Below, one piece after another: positions 1-64,000 of a DNA stretch of 64,000 nucleotides. The notes under the pieces are model-generated. The model made no database searches and was not told the origin of the DNA. It saw only the letters and a program-made list of their open reading frames with translations. Every line of letters begins with the position of its first letter. The stretch's first letter is position 1. Source of the stretch: an uncultured Verrucomicrobiae bacterium (GTDB lineage Bacteria > Verrucomicrobiota > Verrucomicrobiia > Chthoniobacterales > UBA10450); NCBI GenBank assembly GCA_963726745.1, contig CAVSDR010000006.1, positions 224,001 to 288,000 on the forward strand, in the 5' to 3' direction. The position numbers and the translations under genes were made by a program.

Positions 1-2725
1 CGCGGCTCACGTCAGCCACGGTCGGATCGGAGCCGGTGAAATATTCCGCGAGATTCGACTCGCCATCGCCGCTCGCATCGAAGGCCAAAGCGCTCCGCGG
101 ATCGTCCGGCGCGAAGTATTGCGCGCGCCAGCGCTCGACGCCGTTGCCGATCGTCACCTGCACCTCGGCCTCGCCAGTTTGCCCCTGGGTGTCGGTCACC
201 CGCAGGCGCAGGGTGTGGGCGCCATTGGTGAACTGCGTGGAATCGAAAAGCAGGTGCGCGCCGCCAAAGTGGAAGTGGTTTTCGTTGTTCGCATCCGTCC
301 ATCGGAGCACGCCGTCGACCAGGAATTCCCCTTTTACGGTGCTCACATCATCGATCCCGTTCCCGAAAAACTCCGCTGCCATCCCGCTGACTAATTCCCC
401 CGGCAACGGACGCGTGATCTGCGCCACCGGCGGCGCATCTGTGGTCACGTGCACCGTGAAGCTTTGGGTAGCCGCGCCGGCGGAATTCAGCGCGCGCACC
501 GTCACCGGGTAGTCGCCGGGCGCAGACGGCATCCAATTGATCAACCCGCTGGCCGCCTCGATGCTCATCCCCGCCGGGGCACTCGTTAGGCTAAAGGCCG
601 GCGCGGGGTTGCCGCTGGCGGTCGCACGGTAAGAATAGCCGGCCCCTTGGACGCCGCTGGTCGCGGGGCTACTGGTGAAAACCGGCGGCACCGGGTCGCG
701 ATCGAGCACCGTGACTGCAACCGTGCGCGACGTCTCGCCGGGAGCAGAGACCGTGATCGTCGCGTGATCGTCCACGCCATCGGCATCCGCCGCCGCGGCT
801 AGAGTCACCGTCTGCGGCGTGGCGAAATTAGTCGGCGTGAAGGTGAGCATCGCGCCGGCGCTCACGGTCACATCCGGATCGCCCGCACTGCGCGCGACCG
901 TCATCGGCACATTGCCCGCCGGCGCGTTCGCCAGGCGCACGGTAAAGCCGGCGGTCGCGCCTTCATTCATCGTCAGGCTGGCGGTGGAGACGACGATCTG
1001 CGGCTCGTCGTTGTCGATCTCGTCGACCTGCAAGTCGTAGCTCGCGATCCCCGGCGCGACGATGCGGAAGGTCGCGCGGCCGTTTTCCTGGTCGGGATCT
1101 TCCGCGGCGGTGAAGCGCACCGCCTGCGGTACGAAATAATTCGCCGGCGTGAAAGTGAGCATGGCGCCGCTGCTCACCACCAGATCCACATCACCACTCA
1201 CGCGGCTGGTCGTGACCGTGACGTCCGCCGCCGGCGCGGTCGCCAGACGCACATTCACGATGGCCGCGCCGCCTTCGAGGACGTTGAAAGCGGTCGGCTG
1301 CACCAGGAGGTTTTGCGCGGTGCTCGTGCTCGCCAGACGGCGGACGAGCGGGCTGCCGATTCCCTGGTAATAAAGCGCGCCATCCGGCCCGGTGGCGTAA
1401 TCGATCAAACCGCCCACGCCAGTGAGAAACGGCTCCGCGCTGAGCACGCGATTTTGCGCGTCCAGCGTCGCGCGCATTCCCTGGCCAGAAACGTAATCGC
1501 CAAAGAAAAAATTCCCGCGATAAGCCGCCGGGAACGCGGTGCCGTCGTAGAACGTGCCCCCGGCGATGGCTGCGCCACCGTTGCTCCCGAAGGTCGGCGC
1601 CGTGACCGTTCCGCTGCCCGACGAGGCATCCGGACCCGCCTGCACGAAACGAAAGCGCGTGTGATCCAGATCCTCGGAGACGAAGAAGCTGCCGTTAAAA
1701 CTCGCATCGCCCGCGCCGCTGACCACGACTTTCCCGCCGCGACGAAACGGATGCGTGTTCCGATTCAAATTCGTGGTCGTGACTGTGACCACGCCGTTGC
1801 TGCGCACGAGCCCGCCGCTGCTCGCGACCGTGAGCGTCATCGACTGCGCAGTGCCGTAGGCAATCGCCGGCAGGAGATAGCCGGCCGGCTGGTTGTTTTC
1901 CCAATCGTCGTAGCCACCGTGGTCGCCGCGCTGCACCTGGAAAACTTGCTCGTAACCCGGTCCAGAATTGGGCGAAGTCTGGCCGCCGGCGGTGCTCCCG
2001 ACGACGTTCAACCAGAGCGCGCCGGTGCCCGGCTGGAAAGCGAGGGTGAAGGGATTGCGGAAGCCGCGCGCCCAGATGTAATCGTTGTTCGGCCCGGCGC
2101 CGTCGAAGAACGGATTGTCGTTCGGGACGCTGCCGTCGCGCCGGGCCCGGCCGACCTTGGCCGCGAGCGAGGTGAGATCGTCGTCCACCCCGACCTTGCT
2201 CCCGTTGTCGCCGATCGACCAATAGAGCCGGCCATCCGCGCCGATGCCGAGCCCGCCGCCATCGTGGTTCTGGCCGAGGGTAGGCAAATTAGCCAGCAAG
2301 ATGGTGCGCGCGGTGCCGACGTTGCCGTTCGCGGTATAACGAATGATCTGCTGCTGGCTGCTGGAGACGGTGGCAAAGAAATAGACGTAGTGGTTCGTGA
2401 CGAAATCCGGATCGAACGCGATCCCCAGCAGGCCGCATTCGCTGTTCGTGTAGACCGCCTCGGTGATGAAAGGCGTGGCGACCAGCGTGCCCGTGGGCGT
2501 GCCGCTTTGAAAGCCATGCTGCACGATGTAGCAGGCGCCATTTTTTTGCGTGAGGAAGAGCCGCCCAGAGCCATCCGGCGCCCAGGCCATGCTCGTGGTG
2601 TTGGTGAGCGCGCTACTCGAAAGGAAGGTCGATTCCGAGAAAGCCGCGGGGTCCACCGGCGCGCTCCAGACGGACGCGCCCGCCAGGAACAAGAGCCCGA
2701 AGACTTGACCCAGGAGAGGCCTCAC
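1..2725 (-). CDS. Secreted PQQ-dependent glucose/sorbosone dehydrogenase (GSDH)-family beta-propeller protein with C-terminal Calx-beta-like, Ig-like and Big domains; 3' end runs off the window
   Basis: Manual translation from GTG at 2725 (overlaps upstream TGA): signal peptide MRPLLGQVFGLLFLAGASVWS, then MAWAPDGSGRLF, ECGLLGIAFDPDF, NHDGGGLGIGADGRLYWSIGD, DNPF, IWARGFRNPF, YRGNFFFGDY. Two tandem LTFTPxN(Y/F)xxPQxV repeats follow, then Ig-like segments. Absent from the ORF track because it has no stop inside the window. Confidence 0.8.
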   Translation of the reverse strand, partial: MRPLLGQVFGLLFLAGASVWSAPVDPAAFSESTFLSSSALTNTTSMAWAPDGSGRLFLTQKNGACYIVQHGFQSGTPTGTLVATPFITEAVYTNSECGLLGIAFDPDFVTNHYVYFFATVSSSQQQIIRYTANGNVGTARTILLANLPTLGQNHDGGGLGIGADGRLYWSIGDNGSKVGVDDDLTSLAAKVGRARRDGSVPNDNPFFDGAGPNNDYIWARGFRNPFTLAFQPGTGALWLNVVGSTAGGQTSPNSGPGYEQVFQVQRGDHGGYDDWENNQPAGYLLPAIAYGTAQSMTLTVASSGGLVRSNGVVTVTTTNLNRNTHPFRRGGKVVVSGAGDASFNGSFFVSEDLDHTRFRFVQAGPDASSGSGTVTAPTFGSNGGAAIAGGTFYDGTAFPAAYRGNFFFGDYVSGQGMRATLDAQNRVLSAEPFLTGVGGLIDYATGPDGALYYQGIGSPLVRRLASTSTAQNLLVQPTAFNVLEGGAAIVNVRLATAPAADVTVTTSRVSGDVDLVVSSGAMLTFTPANYFVPQAVRFTAAEDPDQENGRATFRIVAPGIASYDLQVDEIDNDEPQIVVSTASLTMNEGATAGFTVRLANAPAGNVPMTVARSAGDPDVTVSAGAMLTFTPTNFATPQTVTLAAAADADGVDDHATITVSAPGETSRTVAVTVLDRDPVPPVFTSSPATSGVQGAGYSYRATASGNPAPAFSLTSAPAGMSIEAASGLINWMPSAPGDYPVTVRALNSAGAATQSFTVHVTTDAPPVAQITRPLPGELVSGMAAEFFGNGIDDVSTVKGEFLVDGVLRWTDANNENHFHFGGAHLLFDSTQFTNGAHTLRLRVTDTQGQTGEAEVQVTIGNGVERWRAQYFAPDDPRSALAFDASGDGESNLAEYFTGSDPTVADVSR

Positions 2726-3810
2726 TTCTTCGGCGGCTTCATCTTGATGAAGGTGCCGCCGGTGCGGCTGGCGAGCTGGCGCAGCATCCGTTCCTCCTCG
2801 GGCTTATCCTTCCCGGTGAGGTAATAAATCGTGTGCAGTTTGGCTTTTTTAGGCAGCGTCTTCTCCCCTTCCTCGAGCACCTTGTAGATGTCTTCCGGCG
2901 AGATGTCGCGGCTCGGGTCCACAATCGAGGTCCCGGAAGCGTTCCCATCCGTGAGCATGTAGATCGTCTGCGGCTTGAGCTTGAAGGTTTCCTCGAGCGC
3001 GTAGTCGTGCCGCGTGCCGCCCGGCCGATCGCCGCGGCGCCCGGCCTTATGGATATCGAGATCCTGCTGGATGTGGGTGATCGCGGCCTGCTTGTTTTCC
3101 TCCGTGGCCGCAACTAATTCCGGCTTCCACGAAAGCGCGCTGCCAGACCAGCGCACGATCCCGAAGCGCGTCGCCGGAGTCAGGCTTTGCACGAGCTTAA
3201 TCGCCTCGTCGCGCACCGCCTGGAAGCTTTGCTCCTTGCCCACGCGAAGCAATTTTCGCGAGCTGTAATCGTAATCGCCGGTGCGGCCAAACATGGAGTC
3301 GGAGATGTCGATCATGATCACGACCGCATTGCTCACGTCGCGGATGCCGAAGAAATTGATCGCCGCGCCCGACCCGGTGCCGCCGAGCGCGCCGCCGCCG
3401 CCACTGGCGCCTCCTGGAGCGGCCGCGCCCATCGCGCCGCCCGCGGTCATGAGCTGCTTCGGTGCATCCTTCGGCGCTGCGATCTCGGGCAAGGGCGGGA
3501 GCGTGACCTTCGCCAGGCCGGTGGTGAGGACACGCTTCGGCACCGCCGCGGGCATGCTTTGCGTCTGCATTTTCTTCTCCACCTGCACGCGATGCTGCAG
3601 CGCCTGCTCGCTCGGATTGGGCGATTTCGGGCCCGCCTGGAAGGTCAGCTTGCGCGCGGTGGAATAACGCGAGACCACGTAGATGGCCGCGCCGCCGGCG
3701 AAGAGCAGATGCAGCACAATGCTGCCGATAAGCACCGGCGAGAGGACCCAGCGGCGGCGCTTCGCCGGCGCCGGCGCCATCGCAATTTCCTCATCGTCCA
3801 CCAGCGCCAT
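2722..3810 (-). CDS. Membrane-anchored von Willebrand factor A (vWA) domain protein
   Basis: Single TM helix (LIGSIVLHLLFAGGAAIYVV), Pro/Gly-rich linker, FFGI motif, MIDAS-like DISDS, GGT and IYMLTDG. Start taken at ATG 3810 instead of the overlapping ORF-track start. Confidence 0.75.
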   Translation of the reverse strand: MALVDDEEIAMAPAPAKRRRWVLSPVLIGSIVLHLLFAGGAAIYVVSRYSTARKLTFQAGPKSPNPSEQALQHRVQVEKKMQTQSMPAAVPKRVLTTGLAKVTLPPLPEIAAPKDAPKQLMTAGGAMGAAAPGGASGGGGALGGTGSGAAINFFGIRDVSNAVVIMIDISDSMFGRTGDYDYSSRKLLRVGKEQSFQAVRDEAIKLVQSLTPATRFGIVRWSGSALSWKPELVAATEENKQAAITHIQQDLDIHKAGRRGDRPGGTRHDYALEETFKLKPQTIYMLTDGNASGTSIVDPSRDISPEDIYKVLEEGEKTLPKKAKLHTIYYLTGKDKPEEERMLRQLASRTGGTFIKMKPPKK

Positions 3811-3818
3811 CTTGCTGC

Positions 3819-6362
3819 CTAACGAGTGATGGAAGTCCGGGAACGCGCGGCCAGGAGGACATCGCGCCCGACGAGATAAAGGACCACGCAAAGCACCGCG
3901 AAGGGCAGGAGCGCGAGCAGGTCGGCGTTCGCACCCTGGAAGAAGGGATTGTGCTCCGTCATCCATTCCTCGATCCCGGTGCTGTAAAGCGACAACGCGG
4001 GCACGCCCTGCATGATCGCGATCACGATCCCGGCAAGCGCGCCGCCGGCGATGTAGCCGGAAGCGAGGAGCACGCCGCCGCTCTTGTCGCCTTCCGCGAC
4101 CAGTTCCTCTTCCTGCAGGTCGTGGCCCTTGAATTTCGTGCGCCGCAAATAGCGGTCGACCGCCCAGCGAATCAGCCCGCCGATAAAGATCGGGCTGGAC
4201 GAGGAAAGCGGCAGGTAAACCCCCACGGCAAAGGCGAGCGAAGGAATGCCGCTCATCTCCAGCACAATGGCAATCATGACACCGAGGAGCACGAGGGCCC
4301 ACGGCAATTTGCGGCTCAGGATGCCCTTGATGATGTAGGACATCAGGGTCGCTTTTGGTGCGTCGAATTTCGAGACCGCGCTGCCATCGGGCCGGGTTTT
4401 GCGGGTGCCGTTGATGCCTGGATCGACCAGATAGGTGGCAACGCCTTGATCGTTTACCAGGAAACGCTGCGCTGGGCCGCCGGCGGGGTCGGCGCGTTGC
4501 CAGCTCCGGTAGGTGGCCTTGTCGCCGAGGCCCTGGGTGCCGCTGAGGGTCTCGGTGGCGCCGAGCTCGGAAGTCTTCTCGACGCGCAGGTTTGCCGGAA
4601 AATTGCGCTCGAGTTTGTAGGTCACCCGCCCTTCGCCGTTGACGAGATACTCGGCCGGCTCAAGGCCGGGAGCCGCGGCCGACGACTCGTTAGCCGACAC
4701 ATTGAGCAGGCGGAAATCCTCCGGCGCGGGCTTGATCCCCTCGCTGTAAGGCGGGAGGGAGGCGGCGGTGGCAATCACTGGACCTTGCGTGACCGGAGCA
4801 AAAGTAGTCGCGGGCACGTAGACCGTGGAGGCGTTGTTGAGCACGAGCAGGATGGGGCCGAGCGCGAGCGCGGAAGCGAGCGCGCCGAAGAGGATCGCGA
4901 TCTGTTGATACTTCGGCGTCGCGCCGACGAGGAAGCCGGTCTTCAAATCCTGCGAGGTGGTGCCGCCATTTGAGGCCGCGATGCAAACGATCCCGCCAAT
5001 CGAGAGCGCGGTCACAAAGTAATGCGGCCCGGTCCAGCCGATCGCGAGAAAGGCGAGGCAGGTGAGCAGCAGCGTGGCCACGGTCATGCCGGAAATTGGA
5101 TTCGAGGAAGAACCGATCTCGCCGGTTAAACGGGAGGAGACGGTCACGAAAAGGAAGCCAAAGGCCACGATCAGGAGCGCGCCGATCAGGTTCCACTGCA
5201 GGTGAAGCTGGGGGACGATCATGATCACCGCGAGCAAGCCGATGCAGCCGCCGATGACGAGTTTCATCGAGAGATCCTGGTCGGTCCGCGGTGCTCGCGA
5301 GCTGGCCGCATGGCCGCCGCGCAAGTCGGAGAGGCCGGCTTTCAATCCATGCCAGATGGTCGGGAGCGAACGGAAAAGGCTGATGATCCCGCCCGCGGCG
5401 ACCGCGCCCGCGCCGATGTAGAGCACGTAAGCGCCGCGGATTTGATTCGGCGACATGTCGCCGATCGGGATCGTGCCCGGAGGGATGATCGCGGCCGTGT
5501 GTTCGCCGAAGAACTTGATCGCCGGAATGAGCACGAGGTAGGCAAGCACGCCACCGGCGCACATGATCGAGGCAATGCGCGGGCCGATGATGTAACCGAC
5601 GCCCAACAGCGCAGGCGAGATCTCGGCAGCGATCGAGCCAGCCTTGAACGGCGCGGCAAAGACTTTCTCCGGCGTATCCTTCCAAAGCTTAAACGCGCCC
5701 ATTGCGGCTTGGTAAAGGAAGCCGATACCGAACCCGGTGAAGATGGTTTTGCCGCCGCTGGCGGTCTCTTCGTTATCGGCAGAAGTTGCTGTCTGTTTTC
5801 CCTCGGGATCCTTGGCCGCGGCCGCTTTCAGGACCTCGGCGCAGGCGGTGCCCTCCGGATATTTCAGAATACCGTGCTGATCGACGATGAGCGCGCGCCG
5901 CAGCGGGATCATCATCAGGATGCCGAGCAAACCGCCGAGGACCGCGACCAGCATCACGCGGGTAAGCTCGAGGTCGAAGCCCAGGATCATGATCGCCGGC
6001 ATGGTCACGCCCAGGCCGAAAGCGATCGACTCGCCGGCTGAGCCCGCGGTTTGCACGATGTTATTCTCGAGAATGGTCGCGTCGCGCAGGCCGAACTTCG
6101 ACATCAGCCGAAAGATCGTGATCGAAAGCACGGCCACGGGAATGGACGCGCTTACCGTCAGGCCGACCTTGAGCACGAGATAAAGCGATGAGGCGCCGAA
6201 AACCATCCCGAGGAGCGTGCCGACGATCAACGGGAGGATCGAAAGCTCGCGCATCTGGGTGGAGGCGGAGATGTAGGGCTTGAAGTTTGCCGCCAGCGGG
6301 TTGGTCGGTTTGGACCCGACGATGTCGGGCATTTCGTTCGGCGGATTGGCGGTTGGCGGCAT
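3819..6362 (-). CDS. OPT-family oligopeptide transporter with a soluble insertion
   Basis: [56 protein letters not shown] and [10 protein letters not shown] are OPT motifs; many TM segments. Confidence 0.9.
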
Positions 6363-6490
6363 GGGCTTAATCGTTGCGCGTGAGCCGCACAGGGCTCGCG
6401 GGGTTGCTCGGAGAGAGTCGGCGAACAGGACCGCGGAAGGCAACCGCAAAAACCGCTGGCGGGCGCAATCTTCCGCAGCCGGAAACAGGG

Positions 6491-6545
6491 TTGACCGAAC
6501 GCGTGCCGGCTTCTTAAAATCGCCGGCAACAACTCAACCCGGAGG
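6491..6545 (+). promoter_or_regulatory. Putative sigma70 promoter and RBS for the small PEP-CTERM gene
   Basis: TTGACC (6491-6496), 18 nt, TAAAAT (6515-6520); GGAGG at 6541-6545, 8 nt before ATG 6554. Confidence 0.45.
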
Positions 6546-6553
6546 TTCCCCCC

Positions 6554-6814
6554 ATGAACAAAGTCCGTTTGGTTGGCGGCGCCTGGTTGGCCGCGGCCCT
6601 AATTTTTTGCCTAACGAGTGCAGAGGCGCAAACAACGCGCCCAGTTCCCGAAACTACCTCCGCGACCCTGCCGGCGAATCAAATTGGCGCAGACTTCGGC
6701 GCGCTCGATCCTGCCGCTCTCGGCCAGCCAGTGCCAGTGCCGGAACCGCTCACGCCCGCGCTGCTCGGCCTGGGCGGGCTCCTGGTCTTCCTGGCTTATC
6801 GGCGGCGGCGGTGA
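6554..6814 (+). CDS. Very small PEP-CTERM (exosortase-targeted) protein
   Basis: Signal peptide ending AEA; C-terminal VPEP + hydrophobic helix + RRRR; good RBS. Confidence 0.75.
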   Translation: MNKVRLVGGAWLAAALIFCLTSAEAQTTRPVPETTSATLPANQIGADFGALDPAALGQPVPVPEPLTPALLGLGGLLVFLAYRRRR

Positions 6815-6824
6815 TCGCGGCGCG

Positions 6825-7424
6825 CTACGGCTTCTTTTCCTCGCCCCAGATTCGCTGGAGGAAACTCACGCGCCCCGAGCCGACGTGATAGGCCTCGTAT
6901 TCCGCCGGATTCTTCAGGTAATACTTTTGGTGATATTCCTCCGCCGCGAAGAAAGGCTGCGCGGGGAGAATCTCGGTCGCGATCGGCTTCGAAAACTTTC
7001 CGGATTGCGCCAGCTTTTCCTTGGCCGCCTCCGCGGCGCGTTTCTCCTCATCGTTCGCGTAGTAGATCGCCGCCTGATAGCTCAGGCCGATGTCGGCAAA
7101 CTGCCCGTTTGCCTGCGTGGGATTGATGTTGCGGAAGTAAACCTCAAGCAACCGGTCGTAGGAAACCTGCGCCGGATCGTAGGTCACCTCGATCGCTTCG
7201 CGGTGTTGCGTCTTGTGCGCAGAGACTTCGCGATAATTCGCGTTTTCCTTCCCGCCGCCGGTGTAGCCCACAACGGTTTTGGTAACGCCTGGGACGTGAT
7301 CGAACGGCTCCTGCATGCACCAGAAACAGCCGCCGGCAAAAATTGCCGTCTTGGTTTCCGCCGCCGGGGCCATGGCGAGTGTGAGCGTAAGAAATCCGAG
7401 CGCGAGAAAGAGATGCTTGATCAT
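6825..7424 (-). CDS. msrA: Peptide-methionine (S)-S-oxide reductase with signal peptide
   Basis: FAGGCFW active site, VGYTGG, AEEYHQKY. Confidence 0.93.
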   Translation of the reverse strand: MIKHLFLALGFLTLTLAMAPAAETKTAIFAGGCFWCMQEPFDHVPGVTKTVVGYTGGGKENANYREVSAHKTQHREAIEVTYDPAQVSYDRLLEVYFRNINPTQANGQFADIGLSYQAAIYYANDEEKRAAEAAKEKLAQSGKFSKPIATEILPAQPFFAAEEYHQKYYLKNPAEYEAYHVGSGRVSFLQRIWGEEKKP

Positions 7425-7504
7425 GAGAGTGCAGAAGGTGTTCGCCGAAAAGCGCCGGCCGGTTGCGCATTTGTCGTCCCCTTTACCCTCCGCATCTTGC
7501 CCCG

Positions 7505-8111
7505 GTGCGCACCAATTATCGCTCCTGTCCCGCGGCCGAGATTGTGCCGGCTAATCCTGGGGAGCTGCTGGAAATGGCGGAGATTTTCGGACGCGATGCG
7601 CCGGTCGAGATCGACCTCGGCTGCGGCGATGGCGCCTTCCTGGTTGCCCTCGCGGAGCGCGCGCCGGAACGCGATTTTCTCGGGGTCGAGCGCCTTGCCG
7701 GCCGCTTCCGCGGAACCAGCCGCAAGATCGGCGACGCCGACGTTGCCGAATGCGCGCATCCTCCGCGCCGAAATCGAAGCGCTGCTCGCGCTGCTTTTGC
7801 CAGCCGCCTCAGTCGACGTCTTCTACCTCCTGTTTCCCGATCCTTGGCCGAAGCGGCGGCATCATGTGCGCCGGACTTTCAACGCCGAGTTTCTGCGCGG
7901 AGTCTGGCGCGCGCTCCGGCCGGACGGCCTCCTGCGCGTGGCCACCGACGATGCGGACTACGCCCGCGCGATGACGCAGGTGATTGCCAACGCGGAGGGC
8001 TTCGTTGCGGAAGCCGGGTTGCCTCCGTTGCCGCCCACGAGCTTTGAAGAGCGCTTCAGCGGGAAGGAAATCTACCGCTTCGGGCTGCGGAAGATCTTGC
8101 TGTCTAAATAG
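7505..8111 (+). CDS. trmB: tRNA (guanine-N7)-methyltransferase, frameshifted near 7740
   Basis: VEIDLGCGDG and FLGVER in one frame; LFPDPWPKRRHHVRR, RVATDDADY and TSFEERF in the next frame. Start approximate. Confidence 0.85.
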
Positions 8112-10352
8112 CCGGCTCGCTTCCCAGTGCTCACGGTAAAAGCGCACCGTCACCGCTCCGGTTTCATCCTGCCGGAAAAGCTCGATTCCGCGTGCCTTGA
8201 CCTCCTCGACCCATCCATCTGGCAGCCGTTCGTTCTCCGGGAAGTCGCGCGACGTCGCGATGATTGCCGCTGGTTGCACCGCCTCCAGAAATTCCGTCGT
8301 GCCCGACGGCGCAGCATGATGCTGTCCTTTCACCAGGAGATCGCTCCGCAGGTCCGCCCCACTCTCTAGCAAGACGCGCTCGGTCGCCTCGCCGCTGTCG
8401 GACATCAGGAGCACGCGCCACTTTTGCGCAATCGTTAGGCGGATCACCAGGGCCATGTCGTCCGCCGTTTTGCCGGCAAAACCGGCCGGCGGGAAAAGAA
8501 TTTCCGCACGCACCTGCGGGCCGATCAAGAACTCGTTAGGCGCGCTGAGTGTCCTTCGACGGTGCTTCTCCGCAAGGAGCGCACGATGCAGCGGCGAGCG
8601 GTCGGGCGCGGCGTTATCCAGCCACTCGCGCGGCTGAAAAATCCGCAGCAACGTGGCCGCGCCGCCGAGGTGCGCGGCATCGCCATGCGTAAGCACGAGG
8701 CCGTCCAGGCGATTGACTCCCCGTGAGCGCAAATAGCCGCGCACGACCAGGCGGGCGTCACGTTCGCTGCCGGTGTCGACCAGCCAATCGCGCCCGCGCG
8801 TTTTCAGGTGCGTGCACGCGCCCGCGCCGAGATCGAGCACGGTCATTTCCGCGAGCGCACCGTGTGGCCAACGCGGCGCGCCCAGGTAGATGTGGCCCGC
8901 AGGCGCGCGTGCAAAGAGACCGACCGCCCCGAGAATGCCGGCGGCCAGGCACCAGTTCGCGTTGTTAAAGACCAGGGTCAACGCCGGTGCCACCGGCAAA
9001 ACCAGGAGCGACATCAGGCCAACCGCGAGCACCAAGAACGCAAGCGGAACGACCACCAGATTCGCCAGGAGCGAGACCGGCGTGACGATGTAGAAATACG
9101 GCAGAATGAGCGGGAGCGACCCGATCCAGGCGGCCAGCGAAACCGTGGCGCCGCCGGCGAGCGCGCGCCACAGCCAGACGCCGCCGCGTTGCCGCAAACT
9201 GTAAAGTGAAGGCGGCAGGAAGGGATCGGGCGCGCCCCGACGTTCGAGCGCGAGGTAAAGCGGCCGCGCGAAAAGCATGATCGCGATCACGACCGCAAAC
9301 GATAGTTGGAAGCCAGTGGAGAAAAGCTGGTTCGGATCCCACGCGAGCACCAGGACCGCCGCCGCGGCCACGCTGTTCCCGGAGAAGACCCGCCGCTCGA
9401 TGAAGTAGCCGCCTAACAAAACCGCGGCCATGAGCGCGGCGCGAATGCTCGAGGCTCCCAGGCCGGTGATCGCTGCATAGAAAAAAAGCGCGGGAATGAT
9501 CGCCGCGATCGCCCAGCGGCGCGGGAGCCGGGCCGCGCGCAAAATCATCCAGAGGAGCTGCGCGAGGATGGCGACATTTAATCCCGAGACCGCAAAAAGA
9601 TGGAGCGTGCCGGTTTGCTGGAATTGCTCCTGGATTTCATCGGGCGTCTCCCCATTGGCCCCCAGGACCATCCCGCTGATGACGCCCCGCAAGTCCGGCG
9701 CATCCTCCAACCCGCGGCCGAGCGCGGCCTGCATCCACGCGCGCGAGCGCTGGGCCGCGCGGAGAATCTTCGAGCCGCGCTCGTGCGCGAGGATGCGGCC
9801 GCTCTCGGGATTGCGCGAGCCTAACGAGTGATAAATGTCGTGCCGCGCGAGGTAGGCCCGCAAATCGAACTCGCCCGGATTGCGCGGCGGCGGGACCGGC
9901 TGGATTACGCCAAAGAGCTGCAGCTCGTCGCCGTAGACCGGCGTGCCCGGCCAACGAGCGGTGATCGTGCCGCTGATCGGAATGGTGCGGTCGTCGAACG
10001 CGACCGATTCTACCTGGATTTGAAAGGAAGCCGTGCCGCGCGGGGAAATGCGCGGCTCGCTCACGACCACTCCACGCACCGCAACCGCACGTCGCTGCTC
10101 GCCGAGGAGACGCGCGAGGCGGCGCCCGGGCGAATCCGCCTGCCGTTGCGCGTGCACGCTGGCGAAGGCCGCGGCCACCGCGACCAGGGTGAGGAGCGTG
10201 CTTCCGCGCCAGAACGCTGCGGCCGCGGCCCCCAGAAAAATAGCCAGCCAGATGGCGGCGTGCCCGCCGACTTCGCCCAGCAGGATGCCGAGCACGGCGG
10301 CGAGCGCGAGGCCCACGAAGGGTTGCCGCGGCCACGCCTCCGAGCGCTTCAT
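8072..10352 (-). CDS. comEC: ComEC/Rec2 DNA uptake channel (DUF4131 + Competence + metallo-beta-lactamase domains); probable frameshift near 8115
   Basis: RNPGEFD, GTLHLFAVSGLNV, GFQLSF, LVLTHGDAAHLGG, LVKGQHH. The ORF-track C-terminus runs antisense through trmB; a one-base shift near 8115 gives ...ASGYLDSKIFRSPKR* ending at 8072. Confidence 0.88.
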
Positions 10353-10358
10353 TGCTCG

Positions 10359-10827
10359 TTAGGCAAAAACCACCGCGTCGAGCAGGACATCGTGCCCTTC
10401 GCGCGGGATCGACGCCCGCATCTGGCAGGCAAACCCGAGCCCGACTTTGAACGCACCGCGCGCCCGACCGCCGAGCAAGCGATCATAAAAACCGCCGCCG
10501 CGTCCGAGGCGCTGGCCGTCGCGGGTAAAGGCCAGCCCTGGCACCAGCACCAGCTCCGGAACGAACGGCAGCTCGAGCTCCGCTTCCTCCCGCAGGGTCG
10601 CAGGCACCACGAAGGCCGTCTTGGCCTACTGCCAGGGTCGCGATTGCCGGCTCCGTGCTCATGGGCGAAAACGTCAGGACACGCTCGGCCGCCTGCCACG
10701 CGGGCAACGCCAGAACTTGCCGGCAAATTTCCGCCGAGGCGCGCGTGCGCTCGGTCGCGGAGAGGGCGCGAAGTTGCGCCAGGATCTCGGCGCGGAGGGT
10801 TTCCTTGGCTTCCCGCGCGGCAGACAC
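10359..10827 (-). CDS. ygfA: 5-formyltetrahydrofolate cyclo-ligase, frameshifted near 10620
   Basis: N-terminal KETLR..ILAQLRALS and MSTEP in one frame; LVLVPGLAFTRDGQRLGRGGGFYDRLL in another. Confidence 0.85.
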
Positions 10828-10851
10828 GCGGCGGATGTTAGGCGGCGGGCC

Positions 10852-11262
10852 TTAGCCTTCCCAGAAAAATTCCGTGGGCCGCTCGATCTCCGGCGGAAGG
10901 CTCTGGTGGACCGGGCAATGGCGCGCCGCATTCTCCAGCAAGGCGCGCTGCGGCGTGCTCGGTGGCAGCGGCAGATGCACCTCCGATGGCAGCGACACGA
11001 TCCGGCGAGGCGCGTCTTTCGACATCCCCTTCTGCACTTTCACGGTCATGCCGCGGACATCGAGCCCATGCTCCTCGGCGGCCATCGCGAGGATCGTGGC
11101 CATGCAAGTGCCGAGCGCAGTCGCGACGAGGTCGGTGGGCGAGAAGGATTCGCCTTTGCCTTTGTTATCGCAGGGGGCATCGGTCGCGAGTTCGTTGCCG
11201 GAGGGACCGTGAGTGGCGGCACAATGGAGCTCGCCGGAGTAGCGGATGGAGATGTCGACCAT
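10852..11262 (-). CDS. OsmC family protein
   Basis: TDAPxDNKGKGESFSPTDLVATALGTC and HCPVHQSL Cys pair. Confidence 0.85.
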   Translation of the reverse strand: MVDISIRYSGELHCAATHGPSGNELATDAPCDNKGKGESFSPTDLVATALGTCMATILAMAAEEHGLDVRGMTVKVQKGMSKDAPRRIVSLPSEVHLPLPPSTPQRALLENAARHCPVHQSLPPEIERPTEFFWEG

Positions 11263-11295
11263 GCGCGCAATATGCCGCAGCTTCCGCGGTCGCCC

Positions 11296-11331
11296 AACGA
11301 AAAGGCGGATCGCACTCACATGCGATCCGCC
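11296..11331 (-). terminator. Intrinsic terminator after the PA2169-family gene
   Basis: Perfect 11-bp stem GGCGGATCGCA/TGCGATCCGCC (11304-11331), followed on the minus strand by TTTTCGTT. Confidence 0.7.
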
Positions 11332-11358
11332 CCAGTTACGGTTCGTTAGTCTGCGGAC

Positions 11359-11820
11359 TTAGCTGGCGTTCTTCGCCGCATCGCGCAGCGAGCGGATGCG
11401 ATCGTGGGCCTGCTTGACCTCGGCATACTGCTTCGAGACGACATCGCGCGCCGGCCCAGTGAGGGCGTCGCCTTCCATGGCTTTCTTGTATTCGGCCACG
11501 GCGGAATCTTCCCCGCGCTCGCACTCGGCCAGGATTTGGTGATCGTTCCGGCTGGTGATCGCGGACTTCAGATTGATCCAGGCGCGGTGCAGCGCACCCG
11601 CAGTGCTGCTGCTATCCTCCGGATTCGATTCGCCGAGCTGGACGACGTGGCTCTGCAATTCGCCGGCAAATTTCGAACGCTGCAGCGAATATTCGCCCAA
11701 GAGGGTCTTCAGTTGGGAATCGTTGACTGCTTCCGCTGCTTGGCGAAAGCCTTCCTGCCCGTCCTTCAAGGTCTCGATCAGACTGTTGAGGGTGGAAATG
11801 GTTTCTTTGGTTTGGCTCAT
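11359..11820 (-). CDS. PA2169 family four-helix-bundle protein (DUF2383-like)
   Basis: LNSLIETLKDGQEGF, GALHRAWINLKSA, ILAECERGEDSAVAEY, HDRIRSLRD. Confidence 0.85.
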   Translation of the reverse strand: MSQTKETISTLNSLIETLKDGQEGFRQAAEAVNDSQLKTLLGEYSLQRSKFAGELQSHVVQLGESNPEDSSSTAGALHRAWINLKSAITSRNDHQILAECERGEDSAVAEYKKAMEGDALTGPARDVVSKQYAEVKQAHDRIRSLRDAAKNAS

Positions 11821-11918
11821 AATAATAAGGATACGTTTCCCGCGGCCAAACGAGTGCTTCCGGAGCCGCATTTTCTCGCGCGAAGTTGCCTAGGCGCCGT
11901 TCCGCCCTAGCGTCTCCG

Positions 11919-12365
11919 ATGAACAAAACTGCGAAAGATCTGACCAAGGAAGCCCCGCGTAGCCCGAAGACGCGGCTGGGCGGTTACGTGATCCTGGCCC
12001 GCACCCTGGACAAATGCCGCGCGCTCCTCTGGAGCAACATCGGCGACTATCACTTCGATTGCCCGCTCGATAACATTCTGTTCGGCTGGAAAGGTATCGT
12101 CGGCGATGACTTCAAGGCCGCGGTGGAAAAGGGCGCGAGTGACGAGGAAATGGTGCAATGGGTCAACGAGCACGGCGAGAAAAAGACGGCCGAGGAGATC
12201 AAGGCCTGGAGCGACGAGATGGAAACGGTGAACCCCTACGAGAACCCCGAGAAGCGCGAGTGGTTCGTCGAGCAGGTGAAGCCCCACAATCTCGACCCGG
12301 CGAAGACCACGCTCTTCGAGTGGCTCGACGTGGACGACCGCGCGAGCTACCAAGCCGCTGCCTAA
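11919..12365 (+). CDS. DUF5069-like protein
   Basis: DLTKEAPRSP..LGGYVILARTLDKCRA..IGDYHFDCPLD...LFEWLDVDD pattern. Confidence 0.7.
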   Translation: MNKTAKDLTKEAPRSPKTRLGGYVILARTLDKCRALLWSNIGDYHFDCPLDNILFGWKGIVGDDFKAAVEKGASDEEMVQWVNEHGEKKTAEEIKAWSDEMETVNPYENPEKREWFVEQVKPHNLDPAKTTLFEWLDVDDRASYQAAA

Positions 12366-12420
12366 TTTTCCCGTCGGCGCTAAGCGGAAAGGTCCGCGCG
12401 CACGGCGACATTCGATTGCT

Positions 12421-12459
12421 CAGGGTGCTGGCTAATTAGCCGGCACCCTGAACTTTTTT
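12421..12459 (+). terminator. Terminator-like hairpin built from two inverted motif-B copies
   Basis: CAGGGTGCTGGCT-AATT-AGCCGGCACCCTG: 13-bp stem with one U.G wobble on the + transcript, followed by AACTTTTTT. Confidence 0.65.
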
Positions 12460-14122
12460 ATGGCCCTGTCACTCCATCCGCAGCATCTCAACCGCTACCG
12501 CCAGATCGCCTGGCTCTTCGCGAAATACGGCCGCTCCGACCTGGTCAAGAAGGCCGGCCTGGAAGGCGCGCTCGAGGCCGAGCAGGCCCCGACTCCCAAG
12601 GAAGAAGCGAAAGCGAGCGAGCTCGCGAGCGATCTCGAGCAGCTCGGCCCCACCTTCGTAAAGCTGGGCCAGCTCCTCTCCACGCGGGTGGAGTTGATGC
12701 CGCAGGCTTACCTCGAAGCGCTCGCGCGATTGCAGGACAAGGTGGAGCCGTTTGGGTTCGACGAGGTCGAGAAAATCGTCGCCTCCGAGCTGGGCGTAAG
12801 GCTCTCGAAGGCGTTCTCGGAATTCGAGTCGACCCCGATCGCCGCGGCCTCGTTAGGCCAGGTGCATCGCGCGCGCCTGCGCAGCGGCCAGCGGGTGGCG
12901 GTGAAGGTGCAGCGGCCGGGCATTCGCGAAAAAATGCTCGAGGACCTGGACGCGCTCGACGAGATCGCGGGCTTCCTCGATCGGCATACCGAGGCGGGCG
13001 AGCGTTACGAGTTTGGCCCGATGCTGGAGCAATTCCGCAAGAGCCTCCTGCGCGAGCTGGATTACCGGCAGGAGGCAAACAACCTCGTGACCCTGGGCCA
13101 GCAGCTGGCGGAATTCCCGCGCGTGCTCGTGCCGCAACCGATCGCCGACTACAGCACCTCGCGCGTGCTCACGATGGAGTATGTGCAGGGCCGGAAGATC
13201 ACCGACCTGAGTCCCGCTCGGGCGGATGGAATTCGACGGCGCGGAATTAGCCGACGAGTTGTTCAAGGCCTACCTCCACCAGATTTTAGTCAACGGCTTC
13301 TTCCACGCCGATCCGCACCCGGGAAATGTTTTCCTGACAGACGACTACCGCGTGGCCCTGATCGATCTCGGCATGGTCGGACGGATCATGCCGGGCTTGC
13401 AGGAGCAGCTCCTGCAATTGCTCCTCGCGATCGCCGATGGGCGAGGCGACGAAGCGGCCGACATCGCAATCAAGATCGGCGAAAAGAAAGAGCACTTCGA
13501 CGAGACGGAATTCCGCCGACGCATCGCGGACATCGTGGCCATGCAACAGGGCGCGACGGTCGAACAGATGCAGGTGGGGCGGCTAGTCCTGGAGGTCACG
13601 CAAGTCTCGGCGGAGAGCTCGATCCGCGTGCCCTCGGAGCTGACCATGCTCGGGAAAACGCTGCTTAATCTGGATCAGGTGGGGCGCGCGATTGAGCCGG
13701 AGTTCGACCCGAATGCGGCGATTCGCCGGGAAGCGGGTGAGATTCTCCAGCGCCGCCTGCTCCGGAGTTTATCGCCGGGAAATCTCTTCAGCGGGGTGCT
13801 CGAGTTAAAGGATCTGCTGCAGCGCTTGCCGGCGCGAATCAACAAGATCCTCGACGCGGTCGCGAACAACGAACTCAAGGTCTCGGTCGACGCGATCGAT
13901 GAGAAGACGCTTATCGTCGGCTTCCAGAAAGTAGCCAACCGGATCACCGTGGGCCTGATCATCGCGGCCTTGATCGTGGGCGCAGCAATGATGATGCGAG
14001 TCGACACGAGCTTTCGCATCTGGGGTTATCCCGGCCTCGCGATCCTGCTCTTCCTCGGCGCCGCCGCGGCCGGGATCACGCTGATGATCAATATTTTCTT
14101 TTACGACAAATCCGACCACTAA
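12460..14122 (+). CDS. AarF/UbiB/ABC1 family kinase, frameshifted near 13220
   Basis: LGPTFVKLGQLLSTR, AAASLGQVHRA, VAVKVQRPG, ELDYRQEA in the first frame; FFHADPHPGN and IDLGMVG plus C-terminal TM helices in the second. Confidence 0.9.
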
Positions 14123-14142
14123 GTCGGTCCCCAAAACGCTGC

Positions 14143-15753
14143 CTAACGAGGAGTAATCGGCGGAAGGGTGTCTTCGGTATCGCCGGTGTCGATGCCCTGC
14201 TGCAAGCGGCTGTGTTTCACGCCGTAGAGGAAGTAAATCACCAGGCCGATGGCCAGCCAGACAAAGAACCGAACCCAGGTCTCGATTGGCAGGCTGAGCA
14301 TAAGGGCGGCGCAGAAGAAAACACCGAGGCCGGGGAAAAGCGGAACGAACGGAACCCGGAAGGGCCGCGGCCGATCCTTGTCTTTCTTCCGGAGCACGAT
14401 CACGCCGATGCAGACAAGCATGAAGGCGAAGAGCGTGCCGATGTTGGTCAGTTCGGCGAGCGATCCGATGTCGGTGAACATGGCCACGCCACCAACGACC
14501 AGGCCGGTGAGAATCGTGGTGACGTAGGGCGTGCGAAAGCGCGGATGAATCGTGGAGAACCAGCGTGGGAGCAAGCCATCGCGCGACATCGCCATGAAGA
14601 TGCGGGGCTGGCCGAGTTGGAAGACGAGCAAGACCGAAGTGAGGCCGGCGAGGGCGCCCGCGCTGATCAAGGCTTGCGCCCATGGTTTGGCGGCGAAGGC
14701 GGAAGCGACCGCGGCGGAGTCGCCCAGGTAAGCGGTGTATTTCTTCATCCCGGTAAGGACAAAGGACATGAGCACGTAAAGGATGGTGCAGATGATCAGG
14801 CTCGCGATCATCCCGATGGGTAAATCGCGTCGCGGATTTTTGGTTTCCTCGGCGGTGGTCGAGACCGCATCGAAGCCGATGAAGGCGAAGAAAACAATCG
14901 CCGCGCCACTCATGACGCCGCCAAATCCGCTCGGCATAAACGGGTGCCAGTTGCCGGGATTGACCAGAAAAGCGCCGTAGGAAATCACGAAGACTACGAC
15001 CGCGAGTTTGATGATCACGATGGTGGTATTAGCCCGCGCGCTTTCCTTGATCCCGTAAATCAGGAGCACGGTGACGGCGGCGACGATGAAGAATGCTGGC
15101 AAATTAATCGCGAACGGATGCCCGGCGATTACCGGGAGCGTGGTCGATGAGAAATCGCCCAAGGCCGCGCCACCTTTAGCGATCATGGTTTGCGCGCTGG
15201 TGTGATCGCTCACCAGCCAGAGCGGAAATTTTATCCCGATGTTCGCCAGCAACTGCACAAAGTAACCGGACCAGCCAACCGCCACCGCCATGTTGCCGAC
15301 CGCATATTCAAGGATCAAATCCCACCCGATAATCCAGGCGACGATCTCTCCCAAAGTCGCGTAGGAATAAGTGTAAGCCGAGCCGGAGACCGGAATCATT
15401 GAGGCGAGTTCGCTGTAGCAAAGAGCCGCGAAGCCGCAGGCAATCGCCGCGACGACAAACGACAGCGCCACCGCCGGTCCTGCGGCCGGCCGACCGAAGA
15501 CCAGGTCAGTCCCCTGAATCCAGGAGATGAGGAAATTGAGCACCGGCGTGCGGATGATCGATTCGCCGATGCGCGCTGATTCGCCCGCGGCGGCCGTGCC
15601 GGCGAGCGCGAAGATGCCGGCGCCAATGATCGCGCCGATCCCGAGGCAGGTGAGATCGAAGGCTGTGAGCGAGCGCTTCATCAGCCGGTCGGGCGCCTCC
15701 GATTCGCGGATCAGGAGTTCAGGGCTTTTGGAGCGGAAAAATTTCGAGGCCAT
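14143..15753 (-). CDS. APC-family amino acid permease
   Basis: GIGAIIGAGIF, SGSAYTYSY, FFAFIGFDAVST, NIGTLFAF; multiple TM helices. Confidence 0.92.
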   Translation of the reverse strand: MASKFFRSKSPELLIRESEAPDRLMKRSLTAFDLTCLGIGAIIGAGIFALAGTAAAGESARIGESIIRTPVLNFLISWIQGTDLVFGRPAAGPAVALSFVVAAIACGFAALCYSELASMIPVSGSAYTYSYATLGEIVAWIIGWDLILEYAVGNMAVAVGWSGYFVQLLANIGIKFPLWLVSDHTSAQTMIAKGGAALGDFSSTTLPVIAGHPFAINLPAFFIVAAVTVLLIYGIKESARANTTIVIIKLAVVVFVISYGAFLVNPGNWHPFMPSGFGGVMSGAAIVFFAFIGFDAVSTTAEETKNPRRDLPIGMIASLIICTILYVLMSFVLTGMKKYTAYLGDSAAVASAFAAKPWAQALISAGALAGLTSVLLVFQLGQPRIFMAMSRDGLLPRWFSTIHPRFRTPYVTTILTGLVVGGVAMFTDIGSLAELTNIGTLFAFMLVCIGVIVLRKKDKDRPRPFRVPFVPLFPGLGVFFCAALMLSLPIETWVRFFVWLAIGLVIYFLYGVKHSRLQQGIDTGDTEDTLPPITPR

Positions 15754-15840
15754 TGCTTATCCTTCGTTCGTTAGGCGGCGGGCGCGTGCGTCGCGCCGCC
15801 GGAAAGTTCGGCGGATCGTCTCACTGCCGCGGCCCGCAGA

Positions 15841-17373
15841 TCAATGACGAAAATGCCGGATGCCGGTAAAGATCATCGCCAGGTCGCGCGCATCCGCGGC
15901 CGCAATCACCTCTTCGTCGCGCACCGATCCGCCCGGTTGGATGGCCGCGCGCGCGCCAGCATCGGCGGCCGCGATCAAGCCGTCGGCAAACGGAAAGAAG
16001 GCGTCGCTCGCAACCGCGCTGCCGGCGAGGGAAAGGCCGGCTTCCTCGGCCTTCCAAATGGCGATGCGCGAAGCGTCGACGCGCGACATCTGGCCGGCGC
16101 CGATCCCAAGCGTGCGATCGGCGGCGGCGTAAACGATCGCGTTCGACTTCACGTTCTTCACCACGCGCCAGCCGAAGAGCATCGCTGCCAGCTCCGCTTT
16201 CGTCGGCGGCCGTTTCGTGACGACTTTCGCTTCCAAATCGGCCAGCTTCTCCCCGAGGTCGCGATCCTGCACCAGCAGGCCGCCGCAGACGGAACGGAGA
16301 TCCATCTCCTCGTCGCGTTTCGTCTCCACCGGCAACGCCCGGATGAGGCGCAGGTTTTTCTTCTTTTGCAGAAGCGCGCGCGCCTCCGCGGAGAAATCGG
16401 GCGCGATGATTACCTCGCTGAAGATCTCGCTGATGGCTTTAGCCAGCGCCTCGTCGATCGGCTGGTTGCAAACGATCACGCCGCCAAAGGGCGCCTGCTT
16501 GTCGGTCGCGAACGCCTTCTCCCAGGCCGCGCGCAGGTTTTCGTCCGTGCCAACGCCGCAGGGATTGGTGTGCTTGAGAATTGCGACCGTCGGCTCGGCG
16601 AACTCCGCGATCAGGTTCGAGGCCGCGCTGATATCGAGAATGTTGTTAAACGAAAGCTCCTTGCCGTGGAGCTTCTCGAAGCAATCGTCGAAATTCCCGT
16701 AGAGCGCCGCGGTCTGGTGCGGGTTTTCGCCGTAGCGCAGGCGCGTGACCAGAGGCAGCGAGATGGAAAACGAGGCATCCGTGGTCTGCTCGCGGTTGAG
16801 GAATTTCGCGATCGTGCGGTCGTATTCCGAGGTCTTGATGAAGGCCTTGATCGCCAACCGCTCGCGGAGTTTCAGCGAAGTCTCGCCTTCGTGATCGCGG
16901 AGCGATTCAAGCACCGTGGAATAGTCAGCGGGATCAACCACGACGGTGACCGACTGGTAATTTTTCGCCGCGCTCCGAATCATCGACGGGCCTCCGATGT
17001 CGATTTGCTCGATCGCTTCCGCCAGGGTCACGCCTTCGCGCGCGATCGTTTTCTCGAACGGATAGAGGTTCACCACCACGAGATCGATCGGCTGGAAGCC
17101 CTGCTCGCGCGCCTGCTGCTCATGCAAGGCGTTGCCGCGCTTGTAGAGCAGGCCGCCGTGCACCCGTGGATGGAGGGTCTTCACCCGGCCCTCGAGCACT
17201 TCGGGGTAATCGGTGAAGCTGGAGATGTCGCGCACTGGCACTTGTTCCTGCCGGAGGAGTTCCGCGGTGCCGCCGGTGGAGATGATGTCGACGCCCATTT
17301 TCTCGAGCGCGCGAGCGAATTCGGCGATGCCAGCCTTGTCGGAGACGGAGATGAGGGCGCGTTTGATTTTCAT
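15841..17373 (-). CDS. purH: Bifunctional AICAR transformylase/IMP cyclohydrolase
   Basis: [64 protein letters not shown]. Confidence 0.97.
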
Positions 17374-17419
17374 GCGAGAGGGAAGCGACGCGCGCGGCGC
17401 GTGCGATCGAGGAAAAAGC

Positions 17420-18349
17420 TCAGCGATCCAGCACGATGTGCTTCGCCATCGGGTAAAGCACCGGGCAGCAGCCGATGGTCTCGCAGAAGGCTTTGCTGAA
17501 ATGGCTCAGGCTGGAGTAGCCCACCTCGGTCGCAGCCTCGGTGACATTGTAGCGCCCGCTGCGCAGGAGTTCGGCCGCGCGCTCCATCCGGAGGTTGCGG
17601 AGGAATTGCGGGATGGTGAGCCCGACTTCGCGAGAAAAAATCCGGCTGAGATGGAACGGGCTGCAGCCGACCTCCTGGCCTAACGACTCCAAAGCCGGCG
17701 GATTCGCCAGGTCGCGCGCGAGCAATTCCTTCGTCCGCTGGACGCGGTCGCGCGAGACGCGCTTTTGCCGCATGCAAAAGAGCTCCGGATCCTTCGGCGC
17801 GAAAAGAAAGTGCGCCATCAGCTCGAGTGCTTTGCTGCGATACCAGAGGCTCTGCGCGGCGCGCGCCACCGGCGGCTCGAGCAAACTGCCGACAAGCTGG
17901 CGTTGCTCGCGGTTCATCAACTGCGGGGTCGAGACCACGTGCTCGTTTTTCTTCGGGAAAACCGCGCGCCGCACGAGCGGCTCGAGTTCACCGGCGCAGT
18001 CTGCCAGTTCCGCCTGCAAGTGCGCGCGGGAAAATTCCAAAGTCACAAACTGGTGGCGATCGTGTGCCCGGCGGGTCGCCGGCAGGGGCTCATCGGCGAG
18101 CGCGTAGTAACCGGCGCTGCCGGAGATGTAATCGCTCGGGGTGCGCGTGCCGACCGCGCCGCGGCCAGTCATGTTGAGGCAAAACTCCACGCTTTGCGGA
18201 CGAAAAGTGTGCCCCCAGTCAAGCGCCTGCTCGGGCCGGAAGTCGTGCCACTCGACGCTCACCCCGTCGCGGGCGAAGTCGCCATAGAGCGGACGCCAGC
18301 CGTGCGGCTGGTTGCGCCAATGGGTGCGCTCTGGCTCCTGCGTGCTCAT
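17420..18349 (-). CDS. AraC-family transcriptional regulator
   Basis: C-terminal double HTH ([16 protein letters not shown]...[20 protein letters not shown]). Start moved to ATG 18349. Confidence 0.88.
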
Positions 18350-18398
18350 CCCGCGCAATAAGCCTGCGGGCCACGGGAAATGCAAGACATGCGGCGGC

Positions 18399-19163
18399 TC
18401 AATTGCGATTGAAGAAATCTTCAAACGACCGCTGCACCCGCTCAAAGATGTGCCGCACGCCGTCGCGTCCCTGGCGAAAGACCCGCTTGATCTCAGCTTT
18501 GACGACATTCTCATCGCCCGCGTCTTCGTCGACCGTCTCCTCGTCGACGTAATCATCTCCAGGCGCAATCTCCGTGCGGCGGCGCTCGACTGGTGGCGCC
18601 GCTCCCGGCGCGGGCTCGCCGTTGATCATGTTCGCTCCGCGATAAAGCCCCTCGACGCGCGTGACCGTGCCGCGGCTGGCGTTGATCGTGATCGTGCCGA
18701 GGGACTGCTGCGCTTCATCCAAAACCGTGATCCGCCAGACCGGCACTTCGCGTTCGTTCACCCGCAGGGTGTAGGCGACGGAATGAAAATTTACGTGCGA
18801 TTGATCGGCGGTGTAGCTCGCCACTTTGAAGGCGCCGTCACTGTCGAGATTGAGCTTCGAAGTCGGAAGCGTCGCGCCGTGGCGCGCGCCCTCGGCAGAG
18901 TCGCGCGGCGCACCCTGCCGCAAAATACCCTGCGTGCTCACCTGAATTTCTCGAACGCCGGAGGGGCTTTCGCGGTCTACCAGCAGGATGCTCCAACGAG
19001 TCGGCTGCGGGTCCCCCGCGACCCCAGTGACAGAAATGATGTTCTTGAGCGCGCCACGACCGAGCTGGCGGCCGACCGTTTTCATGGCCTCGTATGCGGT
19101 CAACTGCTGCTCCGCCAGGGCCGAAGAAACAGTCAGCAAGATGAGCAGGAAGACTCTCCACAT
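18399..19163 (-). CDS. Hypothetical secreted protein with acidic C-terminal segment
   Basis: Signal peptide MWRVFLLILLTVSSALA; a LNLDSDGAFKVA...PVWRIT...INASRGTV segment is loosely PepSY-like. Confidence 0.6.
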   Translation of the reverse strand: MWRVFLLILLTVSSALAEQQLTAYEAMKTVGRQLGRGALKNIISVTGVAGDPQPTRWSILLVDRESPSGVREIQVSTQGILRQGAPRDSAEGARHGATLPTSKLNLDSDGAFKVASYTADQSHVNFHSVAYTLRVNEREVPVWRITVLDEAQQSLGTITINASRGTVTRVEGLYRGANMINGEPAPGAAPPVERRRTEIAPGDDYVDEETVDEDAGDENVVKAEIKRVFRQGRDGVRHIFERVQRSFEDFFNRN

Positions 19164-19259
19164 ACCGACGACACAAAGGCTGCGCCTGCGCGCTGTCCAA
19201 CCGTTTCGTGAATGGAGACTTGAAGAAGCGGTCATGAAAGTTCAGCCTGTGGGCCGTTG

Positions 19260-19661
19260 ATGAAGAAGAAAAAAGTCGAGTTCTCCAGCCACACGGGAAA
19301 TCTCGCCTTGATGCGGCGGTTCGTGCGGCGCTTCCTCGATGGGTATCCGTTTTCCGAGAAGGAGCGCACGCTCATGGTCCTGGGGGTGGACGAGGCCTGC
19401 ACGAATATTATTCGGCACGCCTACCACCTCGCGGAAGACCAGCCGATTGCGCTCTCGCTCGAAGAGAAAGCCGACTGCGTCTGCATGCGCCTGCGCGATT
19501 ACGGCAAGCAAAGTTCGCCGGAGAAAATGCGCGGCCGCGCGCACGATCTGATTAAGCCCGGCGGTCTCGGGTTGCACCTCATTCGCAACGCCTTTGATCG
19601 CGTCGACTACATCCTCAAGAGCCGCGGCACCGAGCTGGTGCTGACGAAGAAGCTCGGTTGA
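19260..19661 (+). CDS. RsbW-like anti-sigma factor / HATPase_c protein
   Basis: [37 protein letters not shown]. Confidence 0.85.
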
Positions 19662-19722
19662 AGTCGCGGGCGCGCGCGAAAATATCCATTCGCCCGCCGC
19701 CTTCCATGCTAAGGGGAAGAAC

Positions 19723-20724
19723 GTGAATCCACCGGTGCCAGATCCCTCGTTCGAAGTCTCGCTGCGGCCGCCGATGTTCAGCGAGTTCACCGGGCAGGCG
19801 AAGGTCTGCGAGCGGTTGGAGCTCTTGGTCGAAGCCGCGAAGAAGCGCGGCGACGTGCTTGAGCACATTCTCTTGAGCGGTCCGCCCGGACTCGGGAAGA
19901 CCACGCTGGCGAACATCATCGCCAACGCCATGGGCGTGAACGTGAAGAATACCAGCGGGCCGGTGATTGAAAAAGCGGGTGAGCTCGCGGGCTTGCTCAC
20001 TTCGTTGGAAAAAGGCGACGTCCTCTTCATTGACGAAATCCATCGGCTGCAGCCGACGATCGAGGAATATCTCTACCCGGCGATGGAGGACTACCGGCTC
20101 GACATCATCATCGACCAAGGGCCACAGGCGCGCTCGCTCCGGCTGCAGTTGCCGAAGTTCACTCTCATCGGCGCGACCACGCGCGCGGGCATGGTGAGTG
20201 CGCCGTTGCGCTCGCGCTTTGGGATGACCGCGCGGCTGGACTACTACGCCGCCGATGAGATGCACAAAATCATCACGCGCAGCGCGGGCCTGCTCGGGGT
20301 GGAGATCGACGACGCCGGCGCCGCAGAAATTGCCGCGCGCACCCGCGGGACGCCGCGCACCGCGAATAATCTGCTGCGCTGGGTGCGCGACTACGCGCAG
20401 GTGAAAGCAGACGGCAAGATCACCGCGGAAATCGCCGATCGCGCCTTGAGCATGCTCGAGATCGATCGCGATGGTTTCGATCAATGGGATAAGCGCGTGA
20501 TCGAAGCGCTGATCCATAAATTCAACGGCGGTCCGGTCGGCTTGAACTCGTTAGCCGTAGCGATCGGCGAGGAAGCCGGCACGCTTGAGGAAGTGAACGA
20601 GCCTTACCTGATCATGGAAGGCTACATCAAGCGCACCCCGCAAGGGCGCGTGGCCTTGCCGAACGCCTACCGCAAGCTCGGCCTGAAGCCGCCAGTCGGC
20701 CCGCAGAGCGAGCTCTTCGGCTAA
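19723..20724 (+). CDS. ruvB: Holliday junction branch migration helicase
   Basis: [45 protein letters not shown]. Confidence 0.97.
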
Positions 20725-20731
20725 AGCGGAT

Positions 20732-22083
20732 ATGCTGCCCGATTTCTTTCCGGAGACGGCGCGCGTCTTCACTGTTGGCGAGTTTACTCGCGCGGTCCGG
20801 AACACGCTCGAGGAACGGTTTGGCGCCGTTTGGGTGCAAGGCGAAGTCTCGAACTACAAGCAGCACGCTTCCGGGCACCAGTATTTCACGCTCAAGGATG
20901 CGCGCGCGGCCATCGCCTGCGTGGTCTTTCGGAACACGCTTCCGCCGGGCGTCTCGCCGCTGCGCGACGGCGCGCAGGTCCAAGTCTACGGCAACGTGAC
21001 CGTCTTCGAGGCGCGCGGGCAATATCAGTTGAGCGTGCAACTGGTGCAGACGCGCGGCGCCGGTCTCCTGCAGGCGAAGTTCGAGGCGCTCAAGCGCAAG
21101 CTCGAGGCCGAGGGGTTGTTCGCGCGCAAGAGAGCGCTGCCTAAATTTCCGCGCCGCATCGGCATCGTCACCTCGCCGAATGGCGCGGCCATCCGCGACA
21201 TGCTCAACGTGCTCCAGCGCCGCGCGCCCTCGGTCGAAATCCTGGTCAATCCCGTGCGCGTGCAGGGCGTCGGCGCGGCCACGGAAATAGCCGTCGCTTT
21301 GCGCGAGCTCTACACGGCGAACCAGTCCTGGGCGCCGCTCGATTTGCTGGTGGTAACACGCGGCGGCGGGAGCATCGAAGACCTCTGGGAGTTCAATGAG
21401 GAGATCGTGGCCCGCGCGATCTTCGATTCGCCGATCCCGGTGGTGAGCGCGGTGGGGCATGAGGTCGATTTCACGATTGCCGATTTCGTGGCTGACTTGC
21501 GCGCGCCCACGCCGAGCGCCGCCGCGGAATTGATCGTGCCGGATGTGCTCGAGGTCCTGCGCCGGGTCGATGAACTTGCTGTCTGTCTGGACCGCAACCT
21601 CCGCAATTTCGTGACTCAAAACCGCTTGCGCCTGCGCGCGCTCTCGGAGAAAGCGCTCGCGCGCGAGCTGACCCAGCGGCTGCGCGAGGCGAACCAGCGC
21701 CTCGACTTTGCGCGCGACGCGCTCCCGCGCGCGGCCCGCCGTGTTCTGCTCAGGAAGAACGCAGCCGCCTAACGACTCAAGCTCAGCAGGTGCAGGCGCA
21801 AAATCCCGCACGTGAAGTCGTCGCCTGTCGCGAGCGCGCGCTCGAATTGCAACGCCGTTTGGCGGTCTCGCCCGCGGCTGCTTTGGCGCAGGCCAGGCAG
21901 CGCTTCCGCCAGGGCGAAGGGATGCTGCGCGTGCTCGGGCCGGAGGCGACGCTCGGCCGCGGCTACAGCATCACCACCGCCACAGACGGCAGGATCATCC
22001 GCAGCGTTGCGGCCGTGGCCACCGGTGCGCGCGTGCGCACGCGGCTGGCCGATGGGACCTTCGAGGCGGAGGTGATCGCGTAG
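20732..22083 (+). CDS. xseA: Exodeoxyribonuclease VII large subunit, frameshifted near 21755
   Basis: VWVQGEVSN, SGHQYFTLKD, RGGGSIEDLWEFN, VGHEVDFTIADFVADLRAPTPSAAAE; C-terminal LGPEATLGRGYSI..LADG in a second frame. Confidence 0.92.
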
Positions 22084-22093
22084 CCCGTAAAGG

Positions 22094-22789
22094 CTACGGA
22101 TTTGTCAGGACCATGCTCGCGTCCTCGGAGGTGGGCGGTTCGCCGCCGGTCGCCGGGCTCGGGAGGACGCCGATCGAATTCTGGAATTTCTTGATGTCGC
22201 CGCCGGTGTTGGCGTTGGTCGCCTGATTCTTCCGGTAGATGCTGGCGTCGCCGCCCTTGCGGACAATGATGAAACCCTTGTCGCCATACGGCACCTTGGA
22301 GGCGTCGAGCGCGGTGTTGTAAGTGTAGTTCGCGCTCGCGGCGAAGATCGTGTTCGAGGCGTCCGGCTCGCGCACCTTGTAAACCTTCAGGCCGCTCTTG
22401 CCGCTCAGGGTCACCGTGGTGGTCCCGCCGGTGCCGCCGCCGCTCGAGGAATCGACCACGGCGTTCGTTCCGGGCGCAGTCAGGATTTTCTGCACGTCGC
22501 CCGGCTTGAGGTAATCATTCTGCACCAGCTTTTGCACGTAGGTCTGCAGGGTGGTGAGGGTGGCGTCATCGCCCGGCCAGGAGAGGTTCGGATCGGAGTT
22601 GGTCGAGCCATCGGTCGCCATCTGGAAGCCGGCAAGGTAAAGCTGGCGGGCGTTGTTCATCGTGCCGGTCATCTGCCCGCGACCGAGGGCGTTTGTGAGG
22701 GCGGGCACAGCGAGCGCGGCGAGCACGGCAATGATCGCGATGACCACGAGCAATTCGATGAGGGTGAAGGCGGAAGTCTTTTTCATCAT
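22094..22789 (-). CDS. Prepilin-type N-terminal cleavage/methylation domain protein (pilin/pseudopilin-like)
   Basis: MMKKTSA|FTLIELLVVIAIIAVLAALAVPAL class III signal. Confidence 0.85.
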   Translation of the reverse strand: MMKKTSAFTLIELLVVIAIIAVLAALAVPALTNALGRGQMTGTMNNARQLYLAGFQMATDGSTNSDPNLSWPGDDATLTTLQTYVQKLVQNDYLKPGDVQKILTAPGTNAVVDSSSGGGTGGTTTVTLSGKSGLKVYKVREPDASNTIFAASANYTYNTALDASKVPYGDKGFIIVRKGGDASIYRKNQATNANTGGDIKKFQNSIGVLPSPATGGEPPTSEDASMVLTNP

Positions 22790-22869
22790 GGGTTTAGCGG
22801 CTGCAAAGCTGGTGACCGCAATGGTTTTGGTCAAGCAGCGAATCGGGGACATTTCCGGCAGCGAAGGCT

Positions 22870-25083
22870 TTACGCTTCCGCGCGCTCGAGCTTGAAGGCG
22901 AGCGTGGCCAGAGGCGGCACTTCGATCTGCAAGGAATGCGTGCGGCCCTGCCACTCCGCGGCGCTCGCCTCGAGCCCGCCCATGTTGCCGACATTACTCC
23001 CGCCATAGGTCTCGGCGTCGGTGTTGATGATCTCGCGGTAGAAACCGCCCGCGGGCACGCCGATGCGGTAACCGTGGAGAACCTGCGGTGTGGCATTGAT
23101 CACAAAAACAATCACGTCGCCCGCCTGCGATTTCCGCAAAAACGCGATCGTGCTGTTATCGGCATCGTGGAAGTCGATCCACTCGAAGCCGTCGTAGGTG
23201 TCGTCCAGGTCGAAAAGCGCGGGCTCGTTTTGGTAGGTGAAATTCAAGTGCTGCACCAGGCGGCGGAGGCCGTCGTGCTTCGGTTGCTCGAGCAGGAACC
23301 AATCGAGCTGGCGGTCGTGATTCCACTCGCGCACCTGGCCGAATTCCTGGCCCATGAAGAGCAGCTTCTTCCCCGGATGCGCATACATCCAGGCATAGAA
23401 CATCCGCAGGTTGGCAAACTTCTGCCATTCGTCGCCCGGCATTTTCCCGAGGAGCGAGCCTTTGCCGTGGACCACCTCATCGTGGCTGAGCACGAGGACA
23501 AAGTGTTCACTAAAAGCATACATCAGCGAAAAGGTGATGCTGTTGTGGTGGTAGCGCCGGAAGATCGGATCCAGCGACATGTAGTTCAGGAAGTCGTGCA
23601 TCCAGCCCATGTTCCACTTCATCCCGAAGCCGAGGCCGCCGAGATACGTGGGCCGCGAGACGCCGGGCCAGGCGGTCGATTCTTCCGCGATCGTGACGAT
23701 CCCGGGGAATTGCTCGTAGCAAACTTCGTTGGTCCGCTTGAGGAAATAGACCGCCTCGAGGTTCTCGCGGCCGCCGAAGGCGTTCGGGATCCATTGCCCG
23801 GGCTCGCGCGAGTAATCGAGATAAAGCATCGAGGCCACCGCATCCACCCGCAGCCCGTCGATGTGATATTTATCCAGCCAGAAGAGCGCGTTCCCGGTGA
23901 GGAAATTCCGCACCTCGTTGCGGCCGAAGTTAAAGATGAGCGTGCCCCAATCCTGGTGCTCGCCCTGCCGCGGGTCCATGTGCTCGTAGAGATCGGTCCC
24001 GTCGAATTCCGCCAGCCCATGCGCGTCCTTCGGGAAGTGCGCCGGCACCCAGTCCATGATCACGGCGATCCCAGCCTGGTGGCATTTGTCGATGAAATGC
24101 CGGAGCTCGTCGGGATTTCCGAAGCGGCTCGTGGGCGCGTAGTAGTTCGTGACCTGGTAGCCCCACGAACCCTCAAACGGATGCTCCGCGATCGGGAGCA
24201 ACTCGAGGTGCGTGTAGCCCATCTCGACCACGTAGGGCAACAAAGTGTCGGCTAATTCCAGGTAGCTGTAGGGCCGGTTCGCTTCCGACTCATGCCGCCG
24301 CCAGGAGCCGAGATGCACCTCGTAGATGCTCATCGGCTGCTTGTTCCAATCCTTGGTGCGCCGCGTCTCCATCCAGGCCGCGTCGCTCCATTGGTAGCGG
24401 TCGAGATTGTAGACTAACGAGGAAGTTTCCTTGCCCCATTGGCCGAAGAAAGCGAACGGGTCGCTCTTCAAAAGCAGGTGCCCGGCGGGCGTGCGGATCT
24501 CAAACTTGTAGTGCGCCCCCTCGGCCACGCCGGGGAGGAACAACTCCCACACGCCGCTGCCTAATAAGCGCCGCATCGGGTTGATCCGCCCGTCCCAGCC
24601 GTTGAATTCGCCGACTACGCTCACGCGCTGGCCGTTCGGCGCCCAGACGGCAAAGTAAGTTCCGTCGACGCCGCCAATGCGCCGGAGTTGCGCGCCGAAT
24701 TTCTCGTAAATTCGGTGGTGGTTTCCCTCCGCAAACAGATGCAGGTCGACCTCGCCCATGATCGTCCCGTAGCGGTAGGGATCGACGGTTTCGTGCTCCT
24801 CGCCGTTCCAGCCGGTCAACCGCAGCCGGTAGTCAAAATCGCGCGCGCGCCCCGGCAGCACCGCCTGGAAAAAACCGTCGGCATGCAGCCGCTCCGCGAG
24901 CACTTCCTCGTCCCCCGCCGCCCCGAGCACGCGCACTTCCTTGGCGTCCGGCCGGAAGACGCGCACGACCAGGTTTTCGCCCACGCGATGGGGCCCGAGG
25001 ATGCGGAAGGGATCGGGATGCGCCCCGGCGAGGAAGGCGTGCATTTCATCGACCGGCAGTCCGAGAATTTGAAATTGGCTCAT
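22870..25083 (-). CDS. glgB: 1,4-alpha-glucan branching enzyme
   Basis: FAVWAPN, IYEVHLGSW, SWGYQ, DGLRVDAVASMLY, AEESTAWP, LSHDEVVHGK. Confidence 0.97.
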   Translation of the reverse strand: MSQFQILGLPVDEMHAFLAGAHPDPFRILGPHRVGENLVVRVFRPDAKEVRVLGAAGDEEVLAERLHADGFFQAVLPGRARDFDYRLRLTGWNGEEHETVDPYRYGTIMGEVDLHLFAEGNHHRIYEKFGAQLRRIGGVDGTYFAVWAPNGQRVSVVGEFNGWDGRINPMRRLLGSGVWELFLPGVAEGAHYKFEIRTPAGHLLLKSDPFAFFGQWGKETSSLVYNLDRYQWSDAAWMETRRTKDWNKQPMSIYEVHLGSWRRHESEANRPYSYLELADTLLPYVVEMGYTHLELLPIAEHPFEGSWGYQVTNYYAPTSRFGNPDELRHFIDKCHQAGIAVIMDWVPAHFPKDAHGLAEFDGTDLYEHMDPRQGEHQDWGTLIFNFGRNEVRNFLTGNALFWLDKYHIDGLRVDAVASMLYLDYSREPGQWIPNAFGGRENLEAVYFLKRTNEVCYEQFPGIVTIAEESTAWPGVSRPTYLGGLGFGMKWNMGWMHDFLNYMSLDPIFRRYHHNSITFSLMYAFSEHFVLVLSHDEVVHGKGSLLGKMPGDEWQKFANLRMFYAWMYAHPGKKLLFMGQEFGQVREWNHDRQLDWFLLEQPKHDGLRRLVQHLNFTYQNEPALFDLDDTYDGFEWIDFHDADNSTIAFLRKSQAGDVIVFVINATPQVLHGYRIGVPAGGFYREIINTDAETYGGSNVGNMGGLEASAAEWQGRTHSLQIEVPPLATLAFKLERAEA

Positions 25084-25188
25084 GGTGGGACAGGGAATTT
25101 AACCACATCGCCGCCGATGGAAACCGTGGATGCGCTTTCGTGCTTTTCGTTTTGAATCCAAAGCCCGCGCCGCATAGTACGCGCGCAC

Positions 25189-26097
25189 ATGGATCGCAAC
25201 TTCAGCAGCGCGGTGGACGACCTCCTCCGCACCTACCGCGAGAATGGCGGGATCGACTACGTGGAAGCCGCCGCCAGCCTCCCTTCGCGCCCGGCGGTCG
25301 ACGCGGCCTGTGTCGATTTACTCAGCATCATGTTCCCCGGCTTTCACGGCGGCGTGATGGCGCACGCGGGCGACCTGCCGGCCGTGACCACTAGCCGGAT
25401 CAAGAGCCTCCAGGCGCGCCTGAAACCGGAGGTGCTCAAGAGCCTGGCGGCCGTCCAGTCCGAGGACGCGTCGGAGGAGAACGCGGATGAAATTCTTTTC
25501 CACTTCTTCGGCCAGCTCGCCCCCCTCCGGGTGATGCTCTGGGCCGATATCGATGCCGCCTTTGAGGGCGACCCGGCCGCGATCAGCTACGAGGAAATCA
25601 TCCTCGCCTATCCCGCGATCGAGGCGATCGCGATCCAGCGCATGGCGCATCTGCTTTACCAAAAAGAATTGCCGCTCATCCCGCGCATGATGACCGAGTG
25701 GGCCCACGGCCGCACCGGGATCGACATCCATCCGGGCGCGCAGATCGGCTCGCACTTCTTCATCGATCATGGCACCGGCGTCGTCATCGGCGAGACCTGC
25801 GTCATCGGCGCGCACGTGAAGCTTTACCACGGCGTCACCCTGGGCGCGCGCAGCTTCCAAAAAGACGAGCGCGGCCGCATCCGCAAAGGCGGCAAGCGCC
25901 ACCCAAACGTCGAGGATCACGTCACGATTTATCCGAACTCCACTGTCCTCGGCGGCGAGACCACCGTCGGCGCGCGCAGCACCATCGGCGGCAATGTTTT
26001 CCTTACGCAAAGCGTCCCGCCCGACTCGCTGGTTTACTACGAGGCCAAGCAGATCGCGATCGTCCCAAAACGAGCGCAAAGCGATTTCGCCGGCTAA
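25189..26097 (+). CDS. cysE: Serine O-acetyltransferase (EpsC/CysE type)
   Basis: DPAA, YP, TGIDIHPGAQIG, FIDHGTGVVIGET, KRHP. Confidence 0.92.
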   Translation: MDRNFSSAVDDLLRTYRENGGIDYVEAAASLPSRPAVDAACVDLLSIMFPGFHGGVMAHAGDLPAVTTSRIKSLQARLKPEVLKSLAAVQSEDASEENADEILFHFFGQLAPLRVMLWADIDAAFEGDPAAISYEEIILAYPAIEAIAIQRMAHLLYQKELPLIPRMMTEWAHGRTGIDIHPGAQIGSHFFIDHGTGVVIGETCVIGAHVKLYHGVTLGARSFQKDERGRIRKGGKRHPNVEDHVTIYPNSTVLGGETTVGARSTIGGNVFLTQSVPPDSLVYYEAKQIAIVPKRAQSDFAG

Positions 26098-27229
26098 TGA
26101 TCTACCTCGATTACAACGCAACCACGCCGCTCTGCGCGCCCGCGCGCGCGGCGATGGCGCCGTATCTCGAGGAGCACTTCGGCAACGCTTCCAGCATCCA
26201 TGCCGCCGGGCGCGTCGCGCGCGCGGCGATCGATGATGCGCGCGATCACCTCGCGCAGTTGCTCCGCGCGAAGCCGCACGAGCTCATCTTCACCGGCAGC
26301 GGCACGGAGGCGAACAACCTCGCCGTGCTCGGTCTCGCGCGCAGCCGGCGCGAGCGCGGGCGGCACCTGGTTTGCGGGAGCACGGAGCATCACGCGGTGC
26401 TCCATGCCTTCGAGCATCTGCGGGAGCGCGAAGGCTTCGAGGTTACCTTCCTGCCGGTGGACTCGTTAGGCCGGGTCGATCCCGCGGAGCTGGCGGCGGC
26501 CTTACGGCCGGAGACGACGCTGGTTTCCATCATGTCGGCTAATAACGAGACCGGCGTGCTCGCGCCGCTGCGGCGAGATCTCGGCGGTCTGCCGCGCGAC
26601 GCGGCGTCCTCCTCCATAGCGACATGGTGCAATCCTTCGCCAAGGAGCCGACCGACCTCGCGCTGGTCGATGCCGCCAGCTTCGCGGCTCACAAGTTTTA
26701 CGGGCCGAAAGGCGCCGGCCTGCTTTTCCTCCGCGCGGGAATCGCGCTCGAGCCGATCCAGTTCGGCGGCGCGCATGAGAACCAGCGCCGGCCCGGGACG
26801 GAGAACGTGGCCGCGATCGCCGGGATGTCGGCCGCTGCCGCCTGGGCGCTCGATGGTTTCGTGGAAGAACAAGCGCGCGAAGCAGAGCTGCGCGACCGCC
26901 TGGCGGAGAAATTAGACAGCGCCTTGGTCAACGGCGACCCGCAGCATCGCCTGGCAAATACGCTCAACCTTAGCTTCCCCGGGCTGGACTCGGAAACACT
27001 CCTGATGGCGCTCGACCTCGAGGGCGTCTGCGCCTCCAGCGGCAGCGCCTGCATGGTCGGCTCGGTCATGGCTTCGCACGTCCTCCGGGCGATGGGCGCC
27101 TCGCCGGAAGTCGCTGGCTCCGCGCTTCGGCTCTCGTTAGGCAAGCAGACCACCGCGGAGGAAATCGAGACCGCCGGCGCCGCGATCCAGCGGGTGCTCC
27201 GTCGGCTGCAAGCGCATGCGCTGGCTTAA
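26097..27229 (+). CDS. iscS: Cysteine desulfurase (IscS/NifS family), two frameshifts near 26570-26600
   Basis: MIYLDYNATTP, GNASSIH, NNETGV, then HSDMVQ, HKFYGPKG, RPGTEN, SSGSAC. Confidence 0.88.
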
Positions 27230-27806
27230 GCAGCTCGACCTCTTCACTCACCTGCCGCCGCGCGCGCCGGTGCTCGCGCCCGCGGCGCAACCCGGGCGCG
27301 ATCCGGTGCTTGAAGCCGGCGCACGCGAGCTTTTGCTCTCGTTAGGCGCGGAGGCGCTGGCCGCCCGGGTGCGCGTCGCCTGGAGCGCGCGCCTGCGCAC
27401 CACCGCCGGGCGGGCCGACTTCCGCGCCAGCCTGATAACGCTTAATCCTCACCTGCGCGCGCATGGCGAGGCGGAGGTGGACCGCACCGTCCGCCACGAG
27501 CTGGCCCACCTGCTGGCGCACGAGCGTTTCCCCCGCCGCCGACTGGCGCCGCACGGTCCGGAGTGGCGCCAGGCCTGCGCCGATCTCGGGATTCCCGGCG
27601 AAGCCCGCTGCCACTCCCTCCCCTTTCCCGCGACCCGCCGCCCGCGTCCCTGGCTCTACCAATGTCCGGCCTGCCGCGCGGAGTTTCCTCGCACCCGCCG
27701 GATCCGCCGGGCGGTCGCCTGCCTGGCCTGCTGCCGCAAACACAGCCGCGGACGGTTCGACGCGCGCTTCCGGCTGCGGCTTGTGAGCGTGCAAAATGCC
27801 GCCTAA
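27216..27806 (+). CDS. SprT-family zinc metalloprotease
   Basis: RLRTTAGRA, HELAH, HGPEW, C-terminal CPAC/CLAC zinc ribbon. Confidence 0.85.
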   Translation: MRWLKQLDLFTHLPPRAPVLAPAAQPGRDPVLEAGARELLLSLGAEALAARVRVAWSARLRTTAGRADFRASLITLNPHLRAHGEAEVDRTVRHELAHLLAHERFPRRRLAPHGPEWRQACADLGIPGEARCHSLPFPATRRPRPWLYQCPACRAEFPRTRRIRRAVACLACCRKHSRGRFDARFRLRLVSVQNAA

Positions 27807-27814
27807 TCTCCCAC

Positions 27815-29255
27815 GTGTTCCGCGGTAAAAGGTTGCTGCTTGTTTTCTGTCTGCTCGGAATCGTCGGCACCGCTTGCAGCGTCCTCGGCTACTCGGCCGG
27901 AAGCGACAAATGGACGAGAAATCGCACGGTCGCGATGCATCTCTCGTTAGGCGGGCCGGCCGCTTTGCAGGATGGCTTCCCTTCCTTTAACGCCTCCGCC
28001 GCGGACGCGCTTCGCCAGTGGAATGCCTACCTGGCGCACATGCAATTCGGGCCGATCGAAGGCTCCTCGCTCACGCCGGAGGATGGCGACAGCGATAACT
28101 CGGTCTTCTTCACGAGCACGGTTTACGGGAAAAGTTTCGGCCGCAACGTGCTCGCGGTCACGCTCACTTCCATCCGCGGTCCGATCACAACCGAGGCGGA
28201 CGTGCTTTTTAACAGCGCGATCTCCTGGAATTCCTACCACGGCCCGCTGCAGGGCAGCGTGCAGGATTTCCACCGCGTGGCGCTCCATGAGTTCGGGCAC
28301 GTCGTCGGCCTGAACCACCCGGACGAGAACGGACAAAAGGTGGTCGCGATCATGAACTCGACCGTGAGCAACCTCGAGACGCTGCAGACCGACGACATCA
28401 ACGGCGCGCGCTCGATCTACGACAATGGGCCGCCTTACCTCGCGACCACGGCGTCGTCTAATCTCGGCAACCTTTCGACCCGCGCGCTCGTCGGCACCGG
28501 CGACCGCGTGCTCATCGGCGGTCTGATCATCCAGGGCAGCCAGCCGACCACGGTGATCCTGCGCGCGGTCGGTCACTCGTTAGGCGCACGCGGCGTGACC
28601 AATGCGCTGACTGATCCGCAGATTGAGCTGCGCAACGCCAGCGGCACGCTCGTGGCGCAAAACGACGACTGGATCGACAGCGTGGATGCGGAAACGATCG
28701 CGAGCTATCGGCTCGATCCGCCGAACAGCACCGAGTCGGCCATCCTGCGGACGCTGAGCGCAGGCAATTACACCGCGATCGTGAAAGCCTTCGATAACGG
28801 AGACGGCAACCTCACCGGCACAGGGCTCTTCGAGATTTACGAGGTGCAGGGGATCGGCGGCCGCGCCGGCAATATCGCCTACCCGCGCGCAGGTCTTGAG
28901 CGGGAACGACGTCGCCATCGCCGGCTTCATCATCGGTGGCAGCCAGCCGAAGGAGGTGATCGTGCGCGGGCTCGGTCCGTCGCTCGCGAACCAGGGCGTG
29001 GCCGGCTCGTTAGGCGATCCGGCGCTCGAGGTGCGCGACTCCTCTGGGCAGCTGGTGGCCTTGAACGACAACTGGCAGACTGATGGCAACGCCGCGCGCG
29101 TGCAGAGCGTCAACCTCGCGCCCACCCGGCCCGAGGAAGCCGCGCTCGACCTGACGCTCAATCCCGGGACCTACACCGCGATCCTGCGCGGCGCCAACGG
29201 CACCACCGGCGTGGCCTTGATCGAAGTCTACGACCTGAGCGCGCCGCCGCCTTAG
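27815..29255 (+). CDS. Secreted matrixin (M10)-type metalloprotease with two tandem C-terminal N(L/I)STR-type domains; frameshift near 28875
   Basis: Signal peptide from GTG 27815; HEFGHVVGLNH and AIM Met-turn; two ~125-aa repeats (NLSTRALVG..LIGGLII..VILRAVG.SL..DP.IELR..NDDW..ESAI..L.AGNYTAIV..G.GLFEIYE). Confidence 0.8.
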
Positions 29256-29261
29256 CGCTCG

Positions 29262-30402
29262 TTAGGCAAGGTCGTCGCCCTCGCCCTTCTTCGCGGTTTG
29301 CCCGCGGAGCTTCGCCTGGATGAAGAGATCGATCTCGCCATCCATCACCCCCTGGACATTGCTCGTTTCCGCGCCGGTGCGGTGATCCTTCACCATCTGG
29401 TAAGGCTGGAAAACGTAGGAGCGGATCTGGCTGCCCCAGGCGACGTCGCCTTTCTCGCCATATTGCCGGTCGATCTCGGCGCGCTTCTTGTCCTGCTCCA
29501 TCTCGTAGAGCTTGGCCTTGAGCATTTTCATCGCGAGTTCGCGGTTCCGGCCCTGGCTGCGCTCGGCCTGGCAGGCGACAACGATGCCGGTTGGTTGATG
29601 GACGATGCGCACGGCGGTCTCGACCTTGTTCACGTTCTGCCCGCCTTTGCCGCCGGCGCGGAAAGTGTCGACTTCGATGTCCGCCGGGTTCACTTCGATG
29701 GGAACCGAGTCGGGCATTTCCGGGACCACATCGACGCTGGCGAAGGAGGTGTGGCGGCGCTTGTTCGCATCGAACGGAGAGATGCGCACCAACCGATGCA
29801 CCCCGCGCTCAGCGCTGAGATAGCCGTAGGCGTAGTCGCCGCTGACCAGGAACGTCGCCGATTTGATCCCGACTTCTTCGCCAGTCTGGAGGTCGATCGT
29901 CTGCGACTTGAAGCCATTCCGCTCGACCCAGCGGCCATACATTCGCAGGAGCATATCGGCCCAATCGCACGACTCCGTCCCGCCGGCGCCGGAGTGGATC
30001 GTGACGAAGGCGTTCGACTTGTCGTTAGGCCCGGAGAGGAATTGCCGGAGCTCGAATTCCTCGAGCTGATGGAGAATACGCGCGCGCTCTTCCGCAATCT
30101 CGGCTTCGGCGGCGCTGCGCTGGGCGGGATCGGTTTCCTCCGCGGCTAATTCCAGGAGCGCCTCGAAATCCTCCGTGCGCCGTTCGAGCTCGCGGAAGGG
30201 ATTGATCAACGAACGCAGTCGCGAGACTTCCTCGACGTCCGCCTGGGCGCGCTCGCGGTTATTCCAGAAGTCGGGCGCGGTCATGCGCGCCTCCAGGGTG
30301 ATCAGTTCTTCGTGCAGCTTGGGGAGGTCAAAGATACCTCCGGAGCTCGCCCACGCGGGCCTTGAGATCGTCTGCCTTGAGTTCCTGCACTTCCGTCGCC
30401 AT
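29262..30402 (-). CDS. prfB: Peptide chain release factor 2 with programmed +1 frameshift
   Basis: [12 protein letters not shown] anticodon motif, GGQ. Short first ORF MATEVQE...RRYL* ends in CGGAGGTATCTTTGAC. Confidence 0.97.
30327..30341 (-). promoter_or_regulatory. prfB autoregulatory +1 frameshift site
   Basis: Minus strand GGAGG-TAT-CTT-TGA-C: internal SD followed by the canonical CTT TGA C slippery site. Confidence 0.92.
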
Positions 30403-30452
30403 GGCGGGGAAGATAAGGAAAACTGCCGGCGCCGCCACGCAGAGTTTGCCGG

Positions 30453-30799
30453 CTATTTTCGCTGGCCGCCGGAACGCGGGTCGAGGCGGAAGACGGTTTC
30501 GCCCGGCTTCATCAAATCGAGCCGATCGCGCGCGATCGTCTCGAGATAGGCGGGATCGGTCTTGAGCAAGTTCACCTCGCGCGAACGCCGGGCCAGGACC
30601 AGGCGTTGCTCGGTGACCTTCGCCTGGAGGTTCTCGATTTCCGCCCGACTGGCGGTGAGCTTTTTGTGCTGCGGAATGAAAAGGCTGAGGACGATGAGGA
30701 GAAACGCGAGCACGAGCAAACCGCGCACGATGCGGTTGAGCTGTTGCCAGATCGAAGCTTCGCGGCGCGCTCGAAAATCGCCGTCGCCAGGGTGATCCA

Positions 30800-30800
<1 letters not shown>
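30453..30800 (-). CDS. ftsB: Septum formation initiator (FtsB/DivIC family)
   Basis: One TM helix, coiled coil, YLETIARDRLDLMKPGETVF; directly downstream of eno. Confidence 0.82.
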
Positions 30801-32128
<1,328 letters not shown>

Positions 32129-34891
32129 TCAAATCTTCTTTGCGGACTCCGCGCGGCGGCGATAGAGCGCGCGGTCGATCACGGCCGCCATCTCCCCGGC
32201 GCGCGGCAGGCGCTCCGGGCCAAGGAATTCCTGCAAGCGTTCGACCGCCCGGTGGGGCTCGGAAACGAGCAGGTGATGATCCAGCTCAAGCGTCTCCGCA
32301 TTGGCCACAGAGCGGAGCCAAAGCCGGGTCTCGTCGCGGTGCGCGGTGAGGGCTTGCTGCAGTTGCTTTTCGTCGAGCTCCGCGCCCTTCTCGCCGCGCC
32401 GCCGGAGCATGGCTGCCTGCGATTGCACCACCTCGGCGATGTCGCGCGTCAGGAAGATGATCTTGTAATGATGCTTCCGCGGCAGCTGCCGCAGGAGCAT
32501 GGAGATGCATTTGATCGCGCGGCCATCGAGGCCCTCGGCGTCGAGCGCTTCCGGGTGCTGCCCGATCTGCTTGATCGGTTCCCATTCGAAGTAGCCTCGG
32601 GGGTTGTCGACATCGGCCACGCGCGCGCCATCCGTGAGCAGAGGAACGCCGCCAGCCTCGAGCATTTGCATCATCAAGGAAGTGCCGGAACGCGGCAGCC
32701 CGGAGACGATGATGAAGGTCCTCCCGGAAGGCTCGGCCTCGCCGGGGGCGAAGAGATTGGGCCGCGCCTGCTGGATCCGGGCCAGGCGCTCGGCCGGCGA
32801 AGGCAGCGGGCCGATCACCGCACGCTCCACGCGTGCGCGGCTGCGCCGGCTTTGGGAATCCTGGACGCGGTTTTGCGATTGGCGCTGCGCTTCGTGCGCG
32901 AAAGTGCTGGCTAAAATTTCATCGTCCGCCCGGGTGCGGTAGAGCGCGGCCAGCCAGCGATGCGCGGGCACGTAGTCCGGCCGCATCACGATGGTGCGCC
33001 GGAAGGCCACGATGGCTTCCTCGAGCTTCTCCTCCCGCGCCAGGGCGACCCCGAGATAGAAGTGCGCCTGCGGCAATTGATAGAGCAACTGCACCGCCTC
33101 GAGCGCGGCATCGATCGCTCCCTGGTTATCGCGCCGGTGCAGGCGCACCATTGCCAGGCCTTCCCAGCCGGTGGCGCTTTCCGCATCCAGCTCGACCGCT
33201 CGCTGGAAGCAAACCTCAGCGTGTCCCCATTGCTTCAGCTGCACCCACAGCCAGCCAGTTTCCACCCAGGTCGACGGCAACCGCAGCATCGTTTGCATGA
33301 CCCGGCGGAGGCAATCGATCGCCGCATCGCGCTCTTCCAGGCCGAGCTTCGCGCGGGCGCGCAGAATCCAGGCGACGAGGGGCGTGTCCTCCTCGGTTGC
33401 CGGCGGGTAGGCCTGCGCGAGCAAGCGATCGGCAGCCAGGTAATAGCCGGCCTTGAGGTAGGCGTTTGCCAGTTGGTGGAGATAACGGCTTTCCCAAGGG
33501 CGCGCCTGAACCAGCTTCTCCATCACCTCCACGGCCTCGAGCGCGCGCCCGCTCGAAAGCAGCACCTGCGAAGCATTATATTGCGACTCCAGCTTCACTC
33601 CGGCGCCCCGATCGAGCGATGGGTCCTCGATATATCCCAAGGCGGCGAATTGCTGCAGCAGCTCCTCACTGTCTTCGGTTGTGTTTTCCCAGGTGAAACC
33701 CGGAGGATGCTCCCCGGTGTCTCCTTCCACCTGGTCCCAGGACGGAATGCGTTCCGGGACCGAGCCGCCCTCGATGGCTTCCGTGAGCACTTTGCCATCC
33801 ATATCTGCTCCAGCGGGCAATCCCACGAGAGCCAGAATCGTAGGGGTGACGTCGAGCAGCGTCGCACCATAGATCCGCTCGTCGCGCCGGACGCCCGGGC
33901 CGGAGAGAACGATCATGCCGTATTCGCGATGCCAGAAGATAGGCCCGGCCGGATCTTGCGGATTGCCCAGCGGGCGAAGGTCGCCGGACTGGAAGCCATG
34001 ATCGGAGCAGACGACCACGAGCGTTTCCGGCCCCGCGAGCTCGACCAGCCGGGCCAGCATTAAATCCTGCAGCCGGTAGATGCTCTCGACCACGCCTTGG
34101 TAGAGCTCGAATGGCTCCTCCGGGATGTGAGCCTGCCGCGGCGGATGAAAGGGCATGAAGCTGTGCGAAAAGTGATCGATCGCGTCGAAATAAACCGCGG
34201 TGAACTCCCACTCGGCCCGCTCCATCGCGGCGGTGGCGACCGCCTGCGTGGTGAGGCATTCACTCAGGAGGCTGACAAAAGCTTCCAGCATGCGGTCCTG
34301 GCTTTGGTCGATCTCGGCCGCGCGTGGAATGAACGGGAGGACCAACTCTTCGGTCACCTCTGCAGGCAGCATGCGCAGGGGCCCGAACTCGTCGGCTAAA
34401 TTCGCCGGATGGATCGAGCCCGGCGGGACGCGCCAAGTCTCCGCGCCTACGGGCCGCGTCTGCCGGAAGTAATCCGTGACCACGGTCCCATGGAGCGGTT
34501 CCGCTGGATGGCTGGCCCACCAGGCGATGACGTTGCAACGCCAGCCGAGCGCTTGTTGCAGGATGTTCCAGAGCGCCTTGGTCCGCCGGCTGGTGGAGGC
34601 CACGGGCCGCAGCCGGCCCGAGGGATCGGCCTCGGTAAAGCCGAGGATGCCATGCTTGTCGGCCGTCTTGCCGGTGACGATCGAGGTCCAGAGCATCGGC
34701 GAGATCATCGGATGCAGCGTGGAGAGATTCCCCATCACGCCGTGCTCGATTAACTTCGCCAGCGCGGGCATTTTCCCGGCGTCGAGCAGCGGGGAAATCA
34801 CTCTCCAGTCAGCGGCATCCCAGCCGACCAGCAGGATGCGCCGGGGCTTGCTCGCGGAAGCTGGGGGGGAATGCGGAGGTTCCGGAGTCAT
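32129..34891 (-). CDS. Alkaline-phosphatase-superfamily (type I phosphodiesterase) + TPR + sulfotransferase fusion protein
   Basis: LLVGWDAAD, SPMLWTSIVTG, YFDAIDHFSH, SDHGF; TPR-like helices (AHFYLGVALAREEKLEEAIVAFRRTI); C-terminal VSGLPRSGTSLMMQML PAPS-binding loop and KIIFLTRD. Confidence 0.85.
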   Translation of the reverse strand: MTPEPPHSPPASASKPRRILLVGWDAADWRVISPLLDAGKMPALAKLIEHGVMGNLSTLHPMISPMLWTSIVTGKTADKHGILGFTEADPSGRLRPVASTSRRTKALWNILQQALGWRCNVIAWWASHPAEPLHGTVVTDYFRQTRPVGAETWRVPPGSIHPANLADEFGPLRMLPAEVTEELVLPFIPRAAEIDQSQDRMLEAFVSLLSECLTTQAVATAAMERAEWEFTAVYFDAIDHFSHSFMPFHPPRQAHIPEEPFELYQGVVESIYRLQDLMLARLVELAGPETLVVVCSDHGFQSGDLRPLGNPQDPAGPIFWHREYGMIVLSGPGVRRDERIYGATLLDVTPTILALVGLPAGADMDGKVLTEAIEGGSVPERIPSWDQVEGDTGEHPPGFTWENTTEDSEELLQQFAALGYIEDPSLDRGAGVKLESQYNASQVLLSSGRALEAVEVMEKLVQARPWESRYLHQLANAYLKAGYYLAADRLLAQAYPPATEEDTPLVAWILRARAKLGLEERDAAIDCLRRVMQTMLRLPSTWVETGWLWVQLKQWGHAEVCFQRAVELDAESATGWEGLAMVRLHRRDNQGAIDAALEAVQLLYQLPQAHFYLGVALAREEKLEEAIVAFRRTIVMRPDYVPAHRWLAALYRTRADDEILASTFAHEAQRQSQNRVQDSQSRRSRARVERAVIGPLPSPAERLARIQQARPNLFAPGEAEPSGRTFIIVSGLPRSGTSLMMQMLEAGGVPLLTDGARVADVDNPRGYFEWEPIKQIGQHPEALDAEGLDGRAIKCISMLLRQLPRKHHYKIIFLTRDIAEVVQSQAAMLRRRGEKGAELDEKQLQQALTAHRDETRLWLRSVANAETLELDHHLLVSEPHRAVERLQEFLGPERLPRAGEMAAVIDRALYRRRAESAKKI

Positions 34892-35027
34892 CGAGGGATT
34901 GCATTAAAGCAGAGAAGGCGCGTGGAGGAATGAATTTTGCGGGCCTAATAGATTTTTCATATTGACGAAACGCTGCCCCTTCGCAAAGGATGCAACCCGC
35001 TCAGAAACAAATCCTTCCTTACCTCAC

Positions 35028-35771
35028 ATGAAATCGACTTCCCCTGCCTCCTCCCCCCGCGACCTCCGGCTTCTGCGCTACTGCGCCACCGGCCTTGGCG
35101 CCGCCGCCGTCACTGGCGCGGTGACCCAGGCCGACGCCGCGATCGTGTTCGTGAATTACAATAATCAGGTCGTCCTCGATACCACTCCCGCCGACAGTAC
35201 ATTTACCCTCTTCAGTTTTGACCTGGACGGAAATGGGACGATCGATTTCCGGCTGGGCCAGCGCACGGGCGACACCAATGGCGGTGGCGCTATCGTCCTC
35301 GCGCCTACGGGCGGGACCCTCGGAGTGATCGGCATTTCTTCCTCGGGCTACAACTATGCGGGCCGTCTGGGTGGGGGCGTGAACGTCGGACCCGGGGCCG
35401 GCTTCCTGAACCTGACCGGCTCGGGATTCGGCGCCCGCGCCAGTCTTGCGAGCGGCAACGGTTTCCCCAACAGCCAGTGGGCCAGCCCCTCGCCTTCGAC
35501 CGGTTATCTCGGCTTGCGCTTCACCGGTGTCGGCGGAGTGACCCAGTACGCCTGGCTGCAATTGACCGTGGACGGGAACACCAACCCAGGGGCCCGCAAG
35601 ATCACGCTCATCGGGGCGGCGTTCGAGAACACCGGCGCAGCCATCCAAACTGGCGCGGTCCCGGAACCCACGACCACCTCTCTCGGGTTGCTCGCGCTCG
35701 GCGCTTTTGGCCTGATGGCGCACCGCAAACGCACCGCGGCACGCCGCGCGGCCGCCCAGGCTGCTGCCTAA
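35028..35771 (+). CDS. PEP-CTERM protein, Gly/Ser/Thr-rich beta passenger
   Basis: Extended leader ending TQADA, FDLDGNGTIDF, GYLGLRF..QYAWLQL, C-terminal VPEP + TM + basic tail. Confidence 0.85.
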   Translation: MKSTSPASSPRDLRLLRYCATGLGAAAVTGAVTQADAAIVFVNYNNQVVLDTTPADSTFTLFSFDLDGNGTIDFRLGQRTGDTNGGGAIVLAPTGGTLGVIGISSSGYNYAGRLGGGVNVGPGAGFLNLTGSGFGARASLASGNGFPNSQWASPSPSTGYLGLRFTGVGGVTQYAWLQLTVDGNTNPGARKITLIGAAFENTGAAIQTGAVPEPTTTSLGLLALGAFGLMAHRKRTAARRAAAQAAA

Positions 35772-35789
35772 CGAAATCTGCTCTCGCGC

Positions 35790-35829
35790 GCGCCGGTCGT
35801 TGCCTCTGCAGCGGCCGGCGCTTTTTTTT
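35790..35829 (+). terminator. Intrinsic terminator
   Basis: 14-bp stem GCGCCGGTCGTTGC-CTCT-GCAGCGGCCGGCGC followed by T8. Confidence 0.85.
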
Positions 35830-35898
35830 GCGCGCGTCGTGCTGGCTCCGGGCGACATTCCCGCTGGCAAAATGCTCCGCTGCGCCTAATCTGCGCAG

Positions 35899-36708
35899 AT
35901 GTTTTTTCGCACCGGCCTCGCCCTGGCGGGATTGATCGGCAGCGCCTGCGCCCTCCTTGCGGAGCCGGCGGCGTTGACCCCGGAGGAAATGGCCCGAGCG
36001 GTCCATAGCGACGCGGTCACCATTCCCAGCCCGGGCGAGCTCTTTGCCGCGCTCTCGAAGCCAGGGAAGCCGGACTGGGCCTCGCATTTCCGCAGCGCCG
36101 TGCCCACGACCTACAACAACCGCGCGCAGATCGCGCTCAACCTCGGCGGCCTGGTGGCCGATGGCTTCATCGCGGTCGAGGCGCAGGATAGCCAGCAAGT
36201 GAAGAATACCGGGGCCGACATCCTCAAGCTCGCGAAGGCGCTGGGCGTGAGCGAGAACGTCCTCGGCCGCGGCAAGAGCATCAACGAATTTGCCGAGAGC
36301 GATAACTGGAGCGCGCTCCAGGAGGAACTCGAGTCGACGCAAAACGAGGTCAAGACCTCGATGCAATCAAACCACGACACGGATTACGTGATCCTGGTGA
36401 GCCTCGGCGGGTGGATCCGCGGGACGGAAGTGGTCACATCGTTGCTCCTGAAGGATTACAACGAAGAGACCGCCAAGGTCCTGCGCCAGCCGGCGCTCGT
36501 TGGCTACCTCCAGTCGAAGGTAAAAGAAGTTTCGCCCGAGCTGCAGAACGAGCCGCTGGTGAAATCCGTCAGCGAACAGCTCTCGGAAATTCAAAAACTC
36601 GTCACCTTTCCCGGCTCCGGCACGCCAACGGCTGAAGAGGTGGCGCAGCTGCATACCGCGGTCACGAAATTAATGGAACTGATTCAAAGCAAACCGGAGG
36701 CAAAATGA
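35899..36708 (+). CDS. Hypothetical secreted alpha-helical protein
   Basis: Signal peptide; normal composition; ATGA overlap with the next gene. Confidence 0.7.
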   Translation: MFFRTGLALAGLIGSACALLAEPAALTPEEMARAVHSDAVTIPSPGELFAALSKPGKPDWASHFRSAVPTTYNNRAQIALNLGGLVADGFIAVEAQDSQQVKNTGADILKLAKALGVSENVLGRGKSINEFAESDNWSALQEELESTQNEVKTSMQSNHDTDYVILVSLGGWIRGTEVVTSLLLKDYNEETAKVLRQPALVGYLQSKVKEVSPELQNEPLVKSVSEQLSEIQKLVTFPGSGTPTAEEVAQLHTAVTKLMELIQSKPEAK

Positions 36709-37133
36709 AGCGTGCCTGTTTTCTCCTGCTCGCTCTCGTCGCAGCCAGCTCCTCTCTGCGCGCGGCCCCGACCGACAACGAAGTCGAGGCGCACAAGATC
36801 GCCCTGGAATTAGCCGGCGCTTTCTCGAACGACGGTTTCAAGATTCGCGATGGCCATTGGGCCGGGCAACTCTCGAAAAATACCAGGCAGCTCGTGGCGG
36901 TGAATCTCTACGCGGGGAACCAGTATTGGTTCTCTGCCGGTGCCGCGGGCGCGAAAAACTTCGCGGTGCATCTTTTCGATGAAACCGGGCAGCCGCTGGC
37001 GACGGAGAACTTCGCCGACGAGGAGAAAGCAGCGGCCGGTTTTGCGCCAACGACGAGCGGGCAATACTTCGTGCAGATCGATCCGCAGAACGTCGACGGC
37101 GCCACTTTTTGCCTCGTCTATTCTTATAAATGA
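36705..37133 (+). CDS. Hypothetical secreted beta-sandwich protein
   Basis: Signal peptide ending LRA; VNLYAGNQYWF, SGQYFV; coupled to both neighbours. Confidence 0.7.
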   Translation: MKRACFLLLALVAASSSLRAAPTDNEVEAHKIALELAGAFSNDGFKIRDGHWAGQLSKNTRQLVAVNLYAGNQYWFSAGAAGAKNFAVHLFDETGQPLATENFADEEKAAAGFAPTTSGQYFVQIDPQNVDGATFCLVYSYK

Positions 37134-37588
37134 AAGTGCTCCCTCTCGCTTTGCTCGCGTTCGCGCTTGCTCTGGCCGCCTGTTCGACGGCCAACAAGAT
37201 CACGTCCGCGGACACGAAGAACGGGAAGCTTTTTGCCGTCGCCGCCGACCAGACAGCGTTTTATCGCTACGGCCCGCAGCAGGGCAATGGCCCCGATGAG
37301 CAGCTCCCGCGCGACACTTTGATGACGCTCATTCGCCCTTCCTTCGGTTACTGCAAAGTGCAGCTCGTCACCGGCGCGAAGGAGGGCTACGTCGCGAGCG
37401 AAGACATTCGCCCGGCGCCGCCCACGCTCTTGGCTTCGCTCAATCCCCCGCCGCCGAGCACGACCACTCCGGCGGTGGAAAATTTCGACATCCACTCCTC
37501 CGAGCCGCCGCCGCCGGAAAACCTTCCGATGCCCGATCTCCCGCCCGCGGCCGACGCCCCGGCGCCTTCGCCGACCCCGGAGATTTAG
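37130..37588 (+). CDS. Lipoprotein with SH3-like domain and Pro-rich tail
   Basis: Lipobox LAAC; FYRYGP...GYCKVQL..EGYVASEDI resembles bacterial SH3. Confidence 0.7.
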   Translation: MKVLPLALLAFALALAACSTANKITSADTKNGKLFAVAADQTAFYRYGPQQGNGPDEQLPRDTLMTLIRPSFGYCKVQLVTGAKEGYVASEDIRPAPPTLLASLNPPPPSTTTPAVENFDIHSSEPPPPENLPMPDLPPAADAPAPSPTPEI

Positions 37589-37637
37589 CCAGCAAGCTGG
37601 CGCCCGCGGCCGCCGCGGGGCCACCTTGCGCAGCGCG

Positions 37638-37913
37638 ATGATTGCGAAGCAGGTTTTCTTTCAAGGCCACGTGCAAGGCGTGGGCTTCCGCTACTCCGTA
37701 AAGCAGATCGCGCACGGCTTTGCCGTCATCGGCTGGGTGCGCAATCTTGCCGATGGCCGGGTGGAAATGCAGGTCGCAGGGGAAGCGGAGGAGCTGGCCG
37801 CGTTCCTCGAGGCGATCGGGCAAAGCCACCTGCGGGCGCACATCCGCGGGCAAACCGAGCACTCGTTAGACCAGCCGCCGGTCGCGCGCGGATTCGAGAT
37901 TCATCATGACTGA
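37638..37913 (+). CDS. acyP: Acylphosphatase
   Basis: GHVQGVGFR and GWVRNLADGRVE. Confidence 0.92.
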   Translation: MIAKQVFFQGHVQGVGFRYSVKQIAHGFAVIGWVRNLADGRVEMQVAGEAEELAAFLEAIGQSHLRAHIRGQTEHSLDQPPVARGFEIHHD

Positions 37914-38778
37914 GTCAGCGCCACCGGCAGTGGCCGTGACGGATGTGACCAAGGTCTTTCCGAGCCCCTTTCGGCGCAGCTCGGTCGTCGCGGTGCGTGA
38001 TCTTAGCCTGCAGGTTGAGCCCGGTGAAATTTACGGGCTCCTGGGCCCGAATGGTTCCGGCAAAAGCACCACCCTTAAAATAATCCTCGGCCTTGTCTCT
38101 CCCACCCGCGGGCATGCGGAGATTTTCGGCCGCGCGAGCGACCTCGTGGCCAGCCGCGCGGCCGTCGGTTTCCTTCCCGAGAGCCCTTACTTCTACAAGT
38201 TCCTCACCGCCGCGGAGACCCTGCGTTTCTTCGGGAAACTGTGCGGGCTGGGCGGCCAGGCGCTCGCGGCGCGGGTCGAGGAATTGCTCGACCTCGTGGG
38301 CCTAACGAAGGCGCGCGATCGCCGGCTGGCTGGCTTTTCCAAGGGCATGCTCCAGCGCATCGGCCTGGCGCAGGCGCTGGTAAACGATCCGCGATTGGTT
38401 GTCCTGGATGAGCCCACGGCCGGGGTCGATCCCGCCGGCTCGCGCGACATTCGCGATCTGCTCCTGCGCCTGAAAGCGCGCGGCATGACCGTCCTGCTTT
38501 CGTCGCATTTGCTCGAGCAGGTCCAGGAAGTTTGCGATCGCGTCGGCATTTTGGCCAACGGGCGTCTGGTGCGTCAGGGCCGGATCGATGAACTGCTCGC
38601 GGTGCAGAATCAGACCGAACTCGTCTTGCAGAATGCCGGCCCGGAATTACTCAGCGAGATCCGAAAATTAGCCGGCAACTTGGGCGCGGAAGTGATCGCC
38701 GAACGCGTCCCGCAGACTACCTTGGAACGCCTCTTCCTCCAGGCCACCCAGTCTGCGCCCGAGCCTAACGAGGAATAA
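37906..38778 (+). CDS. ABC transporter ATP-binding protein (export type)
   Basis: GPNGSGKST, FSKGMLQR, LDEPT, SSH. Confidence 0.92.
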   Translation: MTESAPPAVAVTDVTKVFPSPFRRSSVVAVRDLSLQVEPGEIYGLLGPNGSGKSTTLKIILGLVSPTRGHAEIFGRASDLVASRAAVGFLPESPYFYKFLTAAETLRFFGKLCGLGGQALAARVEELLDLVGLTKARDRRLAGFSKGMLQRIGLAQALVNDPRLVVLDEPTAGVDPAGSRDIRDLLLRLKARGMTVLLSSHLLEQVQEVCDRVGILANGRLVRQGRIDELLAVQNQTELVLQNAGPELLSEIRKLAGNLGAEVIAERVPQTTLERLFLQATQSAPEPNEE

Positions 38779-39634
38779 TTTCCGCCGAGGGCCGGCGGTT
38801 TTGCACCAGCGAGGTCGCGTTTTTGCGCTCGTTCTGCACGAAGGTGTTGTTGTCGCCGTACTGCGCCCACGGTCCTGGCGGCACATCCTTGAAGTCGACA
38901 AATTTCCAATCGGTCACATCCGTGTCCTGCATTCCGAGGAAGTCGCGCACCGCGGGCGAAACATCGAGCCCGGCGCCTTTGTTCAAGTTCGGCTTCGGGC
39001 GTTCGTTGCCGAAGACATACTGCCAGTGATCCGTGCGGAATGGGCCCGCGTCTTCCCATTGTGCGTAGGCCGTGCGGTTGCCTTTGCGAATCGCAATCCA
39101 GCGACCTTTGCAGGTGGAAACGCCGGGGCCTTGATACGCTTCCTTGAACCACGGCACCACCCGCGCCGCTTCCGGCCGATGACCTTCGCGCGCTTTGTCG
39201 TTATACGGCAGGGCGATGTAAAACGGGTTCTGCTTCGGCGTAAAATTGGCCGGGATCAGGTTCCGCCGCGACTCGGGATTCGGGTTGTCGTAACCGCCGT
39301 AATTTTTCGTCCAATCCTTGTCCCACGAGCTCGCGTGATTCGGCGTTGGATTATTCTCCGTCGGCTTTTCGCCGATCCAGAAGACCGTGGTCACGATGTC
39401 GTTCTTCCACGGGTATTCCTGCTTAGCCGGCGGCATGAAGAGCGTCCGATTCGTCGGCGCGAAGACCGAGGGGCCAGTGTTGGAACTGTTCGAGCCGCTG
39501 GTGCTTTCGCCCCCTTTTTTGCTCAGCTTCGTTTTCGAAACCTGCGCCGAGGGCGCGGCGGCCGCGTGGGTGAAAAGTGAAGTCACGGACGAGAGCAAGA
39601 CTGCGAAAGTGTGAGTAAGAGTTCCTGGTTTCAT
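38765..39634 (-). CDS. Hypothetical secreted protein, possibly RlpA-like double-psi beta-barrel
   Basis: Signal-like N-terminus; NPFYIALP, CKGRWIAI, AQWEDAGP and AGLDVSPAV resemble DPBB proteins. Confidence 0.6.
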   Translation of the reverse strand: MKPGTLTHTFAVLLSSVTSLFTHAAAAPSAQVSKTKLSKKGGESTSGSNSSNTGPSVFAPTNRTLFMPPAKQEYPWKNDIVTTVFWIGEKPTENNPTPNHASSWDKDWTKNYGGYDNPNPESRRNLIPANFTPKQNPFYIALPYNDKAREGHRPEAARVVPWFKEAYQGPGVSTCKGRWIAIRKGNRTAYAQWEDAGPFRTDHWQYVFGNERPKPNLNKGAGLDVSPAVRDFLGMQDTDVTDWKFVDFKDVPPGPWAQYGDNNTFVQNERKNATSLVQNRRPSAEIIPR

Positions 39635-39872
39635 GGGCTTGGGAGGACGCGAAGACGTCCGCAAAAAACGAACGGAAGAGAACCACAAACTGATTCGTTT
39701 GGGGGCGGGGCTCCGGGCGCATCGCGCAGTTGCTAAACTGCGGTGCAGAGGGCGAGCCGCGCCACCTCAGTTGGGGCGTTGTTTGGTGTCGCCTTCCCTG
39801 CCCCGGTTTCGCCCGGAAGTCAAGGAATGCGCCTGCGCTTCGCGCTTCGCGCCGGCGGCGATTCCGGATAGC

Positions 39873-40763
39873 ATGACCTCCATGAACGTGCGCGGCTTTC
39901 TCGTTTCCGGCTTCTTCGCTCTCCTCCTGGCGCCTGCGCTCCCGGCGCAAAGTCCCGCACCCGCACACGCCGGAAAAGAGATCGTGACTGCCTTCTGGAA
40001 CATCCGCTGGTTCCCCGGCGGCCGGCCAAATGCTTACCGCGCCGAGCAGGAAAAACAAACCCGCGCGGTCCATGCCGACATCGTGAAGCTGAACGCCGAC
40101 GTCATCGGCTTCGAGGAAGTGCGCGACTGGGAAAACGCCGGCCTGGCGGTGCGCCCGCTCGAGGGCTTCAAGGTCGACGTGTGTTCCACTTTTCCGCCCC
40201 GCGAAGGCCAAACCGAGACGCAGCAAGTTGCGATCGTTAGCCGCCTGCAGCCGATCAGCGCGTGGGCCGAGGAATGGAAACCTGGCGCCGCGGTCACGCC
40301 GCCGCGCGGCTTTGCCTTCGCCGCGTATGAACTTGCCGCCAAAAAACTTTTGCTGGTCTACGCGCTGCACTTGAAGAGCAACCGCGGCGACGCGCTCGAG
40401 GACATCGCCATTCGCGAAGAATCGATGCGGCAATTAATCGACCACATGAAGGCGATGAACCTCGCCTATCGCGGCCTCGGCGAGATCACCTGGGTCGTCG
40501 GCGGCGACTTCAACACCGCGCCGGACGATCCGCGCTTCAAGGACGAGAAAACCACTACGCAGCTGACCGACATCGGCTTCCAATGGGTTTGGAAAAACAT
40601 GCCGAAAGAGCAGCGCATCACCATGCCGCCGGACAAGCGTTTCCCGGCCGCGACCTTCGACCACATTTTCTTTCGTGGCGCGACCCTGCGCAAAGCCGAG
40701 GTCATTCCCACGGCGGAAGCTTCGAGCGATCACCGCGCGGTGCGCGGCGTTTTCGCGTTTTAG
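39873..40763 (+). CDS. Secreted endonuclease/exonuclease/phosphatase (EEP) family protein
   Basis: FWNIRWF, DVIGFEEV, HLKS, GGDFN, FDHIF, SDH; signal peptide. Confidence 0.85.
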   Translation: MTSMNVRGFLVSGFFALLLAPALPAQSPAPAHAGKEIVTAFWNIRWFPGGRPNAYRAEQEKQTRAVHADIVKLNADVIGFEEVRDWENAGLAVRPLEGFKVDVCSTFPPREGQTETQQVAIVSRLQPISAWAEEWKPGAAVTPPRGFAFAAYELAAKKLLLVYALHLKSNRGDALEDIAIREESMRQLIDHMKAMNLAYRGLGEITWVVGGDFNTAPDDPRFKDEKTTTQLTDIGFQWVWKNMPKEQRITMPPDKRFPAATFDHIFFRGATLRKAEVIPTAEASSDHRAVRGVFAF

Positions 40764-40781
40764 CCGGCGACTCGGCGGCGG

Positions 40782-42161
40782 CTAGTCAAGGAACTTGCCG
40801 GGGTTCAGAATCCCCTCCGGATCGAGCGCGTCCTTGATCCGCCGATGGAGCGCGCGCGCGACCTCGCTCGTGGCCTCCGGCCACCAACGTTTCTTCGCCA
40901 GGCCGATGCCGTGCTCGCCGGTAATCACCCCACCCCACGCGAGCACCTGCGCGAAAAGTTCATCCAGCGCCGTCTCCACTTTCGCCCGCACCGCGGCGTC
41001 GCGGTTGTAACGCTCGGCCATGATGTTGACGTGAATATTTCCGTCGCCCGCATGCCCGAAGGCGGCCACGGGAAAGCCGTGCTTCTTTTGCAGTGCGTCG
41101 GCAAATTCGACCAGGTCAACCAGGCGACTGCGCGGGACCACGATGTCCTGGTTAAGCTTCGTTAGGCCGGTGGCCCGGAGCGAATTGCTGAACTCGCGCC
41201 GCAGCGCCCAGAGCTTCTCGCAATCCGCCTCCACGGTCGCGATCTCCACGCGATTGGGCTTCATCGAATCGATCAGCGCGCGTAGTTTTTCCATCTCCAG
41301 CGCGACCGTTTCCGGCTGGCCATCGAGGTCGACCAGGAGGTGCGCATTTCCCGGCGCGACCACGTCCGCCCCGAGGTCGCGCCGCGCCGCTTCGAGCGTG
41401 AAGTGGTCGGCTATTTCCAGCGAGGAAGGCAGGAAGCCGTGCGCAAAAATCTTCTGCACCGCCGCGGCCGCGGTCGACATCCTCTCAAAGGCGGCCGAGA
41501 GCGTGGCGCGCGCTGGCGGCAGCGGCAGGAGCTTGAGCGTGATCTCAGTTACGATCCCGAGCATCCCTTCCGAGCCCACGAAGAGGCCGATCAAATCGAA
41601 GCCGGTTTTGTTTTTGTGCACCCGTCCGCCAGTGCGCAAAATTTCTCCGCTCGGCAGCACCACTTCCAGGCCAATGACATAATTGCGCGTGACGCCATAC
41701 TTCAAACATCGCGGGCCGCCGGCATTCGTGGCCACGTTTCCGCCCAGGCTGCAATGCGCCAAGCTGGCCGGATCGGGCGGATAAAAGAGCTTCAGCTCCC
41801 GGGCGCGCGCTGCCAGATCGAGCGTAATTACGCCGGGCTCTACTACCGCCACCGCGTCGGCAAAACTCACATCCTTGATCCGATTCATCCGCGCGAGCGA
41901 AAGCGCGATTCCACCGCGCACCGGCACGCAACCGCCCACATAGCCATAACCGGCGCCACGCGGCGTGACGGCTATTTTCTTCTCCGAGGCGAAGCGCATC
42001 AGCGTGCTCACCTGCGCGGTCGTTTCCGCGAAGACGACGACTTCCGGCAACCCGCTGGCAAACCACTTATCGCCCGCATGCGCTGCGAGCGTCTCCGCAT
42101 CATCGGCGATCGCCCGGGCCCCGAGCAATTCGACCAGCTGCTGCTTCAATCCCAAATGCAA
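40782..42161 (-). CDS. FAD-linked oxidase (GlcD/D-lactate dehydrogenase-like)
   Basis: YPPDPAS, GGNVATNAGG..KYGVT, GSEGMLG, GHAGDGNIH, GEHGIG, LNPGK. Confidence 0.9.
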   Translation of the reverse strand: MHLGLKQQLVELLGARAIADDAETLAAHAGDKWFASGLPEVVVFAETTAQVSTLMRFASEKKIAVTPRGAGYGYVGGCVPVRGGIALSLARMNRIKDVSFADAVAVVEPGVITLDLAARARELKLFYPPDPASLAHCSLGGNVATNAGGPRCLKYGVTRNYVIGLEVVLPSGEILRTGGRVHKNKTGFDLIGLFVGSEGMLGIVTEITLKLLPLPPARATLSAAFERMSTAAAAVQKIFAHGFLPSSLEIADHFTLEAARRDLGADVVAPGNAHLLVDLDGQPETVALEMEKLRALIDSMKPNRVEIATVEADCEKLWALRREFSNSLRATGLTKLNQDIVVPRSRLVDLVEFADALQKKHGFPVAAFGHAGDGNIHVNIMAERYNRDAAVRAKVETALDELFAQVLAWGGVITGEHGIGLAKKRWWPEATSEVARALHRRIKDALDPEGILNPGKFLD

Positions 42162-42178
42162 AGTCGAGCTTCGATCTG

Positions 42179-42955
42179 TTACATCCCCATGATCTGGTAC
42201 CCGCCATCGACATAGAGCACTTGTCCCGTGATCGAGGCGGCGCCTTCACTCGCGAGAAAGACGCCGGTCGCGCCGAGCTCCGCGCCACTGCACGAGCGAC
42301 GCAACGGAGCCCTCTCTTCGTAATGCTTCATCATCGTCATCAAGCCACTCACGCCGCGAGCTGCGAGCGTGTTCATCGGGCCGGCAGAGATGCAGTTCAC
42401 GCGAATCTTTTTTGCGCCCAGGTTGTGCGCCAAATAACGCGTGCTTGCCTCGAGCGAGGCCTTGGCCACGCCCATCACGTTATATCCCGGGACCACTTTT
42501 TCGGCGCCGTAATAAGTCATGGCCACGATGCTGCCCCCGTCGGTCATCATCGGCGCGACGGCGCGGGCGAGGGCCACCAGGGAATAGGCACTGATGTCGT
42601 GCGCCGCGGCAAAAGCCTCGCGGCTGGTGTTGAGGAATTCACCTTGGAGCGCTTCCTTGGGCGCAAAGGCGACCGAATGCAGCATCAGATCCACCCGGTC
42701 GGTGTGCCCGCGCACTTTCTCGAAGAACTGGGCGATCTCTTCGTCCTTCGAAACATCGCACGGCCACAGCGGCGTGCTCTCGCCAAACTCGCCGACTAAT
42801 TCCTCGACGTTCTCCTTCAATCGATCGCCTTGATAATTGAAGATCAGCTTCGCGCCCTCCGCGGCCCACGCCTGCGCGATCGCCCAGGCGATGCTCCGTT
42901 TGTTTGCCACGCCGAAGACGACTCCCGTTTTCCCTGCCAAAAGTTGCTGCGCCAT
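42179..42955 (-). CDS. fabI: Enoyl-ACP reductase
   Basis: GVANKRSIAWAIA, HSVAFAP, YNVMGVAKASLE, ISAGP. Confidence 0.95.
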   Translation of the reverse strand: MAQQLLAGKTGVVFGVANKRSIAWAIAQAWAAEGAKLIFNYQGDRLKENVEELVGEFGESTPLWPCDVSKDEEIAQFFEKVRGHTDRVDLMLHSVAFAPKEALQGEFLNTSREAFAAAHDISAYSLVALARAVAPMMTDGGSIVAMTYYGAEKVVPGYNVMGVAKASLEASTRYLAHNLGAKKIRVNCISAGPMNTLAARGVSGLMTMMKHYEERAPLRRSCSGAELGATGVFLASEGAASITGQVLYVDGGYQIMGM

Positions 42956-42994
42956 GGCCGGCAGCATACGCAGCTTCCCAAGGCGCGCCAAGAT

Positions 42995-43675
42995 TCAGCC
43001 GGCGGCCGCGCGCCGCTGGTCCCGCCGGCGCCCAACCAGGAAGCCGTAGAGTCCCTGGACCGGTCCGAGAAGCGCGAAAACCATCGGCGCCAGCGGCACC
43101 CAGCGCCGGGGGATGGTGAGCGCGATCAAGATTACAAGCAGGCCCACCCCGGCGTTGATCAGGTGCGCGCCCGCATCCGCCTTCACCTGGAAAACCTCCT
43201 CGACGGTCATTTCCATGGCCGCCCGCTGTCGCCAGGCGTGCACATGCAGCAGCACGAACATGGCGAAGAGGCCGGCAAATCCCGCGCCGTAGATCGCCGA
43301 GGTGCGCGCCAGTTGCTCCAACGTCATCGGCGTGATCTCCCGGCCGGTTACGCCGAACCGCGCGAACCAGGAATCGAAGATGAACTTCAGCGGGTAGACG
43401 TAAAACAGGACCACGAAGAGGAGCGCGCCGTTGAGCGCCACCGCGAGCCCGTCCTCGAGTCGGTAACGTTGAAAAAAGCGTCGGTGTTCGAACCAGACCC
43501 AGACGAGGACGGCGAAGGAACACGCAAAAGGGAGGAAACCGCCGAGCAACTTCTCTAGGTCGGCATAGCTGCGCGGCACTTCGAGCGCGACCACCAGGAG
43601 CGTAAGCGCGAAAGCGAAGACCGCGTCGCTGAAAGCTTCCAGGCGCGAGTTTTCCTGCTTTCCCGCTGGCTTCAT
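42995..43675 (-). CDS. TMEM175-family (DUF1211) potassium channel-like membrane protein
   Basis: SRLEAFSDAVFAFALTLLV signature; several TM helices. Confidence 0.8.
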   Translation of the reverse strand: MKPAGKQENSRLEAFSDAVFAFALTLLVVALEVPRSYADLEKLLGGFLPFACSFAVLVWVWFEHRRFFQRYRLEDGLAVALNGALLFVVLFYVYPLKFIFDSWFARFGVTGREITPMTLEQLARTSAIYGAGFAGLFAMFVLLHVHAWRQRAAMEMTVEEVFQVKADAGAHLINAGVGLLVILIALTIPRRWVPLAPMVFALLGPVQGLYGFLVGRRRDQRRAAAG

Positions 43676-43795
43676 TTCTGCCGTTCTATAGAAACGTTTT
43701 CACCGCGTCACCGCGAAAGCTTTCCGGGGCGGTCCACCTCATGGGCGAGGGTCGGATGAATCCATTCGCCGCCAGTGGGCGAAAATACCTCGGCC

Positions 43796-45357
43796 ATGGT
43801 CATGAATCTCCAACCTGCTTCCGCGAGCGAAAAATCTGTCGTCATCGTGGGCGCCGGCCCCGGCGGGTTTGGCCGCTGCCATCTTGCTCGCTGCCGCCGG
43901 CACGAAAGTGCGCATCCTCGAGCGGCTGCCGATTGTCGGCGGGCGCACTTCCACGATCGAGGCCGATGGCTTTCGCTTCGATCTCGGGCCGACTTTTTTC
44001 CTCTACCCGCGCGTGCTCGAGGAGATCCTTGCAGTGGCCGGGACCAGCCTTGCAAAAGAGGTCGAAATGGTCCGGCTCGATCCGCAATATCGCCTCCTCT
44101 TCGGCGCCGGCGGCCAGCTCGATTGCACCCCGGACGCGGCGGAGATGGAGCGCCAAATTGCTGCCTTTTCCCCGCGCGACGCCGGCGGGTTCGCGGCTTT
44201 CATGCAGGCGAACCGCGCCAAGCTCGAACGCATGCAGCCTGCGCTCGAGAGCGCCTTTCACGGTTGGCGCAACTTGATCGATCCGCGCCTGCTCAAGTTG
44301 CTGCCAATGCTTCAGCCGCATCGCTCGCTCGACAGTTACCTGCGCCGCTTTTTCACCGATGAGCGTACGCGCCTCGCCTTCTCATTTCAGTCGAAATATC
44401 TCGGCATGTCGCCGTTTCGCTGCCCGAGTCTTTTCTCGATTCTCTCCTTCCTCGAATACGAATACGGCGTCTTCCACCCGATCGGCGGTTGCGGCGCGAT
44501 CACGCAGGCGCTCGCGCGCGTGGCCCAGCGGCTCGGCGTGGAGATTCAACTCGACGAGCCGGTGACCGAACTTCTGCTCGAGAACAAACGCGCCGTGGGC
44601 GTGCGCACGCGTCGCGGGGTTTATCGCGCCGATGCGGTGGTCGTGAATGCTGACTTCGCGCGCGCCATGTCGCGCTTTGTCCCGAATAGCGCGCGCCGCC
44701 GCTGGACGGAGGAGAAGGTGGCGCGCAAGAAGTTCTAGCTGCTCGACTTTCATGCTCTACCTCGGGATCGAAGGCCGCTTCGACCTCCCACATCACAACA
44801 TCTATGTCGCCCGCGACTACGCGCGAAACCTCGACGAGATCGAGAATCAGCACGTTCTCTCGCGCGATCCTTCCTTCTACGTGCAGAATGCGAGCGTGAC
44901 CGACCCGACGCTCGCCCCCGCCGGGATGAGCACGCTCTATGTGCTCGCGCCGGTGACGCACCAGCACGCGAACGTCGATTGGAGCGTGGAGAAGGACCGC
45001 TTCCGCACGCTTCTCTTGAAACAAATCGCGCAGGCCGGCTTCACCGGCGTGGAGGAGCGCATCCGCTTCGAGCGCATGATCACGCCGGCTGATTGGGACG
45101 AGCAATACGAGATCCACCTCGGCGCGACCTTTAATCTCTCGCACTCGTTAGACCAGCTCCTGCACCTGCGCCCGCGAAATCGCTTCGAGGACATTCCCGG
45201 GGTTTACCTTGTCGGCGGCGGAACCCATCCCGGCAGCGGGTTGCCGGTTATTTTTGAATCGGCCCGCATCACCTCGCGTTTGCTCTGCGAGGATCTCGCT
45301 CTGCCCAATCCCGCGCCTGCGACGGCGGCCGGCGATCCCTTGGAGGTGCTCGCTTGA
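43796..45357 (+). CDS. crtN: CrtI-family desaturase, CrtN-like (C30); frameshifts near 43868 and 44737
   Basis: IVGAGPGG, FDLGPTFF, FSFQSKYLGMSP, CSTFMLYLG, FYVQNA, LVGGGTHPGSGLPVIFES. Confidence 0.8.
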
Positions 45358-46643
45358 TTGCCGCGCTCGACGTTCATCGTTTGGAAACCGCGGTCTCTGA
45401 CGATGTCCGCCAGGCGGTCGAACGCGCCCGCGCCGCCCAGCCAGCCTGGGCTCGCCTAACGAGCAGTGCGCGCGCGCGCCACTTCGGCCGGCTGCGCCCG
45501 TTGCTCGCGGAGAATGCCCGCGCGCTCGCGCAGGCGGCCGCGGCCATCGCCCATCGCCCGCTGGCCGAGAAGCTCACTTCGGAAGTGCTTCCGCTGGTCG
45601 AGGCGGTGCGCTTTCTCCAGCGCGAAACCACCCGCATCCTGCGCCCGCAAAAGTTCGGCCGGCGCGGTCGGCCACTTTGGCTGCACGGCAGCACCTTCGA
45701 GGTGCAACGCCGGCCGCATGGCGTGGTCCTCGTGGTGGGCCCGGGAAATTACCCGCTCTTTTTGCCCGCGGTCCATCTGCTGCAGGCGCTCGCGGCAGGG
45801 AACGCGGTCGTGGTCAAGCCGGCCGAGGGCACGTCGCGTCCGCTGGAATTACTGCACGACATCTTGCTGTCTGTTTTCCCGAAAGGCCTGGTCGAGCTCC
45901 TGCCCGAGACCAAGGCCGCCGCGCGCGCCGCAGTTCAATGCGGGATCGACAAGGCCATCTTTACCGGTTCTTCGCCGAACGGCTGCGACCTGCTCGCGCT
46001 CCTGGCGGAGACGAATGTCCCAAGCGTGATGGAACTCTCCGGCGCGGATGCGGTCTTCGTGCGCGCCGATGCGGACGTCGCGCTCGCGGCCAAGGCCATT
46101 TGCTTCGGGGTGCGGCTAAACAACGGCAACACCTGCATGGCGCCGCAGACCATCTTCGTGCATCAAGGCGTCGAGGCCGAGCTACGGAAAGCGCTGATTC
46201 TTTCTGGTCTGGAGGAGGAAAGCATCGTCGCGGTGCGCGATGACGCCGACGCGCTCGAGCTGGCAAACCTGAACGAGCACGGCCTGGGGGCCTCGATTTT
46301 CTCGAGCGACGAAAAAGCTGCGCAAGCGCTCGCCGCGCAGCTTCGCACTGGCTTCGTCACGATTAACGATCTCATCGTCCCGACGGCCGATCCGCGGTTC
46401 CCCTTCGGCGGGGTGGGCGCGAGCGGGTTCGGGATTACGCGCGGCGCGGAAGGCCTGCTCGAGATGACCTACGCGCACGTGGTCGCGACCCGGCGGACGA
46501 AATTCCTCCCGCATCTCGAGGAGCCGCAGGAGCAGGACGCGGAACTTTTTGAAACGTATCTTACCCTGGCGCACGGGCGCGGCTGGCGCGCGCGCTGGTC
46601 GGCGCTCCGCCGGCTGGTGCAACTATGTCGGGAGCGAAAATGA
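45354..46643 (+). CDS. Aldehyde dehydrogenase, probable diapocarotenal dehydrogenase (AldH/CrtNc)
   Basis: GNYP, GNAVVVKP, FTGS, MELSG, NGNTCMAP, PFGG; lies between the two crtI-like genes. Confidence 0.8.
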   Translation: MIAALDVHRLETAVSDDVRQAVERARAAQPAWARLTSSARARHFGRLRPLLAENARALAQAAAAIAHRPLAEKLTSEVLPLVEAVRFLQRETTRILRPQKFGRRGRPLWLHGSTFEVQRRPHGVVLVVGPGNYPLFLPAVHLLQALAAGNAVVVKPAEGTSRPLELLHDILLSVFPKGLVELLPETKAAARAAVQCGIDKAIFTGSSPNGCDLLALLAETNVPSVMELSGADAVFVRADADVALAAKAICFGVRLNNGNTCMAPQTIFVHQGVEAELRKALILSGLEEESIVAVRDDADALELANLNEHGLGASIFSSDEKAAQALAAQLRTGFVTINDLIVPTADPRFPFGGVGASGFGITRGAEGLLEMTYAHVVATRRTKFLPHLEEPQEQDAELFETYLTLAHGRGWRARWSALRRLVQLCRERK

Positions 46644-48163
46644 AACACGTAGGAATTGTCGGCGGCGGCTTGGGTGGATTGGCGGCGGCTTGCACGCTGG
46701 CGGCGCGCGGGCATGCCGTGACCGTTTTCGAGAAAAACGAGTGGCTCGGCGGCAAGGCCGCGGTCCTGGAACAGGATGGCTACCGCTTCGATATGGGGCC
46801 GACGATCCTGACCGTGCCCTCCGTTCTCCGGCGCATCTTCGCCGAGGCTGGGCGCAAGCTCGAGGACGAGCTTCCTCTCGTTAGGCTGGATCCGCAGTGG
46901 CGCTGCTTCTTTGACGATGGCAACCAGCTCGACCTGGTCGCGAGCGTGGCCCGGATGCGCGAAGTGCTGGCTGATTTCTCCGGTGCGCCGACCGCCGAGG
47001 GCTACGCGAAGTTCATCGACCACGCGGAACGCCTCCATCGCATCTCCTCGCAGTGGTTTTTCTGGCGCCCAGTCGGCGGCCTGCGCGACATGTTTAACGC
47101 GCGCAACATGACCCAGAGCGGCACGCTTTCCGACGTCTTCGCGATGCGCATGGGCCGGAGTGTGGCCAGCACGGTGCGCTCCTACGTGCCGGATGCGCGA
47201 GTCGCGCAGATGGTCGACCACTTCACCCAATATGTCGGCTCCGCGCCGGACACATCGCCCGCCGTTCTTTGCGGCATCGCGCACATGCAGACCGAGGAAG
47301 GCATCTGGTATCCACGCGGCGGCACCGCGGCCATTCCGCGCGCGCTCGAGAAATTAGCCAGCGAGTTGGGAGTGAAAATCCGCCTCGGCGTGGACGTCGC
47401 GCGGATCACACACACCAGTGGCCAGGTCACCGGCGTGGAGCTGACAGACGGCGAAAACGTGAAGCTCGACGCGGTTGTTTCCAACAGCGACGCGGTCCGC
47501 ACGCACCGGGAGTTGTTAGGCGGCGTGAAAAAATTCGAGCGCCGCCGGCGTTACGAGCCGGCCTGCTCCGGGGTCGTGCTTTACCTCGGCCTGCGCAAAC
47601 GCCAGCCGGCGTTCCTCCATCACAATTTCGTCTTCTCCGCCGATCCGCACGAGGAGTTCGATTACATCTATCGCCGCGGCGAACCCGCGCCCGACCCGAC
47701 CTGTTACGTCTGCGCGCCTGCGATCACCGAGCCGGAGGTCGCGCCGCCCGGCGGCGAAGCGCTCTATATTCTCGTGCACACGCCCTATCTCCGACCCGGT
47801 CAGGATTGGCAGAAAATGCTGCCTGATTATCGGCGAACGATTTTGGAAAAAATCCGGCGCACCACCGGCGTGGATCTCGAGAGCGAAATCGTAACCGAGA
47901 GCGCGCTCACCCCGCAGGACATCCATGAGCGCTACCGCGTGCTCAACGGCGCGATCTACGGCCTCGCGAGTCACGGCCGCTGGCTCGGCGCTTTCAAGCC
48001 AAACAATCGCAGCGCCGACGTGCGCGGCCTTTACCTCGCCGGTGGCGCGGCGCATCCGGGACCGGGCATGCCGATGGTTTTGATGTCCGGTTGGATCGCG
48101 GCCGATGCGCTCGATCAAGACCAGCCCGCGGTCCAAAAACCCGATCTCGTGACGGCTGCATGA
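46640..48163 (+). CDS. crtP: CrtI-family diapolycopene/diaponeurosporene oxygenase (CrtP/CrtNb-like)
   Basis: VGGGLGGL, FDMGPTILT, QYVGS.P..SPAVL..IAHMQ.EEGIWY, GAIYG, HPGPGMPMVLMSG. Confidence 0.78.
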   Translation: MKHVGIVGGGLGGLAAACTLAARGHAVTVFEKNEWLGGKAAVLEQDGYRFDMGPTILTVPSVLRRIFAEAGRKLEDELPLVRLDPQWRCFFDDGNQLDLVASVARMREVLADFSGAPTAEGYAKFIDHAERLHRISSQWFFWRPVGGLRDMFNARNMTQSGTLSDVFAMRMGRSVASTVRSYVPDARVAQMVDHFTQYVGSAPDTSPAVLCGIAHMQTEEGIWYPRGGTAAIPRALEKLASELGVKIRLGVDVARITHTSGQVTGVELTDGENVKLDAVVSNSDAVRTHRELLGGVKKFERRRRYEPACSGVVLYLGLRKRQPAFLHHNFVFSADPHEEFDYIYRRGEPAPDPTCYVCAPAITEPEVAPPGGEALYILVHTPYLRPGQDWQKMLPDYRRTILEKIRRTTGVDLESEIVTESALTPQDIHERYRVLNGAIYGLASHGRWLGAFKPNNRSADVRGLYLAGGAAHPGPGMPMVLMSGWIAADALDQDQPAVQKPDLVTAA

Positions 48164-48978
48164 TCGCGCGCACCTCCGCGGTCGGTCGCGGTCCGGCCGG
48201 CAGGAATCGCCGCACTGGCGCAGTCGCGCCGCGCATCTCGCCCAGACTCCTGCGGCTTTTTCAGCGCTATGCGCAAGGTTATGTGCGCCGGCATTTTCAT
48301 TCCGTGCGGCTGCTGCGCGGCGGCGCGCCGGCACGATGTGTCGACTACCCACTGGTGGTCTACCTGAATCACGCCTCTTGGTGGGATCCGCTGCTATGCC
48401 TGCTGCTGGCGCAGCGTTTCTTTCCGGCGCGCCAATCCTACGGGCCAATCGAAGACGACTCGTTAGGGCGTTATCGCTTCTTTGAGAAGCTGGGCTTCTT
48501 TGGCGTGGAAGGAAACCGCTCGCCGGCGCGCGTCGATTTTCTCCGAATCGCCGACCGGATTCTCGCGACGGAGCGCAACGCGCTTTGGCTCACGCCGCAG
48601 GCACGCTTCGTCGACAGCCGGGTGCGCCCGCTACATTTCCGGCGCGGGTTGGGTCACCTGGCGGCGCGCACTGACCGGGCCGCCTTCCTGCCGCTGGCGC
48701 TGGAATATGTTTTCTGGGAAGAGCGCCAGCCGGAGGTGCTGGTGGGCTTTGGTGAACCGGTGATTTTTTCCGGTGAACAACGGCTTGGCCTCGGTGAAAC
48801 GACGCGCCTTTTCGAGACGGCGCTCGCCACGGTGCAGGATCACTTGGCCGCGGCCGCGCAACGCCGGCAGCCGGCGGAATGGGACCGCCTCGTCGTCGGC
48901 CGCGCAACGATCAATCCCTTCTACGATCTCTGGCGCCGCCTGCGCGGCGAGCGCTCGCTGGCGCATTCCGACTTGTGA
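48160..48978 (+). CDS. PlsC-like acyltransferase, probable carotenoid-glycoside acyltransferase
   Basis: NHASWWD (HxxxxD) motif, PQA, PLALEY; located in the carotenoid cluster. Confidence 0.75.
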   Translation: MIARTSAVGRGPAGRNRRTGAVAPRISPRLLRLFQRYAQGYVRRHFHSVRLLRGGAPARCVDYPLVVYLNHASWWDPLLCLLLAQRFFPARQSYGPIEDDSLGRYRFFEKLGFFGVEGNRSPARVDFLRIADRILATERNALWLTPQARFVDSRVRPLHFRRGLGHLAARTDRAAFLPLALEYVFWEERQPEVLVGFGEPVIFSGEQRLGLGETTRLFETALATVQDHLAAAAQRRQPAEWDRLVVGRATINPFYDLWRRLRGERSLAHSDL

Positions 48979-50100
48979 GCGCGTTCCTCTTTGTCGTGCT
49001 CGCGTGCGCCGCCTGGCCCGCGCTGCTTTTCCTGCGCAACCTCTCCGTTTTCCGTCCGCCTGCGTCCGGCGAGGAAATAGCCGACAACCTCTCGATCCTG
49101 ATCCCGGCGCGGGACGAGGCGCGCAACATCCGCGCGGCGGTCGAGGCTGCGCTCGCCAATGCCGGCGCCGAGGTGCTGGTGCTCGACGATGGCTCGGAGG
49201 ATGCGACCCCGGAAATCGTGGCCGAAATGACCCGCCGCGAGCCGCGTCTGCGTCTGCTCCGCGGTGAAACTTTGCCAGCAGGCTGGTGCGGCAAAAACTG
49301 GGCCTGCGCGCAGCTCGCGGCCGCGGCCACCCGTCCGATTTTACTCTTCGCGGATGCCGACGTGCGCCTCGCTCCCGGCGCCGGCGCGGCCCTGGGCCGC
49401 TGGCTGCGCCTAACGAGAGCTGATCTCGGCAGCGGGATTCCCCGGCAGGAGATGGAGAGCTTCGCGGAGCGCTTGCTCGTGCCGCTGATTCACTTCGTGC
49501 TCCTTGGCTTCCTGCCGTTGCGCCGGATGCGCGCCTCGCCACATCCCGCGTATGCCACCGGCTGCGGGCAGCTGATGGTCGCGGACGCGGCGGCCTACCG
49601 CGCCACCGGCGGGCACGGCGCGATCCGTTCCCGCATCCACGAAGGCCTCGCACTGCCGCGGCTCTTCCGCGAGCGAGGGCTTCCGCACGGATTTGTTTGA
49701 TGCCACGCCATGGGCGCTTTGCCGGATGTACCGAAGCGACGCGGAGACCTGGCGCGGTTTTGGCAAGAATACGCACGAAGGCCTCGGCGCGCCCACGCGG
49801 ATCGGTCCGTTTACCTTGATCCTCGGCCTTGGGCAGGTGGCGCCGTTTGCGCTTCTCCCCTTCACGCCATGGCTTTCGGGCTGGCAAATAGCCGGCATTT
49901 TCATCGCGATCGTCGCCGCGCTGCTGCCGCGGGTGGTCGCGGCGCGCCGGTTCGGCCAACCGTTCCGTGCGGTCTGGCTGCATCCGCTCGGCGTCGCCAG
50001 CTTGCTGGCTCTCCAATGGTGGGGCCTCGTGCGCTACCTGCGCGGCCGCCCTTCCTCCTGGAAAGGCCGCAGCTATCTAAGCGCGCCGACCGCAGCCTAA
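48975..50100 (+). CDS. crtQ: GT2 glycosyltransferase (CrtQ-like), frameshift near 49678
   Basis: SILIPARDE, DDGSEDAT, GWCGKNWAC, FADADV, CRMY..TWRGFGKN, SWKGR. Confidence 0.75.
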
Positions 50101-50769
50101 CAAGCGATCGCGTGGCGCTGGCAAACGCCCGAAAGCAGGTCCCAAAGCGATTGGAGCACGCGGTCGACCGCGGCTTTGACCGCGCCGGCGTTCTCCTCGG
50201 TCACGTGCTCGCGCAGCATCTCGCGCTCGGCCGCGGCATGCTCGCGGTCGGCTTCGAGGTGCACGCTGAAATACTCGTAGCTCTTCGCGTCGGTCTGGCC
50301 GTAGTGCTTCTTCAAGCCATCGATCTTCGACTCCGAGACGCTCGGGATCTGGCTCTCGTAGGCGTAAAGCGCAGCCAGGCCCTCGGCCGTGGCCCCGTGG
50401 TGGCAGATGTCGCGGAAAGTCCCGATGAGACCGCAGGTTTCCGGCTGCTTCGCGGCGCCCTGCACCTCTTCGCGGCTCGCGCCTAACGAGTCGGCAAATT
50501 GCAGCCAAAGTTCCGGATGATTCGGGGTGCCGGCTTCCTCGTCGATCAAGTTTTGCAGGACCTGCCGGCGGGTCGGCTGGTCTTCGCAATGCGCGTGCAC
50601 CGCCGAGAGATAGGTCGGGAAGGCGGCCACGTGGTGGTAGTACTGCTGCGGCGTAATCGCGCAGCGCCGCGGCGCTGAGCTCGCCGCGGGTCCAGGCGAG
50701 GTAAAAGGGATGGGTCAGGAGATGTTTCGCGGCGATCTGCTGGTCGATGGAATCGAGGATCTGGCTCAT
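50097..50769 (-). CDS. CADD/PqqC-like heme-oxygenase-fold protein (putative folate/pABA synthesis), frameshift near 50647
   Basis: HLLTHPFYLAWTRGELS, YYHHVAAFP, NLIDEE..NHPELW, LYAYESQIP, YFSVHLEADREH. Confidence 0.82.
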
Positions 50770-50912
50770 GGGAAAGATGGAAGAGTTGAGGGTTGAGCCG
50801 CGAGTCTCCCCGAAGAACTCCACCGCGAAAAGAAAATCTTTTCCCGGCCGACTGCTCGTTAGGCGGCGGCTTTTGCCTTGCCAGCCGGACGGCCCGGGAA
50901 AGAATAGCCGGC

Positions 50913-51221
50913 ATGATCGGACGCGCGCGCCTCGCCCTGCTCCTCCTGCTCTTCTTCGTGGCGAGCTGCGATCGCGCGCGCGAACGCCTCGCGGGGAAAT
51001 GGCAGGCCGCGAACGACCCGAATGCGATGGTCTGGGAATTCTCCGCCAATGGCGCGCTCAAAGCCGGCGAAACCGCGGGACGCTACACTTTGGGCGACGG
51101 CCGGCGGATCAAGATCCAGACGCCGCGCGCGACTTTTGTCTACGAACTCGAGCTGCGCGACGACGTGATGATTTGGAAAGAAGCGAGCGGCGCGCGCACG
51201 GAATTGCATCGCCTCCGGTGA
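50913..51221 (+). CDS. Small hypothetical lipoprotein
   Basis: Lipobox-like VASC; LAGKW beta-rich body. Confidence 0.6.
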   Translation: MIGRARLALLLLLFFVASCDRARERLAGKWQAANDPNAMVWEFSANGALKAGETAGRYTLGDGRRIKIQTPRATFVYELELRDDVMIWKEASGARTELHRLR

Positions 51222-51270
51222 GCCCGGAAGAATGATTCGCGACGGCTCCGCTTAGTGTTATAGACGCGAC

Positions 51271-51945
51271 GTGGCCGGGCGTGGAAAAACAGTCGACAAG
51301 CCGGAGCCGCGCTGGCACGCGCTCTTCGCGCTGCTCGCCGTGACCGGGATCAACTTCGCCCTGCCCTCCTGGCTGAGCCTCGCGCCGCGCTGGGTCTTGC
51401 CGGCAGTGGTGGCGGCGCTGCTCGTTCCCTCGGTGGTGTCGCATCGCACGCGACGCTTTCACGTTAATCACCTCCTCGGTCTCGCGATTAGCGGCCTGAT
51501 CACGCTCGGGCTGCTCGGCTCGGTTGCGCTGCTCGTCGCCGGGCTCGCGGCCAATCGCGAGAAAGGGATGCCGCTGCTTATCTCCGGCGCGGAGCTGTGG
51601 CTGAGCAACGTCCTCGTCTTTGCGCTCTGGTATTGGCGGCTCGATGGCGGCGGCCCAAACGAACGCGATGAGCGCAACGAATTTGGCAGCCGCAGCTTCG
51701 TCTTCCCGCAGATGCAGGTGGAAAAAAGCGATCGCAACCACTTCGGGATTCACCAGAGCTGGCGCCCGCGCTTTCTCGATTATCTCTTCATCGCGATGAT
51801 GCAGAGCGCGACCTTCGGGCCGACCGATTCGCCCGTGCTCGCCCGTTGGGCCAAGTGCCTGATCATGCTGCAAACGCTCATCTCGCTGGTGATCGTCGTG
51901 CTGCTCATTTCGCACGCCGTCGGCGCGATCGGGCCCTCGTCTTAA
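51271..51945 (+). CDS. Membrane protein, DUF1345-like
   Basis: NVLVFALWYWRLDGGGP, FVFPQM, WRPRFLDYLF, FGPTD; several TM helices. Confidence 0.7.
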   Translation: MAGRGKTVDKPEPRWHALFALLAVTGINFALPSWLSLAPRWVLPAVVAALLVPSVVSHRTRRFHVNHLLGLAISGLITLGLLGSVALLVAGLAANREKGMPLLISGAELWLSNVLVFALWYWRLDGGGPNERDERNEFGSRSFVFPQMQVEKSDRNHFGIHQSWRPRFLDYLFIAMMQSATFGPTDSPVLARWAKCLIMLQTLISLVIVVLLISHAVGAIGPSS

Positions 51946-51949
51946 GAGA

Positions 51950-52348
51950 ATGTCGGCACCCCTGATCGTCCGTCGTTCCCGCATCAACGGGCAAGGCTGC
52001 TTCGCCGGGCAGCCTTTCCGCCGCTGGCAAAAAATCGGCGAACTCCGCGGCGAACGCATCCCGGCCCGCGAAGCCGCGCGCCGCGTGGCCCGCGGCGGAC
52101 CGGTGCGCATTTGCGAGATCGATCACCGCTGGAGCATCGATGCGAGCGTGGGCGGCGACGCCACCGCTTACATCAACCACTCGTGCGCGCCGAATTGCTT
52201 CACGCGCGTGCTGCACGGGCACATTCTCTTTTTTGCCCTGCGCGACCTCGCCGCCGGCGAGGAGATCACGCTCGATTACACCCCCTCGCAGCATCCCGGT
52301 CTCCCCTGCCGCTGCGGCGCGGCCAATTGCCCCGGAGTGATGCGATGA
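51950..52348 (+). CDS. SET-domain protein-lysine methyltransferase with post-SET
   Basis: SRINGQGCFA, YINHSCAPN, GEEITLDY, CRCGAANC. Confidence 0.9.
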   Translation: MSAPLIVRRSRINGQGCFAGQPFRRWQKIGELRGERIPAREAARRVARGGPVRICEIDHRWSIDASVGGDATAYINHSCAPNCFTRVLHGHILFFALRDLAAGEEITLDYTPSQHPGLPCRCGAANCPGVMR

Positions 52349-52704
52349 AGCGGTGCCTCCCTGTCGCGCTGCTCTGGCTCCTGATCTTGCCGGCTAAAAC
52401 CCCCGCGCAGGAAATCACCCTCGAGGAGATCACCGTGGAAACGACTTCGCCGCTTGAGCGGCCGCTCGGAAAAATAGTCGACACTTTGACGGCGCGCCTG
52501 CAGCTCGAGGGCGAAACCCGGCGCGCGCTCGAGCTGCGCGCGCTCCACCAAAATTCGCTCACGACTTTGCTTGAGCTGAGCGCCTACTCCCCGGTCTCGT
52601 TAGGCGCGAGCGACCGGCGGGTGGACACTTTTTTCCGGGAGAATGCGATGCGGCCGGACTTGAACCCACGCGAAGAGGCTTCCCTCTTTCCCCGCAGGCG
52701 CTAG
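52345..52704 (+). CDS. Hypothetical secreted protein
   Basis: ATGA overlap with the SET gene; signal peptide MKRCLPVALLWLLILPAKTPA. Confidence 0.55.
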   Translation: MKRCLPVALLWLLILPAKTPAQEITLEEITVETTSPLERPLGKIVDTLTARLQLEGETRRALELRALHQNSLTTLLELSAYSPVSLGASDRRVDTFFRENAMRPDLNPREEASLFPRRR

Positions 52705-52713
52705 ATATCGCAC

Positions 52714-53070
52714 ATGGCTCCTGTGCTCTTTCGGATGGCGGCGGCGCTCTGTTTCCTGGCGGTGGCGCTGGGCGCCTTCGGCGCGCACGGGCTCAAAGGC
52801 CTGCTGGAGACGAATGGCACGCTCGCGATCTGGGAGAAGGCGGTGCTCTACCATTTCCTCCATGCGCTCGCGCTCCTGGTGCTGGCGTTGCATCCGCTCA
52901 TCCGGCCGGGTCCATCGCTTCTGCTGCTCGCGGGGATCATCATTTTTAGCGGCAGTTTGTATCTGCTCGCGCTCACGAACGTGCGCTGGCTGGGCGCGAT
53001 CACACCGCTCGGCGGGCTCTGTTTTTTAGCCGGCTGGGCGTGGCTCGCGATCGCTCCGCCGCTGCGCTGA
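52714..53070 (+). CDS. DUF423 membrane protein
   Basis: AVALGAFGAHGL, YHFLHA, FSGSLY, LGAITPLGG. Confidence 0.9.
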   Translation: MAPVLFRMAAALCFLAVALGAFGAHGLKGLLETNGTLAIWEKAVLYHFLHALALLVLALHPLIRPGPSLLLLAGIIIFSGSLYLLALTNVRWLGAITPLGGLCFLAGWAWLAIAPPLR

Positions 53071-53189
53071 GAATCGCGGGAAAAGTGCACGCGCACTTCG
53101 CCCGGCGCATCCGTTTCTAGTGTGGCGCACTCGCGCGCCACGCGCGGCCTCGGGGGTCACGCGGGTGAAACATTAACCGGGAAAATATT

Positions 53190-53774
53190 ATGAAGATCGA
53201 TTCGTTACGAAAACTGTTGGAAGAAGAGTTGAAGGATATCTACAGCGCCGAGAAGCAGCTCCTGAAAGCGATGCCGCGGATGGCGAAAAACGCGAGCAAC
53301 GAGGACTTGAAGGCCGCGCTCGAGGAGCACATGGGAGAGACCGAAGCGCAGGTGGAACGCCTCGAGCAGGTGTTCGAGTCGCTCGGCCAGACGCCCAAGG
53401 CGAAGACCTGCAAGGCGATGCAGGGCATTATCGAGGAAGCGAAGGAAATGCTCGAAGAGGACATGGCGGATGACGTCCTCGATGCCGCGATCATCGCGGC
53501 CGCGCAAAAGGTCGAGCATTACGAGATCGCCAGCTACGGCACCGTCCGCACCTGGGCGAATTTGCTGGGTGAACACGAAGCGGCGGAGCTTCTCCAGGAG
53601 ACGCTGGATGAAGAAGGCGCTGCCGACCAGAAGCTCACGGACATCGCCGAGAGCTTCGTGAACGAGGAAGCCGAGGACGGCGACGAGGAAGACGAAGAAG
53701 CGGCGCCAGCCAAGGCGAGCGGCCGCGGTGCTTCCGCGAAGAAGAGCGGCAGCAAAGCGAAATCGCGCCGGTAG
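53190..53774 (+). CDS. YciE/YciF ferritin-like protein (DUF892)
   Basis: LKDIYSAEKQ, AAQKVEHYEIASYGT, TLDEE..ADQKLT. Confidence 0.92.
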   Translation: MKIDSLRKLLEEELKDIYSAEKQLLKAMPRMAKNASNEDLKAALEEHMGETEAQVERLEQVFESLGQTPKAKTCKAMQGIIEEAKEMLEEDMADDVLDAAIIAAAQKVEHYEIASYGTVRTWANLLGEHEAAELLQETLDEEGAADQKLTDIAESFVNEEAEDGDEEDEEAAPAKASGRGASAKKSGSKAKSRR

Positions 53775-53796
53775 CGCGCCACCTTTCGGTTTAACG

Positions 53797-53840
53797 AAAG
53801 CGCCATCGGCCGTCCGCGCGACGACGATGGCGCTTTTTGT
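53797..53840 (+). terminator. Intrinsic terminator
   Basis: AAAGCGCCATCG...CGATGGCGCTTT followed by TTGT. Confidence 0.65.
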
Positions 53841-53867
53841 TCGGCCGGGAAAATTAGCCGACAAGCT

Positions 53868-54464
53868 GTGGGCCTTAAAGAATACCAAAAGAAACGCGAT
53901 TTCGCGGTTACCGCGGAGCCGGCCGGCGGCAACGAGCGACCCAAGGCGATCAAGGGCGCCTCGCGTTTCGTGATTCAAAAACACGACGCCTCCTCGCTGC
54001 ACTACGACTTCCGGCTGCAGATGGACGGCGTGCTGAAATCGTGGGCCGTGCCGAAAGGTTTGCCGTGGAAGCAGGGCGAGAAACATCTCGCCGTGCAGGT
54101 CGAGGATCACCCGCTCGACTACGAGAGCTTCGAGGGGATCATCCCCGAAGGGCAATACGGCGGCGGCACGGTCATGCTCTGGGATCGCGGGAGCTACCGC
54201 GTTTTTGGCGGTGAGCCCTTGCCCGCCTGGAAAGCGGGCAAGCTCCATCTCCTGCTCGAAGGCGAGAAGGCCAAGGGCGAGTGGACCCTGGTGCGGACAC
54301 GCATGCAGGCGGGCAAGCCGCAGTGGCTTTTGCTCAAGACTGGCAAAAGCGTGCGCGCGCTCGGCAAAAAGCGCGACAACCAATCGGTCGCGAGCGGCCG
54401 GACGATGCACGCGATCGCGCAGGCGCGGGACGCGGAATGGCAAAGCAACCGCGCCGGGAAGTGA
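53868..54464 (+). CDS. LigD 3'-phosphoesterase (stand-alone PE domain)
   Basis: YQKKRDF..T.EP, FVIQKHDA..LHYDFRL, SWAVPKG, VEDHPLDY, YGGGTVMLWDRG. Confidence 0.92.
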   Translation: MGLKEYQKKRDFAVTAEPAGGNERPKAIKGASRFVIQKHDASSLHYDFRLQMDGVLKSWAVPKGLPWKQGEKHLAVQVEDHPLDYESFEGIIPEGQYGGGTVMLWDRGSYRVFGGEPLPAWKAGKLHLLLEGEKAKGEWTLVRTRMQAGKPQWLLLKTGKSVRALGKKRDNQSVASGRTMHAIAQARDAEWQSNRAGK

Positions 54465-55504
54465 AGCGGAAGTTCGCGCTCCCGCCGGGATTGCCCGCGG
54501 CCAAGGCGCAATTCATCGCGCCGATGAAGCCGCGCCTGCTGGAGACGCCGCCAACAGAAGGAGACTGGCTTTACGAATTGAAGTTCGACGGCATCCGCCT
54601 GGTGGCGGTGAAGCAGGGCGAGAAAGTGCTGCTTATTTCACGCAACGAAAACGATCTCTCGGGACGCTTTGCGGAGATCGCGGAAGCGGTCGCGAAGTTG
54701 CCGCCTAACGACTGCGTGCTCGATGGCGAAGTGGTCGCGCTCGATGCCGCGGGACGCTCGTCCTTCCAGCTGTTGCAGGGCCGGGAACTTCCCGGCGGAA
54801 AGGCGAGCCCGCTCCTCTTTTACGCCTTCGACTTGCTGCAGGCGGAAGGGCGTTCGCTCCTCCGGCTCCCGCTGGAGCAACGGAAGGAGTTGCTGGCTAA
54901 ACTCTGCGCGCGCGCGAAGGATCCGATTCGTTTCTCCGGCGCCATCGGGACGGACGCGGAGCCGTTGCTCGAGGAAGTGAAGCGTCGCGGGCTCGAAGGC
55001 TTGATCGGCAAACGGCGCGACTCGGTCTACGAGCCGGATCGCCGCAGCGGCGCCTGGATCAAACTCAAGGTGCTGCACGAGCAGGAATTCGTCATCGGCG
55101 GTTACACTCCGCCCGCGGGCGCGCGCCAGCACTTTGGCGCGCTCCTGGTCGGCTATTACGAAGGGCAGCGGCTCCATTTTGCTGGCAAAGTCGGCACCGG
55201 ATTCAACACCAAGCTGCTGGCCTCGCTCCATGCGCAGCTGCGGAAAGAAGCGCGCGACGATTGCCCTTTCACCGACCTGCCCTCGAAACAGGGCGGCGCC
55301 TGGGTGCAGGGAATCACGCCCGCGATGATGCGGCGGATCCACTGGGTGAACCCTGCGCTGGTGGCACAGGTGAAATTTGCCGAGTGGACCCGCGAGGCGA
55401 AGCTGCGGCAGCCGGTTTTCCTGGGGTTGCGCGAGGATAAAGACGCCCGCGAAGTGGTGCGCGAAGACGGGCCGCGCTTGGCAGCGAGAAAGGGGCGTGG
55501 ATAG
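54461..55504 (+). CDS. ligD: LigD-type ATP-dependent NHEJ DNA ligase domain
   Basis: YELKFDGIR, LDGEVV, YAFDLL, EGLIGKR, WIKLK, GKVGTGF, LRQPVFLGLREDK; GTG 54461 overlaps the upstream TGA. Confidence 0.88.
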   Translation: MKRKFALPPGLPAAKAQFIAPMKPRLLETPPTEGDWLYELKFDGIRLVAVKQGEKVLLISRNENDLSGRFAEIAEAVAKLPPNDCVLDGEVVALDAAGRSSFQLLQGRELPGGKASPLLFYAFDLLQAEGRSLLRLPLEQRKELLAKLCARAKDPIRFSGAIGTDAEPLLEEVKRRGLEGLIGKRRDSVYEPDRRSGAWIKLKVLHEQEFVIGGYTPPAGARQHFGALLVGYYEGQRLHFAGKVGTGFNTKLLASLHAQLRKEARDDCPFTDLPSKQGGAWVQGITPAMMRRIHWVNPALVAQVKFAEWTREAKLRQPVFLGLREDKDAREVVREDGPRLAARKGRG

Positions 55505-55510
55505 TGCGCC

Positions 55511-55753
55511 ATGAAAGTGAACGTAATTGTCACTCCCAAGGCCGCGGTGCTCGATCCGCAGGGCGCGGCGGTGCGCGAGGCGATGCAGCATCTCGGCCTG
55601 CCGGGCGTGCGCAGCGTGCGCATTGGAAAATTTCTTGAGATCGAGGTCGAGGGCGAACCGGCGCAGGTGGAGCCGAAACTGCGCGAGCTTTGCCGCGATC
55701 TGCTGTCCAATCCCGTGATCGAAGATTTCACCATCCAACCGCCTAACAAATGA
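55511..55753 (+). CDS. purS: FGAM synthase subunit PurS
   Basis: VLDPQG, VRIGKFLEI, LLSNPVIEDF. Confidence 0.95.
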   Translation: MKVNVIVTPKAAVLDPQGAAVREAMQHLGLPGVRSVRIGKFLEIEVEGEPAQVEPKLRELCRDLLSNPVIEDFTIQPPNK

Positions 55754-55929
55754 AAGCACTGCGTTACTTCTTCTGCATCGTCCTCCCGCCCGTGGCCGTC
55801 CTGATGACGGGACGCTTCGGCAGTTTCCTCCTCAGCCTGCTCCTGACCCTGCTCGGCTGGATCCCGGGAATTATTCACGCCGCCCTGGTGGTAAACGATT
55901 ACCACGAGGAGCAACGCGCGCGGCGATGA
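55750..55929 (+). CDS. YqaE/Pmp3-family small membrane protein (59 aa, not in the ORF track)
   Basis: MKALRYFFCIVLPPVAVLMTGRFGSFLLSLLLTLLGWIPGIIHAALVVNDYHEEQRARR*; LPP.AV and LLT.LG.IPG..HA signature; ATGA overlaps at both ends. Confidence 0.88.
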   Translation: MKALRYFFCIVLPPVAVLMTGRFGSFLLSLLLTLLGWIPGIIHAALVVNDYHEEQRARR

Positions 55930-56636
55930 AGTTCGCCGTGATCCAATTCCCGGGGTCGAATTGCGACCAGGATTGCATCGCCGCGCTCCACGGCCTCGCA
56001 GGGGCGAGCGCGGAGTTCGTCTGGCATAAGGAAACCTCGGTCGCGGGCTACGATGCGATCGTGATCCCGGGCGGGTTTTCGTATGGCGATTACCTGCGCT
56101 GCGGCGCGATCGCGCGGTTCTCGCCGATCATGCGCGCGGTCATGGAAGCGGCCCGCGCGGGCAAGCTCGTCATCGGCGTGTGCAACGGCTTCCAGATTCT
56201 CTGCGAGGCAGGCCTGCTGCCGGGCGCGCTGGTGCGGAATCGCTCGCTCCATTTTGTCTGCGAAATGGCCACCCTGCGCGTGGAGGTGGAGCGCTCGGCT
56301 TTCACTCTTGGGCTGGAAAAAGGTCGCCTGCTGCGCCTGCCGATCGCCCATGGCGAAGGCTCTTATTTTGCCGACGCCGCCACGCTCGCAGAGTTAAACG
56401 AAAACCGCCAGGTGGTCCTGCGCTACGTGGATGCGTGCGGGGAGGCCACTGCAGAGGCGAACCCGAACGGCTCGCTCGAGAACATTGCCGGCATCTCGAA
56501 TCGCGCCGGCAACGTCTTCGGCCTGATGCCGCACCCCGACCGCGCTTGCGAGGAGCGCCTGGGAAGCGCGGATGGAGCGGCCATTTTCCGCTCGATGATG
56601 CGCTCCATCACCGAGACGCCGGCGCGCGCCGCCTAA
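55926..56636 (+). CDS. purQ: FGAM synthase glutaminase subunit PurQ
   Basis: FPGSNCD, PGGFSYGDYLRCGAIA, GVCNGFQIL, AHGEG, NPNGS, LMPHP. Confidence 0.96.
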   Translation: MKFAVIQFPGSNCDQDCIAALHGLAGASAEFVWHKETSVAGYDAIVIPGGFSYGDYLRCGAIARFSPIMRAVMEAARAGKLVIGVCNGFQILCEAGLLPGALVRNRSLHFVCEMATLRVEVERSAFTLGLEKGRLLRLPIAHGEGSYFADAATLAELNENRQVVLRYVDACGEATAEANPNGSLENIAGISNRAGNVFGLMPHPDRACEERLGSADGAAIFRSMMRSITETPARAA

Positions 56637-56642
56637 CGAGTC

Positions 56643-57281
56643 GTGGCGGGCCTTTTCCTCACCGGCACCGATACGGGCGTGGGGAAAACTTTCACCGCGG
56701 CCCAGCTCCTTCGCCTGGCCCGGGCAGCCGGGCTGAGCTGCGCGGGCTACAAGCCGATCTGCTGCGGCGACCGCGATGATGCGATCCAGCTCCTGGCCGC
56801 GAGCAGCCCTGGGCTGACGCTGGAGGAAGTGAATCCGGTGTGGCTGCAGACGCCAACGGCGCCTTTTCCCGCGGCGGAAATCGAGGGCATCGCCATCGAC
56901 CGCGGGGCGCTCCTGCGACAGTGGCGGAGGCTGATGGAACGCTTCGACCTCGTGATTGTGGAAGGCGTGGGCGGTTGGCTGGTGCCAATCGCAGCCGATT
57001 ATTTAGTCAGCGACTTGGCAAAAGCGATGGCTTTGCCGGTGGTGATAGTGGCGCTGAATCGCCTTGGCTGCTTGAATCATTCGCTCCTGACCTTGCGAGC
57101 CGTCGCCGCCGATGGACTCACGGTTGCGGGATTGGTCTTGCAAACGCTGGAAGGACCTTCCGATCCCGCGAGGGCGACGAACGCGCGCGTCCTCCAGGCC
57201 ATGTCCGCAGTGCCGCTTTTGGCGCAATTGTCGGCGGAGATGGACGCTTTGCCGGCCGATTGGCAGAGACTCATTTCCTGA
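56643..57281 (+). CDS. bioD: Dethiobiotin synthase
   Basis: FLTGTDTGVGKT, YKPI, VEGVGG, LGCLNHSLLT. Confidence 0.93.
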   Translation: MAGLFLTGTDTGVGKTFTAAQLLRLARAAGLSCAGYKPICCGDRDDAIQLLAASSPGLTLEEVNPVWLQTPTAPFPAAEIEGIAIDRGALLRQWRRLMERFDLVIVEGVGGWLVPIAADYLVSDLAKAMALPVVIVALNRLGCLNHSLLTLRAVAADGLTVAGLVLQTLEGPSDPARATNARVLQAMSAVPLLAQLSAEMDALPADWQRLIS

Positions 57282-57351
57282 CACAGGAGGGTGTCAACAG
57301 TGTCACTTCGTTGACACAAGTGTAAGCATTTTGACACTTTTTGGCTGACAC
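57279..57351. promoter_or_regulatory. Array of TGACAC/GTGTCA half-sites (putative regulator or enhancer binding sites)
   Basis: TGACAC at 57279, 57312, 57332, 57346; GTGTCA at 57291, 57300; GTGTAA at 57320. Includes TGACAC-N6-GTGTCA and GTGTCA-N6-TGACAC. Confidence 0.7.
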
Positions 57352-57379
57352 TTTTCCGCCTCTCCCTCGTAAAGAGGTC

Positions 57380-57396
57380 GGGGCATCTGGTTTGCT
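57380..57396 (+). promoter_or_regulatory. Putative sigma54 (-24/-12) promoter
   Basis: GGGGCATCTGGTTTGCT: GG-N10-GC with GGCA and TTGCT, about 30 nt upstream of ATG 57426. Confidence 0.6.
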
Positions 57397-57425
57397 AAAG
57401 GGAAGTGACCCACAAACCCACAACT

Positions 57426-57902
57426 ATGCTCTTACAAAAAACCCTGCACATGAGCCAGTCGCTCTCTGAATGTAAATCCCGCCTCTCCAGCATTCAGGCC
57501 TATCGACGGCAATTCGTGATGGTGACGAAGGCCACGGTGACCTCGTCCAAGACGGTCGACTTCAGCTTCCGGGGCCCGCTGCGTTTCGAAGCGCGCACCG
57601 TCCTGCTGGCGGCGGAGAGCCACGACCCGAATGAAGTCGCTTTCGAGTCGACCGGCGGAAATATCGACATCATGGGGCTGGTTAATTTTGCCCAAGTGCG
57701 CTCGAACTGCACCGAGATCACCCTCGCGGTGCACTACGAGATCAAGAACAAGTTTTTCGCCTGGGTCGACCGGAAGTTCCATTTCGTCGACGCGTTTGTG
57801 AACTCGGAACTCCGGAGCATTCGCGCGCATTTCGAAGGGATCGCGGCCCCGGTAGTGGAGCGCCCGGCAATGCTGCCAATGCTGGAAACGGCGACCGCGT
57901 AG
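57426..57902 (+). CDS. SRPBCC/START-like domain protein
   Basis: EVAFESTGGNIDIMGLVNF...TEITLAVHYE...C-terminal helix ELRSIRAHFE fits an SRPBCC fold; start approximate. Confidence 0.6.
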   Translation: MLLQKTLHMSQSLSECKSRLSSIQAYRRQFVMVTKATVTSSKTVDFSFRGPLRFEARTVLLAAESHDPNEVAFESTGGNIDIMGLVNFAQVRSNCTEITLAVHYEIKNKFFAWVDRKFHFVDAFVNSELRSIRAHFEGIAAPVVERPAMLPMLETATA

Positions 57903-57923
57903 GACGCCATTGGAGCAGGTTTG

Positions 57924-57965
57924 GAAGGGCGTGGGGCGTGATGCTCCACGCCTTTTCGCTTTTTT
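57924..57965 (+). terminator. Intrinsic terminator between convergent genes
   Basis: GAAGGGCGTGGGGC-GTGAT-GCTCCACGCCTTTTC followed by a T-rich run. Confidence 0.7.
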
Positions 57966-57989
57966 GGCAGCCGGCTCGACCGCGAGAGT

Positions 57990-59159
57990 TCAGCCGGCAA
58001 CTCGGACCGCGCGCTTCTTGTCGAGCCGGAGGATTTGCCCGGGGCGCAGGGCCAGCGTTGCCTTGGCGTCGGGTAATTTCTCGCCGTCGAGTTGCACGCT
58101 CCCCTGCTCGATCAGCCGTCGGGCTTCGGTGCGTGATTTGGGGATGGCGAAACTCTGCGCGTAGGCCGCGGCGACGATCGTGACGGCGTCCGCCGGCTCG
58201 CTTTGGAACAACGGCAGCTCCGCCTCACTCAGGCGCCTTTCGCTGAAGCGCGCGCTCCAGTCACCCGCGGCTTTCTCTCCCGCCTCCGCGGAATGATAGA
58301 GGGCGACGATCTCCGCCCCGAGCTGCTTCTTGGCTTCAAGGGGATGCAAATCAGCCGGCAACTTCCGCAGGAGAATGAGATCGTAATACCGCGCCATGAG
58401 CTCGTCCGAAATGCTCATGATTTTCCCGAACATGTCGTTAGGCGACTCGTGCAGCCCGATGTAATTGCCGAGGCTTTTGCTCATCTTCTTGAACCCATCG
58501 AGCCCTTCCAGGATCGGGAGCAGGAGGACCACTTGCGGGGGTTTCCCCTCGCCTTTCTGGAGATCGCGGCCGACGAGAATATTGAAGAGCTGATCGGTTC
58601 CGCCGAGTTCGACGTCGGCCTCGATCATAACCGAATCCCAGCCCTGCATGATCGGGTATTGGATTTCGTGCGCGTGGATCGGCTGCTCCTGGTCGAGGCG
58701 CGCGCGGAAGTCCTCGCGCTGCAGCATCTGCTGGAGGGTGACCATGCTGTTGAGGCGGATGACGTCGCCGAAGTTCATCCGCCCGAACCATTCCCCGTTG
58801 AAAACCACCCGTGTGCGCGCCGGGTCGAGGATCTTGAAGGCTTGCTCGCGGTAGGTCTCGGCGTTGGCCAGGACCTGCTCGCGCGAAAGCTGCGGACGCG
58901 TGACCGAGCGGCCGCTGGGGTCGCCGATCATCGCGGTGTAATCGCCGATGATAAGGATGCCTTCGTGCCCTAGATCCTGGAATTGCCGAAGCTTCCGCAA
59001 GGCCAGCGCGTGGCCGAGATGGAGGTCGGGGCTGGTCGGATCGGCCCCGAGCTTGACCCGCAGCGGACGGCCTAACGAGAGCTTGGCCCGGAGTTCCTCC
59101 CGGCTGATGACCTGGGCCGTGCCCTGCAGCAGTTGGTCGAGAGACTCGTCGGATTGCAT
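57990..59159 (-). CDS. tyrS: Tyrosine--tRNA ligase
   Basis: GADPTSPDLHLGH, IGDPSGR, QGWDS, GGTDQ, KMSKS, C-terminal S4 domain. Confidence 0.97.
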   Translation of the reverse strand: MQSDESLDQLLQGTAQVISREELRAKLSLGRPLRVKLGADPTSPDLHLGHALALRKLRQFQDLGHEGILIIGDYTAMIGDPSGRSVTRPQLSREQVLANAETYREQAFKILDPARTRVVFNGEWFGRMNFGDVIRLNSMVTLQQMLQREDFRARLDQEQPIHAHEIQYPIMQGWDSVMIEADVELGGTDQLFNILVGRDLQKGEGKPPQVVLLLPILEGLDGFKKMSKSLGNYIGLHESPNDMFGKIMSISDELMARYYDLILLRKLPADLHPLEAKKQLGAEIVALYHSAEAGEKAAGDWSARFSERRLSEAELPLFQSEPADAVTIVAAAYAQSFAIPKSRTEARRLIEQGSVQLDGEKLPDAKATLALRPGQILRLDKKRAVRVAG

Positions 59160-59195
59160 GACGCGGTGCGCGAAAAACTTCCCCTCGCGCTGCGC

Positions 59196-59705
59196 CTACT
59201 TGTTCTTGTTCAAGAGCTCGCGCACTTCGTCGATGGTCAACGGGTGCGGCTGCTGGTCGAGCGCTTTCTGGCTTTTGCCGACGAAATGGGCCTGCTGGTT
59301 CCCGGCGTAGGGCCGGGTGGCGTTTTGCTTTCCGGCGTCAGGCGCCGCCCGGGTCACGAAGGCAGCAGTTGCGTAGGGCTCGTTTACTTTGGGGAGCCGG
59401 TTCCGCGAGGAGGTGTTTGCTTCCCGTGTAGCGAAACGCGACTGCGCCGTGCCGAATTCCTTTACGGGAAATTCCTGCACGCCGCCGTAGCGTTTCTCCC
59501 AGCTGCGGCGGGAGATAAAGAAAGGCTTGGTGCGCGCGGATTTGGTGAGGACATCGCCGGCGGCTTCAAATTTTTTACCCTGCTCGTTGCTCTGCAAGGT
59601 GGTGTTCGGCTTGAGCACGCGGTCGAGAAGTTTCTGCTCCTGTTGCTGGGCCCGCAGCGTGGTCGCCACGAGGGAAAACAAAGCGAGGAAGAGGAGCGGG
59701 CGCAC
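59196..59705 (-). CDS. Hypothetical secreted protein
   Basis: Signal peptide ending LRA; C-terminal PLTIDEVRELLNKNK. Confidence 0.6.
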   Translation of the reverse strand: MRPLLFLALFSLVATTLRAQQQEQKLLDRVLKPNTTLQSNEQGKKFEAAGDVLTKSARTKPFFISRRSWEKRYGGVQEFPVKEFGTAQSRFATREANTSSRNRLPKVNEPYATAAFVTRAAPDAGKQNATRPYAGNQQAHFVGKSQKALDQQPHPLTIDEVRELLNKNK

Positions 59706-59761
59706 GGGTGCGAACGTGCGAACCGCAAGGCGCCTTGTAAAGGAAAATGCTGCCTATTCCT

Positions 59762-60406
59762 CTAGGGCAAGAGTGCGCGCAGACGGCTCGCGCCCGGCGG
59801 TGGCGGCATCCGGCCGGTTAAAATAGCCGACGCTTTCACCGGCCCGCCGTAGTAGCTCCGGTTCGCGTCTTTTTGCGTGGCGATGATTGCCCCCTCGAGC
59901 GACACGCCCGCGAAAAGCCCTTTGCTCCGGCTGTAGGTATAGACCGCGGCGGTCGGGGTGACGCTGGCCTGCAAGTCGCGCCCGACTGGTCCGGCGGCCG
60001 CGCTGACATCCGCGCCCAAGGTGACGTTGCCATCGCGCGAAAAGGCGCGCACGGCTGCGGGCGTATTCAGGACAATCACGAATTGCGTGACTTGCGCGCC
60101 GGCCTGGAAGCCAAACCCAACGCCCCCGGTGCCGATGAACGACGGCCCGCTCCAGCCCTCGTTCGTGCGGGCAAGCACCACCCCCTCGCCGCCCTTCCCG
60201 CTAAAACCGAATCCGACCTTGACCACTTTCATGACCGCGAGGCCTTGAGCATTCCGCAACACTGCCGCCGGGATATCGGTCTCTGGCATGCGCTGGAAAT
60301 CGCGCAGGATGCGGGCGGATTGGTTGACCACCTCTTGCTCGCTAGAAGCGACGGCCACACTCAAGGCGCAGGCAAAGAAAGCGAAGCCGAGGAGGAAGCG
60401 TTGCAT
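59762..60406 (-). CDS. Lipid-binding SYLF/Ysc84 domain protein
   Basis: KVGFGFSGKGGEGV, WSGP, GFQAGAQ, AAAGPVGR, YSRSKGLFAGVSLEG. Confidence 0.9.
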   Translation of the reverse strand: MQRFLLGFAFFACALSVAVASSEQEVVNQSARILRDFQRMPETDIPAAVLRNAQGLAVMKVVKVGFGFSGKGGEGVVLARTNEGWSGPSFIGTGGVGFGFQAGAQVTQFVIVLNTPAAVRAFSRDGNVTLGADVSAAAGPVGRDLQASVTPTAAVYTYSRSKGLFAGVSLEGAIIATQKDANRSYYGGPVKASAILTGRMPPPPGASRLRALLP

Positions 60407-60469
60407 GCTCAGGTATCGCGGAGGTGGTTTCGCTTGGCTGTATGCGCGCCTGCTCCGAGATTGGCCGCG

Positions 60470-60946
60470 ATGGAAATGGATCCCGATGCCCACTGGATGC
60501 ACGAAGCTTTGCGCCAGGCGCAAAAAGCCTTCAAGGCTGAGGAGGTGCCAATCGGCGCGGTGGTAGTGCAGGGAAACCGCGTGATCGCGCGCGCCTACAA
60601 CCAGGTGGAGCTGTTGAAGGACGCAACCGCGCATGCCGAGATGCTCGCACTCACGCAGGCGGAAGCCGCCGTGGGCGATTGGCGGCTCAATGATTGCGAC
60701 CTCTACGTGACCAAGGAGCCGTGCCCGATGTGCGCTGGCGCACTGGTGCACACGCGGATCCGGCGGGTGATCTTCGGTTGCCCGGACGAGCGCGGGGGCG
60801 CGGCCGGGGGCCTGTTGAATCTCCTCCAGATGCCGACGCTGAATCACCGCTGCGAAATCCGGACGGGCGTCCTGGCCGAGGAATGCGCGGCATTACTCAA
60901 GAGTTTTTTCGCCGCGCGGCGGAACGGCAATGGCGGGTCAGCCTAG
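60470..60946 (+). CDS. tadA: tRNA adenosine(34) deaminase
   Basis: EVPIGAVV, DATAHAEM, YVTKEPCPMCAGA, NH, FF. Confidence 0.93.
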   Translation: MEMDPDAHWMHEALRQAQKAFKAEEVPIGAVVVQGNRVIARAYNQVELLKDATAHAEMLALTQAEAAVGDWRLNDCDLYVTKEPCPMCAGALVHTRIRRVIFGCPDERGGAAGGLLNLLQMPTLNHRCEIRTGVLAEECAALLKSFFAARRNGNGGSA

Positions 60947-61050
60947 TCGCAAGGGGGTTTCTGGAAAAGTCTTGACCGACCGGAGCCAAAAGTCCGTGAT
61001 GAGCCCTCACGCATATGTAAACCACTCAGAATCAAAAGGATCTATAGTTT

Positions 61051-64000
61051 ATGACCCCCCTCAGAATTACCATCCTCCTCACAACCGCCCTCGCCTGCCT
61101 TGGCCGGGTTCTTCTTTGCGACTGCGCCCCTTGCTGGGGCCAGAGCCCCCTCGAGATCGAATGATCCCGTATGGGAGCTGACCGCCCACACTGCCATTTC
61201 CACCTCGGGCGATTGGAAAGCGCCCGCGGACGACTATCAGGCCTTGCGGCTCAACGCGTCGGCATTGGCCCGGGTCCTGGCGAGCGCGCCGATGGAACAC
61301 GCGGGCGATCTCCGGAATAGCCCCGCGATCATCAGCCTGCCGATGCCGGATGGCTCCTTCCAACGCTTCCGCATCGAAGAGTCCTCGGTGCTGGAGGCGG
61401 ACATGGCCGCGATGTATCCGGAGATCAAAAGCTACCGCGGCCAGGGGATCGAGGATGGGACGGCGACGGTGCGGTTCGATTGGACACCGCTCGGCTTCCA
61501 CGCGCTGATTCTCTCCGCGGACGGGCGCCCGGTAAACATCCTGCCGCCTAATCGCCATGACGTCTCCACCTACGTGAGCGCCTACCACCAGGCGGTTGCC
61601 TTCGAGTGCGGCGTGCCGGCGAGCGAGACGGCCAAGCCGGAATATGTCACTCGCCGCGGCACACCCGCGCCGCGCGTCGCCGTTGGCACCAACCTGCGCA
61701 CCGAGCGCATCGCGATCGCGGCCAACTGGGAATTCTGCAACAACATCGGCGGCGACACCCTGGCCGGCTCGATCGCGGCGATTAACGCCTTCCTTAATGC
61801 CACCAACGCGATCTACGAACGCGAAATGTCCACCCACATGAACCTGGTGAACGCGCCGAACGTCATCTACGCCTCAAACAACAACGTCTGCGGGCCGGGC
61901 AACAACGTCGCCTGCACGTCGGCGAATGACCCCTACACCAACAGCGACCAGACCACGATGCTTACCGAAGTGCGGGCCGACTTGGGCAACAAAGTCGGCT
62001 CCGCCAACTTCGACCTCGGCCACGTGCTCGGCATGGGCAGCGCCGGTGTCGCCGGCCTCGGCGTGGTCTGCGACAACAGCGGCGGCGGGGCCGGACCGCA
62101 AAAAGCCGTGGGCGCTTCGCGACTCTTCACCCCGGCGGGAAACTCCAGCGCGGTCGGCCTGTGGGCCCATGAGCTCGGGCACCAGCACGGGGCGAATCAC
62201 AGCTTCAACGGCACCGGGAACATTTGCGGCGCCGCCCGCAGTGGCAGCACCGCATGGGAAGTCGGCAGCGGCAGCACGATCATGTCCTACCGGGGGAATT
62301 GCGGGCCGGACAACATCGACAGCGGCGACGACCTCCGGTTCCACAATGGCAGCTACAACGAAATGCTGACCTACCTGACTGCTTCCGGCACCTGCGCGAC
62401 TTTCCCGGCGACGGGAAACGCCATCCCCTCGGTCAATGCCGGGCCGGCACGCACGATTCCAAAGCAAACGCCGTTTACGCTCACGGCCACCGGGACGGAT
62501 GCCGACGCGGGCGACATCCCGAATTTGCGCTTCGTCTGGGAGCAACTCGACGCTGGCGGTACGCTCTATCCGAATCCGCCTTACGGCGACCAGGCGGGCG
62601 ATCCAAACACGACCACGCGGCCGCTCTTCCGCGCGTTCCCGCCCACGGCCGACAAGTCGCGCACCTTCCCGAGCCTCACTTACATTCTGAATAATGCCAA
62701 CGTGCCGCCGGCCACCATCGGCGGCCTGCAAACCGCGGAGAGTTTGCCAGCAGTTTCACGCACGATGAACTTCCGCGCGACCGTGCGCGATTACCGCACC
62801 GGCGTGAATGACAGCGCGGTCGTGATTACCGTCGACGGAAACAGCGGGCCGTTTGCGGTCACTTCGCCAAACGGCGGCGGGACGCTGAGCGGGACGCAAA
62901 ACGTCACCTGGAACGTGGCCAACACCAACGCCGGTCCGGTCAACACCGCGAACGTCAAGATCTCCCTCTCGACCGATGGCGGGAACACCTTCCCGACGGT
63001 GCTCGCGCCGAGCGTGCCGAACAACGGCACCGCCAGCGTGACCTACCCGAATGGGATCACCAGTTCCAACGCCCGGGTGAAAGTCGAAGCCGTGGGCAAT
63101 ATCTACTTCGACATTTCAGACGGCAACTTCACCGTCGTCCCGGCGGACGGTTGTCCAGCGGTGAGCAGCTACCTCCCGCAGGCGGGCAATGCCGGCACCT
63201 CCGTGTTGATTACCGGGGTGAACTTCACCGGCGTAAACGCGGTCAAATTCAACGGCACCGCCGCCGCAAGCTTCACGGTGAACAGCGCCACCAGCATCAG
63301 CGCCACCGTCCCTGCCGGCGCCACCGGAGGAAACATCACCTTGAGCAAGCCCACCTGCACCGACCTCGTGGTTGGCCCCTTCAGCATCTGCCCGAATCCG
63401 CCGGTCGCGCTCGCGGTCGATGATGGCTCGGTGGAATCGGCCAGCTCCATCGGCAATGGCGCTTATTATGTGAACCGGCTCACGCCCACGAGCTATCCCG
63501 CGACCCTGACCCGGGTCTCGATCTACTGGAACGCCTTCCAGAGTTTCCCGCCCGGCACCGCGATTAACGTCGTGGCTGGCGCCAACCCCGGCGGGACCAC
63601 GAACATAGACAACACCACCCTGCAGAGCTTTGCCGCCGCCGCCGGGGCGCAGCCTGGGTTCACGACCTTCACCCTGCCGAATCCGATCACGATCAGCGCG
63701 GGCGATTTCGTGGTCGGCTTCAACGTGCCGACCGACCCCGGTTTCGCGGTTGCGGTCGATACCGGCAGCTCGATGATGCGTTCCTACCGGTCCGGCAACG
63801 GCGTCACCTGGACCGCAGTGCCCACGGGCAATTACATGATCCGGGCCGCGCAGGTCTACAGCAACTGCAGTGCGGGCGCTCCAGTGCCCTCGCTCGTGGT
63901 ATCGCGGAAGATGCATGGCGCCACGCCGTTCGACATCCCGATCCCGGCGGAAACAGAACCGCGCAGCGGCGGCGCTACCGACGCCTACCAGCTCGTCTTC
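61051..64000 (+). CDS. Secreted reprolysin-like (M12B) metallopeptidase with Ig-like/IPT domains; frameshift near 61100; 3' end runs off the window
   Basis: Manual translation: SLPMPDGSFQRF, YPEIKSYRG, FECG cysteine switch, FDLGHV, AHELGHQHGANHSF, GSGSTIMSY Met-turn, IPKQTPFTLTA, GPFAVTSPN, then an IPT/TIG-like ITGVNFTG segment. Confidence 0.85.

Follow-up and report, generated by a model that had tools for sequence, protein, structure and literature searches.

A short, asymmetric word, TCGTTAGGC, recurs at about 1000 copies per genome in a family of uncultured soil Verrucomicrobia, in genes as well as in spacers and against the codon habits of its host, its genome-wide core being T-Y-GTTAGG-C. 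The word is real, operates at the DNA level, is strand-symmetric and is more evenly spaced than chance, and its best explanation in our view, to which we would give a probability of roughly 45%, is a DNA uptake-type tag of the DUS or USS kind. No published description of either its core, TCGTTAGG, or of a second word found in the same family, TGTCGATCTT, was found in the literature.

The source genome (3.41 Mb) contains 1514 copies of TCGTTAGG, where a third-order Markov model expects 54, and the enrichment persists under codon-preserving shuffling, with 1045 copies seen inside the 2587 predicted genes against 41±5 after the synonymous shuffle. The 10-mer CTCGTTAGGC is the most frequent in that genome, with 820 copies (594 in genes against 7.5 by synonymous shuffle), its density being 1 per 4.2 kb, as compared with 1 per 2.6 kb in the window, i.e., the whole 64,000-nucleotide stretch of DNA that was analysed. 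The 25 exact copies (14 plus, 11 minus) listed for the window in the preliminary description were all recovered at their coordinates, dinucleotide shuffles giving 0.08 on average and never more than 2, as were all 18 of its one-mismatch copies; a nineteenth, at 11845 (CTCGTTTGGC), had been missed. The 10-mer, which had been taken as the constrained unit, is indeed enriched, but the constraint lies on TCGTTAGG(C), the 5' flank being weaker, and position 1 of the 10-mer tolerates G or T too. The fraction of T at position -2 is 0.93 in the source genome and 0.80 in another genome of the family, G066, and at the Y position of the source genome C outnumbers T by 1346 to 127. Perfect 9-mers in the source genome (1312) exceed the sum of all 27 single-mismatch variants (1123), and near-misses at the strict positions number 73, against 131 expected. 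The copies in the window, assigned by our own gene caller (which wrongly put the one at 12850 in an antisense ORF), are given below together with comEC.

583..590, plus: word copy (CTCGTTAGGC), antisense in a minus-strand gene, x-L-T
3818..3825, minus: word copy, its TAG the stop codon of an OPT transporter gene (3819-6449, minus)
6610..6617, minus: word copy, intergenic (own gene caller)
7809..10352, minus: comEC, product of 847 aa with the domains Competence and DUF4131
8432..8439, plus: word copy (ATCGTTAGGC) in comEC, antisense, x-L-T
8533..8540, plus: word copy in comEC, antisense, P-N-E/D, common to 1 of 3 aligned congeners
9820..9827, minus: word copy in comEC, sense, S-L-G
10356..10363, plus: word copy, its antisense TAA terminating a gene (10359-10610, minus)
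12850..12857, plus: word copy encoding A-S-L-G-Q of an ABC1 kinase (gcc tcg tta ggc cag)
14142..14149, minus: word copy, its TAG the stop codon of an amino-acid permease gene (14143-15753, minus)
15768..15775, plus: word copy (TTCGTTAGGC), intergenic
17679..17686, minus: word copy (GTCGTTAGGC), S-L-G in the gene of an HTH_18 regulator, common to 3 of 5 aligned congeners
21768..21775, minus: word copy where xseA is split, its TAA the first stop after the frameshift
26463..29266, plus: run of seven copies (26463, 27134, 27339, 27944, 28577, 29007, 29259), S-L-G, x-V-R, intergenic, and TAA stop of a release-factor gene (29262-30284, minus)
30022..30029, plus: word copy (GTCGTTAGGC), antisense in the release-factor gene, P-N-E/D
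31377..31384, minus: word copy, S-L-G in enolase
35767..35774, minus: word copy (TTCGTTAGGC), its TAA terminating a gene (34962-35771, plus)
38301..38771, minus: word copies at 38301 and 38764, both antisense to a gene for an ABC-transporter ATPase, x-L-T and P-N-E/D
41159..41166, plus: word copy (TTCGTTAGGC), antisense in an FAD-oxidase gene
45455..46885, both strands: word copies at 45455 (minus) and 46878 (plus), within genes for aldehyde dehydrogenase and amine oxidase
48460..48467, plus: word copy (CTCGTTAGGG), intergenic
49409..50863, both strands: word copies at 49409 (minus), 50482 (minus) and 50856 (plus)
52597..52604, plus: word copy, intergenic
54704..54711, minus: word copy (GTCGTTAGGC), antisense in an ATP-dependent DNA ligase gene
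56632..56639, minus: word copy, its TAA the stop codon of purQ (55926-56636, plus)
58435..59078, both strands: two copies (58435 plus, 59071 minus), Trp/Tyr-tRNA synthetase gene

The proposal in the preliminary description that the DNA word, and not the protein, is what selection or drive acts on is fully supported by the codon shuffle, by flank preferences that are the same in 239 intergenic and 1066 coding copies, and by substitutions in purH. These copies arise by substitution: across 30 aligned purH genes they differ by substitutions with zero indels, including changes of amino acid (PTK to PNE, SLK to SLG), and word positions turn over among congeners, 4 of 16 aligned comparisons being shared. 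About 70% of copies lie within ordinary genes, where all four stop-free frames are occupied (S-L-G 451, x-L-T 266, P-N-E/D 225, x-V-R 98) with no transcription bias (549 sense, 491 antisense). The core encodes 451 of the 718 S-L-G tripeptides, and the word has pushed up the frequency of the tripeptides it encodes (S-L-G to 1.57x and P-N-E to 2.4x expectation), while the codons described as rare are so in long genes (TTA 2.8% and CTA 1.1% of Leu codons, AGG 1.4% of Arg codons). Intergenic occurrence holds, with this gene caller, for the copies at 6610, 15768, 26463, 27339, 48460 and 52597, but not for the one originally cited, at 50855, which sits in a predicted 142-aa ORF without a Pfam match.

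Replichore polarity is absent, the G-rich strand carrying 769 copies and the C-rich strand 738 (51.0%, p = 0.44), and contigs whose skew is monotonic over 1 Mb show no orientation bias either. Short gaps between copies are rare (21 of up to 100 bp, where 66 are expected, and 34 of 100-200 bp, where 63 are), those of 400-1600 bp exceed expectation, and 16 are longer than 12.8 kb, as compared with an expected 4.7. Loci for O-antigen/EPS, exosortase, giant surface proteins and pilins lie in the largest of these gaps, and surface-polysaccharide islands lack the word. Inverted pairs no more than 100 bp apart (6 and 4) are below chance, with no terminator-type pairing, convergent spacers are not richer in the word than divergent ones, and no helically phased AT-rich flank was seen beside it.

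All 24 congeners were enriched in the word, as were most of the 36 genera covered in the family (UBA10450), against none of 16 genomes from other families of the order and none of 149 genomes sampled from other Verrucomicrobiota. The word is family-wide with lineage-specific flanks, its density ranging from ~4 to ~1350 per Mb (more than 100-fold), and some species keep only sparse relics. In one subclade it is replaced or joined by the unrelated second word, which saturates that subclade, and some genomes are dense in both, such as G066, where in a 400-kb sample one word occurs every 550 bp and the other every 1230 bp; to our knowledge, two unrelated dense words in one genome have no precedent among uptake sequences. 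Moreover, YGTTAGGC is equally hyper-abundant in Gemmatimonadaceae, which belong to an unrelated soil phylum, being enriched in five Gemmatimonad genomes, where it is strand-symmetric, occurs at 1 per 0.66-3.5 kb and has the identical 8-nt core with the same excess of C over T at Y, although position -2 is unconstrained there whereas the Chthoniobacterales family demands T. The second word has just 4 copies in 76 kb of Gemmatimonad flanks, with no enrichment evident. The shared core weakens any 'self only' function, a transferred or shared reader being needed, and along with the second word it complicates a simple 'self-tag' reading.

The genomic signatures of the word closely resemble those of DUS and USS. 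The Pasteurellaceae USS (Hin-type AAGTGCGGT, Apl-type ACAAGCGGT) likewise have a 9-bp non-palindromic core with weaker flanks and occur on both strands, in hundreds or thousands of copies. According to PMC1626085, perfect USS copies exceed all single-mismatch variants, as here, and H. ducreyi is in a comparable state, with sparse relics alone; according to PMC2817400, DUS/USS-encoded tripeptides are about doubled. In these accounts USS also arise by mutation and not by copying, and form two types on two subclades of one family. The two USS types, however, differ at 3 of 9 positions, whereas the two words here have just TCGNT in common and can both be dense in one genome; unlike USS, the word has neither a helically phased AT-rich flank nor a concentration in terminators, and it belongs to a different phylum. 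Neisseriaceae DUS (GCCGTCTGAA and its dialects, read by the minor pilin ComP) are similar in their 10- to 12-nt length, strict core and family-wide distribution, and their dialects resemble the genus-level flank variation seen here (C vs T at position -1), but the word lacks their inverted-repeat pairs and its density varies more than 100-fold in the family. The study bioRxiv 10.1101/2025.10.24.684340 places about half of DUS/USS within terminators, often as inverted pairs, and describes DUS as depleted in variable or acquired DNA, a further likeness to the word.

If the word is an uptake tag, a putative DNA-binding component of the type IV pilus/ComEA/ComEC pathway would favour word-bearing double-stranded DNA, word-carrying fragments of relatives would be taken up and recombined more often, and each mutation improving a near-match would spread over time (by molecular drive, possibly with selection), so that the word would accumulate where proteins tolerate it, in four frames, stop codons and spacers. 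We infer that the reader would be situated within the uptake machinery and that accumulation would proceed via transformation. The comEC product is the inner-membrane DNA channel of transformation, one part of the machinery that such a tag would feed, and the transformation genes of the source genome include those for ComEC, DprA, an HHH_3 small ORF, three secretins, at least 16 prepilins and PilT. Unlike in the case of DUS, no receptor was found, the ComP_DUS domain being below cut-off in all 15 genomes (the source genome and 14 others), with sub-threshold matches occurring in the word-less G063 too, and a FimT-like minor pilin showed no pattern with the word. The word-poor genera g22 and g39 retain ComEC and PilT, so that a visible loss of competence genes does not account for the disappearance of the word. 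We know of no report of transformation in the family UBA10450, a literature search having given nothing relevant.

It is possible, if on the improbable side, that another DNA-binding machine (nucleoid organisation, repair or gene-conversion bias, or self/non-self defence marking) reads the word for a purpose unrelated to uptake. The frame, strand, shuffle, spacing and flank signatures demand merely a sequence-specific reader, and such a machine would suit the two independent words coexisting in G066, the one core in two phyla and the absence of a link between word loss and loss of ComEC or PilT; the second word also occurs 44 times in direct pairs at 15-16 bp spacing, which look like cooperative protein binding, and the shortage of near-misses fits conversion towards the perfect word. 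Island depletion and origin by substitution, however, fit uptake equally well, and we know of no nucleoid or repair system by which a non-palindromic 9-mer becomes 25- to 1000-fold enriched in genes against codon bias. Cyanobacterial HIP1 (GCGATCGC) is suspected of being maintained or amplified for a non-uptake reason. HIP1 and other highly iterated palindromes are, like the word, hyper-abundant, short, lineage-specific and present in coding DNA in all frames, with a reader that is not known (PMC4390886). They are, however, palindromes with methylase sites, whereas the word is asymmetric and the one C5 methylase here does not co-vary with it. This sole C5 methylase has an ortholog in just 1 of 15 genomes tested, and in none of the very word-rich G066, G302, G303 and G304; as to Vsr-type repair, no Vsr was found.

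Among the rivals tested, neither these two nor integron sites, Chi or an assembly artefact received support. The integron attC/attI core is GTTRRRY (canonical GTTAGGC), with which the strict 7-nt core of the word is identical, and two Xer-like recombinases are encoded in the genome; a mobile recombination system could also explain the word in two soil phyla, as expected were it a half-site for an Xer/integron-type tyrosine recombinase, spread as secondary recombination or capture sites. We regard this as improbable, since no integron integrase was found at cut-off (best 80 bits vs 265), no attC-like pairing of inverse core and core was seen, most copies lie in ordinary genes and come from point substitution, and GTTRRRY lacks the T-Y that is constrained on the 5' side of the core.

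A Chi-like hotspot modulating a helicase-nuclease (RecBCD, AddAB or AdnAB) is disfavoured as very improbable: while this short and asymmetric word is over-represented and spread evenly, with about one copy every 2 kb, and Chi words differ between taxa as the words here do between related clades, there is no orientation bias to the G-rich strand, RecC was not found in the genome (94.7% complete; one weak PDDEXK_1 match in a 470-aa ORF), and the enrichment and codon-usage override far exceed what is known for Chi. An error in base calling or long-read assembly, arising at a modified site, is refuted as the source of the word itself by its enrichment in more than 100 other family genomes, many of them assemblies of 100-800 contigs, and in the five Gemmatimonad genomes, and by its respect for reading frames and conserved peptides, although frameshifts that break several genes (xseA, ahcY and those for the ABC1 kinase and an aminotransferase) do suggest residual long-read indel errors in the assembly.

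The repetition of the 10-mer CTCGTTAGGC is real, and it is stronger than was stated in the preliminary description. All 25 exact copies listed there for the window were recovered at their coordinates (14 on the plus strand and 11 on the minus strand), against a mean of 0.08 and a maximum of 2 in dinucleotide shuffles of the window, and the 18 one-mismatch sites were likewise all found, together with an overlooked one at 11845, giving 44 sites with at most one mismatch where 3.3 are expected. In the genome to which the window belongs (G000; 3.41 Mb in 7 contigs, 64% G+C, 94.7% complete; the window is C6:224001-288000) CTCGTTAGGC is the top-ranking 10-mer, with 820 copies. The constrained core, TCGTTAGG, occurs 1514 times where a third-order Markov model predicts 54, and is usually followed on its 3' side by C, which yields the 9-mer TCGTTAGGC (1312 copies), of which TTGTTAGGC is a tolerated variant.

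This word, hereafter word 1 (T-Y-GTTAGG-C), is intolerant of change in GTTAG, the 15 single variants of which sum to 73 copies vs 131 expected under the same model; at the C of TCG a T is accepted (39-fold enriched) but G and A are not, and constraint is looser at the final G, the final C and base 1 of the 10-mer. Perfect 9-mers are more numerous than all 27 of their single-mismatch variants taken together (1123). Upstream, W is preferred at -5, S at -4 and -3, A and not C at -2, and C and not A at -1, equally in 239 fully intergenic and 1066 coding copies, so that these flanks are part of a DNA signal and not of codons. Conservation ends at about 14 nt, and word 1 is therefore not a fragment of a longer repeat.

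Within genes (2587 from a simple and crude codon-usage caller, 82% of G000 being coding), the earlier proposal that the DNA word itself is under selection holds up under codon-preserving shuffling: 1045 copies of TCGTTAGG were observed vs 41±5 in 30 within-gene synonymous shuffles, and 594 of CTCGTTAGGC vs 7.5±2.7. Codons that are rare in long genes (TTA, 2.8% of Leu; CTA, 1.1% of Leu; AGG, 1.4% of Arg) lie inside word 1 in 16%, 18% and 8% of their occurrences, respectively, and TCGTTAGG spells 451 of the 718 S-L-G tripeptides and, on its complement, 142 of the 231 P-N-E tripeptides. These two tripeptides occur at 1.57 and 2.4 times the frequency predicted from amino-acid composition (permutations of both, 0.56-1.71 times), from which it follows that word 1 has altered both codons and proteins.

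All four stop-free frames are occupied by word 1, while the other two contain TAG or TAA, so that shifted or spurious ORFs often end at copies, misleading gene callers. At most 184 of the 1514 copies double as the stop codon of a gene, an upper bound from our own caller, since two of the eight such sites in the window are split-gene artefacts: that at 12850 is actually the A-S-L-G-Q of an ABC1 kinase, and that at 21768 coincides with an xseA frameshift. According to the same caller, stop usage in G000 (TAG 916, TGA 862, TAA 808) is unusual at 64% G+C; word 1 accounts for part of this skew through those 184 stops, and caller errors may be responsible for some of it. Frameshifts split several housekeeping genes, in the window xseA (20732-22083), the ABC1 kinase (12460-14122) and an aminotransferase (25698-27229), and elsewhere ahcY (G000:C5:210899-212330), which suggests residual indel errors in a long-read assembly.

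Replichore polarity, which the preliminary description had named as the mark of a KOPS- or Chi-like role, was not found in G000, the G-rich strand carrying 769 copies vs 738 on the C-rich strand (p = 0.44), and the balance persists on contigs whose cumulative skew is monotonic for about 1 Mb. Relative to genes, 549 copies are sense and 491 antisense. Density in spacers (0.50-0.58/kb) is about 1.4 times that in coding DNA (0.37-0.38/kb), with no difference found between convergent (0.56/kb), divergent (0.58/kb) and tandem spacers. Close neighbours are avoided (gaps of up to 100 bp, 21 vs 66 expected; gaps of 100-200 bp, 34 vs 63), and gaps of 400-1600 bp are in excess, as are those above 12.8 kb (16 vs 4.7). 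A search of G000 for terminator-like inverted pairs found none, there being 10 inverted pairs within 100 bp.

The long word-free gaps were characterized by annotating 112 of the 141 predicted proteins in 13 of the 16 gaps above 12.8 kb and in the word-poor end of contig C5. They hold an O-antigen/EPS island (C7:60-95 kb, 59% G+C), exosortase, WecG and AbiEii genes, giant secreted (surface) and TPR proteins, and a minor-pilin cluster. The density of word 1 is 0.30/kb in the lowest codon-usage quintile of genes and 0.40-0.43/kb in the middle quintiles. Three minor-pilin-like genes (248, 140 and 227 aa) were noted at G000:C3:1032975-1034820 (L154:10578-12420), in a 13.6-kb word-free stretch.

Alignment of window bases 1-20000 to five congeners (65-88% nucleotide identity) showed word 1 retained in only 4 of 16 site comparisons, and orthologous sites without it spell the same residues differently, e.g., as TCCCTCGG. 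In an alignment of 30 purH genes, copies of word 1 and of a second word, TGTCGATCTT (word 2), fall at lineage-specific columns without indels, with amino-acid changes at some of them (PTK to PNE, SLK to SLG, RLL to RLT). Both alignments indicate that copies originate by substitution and turn over.

Outside G000, all 24 of the other genomes of the genus that were compared are enriched for TCGTTAGGC (138-2412 copies vs 28-118 for the reversed control). In a sample of 120 further genomes from 36 genera of the family most are enriched for word 1, with a maximum of 4336 copies in 3.2 Mb (G089), and g22, g39 and g49 are the three genera showing no enrichment. These ranges draw in part on unpublished genomes: g18 is represented by G042 alone and g29 by G053 alone, G046 is one of eight g22 genomes, and G001 and G008 supply g1 rows of the genus comparison. 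No enrichment of TCGTTAGGC was found in 16 genomes from 15 other families of the order, which have 1-19 copies each, nor of YGTTAGGC in 149 genomes from 51 other families of the phylum, where it is mostly far below control. Relatives can be more than 100-fold apart in density, the word-poor G002 and G048 having sparse copies only.

A search for dialect words revealed no enriched word in the sample of G079 and no strong one in G027 or G030, both from other families. In a 251-kb sample of word-less G063 (g39) it returned only tandem heptamers and two weak candidates, GAATTAGGAA (13 copies) and GTCATCCCGAGC (about 20 copies), both far sparser than words 1 and 2. We know of no cultured member of the word-bearing family; Brevifollis gellanilyticus, from another Verrucomicrobial family, was considered as a cultured model and rejected, its enrichment being only about 2-fold (926 vs 471). 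In G028, from another family of the order and otherwise without word 1, copies are clustered on one strand at about 500-bp spacing, and these clusters could reflect either acquisition from the word-bearing family or repetition of a gene:

G028, contig C7, 94047-96651: cluster of word 1
G028, contig C2, 640583-643004: cluster of word 1
G028, contig C13: cluster of word 1
G028, contig C21: cluster of word 1

Word 2 has a narrower range. In a 288-kb sample of G073 (g49) word 1 is absent and TGTCGATCTT reaches 70 copies, 37-fold over expectation; in the family sample it peaks in G066, with 4653 copies in 2.9 Mb. It is dense in g21, g23, g25, g27, g29, g30, g32, g38, g42, g46, g47, g49 and g50, and at background in g1, g19, g34, g41 and others, with 22 copies in G000 vs 10.6 expected. 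On a single-gene (purH) tree of 30 genomes, midpoint-rooted and with 88/84 support for its basal split, every genus rich in word 2 falls within one of two clades, and word 1 is represented in both. In 400 kb of G066 word 2 is found once per 550 bp and word 1 once per 1230 bp, each strand-symmetric, and no fixed mutual arrangement of the two was found there. The words overlap in TCGNT only, and at -1 word 1 prefers T in G066 and C in our genus. G066 also contains 44 direct head-to-tail pairs of TGTCGATCTT at 15-16 bp spacing (loci L123-L142), an arrangement that suggests adjacent binding of two protein units; no such direct pairs of word 1 were found in G000.

The core of word 1 recurs in a second phylum. 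The ABC1-kinase motif ASLGQVH, written with word 1 and run as a probe over one genome per species, matched 84 stretches, and the 80 listed comprise 41 from Chthoniobacterales/Verrucomicrobi* MAGs, 14 from Gemmatimonad* MAGs and 25 others. Among the matches listed, the 3-kb flanks hold 76 further copies in 234 kb at Verrucomicrobial loci, 36 in 76 kb at Gemmatimonad loci and 3 in about 133 kb at the 25 others. Five Gemmatimonad genomes have 1903-8443 copies of YGTTAGGC vs 90-641 in the control, and no enrichment was found in the other phyla checked; the comparison behind this result, which also took in Brevifollis gellanilyticus, includes the unpublished G311. Sequence logos constrain Y-GTTAGG-C only in the Gemmatimonads, the Chthoniobacterales family adding T at -2. 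In a comparison of the G000 proteome with 373 kb of Gemmatimonad DNA, made in search of recent inter-phylum transfer, no near-identical gene was found among 147 matches (median identity 37%, maximum 77%). That one YGTTAGGC reader, whether an uptake receptor or some other DNA-scanning machine, moved between Gemmatimonadota and this family, making such tags modular, transferable, cross-phylum traits of DNA exchange, seems to us unlikely; if true, two unrelated and very abundant soil groups would share a common DNA tag, and TGTCGATCTT would show that the family is able to swap or stack tags.

As to mechanism, an uptake-type tag is the best-supported explanation of word 1, to which we assign, from the genomic patterns described, a probability of roughly 45%; such a tag would accumulate via biased uptake and recombination. 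The window itself contains a gene of the transformation machinery:

Window 7809-10352, minus strand: ComEC

G000 further encodes DprA, a small HHH_3 ORF, three secretins, at least 16 prepilin-type proteins and PilT; judging by control genomes, the same genes are common in non-competent bacteria too. Across the family ComEC is present in 115 of 121 genomes and PilT scores over the cut-off in 118 of 121, word-poor genera included, and neither therefore correlates with word 1. An additional ORF with a prepilin N-methylation motif (window 22094-22954, minus strand; motif match 22709-22786) was missed by the caller and overlaps the end of glgB. As a candidate receptor, a FimT-like minor pilin proved uninformative, the best match being in word-less G063 and those elsewhere covering the N-terminal helix only; sub-threshold matches to the DUS receptor domain ComP_DUS also occur in G063.

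The resemblance to the uptake sequences of Neisseriaceae (DUS) and Pasteurellaceae (USS) is extensive. Word 1 is a short non-palindromic word with hundreds to thousands of copies in genes and spacers, in near-equal orientations and without replichore polarity, depleted in acquired or diversifying DNA, and family-wide with dialects or types that track subclades (on the purH tree only, basal split 88/84). As described in PMC1626085 and PMC2817400, known uptake sequences similarly show more perfect than mismatched copies, a mutational origin, two subclade-specific types, decayed relics in some species, encoded tripeptides that are about doubled, and absence from genes without relatives. Unlike DUS and USS, word 1 lacks inverted pairs in terminators and no ComP-type receptor was found for it, ComP_DUS (PF16732) exceeding the cut-off in 0 of 15 genomes searched, including G000. 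Also without precedent among known uptake sequences are the presence of two unrelated words within a family, and even within a single genome, the more than 100-fold range of density among relatives, and the recurrence of the 8-nt core in a second phylum. According to a preprint, uptake-enhancing sequences were as of October 2025 described only for Neisseriaceae and Pasteurellaceae, both Proteobacteria living on animal hosts (bioRxiv 10.1101/2025.10.24.684340). Our literature search found no paper describing either word as a bacterial genome feature, word 1 and its parts appearing only as primers and similar, and nothing relevant on DNA uptake sequences in Verrucomicrobia or competence in Udaeobacter. 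New here is the full genomic signature of such a tag in an uncultured soil Verrucomicrobiota family; if the words are uptake tags, self-preferring natural transformation would count among the major forces acting on abundant soil lineages, and the contrasts between rich and poor relatives, word 1 and word 2, and the two phyla would offer a comparative route to the receptor.

Close behind the uptake tag in probability is a reader of word 1 unrelated to uptake, which would have to act across the whole genome and be powerful enough to change codons and amino acids alike. C5 methylation and Vsr-type repair found no support as alternatives: the single C5 methylase shows no co-variation with word 1, its ortholog being present, among 15 genomes, only in the congener G013, and Vsr was not found in the 94.7% complete G000. 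The gene in question encodes a 540-aa C5 cytosine methylase (G000:C5:212447-214066; L156:12447-14066) and adjoins metK, ahcY and a small PD-(D/E)XK nuclease gene. A Chi-type role is opposed by the lack of leading-strand orientation bias, RecC not being found in the 94.7% complete genome, where the only PDDEXK_1 match is weak. The core GTTAGGC fits the integron attC/attI consensus, GTTRRRY, an identity that, on the unlikely reading of a reader shared across phyla, could link cassette capture to tagged DNA; word 1 as integron sites was nevertheless rejected, with no inverse-core pairing and no IntI over the cut-off in G000. A HIP-type palindrome is dismissed by the asymmetry of word 1 and the C5 methylase not co-varying, and a REP/MITE-type repeat by conservation over at most about 14 nt, about 70% of copies being coding, and origin by substitution.

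Whether or not uptake is involved, both words are usable as taxon markers for binning, flag foreign DNA inside these genomes and confound gene callers because TAG and TAA sit in two frames. Repeats of another kind were also seen, in long tandem arrays of short units: in G000 the hexamer GCCAAC (about 145 overlapping 12-mers) and repeats of the CCGACT type, and tandem heptamer arrays of TCACCGT and GATCGGT in G063 (loci L049 and L052).
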